Assembly (NCBI GenBank): GCA_013115145.1
Contig: JAAPAO010000232.1
Coordinates: 1-49,309 of the forward strand
Source: Perkinsus chesapeaki ATCC PRA-425
Lineage: Eukaryota > Protista > Perkinsozoa
DNA length: 49,309 nt
Direction of reading: 5' to 3'
Both the position numbers and the translations under genes were made by a program. The notes beneath the pieces are model-generated. The model made no database searches, was not told where the DNA came from, and saw only the letters and a program-made list of their open reading frames with translations. Shown here one piece after another: positions 1 to 49,309 of this stretch (within the stretch, counting starts at the first letter, position 1; each line of letters begins with the position of its first letter).

Positions 1-164
1 CGTCATCTGCATTGTGTTCATTATGGATCCGCCACCAGCTCTTTCCGACGGACACCTTGGTTCGTCGCCACAACTTTACTACTAGTAGTAGCGGGTACGC
101 TAACTCTTGCAATCTTGCAATTCCTCAACGGTGTGTACCGTCGTCGTATTGGTGACGTGTGGAC

Positions 165-1555
165 ATGAAGAGGCCAAGGTTATGTGGTGACAGGCTTATG
201 TTTGGGGTGTATCCCCACGGGATGAGGGATGTTGCCGTGTACGAGGTCAGTGATTGTTGTAAAGCTACGGTAAAGGAGGAGTATCTTGAGCTTGACGCTT
301 TAACATTTGGATACGCGGAAGGTTGCCAGCCTGTCGGGTGCTTTTATAATATATTTATTTATATTGGCATTGACCATATTAAAGATGGTTCTATAGAGGA
401 GGTTAAGCACGCTTTGATGAGACTGAAAGTAAAGGAGGCTTTCCGCGATGATTTGCTTCAAAAATACAAGTCTTGGCGAGTTCGCGGGTATAGATATGCA
501 AAAGATGGTATGGAGCATAATTTCAATACTATGGATCTTGAAAAGGTTACAGCTGACTGTATTGATAGTGACAAGCCGGTCGACCTGTCTGATAATGTAG
601 AGGTTGAAGTGGTAGTGTGGTTATATGACAATACGATTGTTGTTGGTTGGAGGCCTAAAGAGGCATGGGAAAGGATCGACGCTGGCAAGGGTAAGATTTC
701 TTGGGACCAGGATTATCGCCTATACATATGGAATAGATTGATCTATCCAGCTCAACTGTATAGTGGCTCACGCCTCCTTTCTGTCAGCTATGTCGATCAA
801 TAAGGGCAACAGGAACAGCCGCGCCCCGGATGCCGTGTCATTCTGTATAGCCCATTTAGCGTTGATGAACCATAAAGTTGTTGAAGAGGATATGATAGTA
901 GTTGACCCTATGTGTGGCGTTGGATCTTATCTATTTGCCATGTAATATTGTTACTCTTTATTACATTACCTTTTCAAAGGTACTTCATATTGGCAGTGCG
1001 GTCGTCTAACAAATCTATCAAGCTCTATGGCTACGACCAAGATGAGGAGGCCATTGCCATAGCGAGATCCAATGCCACGAGGCTTGGCTGGGATATTGCC
1101 TTTCAGGTAGCTTATACTGGTTAGTAGTAGTATTATTATATAGGTTAGAGACTGTGCTGAAGCTGTGGGGCCGAAAGGAGCTGATGGCCTGTCTGGTGGC
1201 GATCTACCTATTAAGGCTGATTTAGTACTAGTAGATCCACCATGGGGACATAGACATCTCACGCACTCAATGGTAGTATCTTAGCTCCGATCTTGCAAGA
1301 TACATAATAGGTTGGGTAGGTTCGCAAGTTGTATCCTAGATGGTCACGTAGTTGGTTATCCCTATTAAAGAATGACAACTCCTTATGCGTTGTGGTAACG
1401 ATACGGACAAGTCATATTGAGAAGGAAGTAAGTCGTTGCGTCTGGCATTCCCAATCTTATATCTTTCTCCAATTCGCACTGTACAGATTTGCCCAGAAAA
1501 GCAAGTGATGGAGTTTACTATCGATCATACTTTTACTCACTTTGTGCAGTCGTAA
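165..1555 (+). CDS. THUMP-domain / UPF0020-type RNA (m2G-like) methyltransferase, multi-exon
   Basis: Spliced model using introns such as 691-787 and 942-979 gives SAM-binding motif VVDPMCGVGS, YGYDQDEEAIAIARSN and motif IV DLVLVDPPWG; last exon ends at TAA 1553-1555. Start codon uncertain. Confidence 0.75.
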
Positions 1556-1879
1556 TTCCTGAAATATCTTTATAACCTACTGAGAGCGCACTGTGAAGGA
1601 TTCTTGCTCGGTTATGTCGGATGCAGATACTCCCTCATTTACGTTACAGAGTTTCTGGATTCCGAGAAGTGGCTCGAGTGCGGTTTGATAATATGGGTTT
1701 CGGCCAGTGCACTGCTTACCTCTGGGCTGTTGATAGCTATAATAAGCCACGTTGACATTCGAACTATTGAGTTGTTGTTGATGGTACTATTGGCTGGGTC
1801 TTTGGCTTTGTTTTATGGATCCGTTGAGGGCAGCTAGTTTACTGGGAGCGACGGCAATGAGGAGGAGGTAGTATTGTAA

Positions 1880-4800
1880 TGGATACACTAGAAGTTAGAT
1901 ATCTAGTAGTAGTGATGGTGCAGCATTATGCAGCACTGGTGGGATGGGAGGGAGTAATGCAGATGATGAAGTCATCTTGGAAGTGATATATCTTACTTTG
2001 ATAAGGAGTATTTATTATTAGACCGTAGAGACCACACGGCGGTCGAGTAAGCCTTCCATGTGCCTGAGATTGTTGATTTATAAAGCATCTAACCTAGCAG
2101 CAGCAGATGGGACGTCATCTGATCCGTAGTGATGCTATTAAGGCATGGATTTAGTGGGACGTAGTAGGTATGTTAAAGTAGAGTTCGATGGCAAAGTACA
2201 TAGGACGCCAATTGAGCATCAGACTTTGGAACCGGTAGAAGGCGATTAATGAAGAGGGGGGAATCTAGGTTAGGTATTTGAAGATACTTGGGAGGTTAAC
2301 TTTACGCCAAGAGATGAAAAGATACCATTGAGGTTAACTTTGTACGACCATGATCGATTTGGTGGTGATGACTTACTAGGTTGGTAAATTGTTTATATTG
2401 AACGGGATAGCAGGATTCAGGTTATTATATAATGGATGTAGAACCATTTGTGAAGGGTCCTAATAGAGCCGAGGGTAGACTTGAAGGTGTACCTAAACCA
2501 TGGTTTGGCAGTAAAGCACCATTGAGTAAGATTATGGGGGTTCGACATGAAATTGGTTAGAGGTTATGATTCCGGAAGCTTGTTATATGAGCTGGGTTGA
2601 GCAAGCTGCTTGGAATGGTATAACTTCACTGATTGATGGAGGTTAGGCCTTTATGAGTGTATCTATGGGAGACGGCAGTTGAGATTTCAGTAGTATAGGT
2701 ACCATCACTGTTGTGTGGGACGTATGTGATGATTTGGGAGCTCCTAACCAAGCTGATTTGGTGGCTCTGGCTACTGGAGAGGACGCTTTGGACATGAAAG
2801 ATTGGATACTGAGTAGGTGATGGTATTGGAGGGAGAAGGAAGGGTATCAGGTATTAAAGTGAAGGGGGTTGACTTGAAGCTGGAAGGAGAGACAAAGGAA
2901 GCATATTGTGTGGCTTTGGTGACGAGGAAATCTGAATCTAGCATAAAAGTCATTACTAAGCAATTGAGCGGTACAGTTCCCTTAGAGACAGGGGAGATGG
3001 ACTGGCGGGTTGATGATGTTGATATAAAGAAGTCAACTGAGGTAGGGCCATCTTTGAGGAAGGGAGCTTCTGAATTTAGTGAACCACTCGGACATGTTGG
3101 ATTCCCAAAGGAATCTTTGTGAGATTGCCACCTCTATCCTGCAGGATCCTTGATCTTGAAGCGCTCTTTAGGCCCAGCTAGGTGAGTATGAGCTCTGTAT
3201 CAAGTGTTATGTTATTATTAAAGAGAAGCCATCGCTGGCGGGGTCATGGAGGCAGTCTTTGGATGCCTTATTAGGGGCCATTAGAGCTTACGACGCCAGG
3301 CAGGTCATCTGTGATGTTGTCGCCAGAAGCGGGCTTGGGCTTAGGTATCTGTGTTGGGGTATGATGCATGATACAGGGAAAGTTCTGGTGGATATTGATA
3401 TTTGTGAGGAAGGAGCGGTATGGCATAGACAGGGCAAGGGGGTGCCGAGGAGAGATGAAGGGTTGATAGGAGATGGTGGAGAGGAGGAGAGAGAGTTATA
3501 TCTGCACGCGTGCGCAGAAAATTTACCAGTGCGGAGTAAAGGGTATTATATTGTTATTAAAGTAGCTCATGGAAGGTCAGTGGAAAGTAGCACGATTTTT
3601 GGTAATGGACGGAATGGTTTGATGCAATGGGATCCTGTGAGGGTAGTTGTAAAGGGTAAGCGATTGGTGATGGAGATAAGGAGCGGTAGAGACTTTATTA
3701 TTGGTCGAATAGTAGTATTAAATGTTCGTACTAGACAAGCTGTATGGTACCATCTACATGGAGGAGTACTACCTAGTGCTCCTCGTGAGGATGTCAGCAG
3801 GGCAATGGTGATGACAGGGACACCTAAGCCGTCGACATATAGGGGATCGGTGTGCATTTACTTATCAAAGCAAGCAACAGTACCAGATAGGCTATGGCCA
3901 CCGTTGGGAAGAAAGGAGGATAATATTAAAAGATTGAAGGTACGATAAGGATTTAACGGGGCTCAGAAAGTACTACCGTTTGTCGTGTGAAAAGTGAGAT
4001 GACTTGCTGCTTGTGTCGGGGGTGCGGCGGGATTTTGTTTTGTAGGTTCAAATTTGCGGTGGTATTTATCTACCTTTAAAATATCATAATGTGATAATAG
4101 ATGTTATTATCAAATTGTCGGGTGTTTGGGGAGGGAGCGGTATGGATGTGATGGTGGTGCCAGCATTTGTGGACTCCACTGGTGTTATGAGGTTATTGCC
4201 TGGGAATGGTACTGAGAGAAGTGTCAAGGACATTGTGAGAGAATACAAAGCGAAGCGAAGCCGAGGACAGGGCTCAGTATGGTCGTGTGGTAATATAAGT
4301 ATTGATGATGGTGGTATTAAGGAAGGCTTTGTTGAGATTGAAAGGGTCATACCGATACTTCCATCCGTGACTCATCTTTATGTGTATACCCGTCCTCATG
4401 GTGATACAGGACATCCCACTGAGTTTTGTAGAGTTAGGCTTGATGGTCTGTTGAAGTGGGAACGATTAAGGGTTGATCAGAGTGTTGCTGGCCAGTCTCG
4501 AGGTGGAAGATTCCCAAGTGACTTTGCGGGATTCATGTTGGTTGCTGCTGATATAGAGGATGTTAATAACTATGGCATTTGTGTCGAGGAAAGCTCTATT
4601 AGTGTATCTGATAGAGGTTTATGTTGCTATCGTACATCATCATTACGGACTAACTACAACTTCGTAGCGTGGAGTGAAGGGCGAAGGAAGGAGTATGTGT
4701 TGACTGTTGAGATACTTCAAGGTAAGGCCTTTCCTACTGGTGATGATGACTGTGATTGTGTGCCTTTGTGGAGGCTGAGGGCTGGGGATAAGACCGTGGT

Positions 4801-7800
4801 TGCGGAGGAGGATTCTGTACCGCAAACCAGTAATCCTTTATATTTACAGAAGGTCAGTGTGTTGGTCCATCTTGGAGAAGGGATACCAGCACCACCAGTT
4901 GTTATTGATATTATTGATTTAGAGGGTGGACGAAGGAAAATAATGATAGGGAGGAGTATCTTGAGGTTGACCATGCAAGATACCAAGGAGGTCCAGCTGG
5001 AGACTAGTCCTAGATGGTATGCTGTTGATTCGTCTGGAGAGAGCACGTCTTTCAAAGATGGTCTTGAGGGGCAGCGATGGAAGAAAAGAGCCAAGCTTTT
5101 GGTTTCGGCAAGATATCATTCTTTGGAAGGTGCGTACTGTGAAGATTTTGGAAAGATTCTTCCGATCACATCTGAAGATCAAGCTAGCTTTGATGTTGTT
5201 ATCGACCTACTGGGTATCCGTGGAGTAAATGATACCATTAAGGAGTGTGATTTAACAGTACAGGGTTATTGGTCACACCGTGCCCGGATCGATGTCGATG
5301 ACTCTCCCATGCCCAATCCTAACTTTACACAATCTGATGGCGAGCTTGTCGGTATGAGGATTAGACCACCATTGTAGGTTAAAGTGGTAGCTAGGGGAAA
5401 TGGATGTCGCTTTGTTGATCAGGTTGACAGTACCAATATTGAAATGTATAGATGGAATACTGTTGCCTGATATACAGCTTGTTCTTACCAATAATGGTGG
5501 AACTAAGGAGTGCGGTAGAGTATCTTTGCCACTGTGTGATTATATGCTTGGCACTACTACGAAGCCACCGGCATCCTTGGAGACCTCGTCCTCCTCCTGC
5601 TTCGAAGGGGCTGTGCTGAATCCGGAGATGTATTGCTGTTATGTTGATGTGTTCTCCCCTCACAGTGGTAATGTAACCATCAATGATGATATCCAGGTTG
5701 GCAGGCAACTGTCGGGAAAAGATGATCTTGCTAGTGTTGAATATTATAAGGAAGGGAGTGGCAGGTTGAGAAGGACTTTGGCAGCGGTTTTGGATACTGA
5801 TGAAAATCTACACAGTGTGATGAGCGTATCTTTGTATCCTACAGACGCTTATCCAACATTAACAGTTAATAGGGACAACAAAGAACCGTTGGGTTGGTGT
5901 GAGCGTGGGCTTGGCTTGGATATGGATGGTATTAAGTCATGTCGAGAATTAAGGGAAGAGGCGGCTAAGAAGGGGTGGAGGATGGTATCCAAGCAGCATG
6001 CTTTACCTCATCAGGTTACCTCCCGAGGCAGCTACTGCAGCTGCAGCTTTGCATTGGTTTGATCAGGTTGATGGTGACTGGAAGAATCTACATACATTTA
6101 TGCGCTCAGTTGGGCATGTATGTGATCCAGCGGTTGGTGATAGTCTGATATTGGCAAGGTTTAGGATAGAGAACACTAATAACATCTTGTGCATTAAGGT
6201 GTTATTCTTATTATTGATGATGGTGATACTGGTAAGTTGTATGTTTGTAGATGAGAAGGTCCGTGATCAAGGAAGGAGAAGTCTATTCGGTCATTTGTGC
6301 CCCTCCCTGTGGTACAGCAGTGTTTAGTAAACCTGGGGAGGTGAGGATCTCGACCTATTTGGAATCTTGCACGCTTAGAGCTCAGATACTTTTTGTAATG
6401 AAAGATAGTAGTAGTGGTAGAAAGTTCGCTGTTACCACCCCAAGCTTCGACATGCGTTACCCCTTTGAAAGTGGCTTTATTGTGGCCAAGACACTCCATC
6501 AAAGGTCATCACTTGGAGCCTTTTGTTCCTTGTGATAATAATCAAACATAAGCTAGGTATGGGGATCTGGCTGCACGCATGCGCAACGATGAAGGGGACA
6601 GGATTGTGTGTGATCATTCATCGGTAGTCGGATGGTCGAGGTTGTAATAATTGGTGTTGTAATAGTCATATGTTAACGAGGGGGAGTTCATATTGAGATT
6701 GAGGAAGACAGGGCCTTTGGATAGGGACAGCGCACGCAATTGGTGATGACCCAGTGTGAGTATAATAACAGCACCATCGATGTCAGGTATATGTGGGCGG
6801 AGAGGAATGTTATTAGTTGTAATGCAGTGTTATACGGTTTGAATATTAAAGAACACTTTACCTTTGGAGAATCATCTAATAAAAAGTTGGGTATGATTAA
6901 AGGCAATCTTACAGTGGAGAGGGTGGATGACCCTCCTCATCATGACGATGATGATGTGAGATATTCAACTCCAGTAGATCGTGAATGGATAGTTGAAGAT
7001 GTTATAATTGATATATATATATTAACTGCTGAGGAGTTGGTAAGGGGGGAGGGTGAGGGTGTGATGAGGTTAGTAATGTGCATCGCAGGTTAATATGGAT
7101 ACCTTTGGGAAATCAGACCCTTATATTAAATTGGAAGTAGTTGGCGGAGAGAGCGGTATGAGCAAGAACGTTCATAAGGATAATCTCAATCCTCATTTCT
7201 ATGAACATTTCAAATTGAAGTGTAAAATGCCAGGTGACGAGGTGGTCGCAGGTTCGATTCCTGGATGAGGCATTTTTAAGCAGGCCACAGTATCTTGAGA
7301 ATCAACGTAATGGATGAAGATGTACTAGGATCAGAGTTGCTGGGGTGTACCGAGATTGATATCGAGGACAGATGGTTGTTGTTCCATCGTAATCATCTCC
7401 CCTTCATAAGCCCTATAGAACATGCGCCTATCAAAAGGGATGGTCAAATCACTGGTTATATAAGGTTCATAATATCAATATTGAGACTGGAAGTGTCTAA
7501 CCAGGTTTTGCATAGATATGCATAGAGCCGAAGTGCATTATAAAGAGATGCAATTGAACAACTTACTGCTTACCTCTTCGATGGAGTGTTTCGATATCAG
7601 ATTGGTTTTATGGGACGTGAGGGATATATCAATATTTAAAGATTATGGTCAAAGAAATGACGTATTGGTCGTAGCTAGTTTTGTCACCAAGACCTATGAT
7701 GGTAAGGAAGGGATTTGTCACTTCTGCACATTTGGCTTTATCAGGTAAAGTAAGTATTGTGACAAAGAGGACTGACGTTCATAAATTTGCTCATGATAGT

Positions 7801-8656
7801 GCCAGCTTCAACTATCGCATGGTATTCAAAGGCATAGAGGCGCCGGTTGCGTATGCTGCTCTCAAGTTTAGCCTAATGGATGCTGATACGATCAGCAAGG
7901 TAAAGGGCGCAGGTTCGAACCCCACCGGCGGTATTTTTATATCGTCCGCTACAGTCTTGTGCAATGAGCTGTCCCCTGTTGTTTAGGATGACCCTATTTA
8001 CCATCCTAAGATGCTCCCGCTTGATCATCTTATTAGTTTGGCTATTGATACTGATGAAGTGACACTAAGCCCTTGGGAAACTGAGGTTATCTAGCGACCC
8101 GCAGCTAGAGGTGTCAGAATAATGCCGAGCTTAGGTTGTATTCGATAAGTGGGATGAGGATGATACAATTGAGAATAAATGCGTCCCTTGTAAAAATGAG
8201 TTGTGGTGATCTCTCAAGCGATGAGGGTATCTCAGGTCGAAGGTCGAAGAAGGCGGTGACACCAGCAAGAATGAGGGTTGAAGTATGCGGGCTTATGCCT
8301 GATCGATTACTGAAGTGCATCCGTGTGTTGGTGATAGATTAGAGTTATACCATCAATATTAGCCGAGGAATGCCCAGTTGGTGAAGGGCAAGATGAGCCT
8401 AATAACGATCCCATATTATTACCACCGTCGGGGAGACTTCAATGGGCTTCGTTTATCAGCAAGCCTGGTGGGCGAGGGGGGAGACTGTCCCCTTTTTTGT
8501 GTGATGTCTTCTTGTGTAGGAGACTTTACCCGACGTATCCTAGGTCCAAGGAGGATGAAGTCCCTCAAGTGTTGTTGTGTAACATGCGTTGTTGTCTTCA
8601 TCATCGTCATCACGGCACTGGTGTTTGGGTTTTTGTGGCTTACATTTAAGAATTGA
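1880..8656 (+). CDS. Ferlin-like multi-C2-domain tail-anchored membrane protein, multi-exon
   Basis: C2 signatures LLIYKASNLAAADGTSSDP/YVKVEFDGKVHRT (~2070-2235), EYVLTVEILQGKAF...PQTSNPLY (4091-5377 ORF), MPGHSILRINVMDEDVLGSELLGCTEIDIEDRW, DIRLVLWDVRD...RTDVHKFAHDSASFNYRMVF, and a C-terminal TM helix ending FLWLTFKN*. 5' boundary approximate; could be two genes split near 3950-4090. Confidence 0.8.
7244..7277 (+). other. Isolated tRNA 3'-end fragment inside a 50-nt ferlin intron (7234-7283)
   Basis: GGTC-GCAGG-TTCGATT-CCTGG-ATGAGGC-A-TTTTT: T-arm, 7-nt acceptor strand, discriminator and T-run; upstream sequence is coding exon, so no 5' half. Confidence 0.7.
7909..7938 (+). other. Isolated tRNA 3'-end fragment inside ferlin intron 7900-7986
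   Basis: GCAGG-TTCGAAC-CCCAC-CGGCGGT-A-TTTTT, starting 9 nt after the GT donor. Confidence 0.7.
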
Positions 8657-8756
8657 ACTTTTCCGTTGTGGTATTGTCTATTGTAGTGTTTATATGTATT
8701 TTACACTTTTTCAATCAGAAGTTGTTGTTACTAACTCCTGCCTCTTTTCTTACATT

Positions 8757-10363
8757 ATGTTTCTCGATTGCATACCATTAGCCGGAAGCCGAGCCATCGA
8801 CCTCAAACCCGCTGAGCTTGAGGATAGGCTTATGCATCATAAGTAATCAAAAGATACAAAATAGGTTGACTTGCCTACCTTGACGTATATTTTCAGATAT
8901 GCTGCTGGTGAGTATACACCTCTAGATATGTTCTTCATGCCCTTCTGGAATGCTTGTACCGATGTAAATAATAATCATACCAAATTTCCGTCACATCATC
9001 CATCTTTAGGCGTTCCCTCGTACCATATCTCCTAATGCTATTACATTATCTGGATTCTTCTTCATATGCCTCATCTACGTCTTTATAGTCATGTCACCAA
9101 CCCGCCATGTCTGGCATTTCTTTGCAGCCGCCTTCTGCGTCTTCGCTGGACAGGTAACCACCAACAAACCTCCTCCTCCTCAAGAAGTATGATACCTTTT
9201 CAGACCCTGGATGCCATGGATGGTAAACAAGCGCGTAGGTTAGGTGTATCATCACCGTTGGGTGCCATCCTCGATCACGGTGTTGATGCCTGTACTATGG
9301 GCATACTCATGCTCTCTGTAGCGAGATGCCTCGGTGCACCTGGTAAGTACTTTCATTACATTAATTAATTATTATCAACCTCAGGCGAGTTCCCTAATGA
9401 CATCCCCGTAGCAGTTCCCGCTGTTCTGGCTGTGGTGTCATGTTTCTGGTTACCCCACTGGAACCACATGCACACCGGTAAATTACAAGTTGGTGGTGTT
9501 ACTGAAGCTCAAGCTCTCGTTGGCATTTTCTATCTAATTTGTGGTGTGTTTGGAGAGGACTTTTTCCGTAAAGATACCCTCTTCATCCCTGGTTGGACCA
9601 GAGGAGAGGTAACCCTCCTCCCATCCGCCTTACACTGCCATATCACCACCTTTTAGTTACTAGTGTACGCGGTTCTTATTGGGGCATCTTTGCTCTGTGC
9701 CTATGATATCCTTACCTGTCTCTTTGCTTCTAAGGATAAGGTTCATACTTCCTTCGGTAAGATGGTGGAGGGTGGATTCGAACCAGGGACCTTTGGGTTT
9801 TTATTAGGTTATCGTTTATATACCCTAATGCCTTTGGCACTTTTGTATTCCTGTGCCTACCTGATGGATGCTGGACTCCTGAAGACTGGCAAATCTTCTA
9901 TGGGTTATGTTCTCCATGCTAGTAATAACATCCACCCTGGTTCAATCCCCGGTCAAAGCATCTTATTTCAGTTGCTATATACTTCGTTCTTATCGCTGAA
10001 CATGTACTGATATCAAATGTAGTTGAAGAGTGCTACGTTAACAGAGCCTGCAAGGCCCTAATGCCCCTTATGCTCACTACAGCATTAGTGCTGGTAGCAC
10101 CACGACCTCCATTATGAATTAATTATACCGTATTTCCCTCAGATCATTCCTACCACATGGGTTAATCCTGTAATGGTATGTTGCTGTGTGTAAGTATCTC
10201 TTCTTTCTATCATTATTATTATCATCATAACAGATACGGTTTCCTGACCTTCTGCAAGATGGCCGCGACAACATTGAATGAGATGTGTAATGCACTCGGC
10301 ATCGACCTTATTAAATTACCCCCAAATGCTGACGTGAAAGGTGAAGCTAAGAAGACTGACTAA
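8757..10363 (+). CDS. CDP-alcohol phosphatidyltransferase (choline/ethanolamine phosphotransferase, CEPT/EPT family), multi-exon
   Basis: Family motif QTLDAMDGKQARRLGVSSPLGAILDHGVDA (DG-x2-AR-x8-G-x3-D-x3-D); N-terminal HKYAAGEYTPLD...FWN and ISPNAITLSG; C-terminal KKTD dilysine ER-retrieval motif. Confidence 0.92.
9763..9793 (-). other. Isolated tRNA 3'-end fragment, antisense, inside a 51-nt CEPT intron (9757-9807)
   Basis: Minus strand AAGGTC-CCTGG-TTCGAAT-CCACC-CTCCACC-A-TCTT. Confidence 0.7.
9936..9964 (+). other. Isolated tRNA 3'-end fragment inside the CEPT intron ending at 9971
   Basis: CCTGG-TTCAATC-CCCGG-TCAAAGC-A-TCTT. Confidence 0.6.
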
Positions 10364-10468
10364 ATACTATCTTCATACCATTCCCGAGGGATGTGCCTAT
10401 ATTGCTAACACCCAACTACTGCTTTGAGTTCATCATCACAACTAGTGTAGAGATTTGTCTTTATTATA

Positions 10469-11860
10469 ATGTCAGTAACAACTTCACAATTCTGGGATAA
10501 AGTCTGCGGCTCTACTATTAGTAACCCACCAACTGAAGCAACCTTGGTAAGGCCCCCACGGGTGCCATCTGTTATGCCGTGTGTTGTTGCCATTGCTGGT
10601 CTCATTATCGAGGGCCTCAGACCAATCCTTATAGGGGCACTTCTTACTGCACCATTATTGTCTGCTACTGCGCAAACAAGGAGACTATTGTTAATATTAG
10701 CAGCTTTTGTTATACCTGTTATGCTGTGGATGAGGTCAAGATATCATGTTGGTGGTCGAGAGATTAATCCTGGTATTTACGGTAATTTCAATAACAGCTC
10801 GTTGTCCAGTGCCAAGAGGATCGAGAGAGCTCTTAATAGGGCGGTTGACAAGTACAGACCGACGCCCTACCTTTTTAATGGTCACCTGCGTACAATAGTT
10901 CCCCACATTTTAATGCATGGCAGCGCCCCTCCACATGGTTTACGTCGTCGATGGTTACCTGTAGACGGTCAACATATAGGTTTAGATATTCTTTTGCCGT
11001 CGGATATTGTATGTCCTAGAGGAGTTTTGGTATTGCTTCATGGGCTCAATGGTGGCTCTACTGAGTCCTATGTGGTTGATATGTATAAAGCCTGTGAAGA
11101 GCGTGGATATGTGGCGTGCTGTATGTTGGGTAGAGGCCTTGCTGGTACACCCTTCACCGGCGGTCCGAAAGATACATTTTGCCCCAGTAGAGTGTCCGAT
11201 GTATCATCTGTTATCAACATGTTCCATACCTCTTGTCCAGGCCTTCCTGTTCATTTGGCTGGGTGGAGCCTCGGCGGTGTAGTGGCAGCTAATGTCGTCG
11301 CTAAGTGTGGTTCTGAGCTGAAGGGCGTGCTTACGAGCTGCGTGGTGGTGTCTGGTGGCCTTCGAGTTTGGGAGATATTCGATAGTCGATGTGCTGTGGA
11401 ATTATGGCATCCCTTATTAGCATTTGAGCTTAAGAGAAGTCTCCTCTGGCGAATGGTCAGCCTTACTGGTTACGAGCCTCAGCATGATAATTGGTATTAT
11501 AGTTGTACCAATCTTCTTGAAGTTGAAACTGCCTTGGTTGCTCCAGCGCATGGCTTTGATAGTGTTTGGGACTATTATAGAGCGATGAGTGCCGATGATG
11601 AAGGCAAATGTCGCGATATAACAGTGCCTACCCTTATCGTTCATGCTGCTGATGATCCTGTCATTCACGTCGATTCGGCCGGCCCTAAGCCCACCGAAGA
11701 GGCGCACGACTTATGTGAGTACCTCTTTGCAATTATAACCGAAACAGGAGGGCATGTTGGTTGGCCACAGGGGTACATGCCCTGGCAAGGGGGCTTTTCT
11801 TGGATATCTAACACTGCGATTGACTTTGCCGATGCTACCCTGCCGCATCAGACGTATTGA
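10469..11860 (+). CDS. Alpha/beta hydrolase, ABHD1/2/3-YheT family, copy 1 (intronless)
   Basis: LHGLNGG oxyanion segment, GWSLGG nucleophile, HAADDP (Asp), GGHVGW (His); N-terminal hydrophobic segment. Confidence 0.92.
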   Translation: MSVTTSQFWDKVCGSTISNPPTEATLVRPPRVPSVMPCVVAIAGLIIEGLRPILIGALLTAPLLSATAQTRRLLLILAAFVIPVMLWMRSRYHVGGREINPGIYGNFNNSSLSSAKRIERALNRAVDKYRPTPYLFNGHLRTIVPHILMHGSAPPHGLRRRWLPVDGQHIGLDILLPSDIVCPRGVLVLLHGLNGGSTESYVVDMYKACEERGYVACCMLGRGLAGTPFTGGPKDTFCPSRVSDVSSVINMFHTSCPGLPVHLAGWSLGGVVAANVVAKCGSELKGVLTSCVVVSGGLRVWEIFDSRCAVELWHPLLAFELKRSLLWRMVSLTGYEPQHDNWYYSCTNLLEVETALVAPAHGFDSVWDYYRAMSADDEGKCRDITVPTLIVHAADDPVIHVDSAGPKPTEEAHDLCEYLFAIITETGGHVGWPQGYMPWQGGFSWISNTAIDFADATLPHQTY

Positions 11861-11966
11861 ATATTTCTTTCATTATTGTTAGTATTATTATGATGGGTCT
11901 TCGTGATTCTCATCACCTTCTGATGTTGCGTTATTTCCCTATCACCCGTTCATTAGTCTTACCATT

Positions 11967-13445
11967 ATGGCTGCTGTTACTCAGAGGACTAGTGGTGCAG
12001 CACGAAGGTCCGAAGGAGGCAGTAACAGACCAAGGCCCAATATGCAAGTTGATAAGTTCTGGGATACCGTATGTGCTAATACACACCCATCACCACAAGT
12101 GGAAGTCCCGACCCAATCACCAATGGCACGAAGACCCTCGCCGTGGTGGACCCTGCTGTCTTTGATGAGACTTACTATTGAGGCATTCCGCTGGGTTATC
12201 ATACCTATACTAGGATTGGCACCATTGTTACTGAAACCATTTACTATATATGGATTGGCGGCATGCCTTCTGTTGGCTACATATCTTAGTGTTACATCAG
12301 ACAGATATCGTCCGAAGGGTCGTGCCACTCCTGGCATCGAGGGCCACACTGAAGGGACTGAGTTTGGCAAGCTGGTTGAAGATCTTCTTGAGGCCCGTGC
12401 CAGAGCTTTTAATCCTACACCGTACGCTATTAACGGCCATTTAGCCACTGCGATACCCTTTATGTTACAAAGATATAAAACACCTCAACTTAAGAGACGA
12501 TGGATGTATACAAAAGAGGAAGGCAGACCGTCTCAGTCTATAGCTCTTGACTGGTGTTTGCCAGCTGGCAGCATTGTGAAGGGCATTGTGATAGTATTAG
12601 CTGGTATTAATGGTAGCCCTAAAGAGGGATATGTTATTGATATGATTCAAACTGCCATTGGCCAGAGTTATGCAGTCTGCTGCCTTATAAGTAGAGGCTC
12701 GTCAAACACACCAGTTGTTGGTGGCCCTGAAGATGAAGGGTGTGGCTCGAGAGTTACCGATGTTGAAGAGGTTATTAATATTTGTCATAAAATAACCGAT
12801 AGTCACCTTCCTGTTAGTCTCGTTGGTTACAGTCTCGGTGGTATTATTGCTACTAACAGTGTAGCTAGACTCGGCTCGAAACTTAAGGGCAAACTGATCT
12901 GTTGTGTATCTATCTCTGGTGGACTCAAGATGTATGAAAACTACGACTTTCCAGCAGCCATTGATTTGTGGCAGCCCCTGATAGCGTACGAGCTTAAAAG
13001 GACCGTTGTTGGTCAGAGCATTCGCCGTAGTGGGTTTAAGCCGGCCAACGCCAAATGGTACGATAGTGATAGAACTGTATTGGATATTGATAAAGATATT
13101 ATTGCACCTTCACATGGTTATAAAGATTTTATAGACTACTACCATCACCTGAGTGCAATAAGCCCACTTACTAACAATAAAGGTAAAGATATAGCTGTAC
13201 CAACACTGTGTGTGCACGCGTATGACGATCCGGTCATCCACGTGGACTCAGCAGGTCAATTACCAAAAGATACTTCTCACTATTTGTTTACATTCGTAAC
13301 ACCTAGCGGTGGTCATGTTGGATGGCCGCAGGGTTGGGCTCCTTGGAAAAATGGTTATGGTTGGGTATCCAATACAGCTTTGGCTTTCATGAATATGGTT
13401 GCTTGTAATCCGACAGCTGTAGAAAAACATAATCAACTTCCGTAG
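11967..13445 (+). CDS. Alpha/beta hydrolase, ABHD/YheT family, copy 2 (intronless)
   Basis: LAGINGS, GYSLGG, HAYDDP, GGHVGW. Confidence 0.92.
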   Translation: MAAVTQRTSGAARRSEGGSNRPRPNMQVDKFWDTVCANTHPSPQVEVPTQSPMARRPSPWWTLLSLMRLTIEAFRWVIIPILGLAPLLLKPFTIYGLAACLLLATYLSVTSDRYRPKGRATPGIEGHTEGTEFGKLVEDLLEARARAFNPTPYAINGHLATAIPFMLQRYKTPQLKRRWMYTKEEGRPSQSIALDWCLPAGSIVKGIVIVLAGINGSPKEGYVIDMIQTAIGQSYAVCCLISRGSSNTPVVGGPEDEGCGSRVTDVEEVINICHKITDSHLPVSLVGYSLGGIIATNSVARLGSKLKGKLICCVSISGGLKMYENYDFPAAIDLWQPLIAYELKRTVVGQSIRRSGFKPANAKWYDSDRTVLDIDKDIIAPSHGYKDFIDYYHHLSAISPLTNNKGKDIAVPTLCVHAYDDPVIHVDSAGQLPKDTSHYLFTFVTPSGGHVGWPQGWAPWKNGYGWVSNTALAFMNMVACNPTAVEKHNQLP

Positions 13446-13540
13446 TGATGTGTTGTTGTTATTATTATTGGTTTTCTCTTACCACCATTCTTCGTTGTGT
13501 TGGTTTGGTTATTACTGTATTTCTAGGTATATTCAGTTAC

Positions 13541-14986
13541 ATGGCCACCGCCACCCGTAACACAGTGACATTAACAGAGCATAGCTCTACTTCTTCAGAT
13601 GCCCTGTGGGATAGGGTATGTGATTTAACATTCGACATGCCCCCAGTTGATGGCGAAGTCAGTAAAGCAACCCCTCCGACAGATAGACTATTTGTCCTTG
13701 ACTCGATGGTGAGGCTGTTCATCGAAGCTAGCCGGGAGTACTTTCCCTTCATTGTCATGCTATCTGTCCTCTACTACCGTGAGAGCGGCTATGGTGTGTT
13801 GTTGCTATCTGTTCTTGGTGTTTGGGGTGCATACCTTTTCACCACACGTGGTCAGTTTACACCCAGTGGTAAAACAGCTCCAGGTGTTCGCGGTGGTGAT
13901 AATAATGATGCTACAGGCTTTGTTAAGTTAGTTCATAAAACCTTACAGGAAAGGCTCGATGCCAACGAGATCACGCCATACGTTCTCAATGGCCATTGGG
14001 CAACCGCATTGCTGTGGCTGGTTATGGATTACAAAAAGCCTGAAATGCAAAGACGTTGGTTTAAAAGTGATGACCAGGAGCCAAATGTTCCGCAGTCTAT
14101 AGCACTTGATTGGTGCATTCCTAAAGGGGAGGTTAAAGGCATATACCTAGCTTTGCATGGTCTCAATGGTGGCTCTGGTGAAGGTTATGTAGTTGATTTG
14201 TACAACGCCGCAGTTCCTCAAGGTTATGCTGTGTGCACTATGATCTCTCGCGGGTTGAGTGGTACCCCGTCAACCGGTGGAGCAGATGACGCGTTCTCTG
14301 GCTCACGTGTATCTGATGCCCACAAGGCTATTCAAATCTGTCATGAAGCAGCACCTGATTTGCCCATCACTTTAGTTGGTTACAGTATGGGTGGCATTGT
14401 TGCTGCTAATACTGTTGCTAAATATGGTGCTGAACTTAAAGACAAGCTCACCTCCTGTGTTGTTATATCTGGCTGCAATACTCTATACGAGAACTACGAG
14501 TATCCCTCGGCAAGAAAGCTATGGCATCCGATGATGGCCGAAGAGCTGAAGGAAACAGTTATCGGTCCGATGGTGAAGAGAACAGGTTTTAAGCCTAAAG
14601 ACGATGATTGGTATACTACTCCGATGGGTATCGTCGAGCTTGATGGAGAGATAAACGCTCCTGCTCACGGTTTTGCGTCATTAAGTGACTATTATCACCA
14701 ATGTAGTTCAGCTAGTGATAAGACAAGTGAAGGAGGAAAGAACATCTCCGTGCCGACCCTGTGTGTGCATGCGTACGATGATCCCGTCTTGCATGTCGAT
14801 TCCTCTGCCTTATTACCTCCTACAGTCTCTAAGTACATGTTTTCCTTAGTCACACCTACTGGTGGTCATGTTGGTTGGCCGCAGGGATGGGCTCCATGGA
14901 AGCATGGCTTCCAATGGATCACCGGTACCATTATGTCCTTTTCCACCCTCGTAGCCGATAACCAGCAATTGCTCGCTAAATACTAA
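13541..14986 (+). CDS. Alpha/beta hydrolase, ABHD/YheT family, copy 3 (intronless)
   Basis: LHGLNGG, GYSMGG, HAYDDP, GGHVGW. Start placed at ATG 13541 by comparison with paralog N-termini; the ORF is open from 13445. Confidence 0.9.
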   Translation: MATATRNTVTLTEHSSTSSDALWDRVCDLTFDMPPVDGEVSKATPPTDRLFVLDSMVRLFIEASREYFPFIVMLSVLYYRESGYGVLLLSVLGVWGAYLFTTRGQFTPSGKTAPGVRGGDNNDATGFVKLVHKTLQERLDANEITPYVLNGHWATALLWLVMDYKKPEMQRRWFKSDDQEPNVPQSIALDWCIPKGEVKGIYLALHGLNGGSGEGYVVDLYNAAVPQGYAVCTMISRGLSGTPSTGGADDAFSGSRVSDAHKAIQICHEAAPDLPITLVGYSMGGIVAANTVAKYGAELKDKLTSCVVISGCNTLYENYEYPSARKLWHPMMAEELKETVIGPMVKRTGFKPKDDDWYTTPMGIVELDGEINAPAHGFASLSDYYHQCSSASDKTSEGGKNISVPTLCVHAYDDPVLHVDSSALLPPTVSKYMFSLVTPTGGHVGWPQGWAPWKHGFQWITGTIMSFSTLVADNQQLLAKY

Positions 14987-15138
14987 CCATTCCTACTATA
15001 TGGGCCCTGTTCTCTCCTAGTAGTATGAGCCCTTCATAGATTTGTCCCTATTCCCTTTAGGTTATAGTAGCTTTAGGTTCACATCATTTCTCGCGTTGTG
15101 TTATTATTATATGACCGATAGGGGTTGCCACTTGTTCC

Positions 15139-16644
15139 ATGGTTGACGTATCATCGACTCCAGCAGCAACAACCACAACAACTTGCTCTTCGGTATCTCT
15201 AAGTAGCTCAGCTATTAGTCATCACCACCATCCTACTGTTATACGGTCTAGTACTCTATGGAAGGCTGTGTTGAAGGTTACCAAAGCCGGTCCTCATATC
15301 CCTATGGATCCCAGGGATCTAGATCGCACACCATTACCTCCAGTTGCATGGGTTTTATGGTCTTTGATTTTATTACTTCTTGAAGCCCTCAGACCATACG
15401 TACGTCCGATTCTGATTGTTGCACCACTGATATTTGATGACGGTCGATTGTATAGTTTACCTCTCTGTACATTGTTATTGATTATTCTATCTTACACTCA
15501 AAAGAGGTATGAGATATCACCGGAGACTACCCCAGGTATAAGGGGTGGCAAAAAGGGAAGTGCCTTCACCAGAATTATAACAGCTACTTTAGAAGACAGA
15601 ATGAAAGCTAATCATCCAAGTCCGTTTATATTAAATGGTCATTTTGCCACTGCTTTCCCTTTTATCACTGTTAAGTTGAGACCATTACAGCTGGACCGGA
15701 GATGGATTATGACCAATGACGGCGAGGTATCCCAATCGATTGCCCTTGATTGGCAGCTTCCTAAGAAGCACGTTAAAGGCATATTCCTCGTGTTGCACGG
15801 TCTTAACGGTGGTTCTAAGGCTCGCTACGTCCAGGACCTTTATATAAGAGCAGTAGAGGAAGGGTATGCTGTTTGTTGTATGATAAACCGTGGAGCTTGT
15901 GGTACACCTGTTGAAGGGGGGCCTGAGAATGAATTTTCTGTCGGTCGTATTACTGATGTTCACAGAACTATCAATGTGATACATGAAGCCACCCACGGGG
16001 CTTTGCCTATCACTCTAGTTGGGTACAGTATGGGCGGTATTGTTGCTTCTAATGTTGTTGCTAAATATGGTGCTGAGCTTAAAGGGAAGCTAACGGCATG
16101 TGTATCATTATCTGGTTGTATTAGAATGTATGATAAGGTAGATTATCAAGTGGCACGGGAGCTATGGCAACCACTAATGGCATTCGAGTTGAAGCAATGT
16201 CAACTAGGTCCACTCATTCGGAGGTCTGGTTTCTGCCCACCTAACCCAAATTGGTATCATAAGCCCATGGACTTGGCAGATGTTGATGCTGACATCATGG
16301 CACCTTTACATGGATTTGACGACGCTGATGATTATAGGCATTGGTTGAGTGCTGCAAGCGATAAGACCAGTAATGGTTCTCGTAATATATCGATACCTAC
16401 TCTACTGGTTCATGCCTGTGATGATCCAGTGTTACACGTTGATGCTTCTGCTAAGCTGCCTCCTAATGCGTCCAAATATCTCTATACGTTGGTTACTTCG
16501 AGTGGGGGCCATTTAGGATGGCCGCAGGGTTGGGCACCTTGGCAGCAAGGGTTCAAATGGATGTCGGATACAGTTATGGCATTTTCCGAAGCTGTAGCAA
16601 ATAGTCAGCATTTACTCTACAAAGAGGACCATGTTAGTTTGTAA
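15139..16644 (+). CDS. Alpha/beta hydrolase, ABHD/YheT family, copy 4 (intronless)
   Basis: LHGLNGG, GYSMGG, HACDDP, GGHLGW. Confidence 0.92.
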   Translation: MVDVSSTPAATTTTTCSSVSLSSSAISHHHHPTVIRSSTLWKAVLKVTKAGPHIPMDPRDLDRTPLPPVAWVLWSLILLLLEALRPYVRPILIVAPLIFDDGRLYSLPLCTLLLIILSYTQKRYEISPETTPGIRGGKKGSAFTRIITATLEDRMKANHPSPFILNGHFATAFPFITVKLRPLQLDRRWIMTNDGEVSQSIALDWQLPKKHVKGIFLVLHGLNGGSKARYVQDLYIRAVEEGYAVCCMINRGACGTPVEGGPENEFSVGRITDVHRTINVIHEATHGALPITLVGYSMGGIVASNVVAKYGAELKGKLTACVSLSGCIRMYDKVDYQVARELWQPLMAFELKQCQLGPLIRRSGFCPPNPNWYHKPMDLADVDADIMAPLHGFDDADDYRHWLSAASDKTSNGSRNISIPTLLVHACDDPVLHVDASAKLPPNASKYLYTLVTSSGGHLGWPQGWAPWQQGFKWMSDTVMAFSEAVANSQHLLYKEDHVSL

Positions 16645-16799
16645 TGGACATTCTGCACAGTCCTTTTCTGAGAGACTGTAGCGCAACAACGCTGTTAATA
16701 AGGATTCATACTTCCCTGTCAAATTTATTGTTAACTATTCCCCATCTCTGATACTCCTCTTTTTTCGTTCAGTAATGTCAATAATAGATCAGCTTTCAG

Positions 16800-18269
16800 A
16801 TGGCTCCCTCATCGCCGAGACTGACTTCACCTTCTCCAACAGGGCTGCCTACTACCACATCTACGGTAGAGTTTTCATCGGTTCCTGTTGGGGTATTTTG
16901 GGAATCAGTTTGTCGAGGCACTCACGATGAGCCTCATGTCCCAACTCCCACGGTGCATAAAACACCTCCACCACCTTCAACCTGGGTGGTTGTCTCTTTG
17001 GTTGTATTGGTATTGGAAGCATCGAGGCACATTGTATTACCAATGGCATTTATCTTACCTATATCTCTCGACTTGCCTCGTTATTATACATTACTAATAT
17101 GTACAACAGTTATTATCATCCTTTTAATAACAAAATATCGGTATAAGATCCACATTGAGGAAGCTAAACCAGGTGTACATGCCAATACGGGTGGCAAAGA
17201 TAGTGACTTTGGGAAGGTCATCCACTCCTTGCTTGGAAGCAGGCTGAAGGCTTATGAGCCATCACCTTTATTCAGTATCGGCGGTCATTGGGCAACTGCT
17301 ATATTATTTCTGACAACAACTAAGCCATCATTATCCCCATGTCGACGTTGGATGATGACTTCTGATAAACAGTCAATAGCCTTAGACTGGTTTATGCCGC
17401 CTACGGATGATGTTGAAGGTGTCTTATTAGTCTTACATGGTCTTAATGGTAGCTCCACCGAGCAATACCTTACCGATCTTTATCATACTGCACTTCCGCA
17501 CGGTTATGCTATTTGTTGTATGATTGCTCGTGGCCTTGGTGGCACGCCAATCGTTGGTGACCATAAGGATTCCTTCTCTGGTGCGAGAGTGAGTGATGCT
17601 CGTACTGCTGTTAATATATGTCACAATATAACCAAGGGTAGAGTACCTCTAACACTTGTTGGTTACAGTATGGGCGGTGTTATTGCCACTAATATGGTGG
17701 CCAAGTATGGCCATGAACTGAAAGGGCAACTCAATGCATGTGTATCGATATCCGGTGGTATCAGACTTTGGGAGAAAGTTGATAATAAAGTATCTCGAGA
17801 GCTATGGCAGCCTCTGCTGGCATTCGAGCTCAAACAAGGCGTGCTCGGTCCAATGGTTCGAAGAACTGGTTTCACCCCGGAAGATCCCAACTGGTACGAC
17901 AAGCCATCGGATCTATTTCACGTCGATGGTCTCATACCTGCCGCGGCGCATGGTTATGATGATGTTATCGATTATTATCACGACATGAGTGCTTGCAGTG
18001 ATAGATATAGTAACGGTGGTAGTGATATTGCTGTACCTACACTTATTGTACATTCCCTTGACGATCCTATTATTCATGTTGATGCCGGTGCGGCAATACC
18101 GTCAACAGCATCCAAGTATCTTTTCGCTCTGATAACAAAGACTGGTGGACATGTCGGATGGCCTCAAGGATGGACTCCTTGGGAAAAGGGGTTCCATTGG
18201 GTATCTGAAACAGTTTTACAATTCTCTCAGACGGTCTCGCAGAACTGGCATCTGGTTGAGTCACATTAG
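16800..18269 (+). CDS. Alpha/beta hydrolase, ABHD/YheT family, copy 5 (intronless)
   Basis: LHGLNGS, GYSMGG, HSLDDP, GGHVGW. Confidence 0.92.
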   Translation: MAPSSPRLTSPSPTGLPTTTSTVEFSSVPVGVFWESVCRGTHDEPHVPTPTVHKTPPPPSTWVVVSLVVLVLEASRHIVLPMAFILPISLDLPRYYTLLICTTVIIILLITKYRYKIHIEEAKPGVHANTGGKDSDFGKVIHSLLGSRLKAYEPSPLFSIGGHWATAILFLTTTKPSLSPCRRWMMTSDKQSIALDWFMPPTDDVEGVLLVLHGLNGSSTEQYLTDLYHTALPHGYAICCMIARGLGGTPIVGDHKDSFSGARVSDARTAVNICHNITKGRVPLTLVGYSMGGVIATNMVAKYGHELKGQLNACVSISGGIRLWEKVDNKVSRELWQPLLAFELKQGVLGPMVRRTGFTPEDPNWYDKPSDLFHVDGLIPAAAHGYDDVIDYYHDMSACSDRYSNGGSDIAVPTLIVHSLDDPIIHVDAGAAIPSTASKYLFALITKTGGHVGWPQGWTPWEKGFHWVSETVLQFSQTVSQNWHLVESH

Positions 18270-18396
18270 TCATTATTATCCACCCTCTCCGCAGTATGAT
18301 GATTTGTGAGTAGTGTTAGTTCTCCCTTTTTATATCCCTACTGCTGGGTGTTATCTGATTAGCTTCCTGGTGTTGTATTAAGTAAATCAAAACATT

Positions 18397-18420
18397 ATCA
18401 TCATCATCATCATCATCATC
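18397..18420. repeat. (ATC)8 microsatellite
   Basis: Eight perfect ATC units in the intergenic region after the hydrolase array. Confidence 0.9.
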
Positions 18421-18510
18421 GTATCACATCACTCGCCGACCTGCATGTTCGATATAGCCGATGATTAAGCCACACTTAGTTGTTCCGCTTAAGAAACCTT
18501 ATTCTCCATC

Positions 18511-20100
18511 ATGGACATCACATCAATATCAGACACTCTAAGTCGAGCACAAAGGCTATTACTTAGACCATTATCACCAACAGTTGCCGAACGTGAGAAT
18601 TACGGTAAAACAGTGACGAAAAGCGAAACGAAGAGAGTATCTGCGGTGAAGACTTATACCAACAGAAAGATGAAGAAAGACGATAGCCGTAGTGGACTAT
18701 ACGGTGACGCATACCGTAACGCTTTGGATGCTTTGGATGAGCTAACACTAGAAATGAAAGGGAAAATGAGGGGGACAATACGACAGGCGAATATTAAGGA
18801 GAAGAAGTCGACAGTTGGTGAAAAGTATGATGAAGAGAAGGTTTGTAAAATGAAGAAGAATATAGAAAAACTGGAAAAGCAATTAGAAACGGTTAAAGGA
18901 CAAAACCGAGATCAATTCCAAGACACGACCGGAATGGAGAACGCAAAGGCGAGGCTGAGGGCTCAAAAAGTGAAACGAGCAGACACTTTACGGGAACTGA
19001 GGACAGTGGAACGGAAGGATGCGAAAGACGAGGAGACGAAAATCAGACTGTTACAGCAGCGGGCGGCAAATACGCTGAGAGAGATGGCAAGGGAACGTCG
19101 TCAACGACTGCAGAATGACATGGTTAAAGCCGAGGAGGATCGCCGACGGAGAAGCTTGGATGAAGAGAAAGCATTGAAAGAACAACGTGCTGCAGCAGAA
19201 CGTGTGGCTGATAGGATTAGACGGGCCAGGGTTGAGGAGGCCAAAAATAAGGAACTGGAAGAACATAATGCGCAGCTACGGATTAATGCTGATAGGAAGA
19301 AAGTTATAAGTTTACAGCGCCGAACTAAACAGAGAATTAAAAGTGTTATTGGCAAAAACGAGAAGAGTCGAAGTGATATTACATCTGATGGCAGACTCGA
19401 CGGCAGGGTTGAGTACGCCAGGAGACTTGCTGCTACAAGAGCCCGAGAAGCCCGGAATAGACTGATGCAGGAAAAGAAAAAGGAAGCTGCTGAGGAATTA
19501 GAAAGATTAGAGTTACGACAACAACAAAAGGAGGAGATAATGAAACGATATCGGTAAGAAGTATACAACTTATTCTGAGATGCATTTATTAGGACGCGAA
19601 GTGCTGGTGTTACTGGAGCAGAATATTCAGGGATGTCGCACAGTTTGGTAGATCCTCCTGTTGGTGATCAAAGATCGCTATCGTACGACGGAAAGTATGA
19701 GTCAATAAAACTACCGCAAATTAATGGAAGCCACAGTAAAGCCACTGTTGTTGAAGATAGTGTACGCGTAGTTGCCGATGTGAAATCTGAGTCTCTGCCT
19801 GCGGAAGAACATCGACAAGAAGCCTTTGAGGATTTACTGGACGACAACGACTCAGAATTTGCTACTCCAGAGTATACTCCGCCCAGTAAGGGTTATTCAT
19901 CTACTCCGTCATCACCGACATCAGTTAGTGAAGGCCATACTGATGCTATAAAGGCGGAGTTCACATTACCATCAATCACTTGTAACCATAAATGGAGACC
20001 ACTTGTCCCGATGATGGATGATGAATATTTTGTGAGACTAGTGAAGCATGGAGTGGCGGAGAATGAACTGAATAAAGGATACGCGTTAAAAGGACGATGA
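18511..20100 (+). CDS. Uncharacterised K/E/R-rich coiled-coil protein, probably two exons
   Basis: 348-aa ORF with heptad-like K/E/R composition; GTAAG donor near 19554 and TTCAG acceptor near 19630 would join it to ORF 19633-20100. Confidence 0.55.
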
Positions 20101-20405
20101 CCAGCATTAGTTTGTTAATAACTGATAATTACATACTCCTTTCGTTGTGCTGAATAATGAAGACGGGACAAGATTCGTGATTGGAAGACAAACTGAGCAA
20201 TGTGTTCTCAAATTGACGGCTGTGCTGAAAGGCTATAGTACGCCAGACACAGCAAGCTTAGCATTAAAAAACAGCAATGAAAATTTCGAACATCTGCATC
20301 GTAGGAAGCGCCCTTTTATTTTACTTATAAACAACAACAGCTGCGAAGGCCCTTTTACATGGACAACGCTAATACAACAACACTAACACAACAACAACAA
20401 CAACA

Positions 20406-21029
20406 TCATGCCGATCTTGTCAACTTCCCTTCCATTCTACGCATCGTTTCTGTAATTTTCGGCTCCAGCCCATGGAAGTGTTGGGAGACCGAATCAAGGG
20501 ACCCTGAGTTGCCTATCGCTGATGCGAAGGCTGCACATCCACCCTCCGAGGAGATCTTATGAACATTTTTCTGGATTCCAGGTGGGATAAAACTCATCAT
20601 CTTTTCCCAGTCTTCTTTCTTGTTTTTATCCAGTCCAACTACGCTCTCCTTCCCTACCAACACTTCAACACTCTTTCCTCTGCCATCACTGAAATATATG
20701 ACTCCTAAACTACGTATAAGTATGTAAATCTTACAATCTATAATGATATCCACCTGAGAATTCATATAGCTCGAAGAAACCCATGTCGCCATTTGCGGAA
20801 GTTCTTATGTTAATGTCAAACTTATCCTCACCCTTGTCATCGATCCTAGTAACGGTGCAGCCTGTTGTCGAATCACTCTTTACCTGAACCGACGACGTTA
20901 GCATGTATTATCCCTTATGCGTATCTTTACTTTCACCGTCTCCGATATCTTAGTCCAAAGGGAGGGCCAAAGCGAAGCAGTTGCCAAAGATGCCAGAATC
21001 GCCATAGCCTTGATGGCGTTGAACTTCAT
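20406..21029 (-). CDS. Small predicted secreted protein (~175 aa, three exons), no recognised family
   Basis: Signal-peptide-like MKFNAIKAMAILASLATAS; in-frame GT-AG splicing (first intron 20936-20884) joins VKSDSTTGCTVTRIDD...GGYHYRF to DGRGKSVEVLVG...KLTRSA*. Confidence 0.65.
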
Positions 21030-22810
21030 ATCCTTGACTTATTGGTAGAACTAAGACCAGATGATATAATAACCGAGATCTAAAGAGGTCACCAAGAACG
21101 TCTCATGAGGGGGAATTCAAAACCGCACAAAACCTGGCGATGCTCTTTTCGAACGGGCGAGGCTCTTTCTTCAATGGAATGTGCACCTCTGCATGTTCGG
21201 TAAGAAGCTAAGACCGAGGATGAACTGCTGCCGACATCCAACGATGTTATGGTTATCGACTGCATATCATTTTAAACGCCGCACTGTGGAAACATCTATG
21301 AAAGACTGAACATGAAGTCTATAACATGCATGTTTAAACAGAGGATGAGTTATCGCTCTTCCCTTCCGTGTGTATTATCCAGCAATGCTGATGGTTCATA
21401 AATAGCCACTAGGTTTTTGACTCATACTCAACAATCATTCAAAAAATTACTTGTCATGTAATTCAATTATCATTCATTTATCTAAAGACTGCCCTGTTGT
21501 TTACTATGTTGAACCGTGTATTTACTAAGATCAAAGATCAATTTTTTAACAATGCCTTATTTGGGGTGACTGCAGAATTATTGGTAAAATTTTCATTAGT
21601 GATTATAGCAATAATTCATCGGTAACTTTTATCAGTGAATGCATGAAGGTAATAATATGCTCATTTATAGAAGACAAAAGAATATGGGGAGATTTTCGAA
21701 GATTTGGGAGACTCAGTCCAAATCCTCCTAAACGGGGTTAGTATATCAATTACCCTATCGGAGGGATAGTGATGTTTTAAAGCCTTCACGAAAAAAAGGC
21801 AAGGGACTCCTGCGTGATCACCATGAAGGACCATCCTCCTCTTTGTTGACTTTAGTTTCCGTGTTTGATGTGCCAAACGCGTATCCTGCGATAGACTACG
21901 GGAAATGGACGGCTTCGACAAATTGGTAAATAAGAGGTGTCGAAGGACGAGACAGCTAGCGCGTTCTGAGCACAGGGAAGATTCCAATCCCTCTGAGTGG
22001 TTCAATGGAGCTGTGGTAATTTACCCCTTGGTGAATGATTGCGTTTAAGTGCTACACACACTTTGAGCCAAATTGGCTTCGAACGAGCATAATCCCGATC
22101 TGATAAGGGCTCCGATATGATTGGATTGCACGGGTTCAGATATTGACTTAGAATGGCCTCGAAAAGAGTCATTGTTCAGTTGGCTTCAAAGATATAGTAC
22201 GGAATGAACCGTCAGTCCTCGCTTCCAAACCGAGAGAAGTTTTCCCCGCAAAGGTACGTAGAACTTAACCTATTCATCAGCAGGATATACTTACAACTAG
22301 TGTTATATGGCACCAGACACATGCGAAGAGTCTCTTGAATACATCATACAGAAATAGACTCACTTATGCCGGAGGCCTGACAAGAAATCTCAGCTTTGCG
22401 ACTGCAGCCCACAGTCATCAACCGGGGTCACTCGAAAGATGCACTTGACCGTGCCGCAACGTCCGGAGTTTTCGGTTAAATCGTAGCATCACCCAATGAA
22501 CTAAACGATGCCCAGACAAGATGCCGTCCCATACATGTCGTACAGTGAACAGGGCGGCTTCCTAAGAATGCTACGATATGTTGTTGGTTCATGAAGAAAG
22601 CGAGTGGGAGTTTCGAGTGTAAATTTTACAGCCATTTCCTCGGCGATATCTACAGTACTAGTTTGATATCAGTACCAGGAATACTGCTGAGGGAAAAGAT
22701 TTAGATGAGGCAAGAACGATACATGGTTCTTGGCTTACGAACCACGGCCTGTTTTTGCCTCATTTGTGTCACCCCCGACATGGTTTCGCAAATCGTGGAA
22801 CGATGCAGCT

Positions 22811-24016
22811 TCACCATATTCTCACCTTCCATATCAGAGCCATGTCTTGAGGTCTCTTCCTCCGTTGTCGGGTACTTGGAGCTGGTTTCCTTGGTTCCAT
22901 CGAAAGATACATCATCATGGTTTCGAGATTAATATATGTATAGTAAGCACGGAAGAATGGGTGTCCCATACAGTACAGTGGTCTATCCTCTTGGACAACT
23001 AGGATGTCCAACATACACTGTGTACTGTAGCAAGTACGCAAGTAATCACCCGGTCGGATTCTAACAGGGAAAGGAAAACCGTTGGGACCATCAACAAAAT
23101 CAAAGCCTAATGTAGGAAGGTGGCGAAAAGCCCATAATTGCACCCAAACAGCACCACGCTCGTCAATAAATGCTGCTTCCTCCGTAGAAGTCGGGCTTTT
23201 CGCCTTCAGCACGTCGCAGAATCTGTAGTACTCATTAATAGTTAAATCGATAGACGTCGTTCCCGTGTCTATAAGAACATTCATGGGATCCTCCTCATGT
23301 AGATGTATGTCACGAGTGTGACCATGGATCAGAGAGTTCCCGTCGTGTCCAAACAAGTATAGGCTACTTCTGTGCGTAGTTAAATATTCAAGATCAGGGC
23401 GACGCGTTAAATTGATTCTATTGAGCTCTGCGACATCTTCTTTAGAATGGCCAAGGAAAACCGAGCCTTTCTTTTGGCTGGTAAGTGGTGCCATGTCAAC
23501 AGTATAAGACGTTTCATTGATGACCCTGAACGTCCTCAGCTGATTAATGAACGTATCCTCTTCGCCCAGAGACAGGCCCAGGACTCCCTTTGGGGCTTCG
23601 CCCCTGACTGGACTGCATGCTTCGACTATCAAACCAAACTTCATACCGGGTATGGTCAGGTCACCAAGCGAGAGAGCTGCCACGTGGTCGACGTAATGGA
23701 AGCAATCTTCATCATAATACGAGGTTGTTTTCGGTTTTTTATCTAGGATATCATCACACGGAGCTGATTTGGTGCAAAAGTAGCACCCGTCAGCTAAACC
23801 CTTGCATGATCCTTTACCATGCTTTTTCTCGTAAGCATCGCCAGACATAACATACCATCCAGGGGAACCAGAGTCTAACGTTAGCTTAACGGTTTGACCA
23901 TCTAGTACTATCACCGCGCTGTCATAGTCCAATTCAAGAGAAAAGCGGTCCAGATTACCATATGATTTTAGCGGGTAAACGGCGAATAAATAAGCCAGGA
24001 TGTATGGTATTGCCAT
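22811..24016 (-). CDS. Pepsin-like (A1) aspartic protease, intronless, with predicted signal peptide
   Basis: Two catalytic motifs LTLDSGS and VLIDTGT, GVLGLS hydrophobic-Gly motif, C-terminal MGHPFFRAYYTYIN; N-terminus MAIPYILAYLFAV. Confidence 0.88.
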   Translation of the reverse strand: MAIPYILAYLFAVYPLKSYGNLDRFSLELDYDSAVIVLDGQTVKLTLDSGSPGWYVMSGDAYEKKHGKGSCKGLADGCYFCTKSAPCDDILDKKPKTTSYYDEDCFHYVDHVAALSLGDLTIPGMKFGLIVEACSPVRGEAPKGVLGLSLGEEDTFINQLRTFRVINETSYTVDMAPLTSQKKGSVFLGHSKEDVAELNRINLTRRPDLEYLTTHRSSLYLFGHDGNSLIHGHTRDIHLHEEDPMNVLIDTGTTSIDLTINEYYRFCDVLKAKSPTSTEEAAFIDERGAVWVQLWAFRHLPTLGFDFVDGPNGFPFPVRIRPGDYLRTCYSTQCMLDILVVQEDRPLYCMGHPFFRAYYTYINLETMMMYLSMEPRKPAPSTRQRRKRPQDMALIWKVRIW

Positions 24017-24731
24017 GCTATCGAGAATGCAATGCAATCTGTTACTGGAAGAGACCGCTAGTGGAAACCCGCGAGAGCTCGAAAATTGAGGAGACGGAGC
24101 TCGCCCGCCGCGTGTCGCTGTAGCTAGGCGGGAATCCAGTGACTGGATGCAAGTGCGCGCCATCGACGCGGACCGGATCAAGGCTCTCCATATGCAGGAC
24201 CTAGGAGCACCAGGATGGCCTTTAGAATTTTCCTGGAATTTACTCCGTCTTTCGGGTCTTCTGAAGTCCCTAGGCTCCTGGGAGTGATGAAGCCCTATCT
24301 TTATCAGTCATGCACACGAAGTGTTTCGGTCATCGTGATTCACGAATTTGAAGCTGAATACTTCGACCAGTTTAACCGGTCACGTAGTAGACAAAATTCC
24401 TCTGAGGAATAGGGATCGCCGACACTGCATCTCGTGAGCATCTCAAAAGTGAAAGCTGGTCCGAAGGTATTGAAAAATCGACGGACAACAAACACAGAGA
24501 ACTCCGTCGCATGCGTTCATGGCATATTACAAATAGTGAGATTCACGTGGAGCAAGAAAGATATGGATGTAGAGAACCCCCACACGGAGGGGATCTGGTC
24601 CCTGATAAAAGCACCATCATACCAGGCATATGGCCCCATGAGGGTGGATCTTCCGGGAAGATCTTGGGAAGATTCTTCCCAGGTTGGAAAGGGAGAAGAA
24701 AAGAGGTTAAAAGAGATGTGGAGAGCCTTAC

Positions 24732-24776
24732 GTGAGAACCAAACAACTAACCGGCGGTTAGTTGTTTGGTTATCAC
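24732..24776. repeat. Near-perfect inverted repeat with 17-bp arms and a 1-nt spacer
   Basis: AACCAAACAACTAACCG-G-CGGTTAGTTGTTTGGTT at 24737-24771, extended by GTGA/TCAC across one mismatch. Confidence 0.9.
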
Positions 24777-25129
24777 GGCGGTTAGTAACCACCGATTCAG
24801 AGCCCAGTGAGTCACTGGCAGTGGACCGGTGGATCTACATTAGCTGAGTAAAGATGCTTTTGAACCGGAGGTCTCTGAACCTTGACGCCCCGCAACGTTG
24901 ATAGAAGGCTGAGGAACGGTTCCTCGGGAACCCATACTACTGATGTCTATGTGACTTGTGTAGTCCGCTCGCTATACTGTGACGAGAAGGTCTGTTTATA
25001 CCAACGACTCTGTTTTACCAAGTACTGGCCTTCGCCTTGACCTTCATCTCTTTTTATATGGTTGACGCTGCTCGTAATGTATAATTAGCGTGAAGCCTAA
25101 CGAACCATTACGAGTCGTAAGAGTCTCTC

Positions 25130-25854
25130 ATCTGCTACTCCCCTCCTCAAGGATCCAGAGTTCACATATTCCACCGCGTTCTTTCGTATCATGGATATTG
25201 TGTTCATGTTGGATCATGTCATGGACATGGTCTTCATGGGAATACTTGGTGATATCTACAACCCTCGAGTCATTAAACTCTGCACTGCTATTCTAGTAGC
25301 ATCGGTTCAGTGTACATTCGATTTGCGTGTTGTCTTTTTTACTTTACCTGTACTCAAGTTGAGTAACTCAACTATTCTTTTACTATGTCGTCAACGCATG
25401 CAACGAAATTTCTCAATCAGTTGTACGGCCAGTGCTTGCTCAGGTTATGAGAAGTTATCTTGGACCTTCCCACTGAGTGGGCCCCACTACGGTATCATTT
25501 GTAGTAGTCTTTGGACGTCGGTTACATAATGACTTTGGCTTTATTAACGATAGCTTTTTTCAGCGACGATAGATAAATGGTGATCGCGATGACACTCATC
25601 ACACCAACAGTAGTATTTGTCATCATGAGGGTAGTTACCTCCTAAAGACCCTCGAGAAGGCCCCTGCACGATAACGTATGAGAATTATACCACAGAGTCG
25701 AAGTCCGTATTGTGTATTGTCTGGATATGTTTTAACGTATACGTTGGCATCTTGCGCCCAGTACATGTGTCTTGCGCTGCGTGACATGTCTAACTGAACT
25801 CGACACTTCTCCATCATGAGTCGTAATAATCAATTCATACGATTTGGCTTTCAT
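25130..25854 (-). CDS. Possible multi-exon His-rich protein of unknown function
   Basis: Minus-strand exon-like frames MKAKSYELIITTHDGEV..., YYCWCDECHRDHH and YSHEDHVHDMIQHEHNIHD; splice model not resolved. Confidence 0.3.
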
Positions 25855-25885
25855 GCATAACACATACAATATAATGGAACGCTAA

Positions 25886-28800
25886 CTACATAACGGTCTC
25901 GAACAAACCACTAGGAAGCTTCTTGTCAGATATCTCATAGAGCTTTAACTGCTTGCACACAACACCCTGCTGGCTGCTGAGCGCGAGTGACTTGTCTGCC
26001 AAAACGAAGGTGCGCTGCACTATATCCTGACGCGTTTTCAATTGCTTACTAGAATCATCGGGTACGAGGATTTCTATAGCTTTATGGAAGCGGAATCTGT
26101 GTTTGCCGGGGAAGTGGTGTGTGAGGTACCTTACAAGGATGCATATACCTCAGTTGGACACCCATAGAGAAAAGTATCTTGAAAATACCCTTCAAATGCT
26201 GAATGTTTTATTTAAGGTAACTAATGATTAATAACTGATTATCAAACTTCCCACTGATAACATATCGTAGGCGAAATTGATGTCGCACAGAGTTACAAGC
26301 GAGAAGTTCCGGCAATACTGAGCTACGCCGATTACTTCGAAAAGAGTTTATCGAAATAAAACGGAATACAACAACTATACAAGGGAAGAGCTTCTAGTCG
26401 AAGAAGAGCGGTTGCAGGAGGCTAGGGGATGCTCATCTAAAAATACCCACCCTCTCAATGAACTCGATGCGACTATCTTCCCAGGGAGACCTGCTGCCTC
26501 TACTTGATTCGCAATCATAACGTCAACCCCAAAGATGTCATAATTGATCTTGGTTGTTGCTGAAAACGACCAAACGTTGGCTGAGCGTTTGCAGAGTTAA
26601 TGTACCAATGACGCCACCGACGAACTTTCCTATATGTAAACCGATCCTCATCTCTAGATTCGGTGCGGCCATCTCGGTACGCACAGTTAGTAGAGCTTCG
26701 ATCATGGCGCGCGCGAACGCCACCATGTGGTCAGCTGACTGGACCTGTGGGCCGAGAACTCGAACCTTTGGGATAAGGCCATGTATATCGCAACGTTAAA
26801 TGTGGAACAGCTGTTCCACAGGAGTTTCATAGGACCCAACGGTTTAAGTACTTTGTCGACATCCTTTTTGGGCACGGTGCTCGCCACATAAGCATCTCCG
26901 ATTGTATGCACCTGATACTGGGATATCGCATTGTGAAGTACCGTCCGTGACCAAGATAGAATGCAGCAGAAGTACTCCTACTGAGTAACAAGCTGGGTAC
27001 CAGCCTGTCACAGGGTCCCTGTGTCCCACATGCTTACTTTATAAATCCCGTAGGAGTCCGATAAGTGATCGAACCGTGAGAACAGGTCAGTAAGCAGGGA
27101 TACGACCCGCTCCGCCGGTTCGTGTGTCGCAAATGCTGTATAGTTGCAAATATCAGCAAACATTATGGTCATATTTTTGAACAGTGATGCTGTATGCTTA
27201 TCAGCCAGGTAATCTTCAAGTGCCTGAGGGAAGTTCGAGTACTGTGGCTGCTTATACGTGCTCTCATTCTCAAACCTACAGACGGTGGCATGAATTCGGA
27301 TAATAACCTCTGGGCTCGCTTCTGCCATCTGTGAAGTGCGATATCTGCCAAGTAGATCCTCCTCTCCCAGGATTCCATCATCCTCGCCATGAGAAGATTG
27401 ACCAGGCCGAATGGAAGTAGAAAGAAGGAAACCTGCTGTGCAATACACGAGACGCGGCAAATTTGGTAGCACTACCCTGAGGGTAACATCTGGATCAATA
27501 CGATCACCGTAGTTCCAGAGTGTCATTACGGTGGTTAACACTAGTATATTGGTGAAGAACAGGTGCTTGAAAAGCATACCCGCATTGAAGTTTATGATAG
27601 TTATCCAAACGGACAACTCCAGGCAACTGGTGACTAAATGGTACCTAAACATAGCCTCTTGATACATCGACATGACTCCTTTTATTACGAGGCGTCGGGT
27701 GGCAGTTGACTATTCGCCGACGCGCTCGAATGTGGATTAGTTGGTTCGTTTTCATCCAGGAATAAAAAGACCCACGCCATGGTTACTCCGGTACCCAGTA
27801 CATAGACTCCAACCGTAGCTAATCGAAGGATAGAGGCAGGAACGATGCCCCGCGCGGTATACAGGGCGTAGAGGACCAACAGTAGGGCAGACAACACCAG
27901 ACGCGTACCCAACACGCGAGGCAGCAGAACTGGAGGTTGTTGAGAGACAGCGGCAAGTTCGATTGTATGAACCAAGTAAGTTATCAGGAGAATCAGCAGT
28001 AGCGTTTTACTACGGGTGGAAGCAATGAATCCACGAAGACGCTGGGCGCGAAACGTAGACTCGTCGGCAGCATGACGAAACTCCAGTGTAACAACATTTA
28101 CTTTATCCCAGTCCAACTTTGTCTGCCCAACGGAGGATTCTTTGATGATTCCCTGATTGCCACTGTGTCGTCTCAGCGTTTCGACCGCCTGCATGAGATC
28201 ACGAGACTTGTCCAGTCCCATTGGAACACCGCCACGAAGTTTGTGCTGTGAAGGTGGCGCGGGTGCCAAGTTGTCAGCGCTGCCTGATAAGCCTTCAGTG
28301 CGATCGCGCTCGACTGAGAACCGCTTGAGTACAGTAACCAGGTTCTTCACGGGTGCTGAAAAGCTACGTATAGAAGAGGCTCCGGTACTCGCTTGAGATG
28401 GCCGCCGAAACGGTTCTACTCTGCCCGTCTTCTCAGCAGTGTCTCCTGATGCCCTAGCCCTCGCCGATGCCCTAGGAGACATCACTCCTGCATCCATCGA
28501 ATGTGGGGAGCCAATCACACGCGTCACATCGTAAGTAATCATCATCCCTTTCCCTTTCACGGAGGTCGCACGCTGGTTAAAGTGGAGGCTTGACGAGAGC
28601 TCTAAGAGCTCCCGTGTGTTTGCTGAGATATGAACCCGCCCAGGGTTCGCGGTGGATTTCATCCGAGAGGCAGTATTGATAGTGTCACCGAATATGCAAA
28701 ATTGCGGTCTTTTCGATCCTACGACACCAGAAATTACGGGACCAGTGTGAATGCCGATCTTCATAACCAAAGCGATCGAAGTCTCCTCAGAGACTCCATC

Positions 28801-31800
28801 GACTGCTGGACCGCCTAAGACATTTGTGTAAGCCGTATTCTCTAGTATGTCGAGACCCAGGAGAACGGCACGGAAAGCATCTGTTGATACTTCTTTTTCA
28901 GATGCGTTAGTGTCCGGATTCAACCCACTGCATACAACGTATGACTCCGAAACCGTTTCAAGCTTAGTCAAGGCGTGGATAAACACCAGCCTGTCAATGC
29001 TGCTGAACAACGTATGCATCATTGTGATCAGCTGCTTCGGATCCAGTACGGCAACAAGCTGGGGGAAACCAGCGATATCACAAAACAGCACAGTTGCGTC
29101 ACCACAGTGGCGAGCAAACGTTCCGATCTCCAAAACAGATCCGGACTTGGAATTGTCCCCTAGAGCAGTCCTCCTCGACCGAGTCAGTTGAGGTCGAGAC
29201 TTGGGTTCAGGTAGAGGCACAATATCTTGGTTATTTTCGATAATAGATTTGACAACAAACGTAGGAAGCATGTTATTAAGAACTTCCTTACTCCTCGCCT
29301 GCTCCAGACTTGAATTCATCGAGACTAAGTAATGGCTCCTCAGATCGAGCTCGGTCTGATAGCCAATAGTCGCGCTGATCGCTGTCAATCCAAGGACCAT
29401 TGGGAGGTAATCCATGAGCTGGCAAAAGCTATTCAAGTCGACTCCACATGACCGGGAATAAATAATTTCAATACCATCACCTCGATGTATGTTTACCCGG
29501 CGTAGTAGATGCAAGCAAATAAAAAAGATGCAGTGTACAGATGATATAGCGAGAGCCTTGGGAAAAGGAATACGGATAACAATGAAGATGAGAAAGGGAA
29601 TGCAGGGAACCATGTGAGCATCGTCCATTTCAGTTACACTCCTCCTGATGTAAAAGATCAAAATGGGTACCAACGCCGTGAATATCGTGATTCCGGTATA
29701 ATGCCTACAATAGAAGTACGTCTTCGTTGCTCTATATATGATACCACCAGATATCAGTATAAATAGCTGTACCGCTAGGCGGCCGATTGTAAGGGAATCT
29801 TGTACGAGGTCTTGTAGAAGCCAGAGAACAAATACAGGGAGTATGATGCAACGGATGAAGGCCTGCATCTGTTTTACTGCTTCCGTATGTGCATGGATAA
29901 CAAATCGGGATTCCGTAGCCAAGTTCTTGAATTCAAGCGTTCTGGGATTGACCTGCATCATCGTCTGCTGCGCAGCAATCTCATTAGTGGTTAAGGAACC
30001 CTCCGAGACAAACCGACTTCTTCGTAAGACGGTCCGACGGAACCTTAAGGTGTTCGAAACTATCTTGCGTACAGGAATTCGTCGAGTCCAACTGAATAGA
30101 TATTCATCATCATCGTCACTTTGGGCTCGAGCAACGACGTCAAGACTACTAGCCCCGCTATTTGCAGGGGACGACGTTGCCTGATGATAACGCTCTTTGA
30201 ATTCTTGAACGATGTGCGCAACGCCTCTTCTAGTCCACGCGTGGGGAACAGTTGCAAGCCAGCGTTGCAGTTTCACCACTGGTGTTGCAGGTATCCAGCA
30301 GAATATGCACGAGCGGGATGCCATGCCAGAAACTACGCCTACTCCCAACGAAAATAGGAGAAGGATCCAGGTTAGGGCATAACCAGTAGCGAGTAACTGC
30401 GCCAAATTTGAAGCATCCACCATCGGACGTCTGACATAAATATACACACTGAGTAGAGGTGCGAATGCAACCACAGACAAGATACAACAAAGCAGGAATG
30501 CGGCGGTCGTCTGATTGCAGAAAACCAGAAGTGTAACATTTGCCACAATGATCACCGAGTAGTACACAAGGGTGCCGATGTAGGCATACCCTACAACCTT
30601 TCCATTGGAAGTTAAAGAGAAGGAATATCTCATACTTACTGAGGCCGCGAAGTACGTGAACCCTGCGTAGAATGCTGCCCTTACCATCCAAGCAATGAAT
30701 TTACGAGCATTGAATGAAATGGATCGGCGTCCTTCTATGTAAACCAAAGGGCAGTGCAGACAGAGCCAACGCGGAAGTGTGATATCTGTTGCCCCTAAAA
30801 GTATGATGGGCATGGATGTCCAAAGGACATTGTAAGACATTAGGATCCAGGACTCGTACAGCGAGGTGCCTGTGTAGGCATTGGACATGGCAAAATAGAC
30901 GTTCGGGAGGATGAGATAAATGTTCTTGAAAAACGAATACAGTATCACCAATGAAATTCGGTTATAGCAGTCTCGACCATGTACTAGCAGCAACTCCCCC
31001 AAATGGTAGAAGGTTGCCAGCGAGTAATCGGACGCCCTTACAGCTTGCATGCCCTCGCTGCCTATGATTCCTACGCCTATGTCAGCGATCTTGAGCATAG
31101 GGACATCATTCGCACCATCACCGATAGTCAATATCGTGCAAGAGCCGGTTTTCTTTACAAGCTGAGCGAGTAATGCCTTCTGTGCAGGCGATGTACGACA
31201 CGCAACAACGCGTTCTGCACGAATTAATATATTTGCCAAAGTTGCCAAATTCCTCCTGGAAGTTGCGAAATATACAAGCACTGGACCGTCTAAAACGATA
31301 CAAGGGGACTTCGCCACCTCATCTGATATCTCCCCGTGCATGAATTTCTGGAACTCTGATCTTTTTGCATCTACAATGTCGTCCGGAGTGGCTTCTGATG
31401 ATGTGCACTCCGGCTGGTGACTCAGATTCAACAGACGTGGTTCCTCAGGGAAGATCCCCGTACTCCGAGCAATATTCAGGGCCGTCTCATATCGATCACC
31501 GGTCAGCATCCAGACTTTGACGCCAGCGCTCAGTAGTCGAGAGACTGTAGCGAGTACGCCGCCTTGCACTTTATCTTCAACTGCTGTGGCGCCGATAACG
31601 ATTAGGTCCCTCTCGAACTTCTCGGCAATCCGTGCGAGTCGATTTGCGCGGTTCGTTATGGAGTGCCTCGCTTCTTTGGCACTTTCGAGATACTCGGTGG
31701 TCTCATCCACGCTGAGATGGCGCGCAGCGATCATGAGTGTCCGATGACCCATTGAGGCGAAATCCTCAATATGCAAGACGGTTGTGTCGGCTACATCTTC

Positions 31801-34800
31801 AACTGTAACGCCACATAGCTCGGCGAATGGAGCCTCATCGTCACTTTTCCGACGGAGGCCGAGTATGACATCGTCTGCTCCCTTGACAAGGAGTAAAGAT
31901 CCTTCACTTTCAGGAACGTAAGTCGTGTCGCCGTTTTCAGCCTCGACGACTTGTAGTGGTTGCACGAGTACACTCATCCGCTTCCTATCGCTTGTGAACT
32001 CATTAATACCAATCACCTTGAAAACGGTCTCACTCCATTGCCGATCAATTTCCGAGTCGTGCCTAGACACGAGTCGTCTGGATACCCTCAGCGTAATAAA
32101 ATTATTCCCTCTGTCAACCAATATGTACCCAAAACTGGCAGCCATTTCAACCAGGGCTTCTTCATCTGGACTAGCGCCTTGAAAACGAATGCCAAAGGGA
32201 GAGTCCGTCGATGGCTCCGCGATGACCGTGTTGCACAGAGCACACGTCAGCATGAACACGTGCGCGAAAGCATGGTCTTGAGTCACGATTACTGGTACCC
32301 CAAGTAGATCGAGAAGAGCCTCATCACGCATACAGCTTTTTTCCGCGGCGGAAAAAGTAAGACTGGTTTTGAGCGAGCTAGTGAGAGATGTGATAGCTCG
32401 TGAATCAATCATGGAATCGGTATTTCCAAACTGGGTCCCGCCCACACTGCACATTCGGAATAGCATGCAGTTTTCAGTGAGTGTACCGGTTTTATCGGCT
32501 AGGACATAATCAACCCGACCAAGATCATCATTCAGGTTCGAAGCACTGACGATAACCGATTGATCTCCCCGCCTCAAATGAACGTCCCGTTGGGTGAGAT
32601 ACGCCTGATCCTCGAGTGGTAGGGTATGTGGGGTAGGTCACGTTACTAACCTGTATGGATCTAACTATGTCAACTGTTACATACAGTGATATGGGTATCA
32701 TGTTGTTGAAGAGAATAAGGAAGGTCAGAAACTGTCGTCCCTGGCAAGCGCTGGACTGGTGCACGTTGGTTGCTATAGTATTCGCTACCAGTGACACTTT
32801 GTCTCCATCTAATCCGACAAAACTTTCGAACTCTTCCCTCGTTTCGGATGTGCACGCGAAAGCCATCATGAGCGCCAATGATAGCGTGAACATGAGACCG
32901 CAAACGAACACCAGGTATCTGAGGCCATGGTCAGGTTGTACAACTTTCCGTGTGCTTGTTGATCGAGTCAGCCAGCTACCTTATTAGCAGCCACTGGCAG
33001 AGCTAGCTAGTAGCTATTGACCGCTAGTGACCAACGACAAGATTGCCAGACAAGGAATGAACTTCAAAATGGAAGCACGACATCTATCACGCTCCACCCT
33101 CAAATTTCGTTACATTCGACGCCTCTCGCTATGATTCAAGTAACTTGAATTCTATGCCACAAATATCCAGTGTATTTGAAAAACTTTCGATTCTCGACAC
33201 ACCTGAAACTCAATTCCGTCCCGAAGACACGACAGCTCAGGCGGTTTTGGCCAGTAGAATTTTATGAGTCCTATCTAACCAATAGCCAGATTGCCTACGC
33301 CCGACGGAGTCCGGCTCGAAGGACTTTAAGATTTAACTGCTCCCTTGGGGTTGAGGTTCTCAGTCCCCTTTCGTCACGGTCATACGACCGACGCCCGCTT
33401 GACGGACGCGCACTGCCCAGTGCGCGCCGGCGATAGAAGCTGCTCTGAATTTCTATCACTTCTTACCTGTTGATTTGCTGTTCTACTCTAGACCTCTTCA
33501 TCGGTGGGTTGGCCGTCATATTCATAGCTATCTTAGTGTCTCGTCCAACGTAGACAACGACACCACAGCACCATTTGATATTGCTAACTGTCGAACCACG
33601 AAGCACCTGAGTACGCGGCGGACTAGTTGAGCACATTCCCGCTGAGGACTTACCAGATTTTGCGCACTAGCGGGCTCTCTGAGGCCGCCGTCGAGTCGGA
33701 ATAGACCGTTAAACTCGTTGATAAACCCGTTCGGCGCGTCGCAGGTCATCGATCCGACGCATTCAGATACCAGAGGAAGGGAACGGAACATCCGCCTAAG
33801 TGTTATCGCGTACAAAGATTCCACACATTTTCACACCTACCGTGCTTCAGGAAGAGCCTGCTTCACCTTCAGTGCTGATTCACCATCCAACTGACTCGTT
33901 TCGACGTAGACCACTCCGTCAGAGTTACTAGATGCCACCAACAGTATATCGGCCTGCGTCGGTCCATGGGTAAGCTGTCATTCTCGATAACCCACCGGCA
34001 CTGGTTCGCCCCTGCTGAGGTAGACGATGGAGCCAGCTGTGACGTTCTCCCATGGCATCAGCTCAAGACCTAAAACTCGTCTAGCAATAACTGTTGCAAA
34101 GTGTATCGATTCACCTCCAATATCCTGGCCATCGTCATCAGTTGCCTTGACTACCACTCGACATAGCCGTTTGTTAACCTTGTAACAGCCACACATCTCT
34201 ATAGCTAGGCAAGTGGAAGGCAGAGCAGCGAAAGCCCTCTATGTACTGTGAGCACCACCTTAGTGTCATTTCTATAGCGTCGGTAATCTTCTATCCCATC
34301 CTTGGCCATGGTCACACCAAGGACCAGCACGAGCGGTGCTATCGTGGCCCACTTCGATGTTGGGCTCAAATCAAATGGCAGCATCTGGCATATACCTGAG
34401 ATTTCCTCCGGTTGGTGATGATGATGATGGTGACTCACCAACTAGCAGAAACCATACGTTCGCAACACGATGGAATTGCTCCCAAAGGTTCACTGGTACA
34501 AATGACCACAGGTGGTACTTGGTCGAGGATATCTACAACGAGGTAATAGCGTCGTGCCGATTGCCTCTGGTATTCGTTATGGAAATATCCGATGCTTTTG
34601 AGAGAACTGCCTAAGACTACGTAACACGAGGACCTTGCGGTGTTGGCAGCAGTTTCCTACTCTGTTGTGAAAGTCCGTTCGATGTTGTGCGGATGTCAGA
34701 CAGAACAAGCCCAATCTGTAAAGGCACAAAAATGGCTGATGTTGTGATGTTTAGTTTAAGTACTCTTCGGCCACGGTGGCGTCTGGATCACTGGCGGTGA

Positions 34801-35351
34801 GCTCCGATAATGTACGATTGTTCTGTACGTGGAACTCGGCGGGTGCGTCCGATACGTACGGTCGAAAGGACAACTGTATGCTCTCGTTGCTGCTGCTTGA
34901 TGATGGTTGGATGGAATTCCTCAGACTGTAATCGCCGTTGGCTATATCGGAGAAGTCCGAAGGGAAATCATCTTCGGAGAAATCGAACGGTGTCACTTGT
35001 GAGCTGGAAGAGCTCCTGAGATGACGATCGACGTTGATCATCGGGTCACTACGAGTCACCTCCCTCGAAGGAAATTGGGGATGACTTCCCGAGCGATTTC
35101 CTTTGCTCTGGCCAGCCCCCTGGTGCTCTGAGTCTGCAACCGTGGTCGGAGGCGCTCTGAGGCTCCGGAGCTAACTCAGATGGCGGAACTCCATCTCTAC
35201 CGTTAACGGCCGCAACTTGAGGAGTGAAGCTTCCCGCTGTGGCGCGATGCTGAAGCCTTCGAGCTCTCGATGGCTCTGAACCAGAACGGGCCAAAGACTG
35301 GTCGGGGAAAACACCAGCGAACGGCGAATGGTCATCGGGAGAAGTGGACAT
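25886..35351 (-). CDS. P4-type ATPase / guanylyl cyclase fusion protein (alveolate GC-alpha-like), multi-exon
   Basis: P4-ATPase motifs [55 protein letters not shown]; then TM blocks and two cyclase domains (FCDI...KLETVSESY...[17 protein letters not shown] and FADI...[10 protein letters not shown]...MRIGLHIG...YDIFGVDV). Last exon ends FETVM* at 25886. Confidence 0.93.
26811..26830. repeat. Perfect 20-bp palindrome in a guanylyl-cyclase intron
   Basis: TGTGGAACAGCTGTTCCACA is its own reverse complement; lies in the intron spanning about 26850-26747. Confidence 0.9.
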
Positions 35352-35661
35352 CAGTTCTACAGTTCAGCACACTTAAAGCGAGATGAAGCTCAGAGATACG
35401 CGGTGAAATTGCAATGATCCTCCAGACACTCCTCGGATGTATCACAGTTACCAAAAAAATCCCACCCCCTCGGCAAAGCTATTATCCGCAGCTGTTCACT
35501 AATTAACACAACACTTTCTGACACCTCTAGCCATCATCAGCTCCGATCCTACTTGACAAGGATGACAAGTAGGAATGGCTCTGCATAAGCATTGTAGTAA
35601 TGGTAGCTCATCACCGTGGTGGTTGTTGAAGTAGTAGGCAAAACAAGCTGCTCAACACTCC

Positions 35662-36139
35662 TTAAGCTCTGAAGCTCTTCTTGATGGCGCTGTACTTCTT
35701 GTTGGCAAGAGGGATCAAGTCAGGGCGGGTGAGGGCCAACTGAGCCTTGATGCTCTTCTGAGCCTTCTTAGTGTCTGATACGAGAAAACAACATGTACAA
35801 TTATTTATACCAATTCCCCATTACTCTTGGAAACACCAGTAGTGGTGTAACGATGAGTCGGCTTCTTAGTCTTCTTGCTGGTGGTAAGGACGATAGTCTG
35901 CTTGTTACCAGTGGTCTGGATGGTCAAACCACCGGCGCGGACGTTGGCAATACCGGAGTAACTGATAGAAAAGAACACTCTGAGAACATTGAGACAGCAG
36001 AAGAACTGACGTACCCAGCACGGTTGAGGTTGGTCATGTTGCCAGGCTCGGTGGTGAAGGCGGCGGTGTTGGCACGCTTCTGGATGAAGCTGTTGTTGTT
36101 GCGGACGCACTGCCAGATAAGCTGCTGGGAAGCCACCAT
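35662..36139 (-). CDS. RPL28: 60S ribosomal protein eL28, three exons (124 aa)
   Basis: LIWQCVRNNNSFIQKR...FTTEPGNMTNLN...YSGIAN; exons 36139-36015, 35961-35825 and 35774-35662 total 375 nt in frame. Confidence 0.93.
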
Positions 36140-36777
36140 TATACTGTTGTCGCGGTGAGTAACACTACTACTGAATACGGCATAAATACCACCACCACGA
36201 AACCTAAATCAGTCATAAAGCGACACGGAAAAGATACAAAAAAGGTCAATCTCAGACCACAACCATCAACAACGGACACCTGCCACTCAAACGTCCACCA
36301 AACTATCACCCCGCTACGTCCTGGATGACATTCCTAACCTTCAAGTCCAATATTATAAATGATTTTCAGACGCCCTCCGTACCTTTCTGAGGTCAAAAAA
36401 GCGGATTTTCGCCCAAGGTACCGACGCTACCCGCGAATCGATCACATGGGCGAGCGAGATTGCCAAATCTGCGCATAATTGCGACCCTGGTCCATCCGAG
36501 CTGCCCCACTTCCGGAGTTAATTTTTTCAAAGTGAATAGGGTTGTTGGGAAGCAGTTGCCGGTGCGTCTTTCTTTCTGGCGCTATTGGGAATCTTTCGGT
36601 TTCAGCCTGGTGGTTTCACCTATTTTCGGCGCGCAATTGGGCACCCTTCCAGGAAGCTAATTAAATAATTTTTATTTTAACGGCGGTATATTTTATATTC
36701 ATTAGTCTCATCTTTTATGTTATTCATTCGTTGTTTAGATTGCCGTCTTTTGTTGCTATTCTCCACCGAGGTTCCCC
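36140..36777. promoter_or_regulatory. Divergent strand-switch region; candidate bidirectional transcription-initiation zone
   Basis: Lies between RPL28 (-) and the E2 gene (+), which head two opposite multi-gene blocks; contains an AT-rich stretch at about 36656-36745. Function inferred from position only. Confidence 0.4.
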
Positions 36778-38097
36778 ATGAGCCATGAGAATGTCCGGCC
36801 ACAAGTCATCCGAGAGCTCCTCAGCCAGCTGCATCGGCAACAGCCCATCAACTTGCTTAACTCCTGTGGGCCTTGTGCCCTGCATGATGATATTCTCATC
36901 GGCCGAGCGGCTCCTGGTAGGCGTAACTCATCACGTGGTGCTCCAGTCTAGTGTTAGGTGATTTAAAGCCAAGTTGGTTGAAAGAGCGAAGAGTGTCCCT
37001 TCCGAATGGTGGCCAGGACCCTACAGAGATCCATGCAGTCATTCGTGGACCGGATGATTCTCCCTACGCTCGAGGCTTCTTCACTGTCAAGTAAGCCGCC
37101 CTTCTAATGTCTTCTTCGTATGCTGACCGTTTCAGACTATTTATCGAGGCGGGGTTCCCTCGCGCTCCACCACGAGTCGTTTTCGGCACTAGAGTGTTCC
37201 ATCCAAACGTGTGCGAACTCACCGGCGATGTGAGCCATCATCGACTCCCAAGACCGAACTCTCGTCAGGTGTGTAAATTAGCGTTACACCGGAAATGGCG
37301 TCCGGAGCAGTGGAGTCTCGAGCGTTTTATCGACGGCCTAGTTGAGCTCATGGAACAACCTTCCATGGATAAGCCTCTCAACATGACAGCGGTAGGCAGC
37401 CATCTGGTCTCTGCGGTGGAGAGCTCTCCGCTGACAGGCTCGTCTTTACGCGGCTGATCGTGATGGTTACGATCGTCGAGCTCGATTGTGTACGGTGATG
37501 CATGCCTTGCCGCGGCCACTAACTCCGGTGAAACGGCGCCGGGCCTCATCGAGCGGCACGGCAAGCGAGTATGGTGGATTTGGTGGATACCCGACGTCTG
37601 TTGACGACATTTCTCTGGAAGTGAGTCGGCTACCTGGAGAGAGGGTTGATTACTTCATTCAGGACTTCGCTGAAGATGGACTGATAGACCTGGCTGCCAT
37701 CGCTGGTGTGAAGTACCCCACAGATTTCCCACTGAGTCTCGCGACATCTGGTGACGCCCCGGAGTCGGAGTGTTCCGGTGAGAGTGGTCCGCCGTCTACG
37801 CCGTGCGCCATGAGCATCGACGGTTGCTCCGAAAGAAGTGAAGGTCCTCGTCGACGTGCCCCGCTGGAGATTGAGATTGATTCTAGCAGCGACGAAAGCG
37901 AGGGGGAGGAGTTGCAGGCTTACTGTGAGGAGGTTTTGGTGACTCCACGGAGATCAGAGCGTCGATGCTCCCCTTCATCCGAGGGTCGCAGCGCCAGTCG
38001 ACGGCTGGCTGGCACCCCCAAGGGGGGCTTATTTAGCAAAGGTGGGTTGATGAGTGCGTACGTTTGGAGAAGTTCTTGTCAGATGCATCACCGGTGA
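36778..38097 (+). CDS. Ubiquitin-conjugating enzyme E2, UBE2S/UBC22-like, with acidic low-complexity C-terminal extension, multi-exon
   Basis: N-terminus MSHENVRPQVIR, GPDDSPYARGFFTV, FPRAPPRVVFGTRVFHPNV, a Cys-containing VCK segment, DKPLN and ARLCTVMHA all parallel the UBE2S/UBC22 pattern. Confidence 0.8.
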
Positions 38098-38479
38098 CGA
38101 GCGGATCTGTACGCGTGCGCAGCTCGCGGCACTGCACCACACCGCATAGCCCGTTCCTCGGCACGCCGGTCCGATCAAAGAGAGGGCCGGGGAGCTCACT
38201 GAGAAGATTGTAAATATAGACAACTCAGCGTTGACGTTAAGTCGATGCGCTTCCTGAACACGTTCATTACTTCTGGTGTATAATTAACTTCATCTCTCAA
38301 CCCGCAGCAGCAGCAGGAGCAGCAGTCTGAGTTATCGTGCCACCATTAGTGTGAACGGTCATCTCAGCGGCTGCACCAGCAGCCTAGTTGTAGGGTGTAG
38401 CAGTTCTGCCATGACCATGGTATTGTTATGTAGTTGAGTTGTCAATACGGAACGGTTTTAGAGGTTGTTGTATTTCAAG

Positions 38480-41400
38480 ATGGTCATATCGTCTGATGCT
38501 GCTGTTGAGTGCTTGGATCGCTACCTGGCGGTGAGGCAAACTGTGACGGATGCTGGATGTGATTCTTTGGTGAGTTCCTGGTGCCGATGCGGTTAAGTGT
38601 GATTGGTAACTTCGCCGTCACCGTCGGTTTATCATAACCCGACGATGCTGTAAAAGTGTAGTCTTCTCCGGAGTTCTTTGGAAAGTTCCGGGCTTCGCGA
38701 GGGTGGTGTCATGGAAGGGAAAAAATTGGAAATATAAAATTAGCGGATCTCTCAGATGAAGCTTCCGGAGCATTTTCTAGGAACTGGTTGTCCATGATTG
38801 TCTGGCGAGCGACACACCAGGAATAGATTGATGGTCTTCTGCTGACTCACGTCATGGTTATACGGGTTCATAGAAGATGAATTCACTTACTGGGCACAAA
38901 TGTTACAATTCATCTTTACGGTCAACGTAACTTCTTCGTACAAAGATGTTGGTGTATAGGTGCTCGTGTGTGGTCCTGATGGTCGCCTTAACAGCGGTAG
39001 CATTCACTGTGTGCTGCACCTCCTGTACGGGAAAGGTAGACTGGTTGGGGTCTAGTGTAGTGAGCAGTTGCCATTAGTTGGACGCGCTCTTATCGGTTCG
39101 GAGTTCTCCGGCAGAGCCGAGGCTCTGAATGAGGTTTTTATGGTCATCACTGCAAAGGCTGATGGTTGGAGTAGTGTAGCTGCGAAGTCGATGGTGGGAT
39201 CTGACTGCTCCGCGCAAAGGTACAATTTTCTGTCCAAAAACAGTCGCGGCGGAAGTATCTGGATTAACGCGTCTCTGGTCGTGCACGCTGGTGAGGGGTG
39301 GTTATTGGGTGATTGGAGGCGAGTGAGAGTTGGGTAGGTGATGACAGCTGATTTGGAGGGAGATATCGACGAGTACGATTCCTATAAGACCGGAGCTTTC
39401 ATCAGGGCGCTGGAGGGGTCAACTAGCATTGGAGTGTGCCCGAGTGGTAGGAGTTTGGGTGGGTGCGGAGGATGGTGATGGTTGGTAGTGATGGAGGGGG
39501 AGACGAGAGAAGATAACGAGGTTAAGATGTGTGTGGAGAAATGGCCGTTGGTGAGTAAATACTGGAACCGAGAATCGAACTCGGGACCTATCGCGTGTGA
39601 GGCGATCGTCATAACCAACTAGACCATTCCAGCTGTGCTTTTTTTATTACAAAGCAGATTGCCGTGCTGACCCTGGGCTCAGGTTAAAGCTTATGGATAC
39701 GAGGATTTTGCCACCAATGGCTTTCTCACTCTCTCTCACCCCACAGTTGATCTTGGTGATACCCTCCTTGCTGGAGTCATGTCAGCTTGGACGCCGGCTG
39801 CTGTCGAACGAGCTGTTGCTGGTCAGCCAATTAAAGACTTGAGAGTAAGATGGTCTGGTTATTTATTGATTTATAATAATGTATGTGTTCATCTCTCCAT
39901 CGGCATGTGAATGGTCTGATATTGTGATGGAAATGCCCCTACTGGGAATCGAACCCGGGGCCGTGTCATGAGATTGTTGGTCAGGCTGCGTGGCAGCAGA
40001 GCATGGCCGCCGTAGAGAGGATGGATTTGAAGGGAGAAATCGTCCCGGATGAGATAGGCAAGCCTCTGTTAGAGCTCTATGAGTGGGGCATTAGCGGTAC
40101 CCGGCCTGTGGGGAGGGCCAATGGGTAGGTACGGAAGAGTGAGTGATGACGATGGTGTTGTGGGCGGCGACGGACGGCGGTTGAAGGCTGAATGCTGGAT
40201 TGAGAAGCATACCTGTGGAGGCATGGAGAAGGATGGTGATTGTATGGTGAGTGTGGATATTGGGAAGTTGATTAGAGAACAAAGTTATATAACTCTTATA
40301 CACAGCTTTTATAAATATCACTCCCTAGCACTGCGATCTTTGCAGAGTCATCATCCTTACCGTTGCTCGTGATAATATATGCAAAAAGGTAAATGACGGT
40401 ACGCAGTCCAATGGCTTAGATCTGGCTCGGCGTTCATCCGGAGACCAGCATCGCCTGCACTCGGACATACTTGATACCATCTCACAAAGCTAGTGAGGAG
40501 GACATAGATGAGATAGAAACGTTAACGCTCGAGGCCATTGGATTGGTGAAGTAGGCCTGGTTATGGTCTTGGGTAGTGTGAGGTCGATGAGCTCAGAGAG
40601 GCTGTTAGTGGTGGGGGTGTTGATTATGATGATAGAGTTAAAGTGGATTGGATCGATGCTTATGGACTGATATCCACTTCGAGGCCATCTGTGAAGGGGA
40701 CAAACTGTGCCTTCATTTCTGTAAGGCATTTGTTAGGGAAAGGGTAATGTTGCAGTGCAGGCTACTGTTACTAAGGCGGGCCTGAGGGTGATGTACGGTG
40801 ACACATACTTTGTAATAATCCTTCTGAGTTGGTCATTCCCATACTCCTGTCAGCTTCCCTCGGGCGAGGGGAGGGATGCCGTCTCGGTGACCAGGGCAAT
40901 CCCACAGTTGACACCTGCGGTTTGGGGCTGCTCCGCTGCTAGAGTAGAGGATAGGCGAGCCGTCGAGGAGGACGCTCGCAGGTCGGCATGTTTGATGGGG
41001 ACGGTGATGACCGATGGGGGTGGTAGGTTCCTAGAAGGTCACAGAGGAGTTCAGTTCGGCAGACTTTTGCTTAACTTGCGGACGAGTGAGGGAGGTGATG
41101 ACAGCGAGAGGGACGCCACGAAGAAGCTCGGCAAGCTCGCATTGGCACCTCCCGACGCAGCGAGCCGCTCGAAGGTTGGTGTTTGGTAAGGAGATCGGTA
41201 GTGGTGATTCGGACTAAGCCGAGGTCAGGAGGGCGCACGGTGGTGGTGGTGACAGGACACTTGTCGGATGCGCTCAGGAAGGCCTCGGGAAAATCAGCAT
41301 GTCCGGCGGCTTGAGAAGGTCGCAGTTTGGTGATGCATTTGTTAGATACTCACGTGGGCTGGCTTTGACAGGCCAGGGAGCTGGAGCATTGGTGGCGGAT

Positions 41401-44400
41401 CTATCGGGGGATAGTAGGATGGGTATAGTTGAAGGAGTGAAGGGAGGAGGGTGAGCTGCTGCTGGTGATGGGTGTGGTGGTGAGGGTACTTGAGGAATTT
41501 AACACCAGTGTCAACTGGTGCGCGGGAAAATATAACTTAGTGTTGTTGATTGATCATTAAACTGATATGAGCGCAAGTTGCAAGTTGTTGGACTGGTGGT
41601 GTAAAAAGCCGTGTTAGATGGGTACTATAAAGGACAAGGAGAATATGGATGAAGGGCTGTGCCGAGAATTGAACTCGGGACCTCTCGCACCCTAAGCGAG
41701 AATCATACCACTAGACCACACAGCCGATATGTTTAAACATCTATTTTCCCTGTCGTGTGGTGCTGCTGCCCAATCCCCAAACCCCTTCCTCGTCAGCCTA
41801 TGGCTCGCCGTGAACATAAAGAAGAAGTACACTTTAGTATTTCAACTTCATCGGTCGCCATTCCAATCCGGAGAAACAGAAGACTACCTTCCGACACCGA
41901 GCCGAGTATTGCAATTGTGGAAAGACAACGGTGTGCCGATTGACCTCCTGAGTGTCCACAATCTCCCCGAGGAAGTACAGCGCTTGCGCGAGGTCTCCAA
42001 AAAGTACCCTTGTAGATTGCGAGATTCCTCAACGACGAGGGAAGTCCTGGGCGGCTGGTGGCTGGCGGGGCATTACAGTGATGACTCGACTGCATCGACC
42101 TCGTGGAAGCTCGTATTTTCAGTCGCTTCACTACGCCCTGCATCGAGCCTGGCTCTGGCAAAGGAGCTCTCTTCATAGCTGGTCTACCAGGATCGGAGGT
42201 ATCCACCTGTCGTCTCGCGGCTAGACTGGCCCACCGGCTCAACGCCGAATGCCTCGGACTGTCACAGTGGAAAGATGCTGGTGAGATTGCCGACATCGAA
42301 TGGCAGTAAAAGTTATAATAGCGTCTACCAGGTGATATCCCCCGCGGCAGTGAGTTTCTGGTGGTTTGGAGTACCACCGTTGAGGATGTAACGCTCCTTC
42401 CTACCCTGTACCTGGCCTCAGGGCTGTTGTCAGTCTCTGGAGTTCATCATCGCTCTCGATAGCCAAGTTGATCTTATCGGTTTCATAGTGGCATTTTTGG
42501 ACCGACAAACGTGAGTGTCTCCGAAGATAATGTCCTCTATCGTGTCGATCCAAGATACTTCCCCTTCGGTGATGGCCAGAAGATTCGACACCCGCTGGCG
42601 GCCCGCCTTGTTCGGGCATGCAGCTTGGTGGTCCTTCCTGAGCAGAGCCAGTCTCAAGCAATATATTCAGATTTGAAGGCGATGGCCGTTTCGGTAGGTG
42701 CGCCAAAACTTGGTGAGCTGAGCGTGTCTGTTTTACCGTGGAATAGAGCGCTGGCTTGTCCACTCATAACCCGGTCAAGATGAGCAATATGCCGTCGTGT
42801 CGTCGACGAGGAAATCAATCGGAATTGTTTCGGAGCTTCGCTCATTCTGGGGAGCATATCGGTGGTGACGATTCGGTGGGAAAGTTATAGAGCTCGAAAT
42901 GTTTTGCCATTTTTCGAACCAAAGTGAACTCGGGTGATACTTCTTGGGAAATTTGAATTTGTTTATAGAATTGACTATCATTTGCTAATCGCCAGTTGCT
43001 TGCTCCTGGAGTAGCATTATTAAAAGGAAATGAAGCATCTTGATAAAATGGAAGAATGTCTTATTATGTCGTCGATAAGGTGCCGATGCTTGTTGGTGGT
43101 GAGGAGAGACCGGGAGAGGTGATCGAAGAGTTGACCGAGGGAAAGCGTGAAATAGTATGCACCTATTCGACTAGAGAAATGACACTGTTGGTCAATCCAA
43201 GACGGTCACTTGTTGAGGTTGAACTAGAGGTGGAGATGCCCTCAATCTGAGCTAAAGATATGCCTGGAGGTCAGTTGCCGACTGCTGGTCCCGGAGCAGT
43301 ACTCTCGAGAGAGAGCCTGGGTAATCTCTGCCGCCGACTCGGGCCCGGGCGACTCAGTGAATACACCGATCCCACGAAAAAGTTGGTTGCTTTCATCGAG
43401 CGATCGAGCGTGAATCGCCGAGCAGATGGCCGTTGCCCGGCGGCGCGGTGCTCCTTGCCGTGGACGCTGTCTGCGTTCTCGCGGATAGGGAAGGTTCAGC
43501 TGCTGAGCTCCTGGTTAGGGTGAAGAACAGTGAAAGTAACCCAGTAGATCGGGGAGAGTGACAGCGCTGCTTTCTATAGGGAACTGCTGGAACTATCCGA
43601 TCGAGGGTCGGGAGGACGGCGTAGTCGGAGGCCAATCGCCAAGGATTATGGCAACGTTTTTGTTGACGCATGGCGGGTGCATCGTCTCCGACCTTAAAGA
43701 GGTTGAAAAGATATTCTTGGTTCCGCGGCAGTCCACAGCGCTCAGGCGTTCTCGTCACTGTTGCTGACGAGATGCCTGCCTGAGGTCACGATACGGACTG
43801 GGCAGAACGCTGTAGGATTTAGTGGATTTCCGTTGGTCATTGGAAGGATCAGATGATTGCTGATGGAGTTAGGGAGGCTTTGATTAAAAGTGTTAAAGTG
43901 GAGGAGCTTCCCAATGGCTGGTTGTTTGATGGCACATTTTACCTGGATACCAATACTGGCCAACGTGAGCTTTAAATCGGGAAAACGGTGGCAATGGTGG
44001 CCGAGAATGATTCTTTTAAATTTTCAATGGAATCGACAGAGATCTTTTAATCTTTGAGAATCATCTAAGCGCTTGTGAGAGATCATCCTGCGGGAAACAT
44101 ATCATCACTGCTTACTCGTTCCACTTGGCACGACCATCTGGATTCAGCGTTCAACCGTATAGAGTAGATTCAACTGATCATACGGAAACGTCGACATATC
44201 TTCTGGCTTTGCAGTATTCTCAAATTCACGACTTTTCTTCATTTTCTGGGCGCAAGAGCTGCATAAGCGTCCATGAGGAGCTCTTGGTTGAACTTTTCCC
44301 TGATAATTAATTTCGACTAGGAAGCAAGCTTCGTCCGGAGGTGTCGGCGCGCCTGGCTGAGTACATCACTGTTATGCAACAGGAGGTAAATCGCTGCCAG

Positions 44401-44484
44401 GTTTCTTGGTGCAATTTGTTCGGTCAGGTCGAGGCTCATAATGCCGCAGTTGCGGTGCTGAGGAGCTCGGCGATCGTGCATTGA
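38480..44484 (+). CDS. DNAAF9: DNAAF9 / C20orf194 / Shulin-like outer-arm dynein assembly factor, many exons
   Basis: Hand-spliced exons match recalled DNAAF9 blocks in order: LVLVCGPDGRLNSGS, YKTGAFIRALEGSTSIG, VEKWPL|VKAYGYEDFATNGFLTL, EIGKPLLELYEWG, LQLWKDNGVPI, FIAGLPGSEVS, ELPNGWLFDGTFYLD, RPEVSARLAEYITVMQQE|VEAHN...*. Not all internal exons resolved. Confidence 0.8.
39560..39633 (-). tRNA. tRNA-Val (anticodon CAC), antisense within DNAAF9-like intron 39551-39682
   Basis: GCTGGAA...ATCGC-CTCACAC-GCGAT...CCGAG-TTCGATT-CTCGG-TTCCAGT-A; complete cloverleaf. Confidence 0.95.
39934..39965 (-). other. Isolated tRNA 3'-end fragment, antisense, inside DNAAF9-like intron 39845-39984
   Basis: Minus strand CCGGG-TTCGATT-CCCAG-TAGGGGC-A-TTT; no D-arm or matching 5' acceptor strand upstream. 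Confidence 0.7.
41654..41725 (-). tRNA. tRNA-Pro (anticodon AGG), antisense, within the span of the DNAAF9-like gene
   Basis: GGCTGTG-TGGTCTAGTGGTATGATT-CTCGC-TTAGGGT-GCGAG-AGGTC-CCGAG-TTCAATT-CTCGG-CACAGCC-C. Confidence 0.96.
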
Positions 44485-45283
44485 TAAAAGCATGTTGTTG
44501 ATGGTGTATCTTTTCGAAGTGCTGTAGTTGTTTTGTTGTCACTGGCAGTGGGGCTGATATCTTCATACCGACTATTTCGGCAAAGACAGAAGTTTGCTAG
44601 ATTACCCTCTGGTCATTTCAGGTATTCCTGTAATCATAAAGGAGTGTCATTCTCATCGCATTACATTCAACGTTGTCAACGTCCTTCTATCAACCATTTC
44701 TTTTCCTCTCGAGGCTCTCGAGAGAATTCGTACTTGACCGTATTTCAATTGATGGCTTCATGAGGTTTCAATCAGGCCCCTTTTTATTGGCTTCTCGCCA
44801 CTCAAGTCCCCTTAAGCATGCGCGATAGCTCTGCTGCTCGCCATCGAACCCTATTGAAGAGGTTCATCACATCCATTCCCTTGTTAATACTGTTACCATT
44901 TGTTATTACCATAATAAAACCGTTGTCTGTAATTGTTGTTGTGGCAGCAGCATCATCATCGTCGAGCGAGTATGAAGAAGTAAGTTGAGTGGATTTAGCT
45001 AACCGCTTTATGTTTATTGGGATACAGGTAGCGCCTTTTTTCCTGGGCAACGTGGGTGTTAAGTTGGCATTTCGGGAATGCCGTTTCCGTAGTACAATCT
45101 CTCCTCAGTACTCGATCGAATACTACTACGAAAATGCTGCTGCTCCACAGCTTCTTAGAAATATCCACTTGAAAGTTTCATAGGAATGTTTTTAATTCGA
45201 TGACGCTAACTACTTTATAAAATGGACGTTATTCTCTCTTGTTTAATCCATAGATATCCGAGGACGTCAGCGACCTGTGTGAG

Positions 45284-48200
45284 ATGGTAGAGCTGGGGGA
45301 TGGCACCTACTACCTCGTCGCAGCCTACAAGGAGAACGCCGTGGCGGTAAGATTTCTTTCAAGCGAAAGTCCGCCATTTCTGTCTCTCAGTTGGCCAGCA
45401 CTCGCTCTGGTTCGAAGCAACCTTATGTTCGATGCAAGCCTGTTGAGGAGCCGATCTTCCGTTCCTTTGGTGGCAAGTTTGTCGTTCAAAGCACCTGTGG
45501 ACTCTCCACTGTTCGCTTTTATTTTAAAGACCAGCATGGCGCTGCCGACTTCGCAGTGCAGTGGGGCGGCGTCACCACGGTGAGTTTTCCAAGTGTGGGA
45601 AATATCTTAAGCTTCTTGTAGGTTGAGATGGTCGAAGATTACTTGGGCAAATCGCCAGTCTTCAACTCTCCGTCGTTGGGTGAAAATTTGAAGCTGGTGA
45701 AGGCTGCCGTGGAGCATTCTCCCGATCATTACTTCGCCACTGGTCGGAGCCTCGAGGTAAGGACTTCTCGCTGGGAGACGATCGAAGAATCGATTTTTGT
45801 TGTGTTGTTTTGGCGGGGTAGTTCCCCCCACTGTCTTCTAGCTGCATTTTCCTTTCTGAAATTTTCCTTTATAAAATCTATCTTGGTTCGTCCGATATTG
45901 TTCTCCGATCGTTCGCCGCTGCCGGGAGACTCGAGATGATGGTATGTGATTATTATCCTTTCCGTTCTGTTCTACTCTGTCAAAGATTCAAAATAGGTTG
46001 ATTGAATGCCTCCAAGGCTTACGTGAAAACTAGGCACTGAATTAGATCTCGAATATCGTATGTTCTTCCTTTATTCAATCTGTGTCGTTTTCCTTCCATC
46101 TGTAAATATTATATATATCACCATTAATGAAATAATAGTAATATCACCAGATATAAATCACCATTATCTATTAATCATTCATCAGTTAATATTTACTAAT
46201 CATCGTAATATAGGGGCTCATAAAAGACAGCAATACGGAATCTCCTAAGATCTTATCTCGTCTCCAACACTATATTTTCAGTTCACTGTTGGTGGGAATT
46301 CGGAACGCATCAGCCTGGAGTGCGATCCAGTGACCGAGCAAGGTACATCTAAGAAGGGCTACTCCGCTGATGAAGGTAACCATTGAACGATCCTTCTGGT
46401 GGGCAAGGGTTCATCTGTAGCTGGCTCGAGATTCGCGGTGAAGGTTGAATGCAGCGAGAAGACTAAAGGGAGAGTCACCCTCAATATTCCTTTCGAGAAG
46501 AATTATGTGGCGAGTGACTTTGCTGCTAGTTGGGGATACTTCACTCATGCTGTAAGCTGATTAATCGATTAAAATGCTCTCACTGGGATTCGAACCTGCC
46601 TCAGATACGAGTTAACACCAGCAAGGCCGATCCTGAAATCACCGATCTTCGGGTTGAACTCAATCTCGACTCCAAGCGCCCACGCGAGCGTCTTATAACA
46701 GTAAGCGACAGTAGGGTTGTGGCCGACTTAATCCGATTCACTTTCAGTATCATTCGGTGAAGTACACTTGCGGTGCAGTATTCTTCGCTGATGAGGTTGA
46801 CGGCGCATTTTCAATGAAGGCGAACTGCGCCAAGATCGGCGTGTGGCAGCGTGAGGATGTCGAGTTCAAATTCAAAGACATCACAGAAGGTCGCAGAATC
46901 GCGTATGAGCTCGGCGGCTACCGCGGGGTAAAGATTCCTTTTGAGGTCGCTTTCTAACATGTGGTTTAGGTTCGTAGCGACCTGCTCACCAAGATCAAAG
47001 ACGGGCGTGTGTTCGGTGAAAAGAGTAGCATCGCCAAAGTGACAAGAGCTTCGGGTGAAGTCAGCCTGGCTGACGCCGAGAATACAATAAAGCAAAGGCT
47101 CGAGGTAAGGATAGGGTTTCTGATTCCTCTGAATGCCGGTCTATTAGATAACGCTTGAAGATGGGGAGACCAAGTCGATGCGCTGCCTGCCGATTGAGGG
47201 CACCAACGGTCTTCGTGCGTCATACGGCAATTTCTTGCTCCAAGCGAAATGCAGTGGACTCTTCACCGAGCTGCTCTTTGAGGACGAAATTAGTATGATG
47301 GCATTCGCTGTCGAATGGGCCGGATATCGCCCCATGGAGGAGGAGCTCCAGATTGGGTTCCGTGACAGCGCCACAGAGGTTCAGATCCAACCTCGAGGAG
47401 TCAGCGTGGCGACGGCGTTCCCGTTGGGGATGGCCTATGCTGAGCGTTGGGCGTCGTATTTGGATAGGAAGGACAGAAGACTGAAATCGAGAAGAATCTC
47501 GGTGAGGGATTCGTTGGTTGCATTCTGATAATTAATTATTAGTTTAATTATTTTTTGGGCCGGTGAATTCAAATCCATCCGGGATCAAAGCCGGATGGCA
47601 CTCCAGGATGGAAGTATGAATTTTTGCGTACTGATAAATATTCATAACGATAATCTCTCAAATGTATCTCCAACTCGCAACTCGAGCGTCGCACAGATGT
47701 GGGTTGTCTCCGGCTATCTTCAATCGGTCGTTTACTTTCTACATCAATCGCCGAAATGAAGTCTCCGAGGAAGTTGGGACGATGGTATCCTTTTATGGTC
47801 TTCCTTTCCAGATTCACATCCCGTCCTCCTACATTCGCTTCACCGAATCTTTCTATTGCCACCGTGTGAAGGAGCCAGTTCATCCAGTCGAAGCCAGCAA
47901 CAACGGCGGCACTCATTACGGTGTCACAGCCTATTGTGGTCTCATCGGCTTCGATCTGAGAGAGCCTGACCCGAGCAACTGGCAGTTGAAGGTCACCACT
48001 GTGTTCAAGGATGAAAGTAAAGCCTTGACCATGGCCAAGTGGTGGGGGGGCTACTGGGGAGTGAGTGGCTTTGCATGAGGAAAAGTTGGTATGAGAATTC
48101 GCTTTCAGATCAGCGGTCGTGATTGCCATCAATTGGATATCGACAGCAAGACGGTGGCTGGCCCGAACGGCGAGATTGTGGCGTCCGTTGAGATAGATCC

Positions 48201-48640
48201 TTTCTTCAAACCTCCAAAGATAGTCGGCAGTACGATAACGGTGAGGTCTCGGGTTCGAATCCCAGAGGCGGCAGTTATTCCCACTTTTTTAGGCTGCCGG
48301 TAAGGACTACTCCTGCAGTGGTGTTGAGCAAACGATCAGCTATTTAAATAAGAATTACGATATCTCTTTAAAATGCGAAGAGAAGCCATCGAATCTCCAC
48401 TGCAAAAGCCGCAGCGGTTCGTCCCAATTCGCGCTGCAATTTGGTCTCTTCAAGGAAGTCACGGTATGAATTAAAACGGATGAATCGATTTTACGGTTTT
48501 TCTATCAGATTGCGATGCATCAAACCCTGCTGGATAGCTGCCCTTATGTTATGGGCGATGGCGTCACCGGTGAAACATCTGCCGCTACCTTGTTGATCAA
48601 AGATGGCGTGAAGGACGTTGGCAATCGGCTAGTTCAAGTG
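45284..48640 (+). CDS. Cluster of multi-exon genes (about three) containing six copies of an unrecognised Cys / F-x-D / FA-x-x-WG repeat domain
   Basis: Spliced in-frame models start at 45284, about 46282 and 47662, each carrying C-x(11-26)-aromatic-x-hydrophobic-x3-C ... [FL]-x-F-[KE]-D ... FA-x-x-WG-type units; gene boundaries uncertain. Confidence 0.65.
46571..46599 (-). other. Isolated tRNA 3'-end fragment, antisense, inside a 53-nt intron (46552-46604)
   Basis: Minus strand GCAGG-TTCGAAT-CCCAG-TGAGAGC-A-TTTT. Confidence 0.7.
48244..48273 (+). other. Isolated tRNA 3'-end fragment inside a 52-nt intron (48241-48292)
   Basis: AGGTC-TCGGG-TTCGAAT-CCCAG-AGGCGGC-A; removing the intron restores the frame into repeat copy 6. 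Confidence 0.7.
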
Positions 48641-49205
48641 AGACTCTCTCCGCTGAGGATACCTTGTTTACTTTTCCGGTGAAGACTTTCTTTCTTGCAT
48701 TCTTCCGTGGAAGAACTTGAAGCTGTCTGTTGTGTATTGCTGCATTAAAATGCTCGTCGTTTCGGCAAGATGTTATTCCACAATTTTGAAGACTGAAATC
48801 TACGGAGTAGAAGTTTTAATCATTTTTTGGATGACGTGAAACGTTTCGGAAATTGACCCGTTTCAAAGTTCACGTGGCATTCTCTCCAGACCTCCAAGGG
48901 CAAGGCTGAATCCTGCGAGCCAGTCGAACCGCATATGATGTGGGTGAACGGAAAGTAAGCTCGACGCCTCGGGCAGCTTGAAACTCATTTGATCGATTAA
49001 GATACGCTTTTTCGAGCCAGTGCGGCGGCAAACAAACGAAGATCGGTTGCAGCGCCAAAAGTGCGGCAGAAGACTTCGCCTGGGGATGGGGAGACGCTGA
49101 GATCTCTGATGTGAGGAGGATGGGTGGTGAACGGAGATGAGTTAATGTCGAATTCAGAAGGAATGTGTCCGATCTTCGACTAGCAAGCGAGATATTCTTC
49201 TACCG

Positions 49206-49309
49206 TATTTCCTATCAATTTCCTTTCTATTATATTTCCTCCTCCGTATCACTAGTAACATATTTCCTATCAAACTCCTTTCTATTATATCTCCTCCTCC
49301 GTATCACTA
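49206..49309. repeat. 55-bp tandem repeat, 1.9 copies visible, truncated by the window end
   Basis: TATTTCCTATCAATTTCCTTTCTATTATATTTCCTCCTCCGTATCACTAGTAACA followed by a near-identical copy from 49261 with three substitutions. Confidence 0.9.

Follow-up and report, generated by a model that had tools for sequence, protein, structure and literature searches.

Why do short introns in the genome of Perkinsus chesapeaki, a parasite of shellfish, carry what looks like the 3' end of a tRNA gene, and what could keep such sequences in place? The question arises from a window of 49,309 nucleotides, the whole stretch of DNA analysed here, and it touches on the origin of the sequence in very short introns and on the reasons for its retention.

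Seven B boxes in short introns

The B-box motif GGTTCRANNCC matches the window seven times, as compared with 0.57 matches expected from dinucleotide shuffles of the 49-kb sequence; the shuffle maximum was three and none of 100 dinucleotide-preserving shuffles reached seven. An earlier note on this DNA had counted the same seven copies and had put the chance expectation below one, and on both points the enrichment agrees with it. All seven copies lie in short GT-AG introns, as the note had stated with intron coordinates that match ours. For two of these introns the proof is in spliced RNA contigs and for a third in the C2 domain that it divides; the other four are inferred from continuity of the reading frame. 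No copy is intergenic, though about 45% of the non-coding DNA is (rough P ~0.015).

We number the elements, hereafter tails, s1 to s7. The C2/ferlin-like gene carries two on the plus strand, both sense to the host: s1 (7243..7277, spanning tRNA positions 44-73 plus T5; B box 7251-7261) occupies a 50-nt intron (7234-7283) that interrupts a Pfam C2 domain, profile positions 15-59 being encoded upstream and 64-92 downstream, and s2 (7904..7938; B box 7912-7922) lies in an intron of 87 nt (7900-7986) assigned by frame continuity only. In the CEPT gene, s3 (9763..9792, minus strand; B box 9774-9784) is antisense within a 51-nt intron (9757-9807) and s4 (9931..9960, plus strand; B box 9939-9949) is sense within a 50-nt intron (9922-9971); RNA contigs from four runs show the splicing of both. 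Frame continuity defines the remaining three introns: one of 140 nt (39845-39984) in a DAAF9-like gene, with s5 antisense (39934..39963, minus strand; B box 39945-39955), one of 53 nt (46552-46604) in a repeat-domain gene on the plus strand, with s6 antisense (46575..46604, minus strand; B box 46586-46596), and one of 52 nt (48241-48292) in a repeat-domain gene, with s7 sense (48244..48273, plus strand; B box 48252-48262). Both orientations thus occur, as had been noted before, four copies being sense and three antisense.

Two intact tRNA genes, both on the minus strand, fall within the annotated range of the plus-strand DAAF9-like gene, namely tRNA-Val(CAC) at 39560-39633, 312 nt from s5, and tRNA-Pro(AGG) at 41654-41725. 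Going by the ab initio gene model alone, the tRNA-Val(CAC) gene probably resides in an intron of its host. The ab initio gene finder recovered all nine RNA-proven CEPT introns and mis-called other introns, so its estimate of ~30 introns (22-40) within 2432-10363 is a rough count.

B boxes with a single mismatch number 17 independent matches against ~16.5 expected, and none has the features of a tail. As they are not in excess, there is no series of decaying copies.

tRNA register without tRNA structure

The tails align collinearly, and in the right register, with positions 44-74 of real tRNA tails. A73 is kept in all seven copies, C72 and a T following A73 in six each, and G45-G46 in five; five copies terminate in GC-A and none in CCA, so the earlier description of the discriminator and of the 3' ends was accurate. 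T4 or T5 directly follows A73 in s1, s2, s6, the P. olseni copy of s4 and a P. marinus copy; no T run is present at s3 or its P. olseni counterpart, and those of s4 and s7 are interrupted. A hidden Markov model built from the tails alone returned, as its next-best matches in the window, the two real tRNA tails (E 0.003 and 0.31). Alignment and model together bear out the proposals of the earlier note that the fragments resemble genuine tRNA 3' ends of the organism and derive from tRNA genes, and the supported reading is that the tails represent relics of tRNA-gene 3' ends. Mean column identity among the copies is 65%, fixed motif included, and they agree mainly in the B box. The view that they are not one SINE family was correct. 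Several copies have CCCAG..GGCA-Tn in common and may derive from a few source tRNAs.

None of the seven elements is a tRNA: cloverleaf and A box are missing, and the T stems pair at the level of chance. Outside the GG/CC pairs (three pairs per copy), 10 of 21 possible T-stem pairs form compared with 7.8 in a cross-copy control; the T stems of the two real tRNAs are fully paired. As pairing is at chance, the T arm is not complementary, and of the "exact tRNA geometry" claimed previously the register holds, but the T-stem complementarity does not. Searching the window with ARAGORN and Rfam yielded only tRNA-Val(CAC) and tRNA-Pro(AGG) and nothing at the seven tails. At an E value of 10 Rfam gave no partial tRNA match at the tails, either in the whole window or in a 2.8-kb sub-search of 7200-10000, and ARAGORN detected no tRNA gene in the four scanned loci (L001-L004). 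No A box is found ~44 nt upstream of the B boxes of the tails, except for a one-mismatch match at s2 that we ascribe to chance, as it is located in conserved C2-coding exon sequence; A boxes are not enriched in the window (15 versus 18 expected).

The earlier note had also considered that the elements are retained functional modules of one of three kinds. That they are split-tRNA halves finds no support, given the variation of the acceptor strand across species (TCAAAGC, TTGCGGC and TTGGGGT in three sequences of s4), the unpaired T stem and the lack of CCA and of a 5' half. The same grounds, together with the occurrence of both orientations, make sources of tRNA fragments unlikely. Only the third form, a TFIIIC-binding B box, withstood the analysis, as the B box is selected across species and occurs in both orientations.

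Conservation of the B box between two species

Both CEPT tail introns are found at orthologous positions in P. olseni, where they retain their tails, and all nine CEPT intron positions are common to the two species; the earlier suggestion to compare orthologous introns of Perkinsus species is thereby answered for this gene. At the fully specified B-box positions of the two sites, P. chesapeaki and P. olseni are identical in 16 of 16 cases, whereas three of the six degenerate positions (57, 59 and 60 at each site) differ. Fourfold-degenerate sites are 40% identical, the neutral sites being saturated, and at this identity the chance of 16 out of 16 is ~0.4^16. By optimised alignment the tail introns are 73% and 64% identical to their counterparts, as against 44-56% for the seven other CEPT introns. 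The antisense s3 and the sense s4 are equally conserved. The comparison, which covers two of the seven copies in two species, indicates that the B box and ~8 bases 5' of it have been under purifying selection since before P. olseni and P. chesapeaki separated. Conversion by real tRNA genes is an unlikely cause of the conservation, given a shared stretch of 11-20 nt within which the degenerate positions vary.

Partial conservation extends to the CAT that follows the acceptor strand, which binding at the B box does not by itself account for.

For the ferlin-like gene, a word-indexed search for orthologues with the exon ORF 4091-5377 returned nothing and an exhaustive search gave only 25-35% identity. 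None of the P. marinus and Logan ATPase-cyclase loci, nor the P. marinus hydrolase contig, extends to orthologues of the tail introns.

Candidate TFIIIC sites and their rivals

The explanation that we favour, with a confidence a little above even, is that the elements are relics of tRNA tails in tiny introns, kept as putative TFIIIC sites without a Pol III gene. Each would be the final third of a tRNA gene, comprising the variable loop, the T arm with the B box, the 3' acceptor strand, the discriminator and oligo-T, that lost its tRNA function and lies, in one orientation or the other, within a spliceosomal intron of very small size. Its B box would have been retained by selection as a high-affinity site, at which we infer that TFIIIC binds; judging by its conservation the B box is probably still used. 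With four sense and three antisense copies, a role at the level of the DNA is indicated, most likely as a putative TFIIIC docking site like the ETC sites of yeast and the solitary B boxes of other organisms. The placement in introns would be due to these being among the few spots in a compact genome that are able to keep 11 fixed bases. This explanation builds directly on the results that the motif is enriched and lies in introns, that the copies keep the tRNA register but have lost the structure, and that the B box is selected across species and shows no bias in orientation.

The exclusively intronic location is unexpected under a pure TFIIIC-site model and hints at some connection to splicing or to the way in which introns arise. 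One rival, which we regard as unlikely, is that a mobile introner-like element brought in the tails, or that they arrived as retrocopies of pre-tRNAs truncated at the 5' end; the insertions would have become introns, and the B box would be a passenger or promoter. It would explain why every copy is intronic, why CCCAG..GGCA with a subsequent T run recurs in several, and why the 3' end is always kept with oligo-T and without CCA, as in 5'-truncated copies of primary transcripts; moreover, the AG|GT of the variable loop and the T run with AG behind it look like splice signals. However, near-identical copies are missing, terminal repeats and target duplications are not seen beyond the usual AG|G, and the intron at 48061-48108 of the repeat-domain gene, homologous to that of s6, has no tail. 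Both CEPT tail introns are common to P. olseni and hence old, no intron of this gene being present in one species and absent from the other, and a passenger B box is not expected to stay perfect while the remaining intron is scrambled. The tails may have eroded in place or may have been captured as fragments.

The idea that the tails are small Pol III units, in which B box and oligo-T terminator would yield short RNAs, gains from the T4 or T5 found right after A73 in five of the copies and orthologues; yet the proper A box is wanting apart from the chance-level match in the C2 exon, the T run is absent or broken at s3, s4, s7 and the P. olseni s3, and RNA contigs, a poor test, neither start nor end at the tails, and we consider it quite improbable. 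Still less credence is due to an RNA-level role, in which a splicing factor or an enzyme of tRNA modification or processing would bind GGUUCRANNCC as a T-loop-like element of the pre-mRNA or the excised intron: the motif is the universal T-loop sequence and always lies within transcribed, spliced-out RNA, but three of the seven copies are antisense, the antisense s3 is as conserved as the sense s4, the T stem is unpaired, the A57 copies have no palindromic core and the likely branch points are closer to the 3' splice site. For the latter two reasons we also rejected a TTCGAA palindrome read on both strands, which is broken in A57 copies, and the motif as branch point, for which better matches exist. 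Functionless relics or a chance excess are the least credible of all. Perkinsus has tRNA genes in very large numbers (PMC3706591), and fragments of them may be common, but this reading is already contradicted by the shuffles, by the B-box identity at two sites amid diverged fourfold sites and by the lack of excess of one-mismatch copies.

A bolder form of the TFIIIC-site explanation, which we put forward tentatively and would not count on, is that Perkinsus keeps thousands of intronic tRNA-gene tails as genome-wide TFIIIC-bound sites inside Pol II genes, and that their location may mean that tails seeded some introns. The variable-loop AG|GT together with the terminator T run and a following AG would provide a ready-made intron of ~50 nt. 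If true, such sites would be an architectural or regulatory layer undescribed in any eukaryote, and we found no published description of intronic tRNA-gene tails in the literature. It speaks against such sites that TFIIIC bound within Pol II genes is able to block elongation in yeast. If the B boxes are bound, relics of Pol III promoters inside Pol II genes would be selected at high density in Perkinsus, connecting tRNA-gene turnover, intron content and the control of chromatin or transcription in a compact parasite genome, and the origin and retention of very short intron sequence would become testable in a culturable organism. On the practical side, the elements can mislead the annotation of tRNA pseudogenes and introns in Perkinsus.

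Among known systems, the ETC sites of budding yeast and the COC sites of fission yeast come closest, having a consensus B box that stands by itself, with neither A box nor Pol III gene, conserved between species and presumed to act at the DNA level irrespective of orientation. ETC and COC sites are few and intergenic, whereas the Perkinsus elements, as putative TFIIIC sites, are frequent (seven in 49 kb), lie in introns of Pol II genes and still display the rest of the tRNA-gene tail. The ex-B boxes of Dictyostelium and the putative Pol III complex sites of its rDNA element are likewise B boxes that belong to no complete tRNA gene, in the gene-dense genome of a protist, but they lie beside real tRNA genes or on the rDNA element (PMC5391098) and not in introns. 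Like introners, the tails are a recurrent module making up much of many short introns in both orientations; introners, however, are recent transposons, present in many near-identical copies and with target duplications (PMC9860276, PMC12130899), whereas the tails are old, diverged outside the 11 bases and common to two species. In tRNA-derived SINEs and in Alu elements bound by TFIIIC (PMC7014570), DNA of tRNA or Pol III origin recruits TFIIIC through its B box inside Pol II genes, as is proposed for the tails, yet SINEs carry a 5' tRNA-like head with A and B boxes over 100-300 nt and the tails are the last 30-35 nt of the gene. Finally, the two intact tRNA genes within a host range, near a tail intron, resemble the tails in being nested; they are complete and functional-looking in introns or gaps of ~200 nt, whereas the tails, in introns of ~50 nt, are remnants that have lost this function.

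Perfect B boxes in short introns

The complete Perkinsus chesapeaki contig JAAPAO010000232.1 (assembly GCA_013115145.1), searched on both strands, contains seven copies of GGTTCRANNCC, at 7251+, 7912+, 9774-, 9939+, 39945-, 46586- and 48252+ (tails s1 to s7), whereas dinucleotide-preserving shuffles of the window yield 0.57 matches with a maximum of three, confirming the seven tRNA-3'-end motif copies that the earlier note had reported. One-mismatch versions gave 17 independent matches against ~16.5 expected, and none of these 17 copies carries tail features. A series of decaying copies is absent in the window; each B box is intact or beyond recognition. ARAGORN and the Rfam tRNA model identified just two real tRNA genes, Val-CAC (39560-39633, minus strand) and Pro-AGG (41654-41725, minus strand), and the Rfam model detected no partial tRNA matches at the seven tail sites, even when a 2.8-kb part was searched separately at E 10.

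The proposed intronic location of the tails is borne out by RNA contigs and coding sequence. In CEPT, 9756/7-9806/7 (s3) and 9922-9971 (s4) are spliced out with GT..AG ends in RNA contigs of four public runs, which also delimit seven more CEPT introns of 42-54 nt. The 50-nt segment 7234-7283 splits a Pfam C2 domain in the ferlin-like gene, which has no RNA coverage in the runs used (upstream exon, profile 15-59; downstream exon, 64-92), and excision of 7900-7986, 39845-39984, 46552-46604 and 48241-48292 joins plus-strand open reading frames. Four tails (s1, s2, s4, s7) run in the sense direction of their host gene and three (s3, s5, s6) antisense to it. As introns make up ~14% of the window, by annotated gene ranges and product lengths, and intergenic DNA about the same, the location of all seven tails in introns is far from random versus coding DNA and mildly non-random versus other non-coding DNA (~0.55^7). 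For 2432-10363, ab initio prediction along a forced path yields ~30 introns (range 22-40), of which four carry tails.

The public annotation joins CEPT to the upstream C2/ferlin-like gene (2432-10363, 1896 aa). An RNA contig (run X2) has a loose end, ACCGTAGCCATCTTGGCTCA, directly before AG at 8717-8718. Joined to that AG, ACCGTAGCCATCTTGGCTCA has the form of a 22-nt Perkinsus-type spliced leader (TCTT variant, PMC3101222). CEPT is therefore trans-spliced at a point 38 nt ahead of its ATG (8757) and has an mRNA of its own. A second CEPT form in the RNA contigs (window 8964-10338), with exons 85-90% identical to the window and spliced at the same positions or a few bases off, may stem from another haplotype, from a homeologue or from a closely related organism in the same runs. 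Directly downstream of CEPT lie five intron-poor alpha/beta-hydrolase (ABHD3-like) paralogues in tandem (10469-18269), whose order is kept at two P. olseni loci (L001 10001-18049, L002 10001-18018); the gene upstream of CEPT is not the same in the two species.

tRNA register of the tails

The tail copies were laid out in tRNA numbering to test their register. A73 is in place in all seven, C72 and a T at position 74 in six each, G45-G46 in five, and the full AGGTC variable loop, present in both real tRNA genes of the window, in two; the alignment is collinear with the tails of real tRNAs. A profile of ten tails, with real tRNAs left out, retrieved from the window, beyond the tails, only those of tRNA-Val (E 0.003) and tRNA-Pro (E 0.31). 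The exact tRNA 3' geometry of the earlier note thus holds for the register but not for the T stem, which is unpaired outside GG/CC (10 of 21 pairs, versus 7.8 for strands matched across copies). In the window the A-box consensus shows no enrichment (15 versus 18 expected), and no A box stands at the right distance from a tail save a one-mismatch match at s2, rejected as lying inside conserved C2 coding sequence. The only exact A box of the window, TGGCCAAGTGG at 48032-48042, 210 nt upstream of s7, is probably due to chance. Because the register features are kept while the T stem is unpaired and the A box absent, the tails are remnants of tRNA-gene 3' ends and not tRNAs, SINE heads or tRNA halves, the last having been suggested previously.

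Conservation across Perkinsus

Two P. olseni assemblies were fetched via the neighbouring hydrolase gene, and the two species were compared at the CEPT tails s3 and s4. All nine CEPT intron positions are common to both, so that both tail introns are present in P. olseni. The proteins are 86.7% identical; as fourfold-degenerate sites are just 40% identical, neutral sites are close to saturation. Under optimised global alignment the seven motif-free CEPT introns reach 44-56% identity, which is noise level, and the tail introns 73% and 64%. The B boxes of the window and the two P. olseni assemblies read GGTTCGAATCC, GGTTCAAACCC and GGTTCAAATCC at s3 and GGTTCAATCCC, GGTTCAATTCC and GGTTCGATTCC at s4. 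Taking s3 and s4 together, 16/16 fully specified positions are identical between species (chance of keeping all, ~0.4^16), three of the six degenerate ones (57, 59, 60) differ, and variation between the P. olseni assemblies is confined to degenerate positions. The comparison is unbiased, as the motif was ascertained in P. chesapeaki alone. Of the ~8 bases that precede the B box at each site, 13/16 are kept; the acceptor strand at s4 changes (TCAAAGC, TTGCGGC, TTGGGGT), and the CAT after it is partly conserved. The tails are a real class of intron content under selection.

A further P. olseni tail (L002 7482-7521, L001 7467-7505; GGTTCGATCCT or GGTTCGATTCT, then ..GCATTTTT or ..GTATTTTT) lies upstream of CEPT, ~600 nt away, where no gene is annotated; like the window's real tRNA genes, it has T at position 62. 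In P. marinus, a tail (locus L003, 2973-2983; GGTTCGATCCC, then ..GGGCATTTTT) lies within a 2.5-kb gap between exons of a P4-ATPase/guanylate-cyclase gene, which is tandemly duplicated there. The window's orthologue (25886-35351, minus strand), a 2504-aa fusion of P4-type phospholipid ATPase and guanylate-cyclase domains, contains no B box. Full-text literature searches turned up no account of tRNA-tail introns, whether in Perkinsus or in other organisms, and the class is apparently undescribed. P. marinus is known to have very many tRNA genes, which Dada transposons target (PMC3706591), and mostly short introns (PMC3101222).

Origin and possible role of the tails

Erosion in place of intron-resident tRNA genes fits the tails, as the DAAF9-like gene, by its annotated range, encloses two intact tRNA genes, and s5 is 312 nt away from one of these. 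Against this, a UBC gene may be merged with the DAAF9-like gene in the annotation, and it is a crude ab initio model that puts the tRNA genes in introns. In the annotated product (36778-45351+, 2235 aa), whose range includes both tRNA genes, a UQ_con domain (37107-37454) occurs together with DAAF9_N, and two genes may have been fused. The tails-only pattern, with oligo-T present and CCA absent, would be explained equally if fragments of genes, or pre-tRNA copies truncated at the 5' end, had been captured. As the intron at 48061-48108, after a WG motif in a repeat-domain gene, is homologous to that of s6 and has no tail, the tails are apparently unconnected with how this series of introns arose.

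In tRNA genes, GGTTCRANNCC is the universal determinant of high-affinity TFIIIC binding. Since this asymmetric motif is kept in both orientations without RNA structure, its conservation suggests that it acts as DNA and not through the host transcript. Read most economically, the tails are putative TFIIIC sites with no Pol III gene attached, a function we consider plausible, although their exclusively intronic location and the partial conservation of CAT do not sit easily with a simple TFIIIC-site model. As such, the tails would resemble the extra-TFIIIC (ETC) sites of yeast, which likewise have no Pol III gene, with TFIIIC binding in Perkinsus predicted from the motif.
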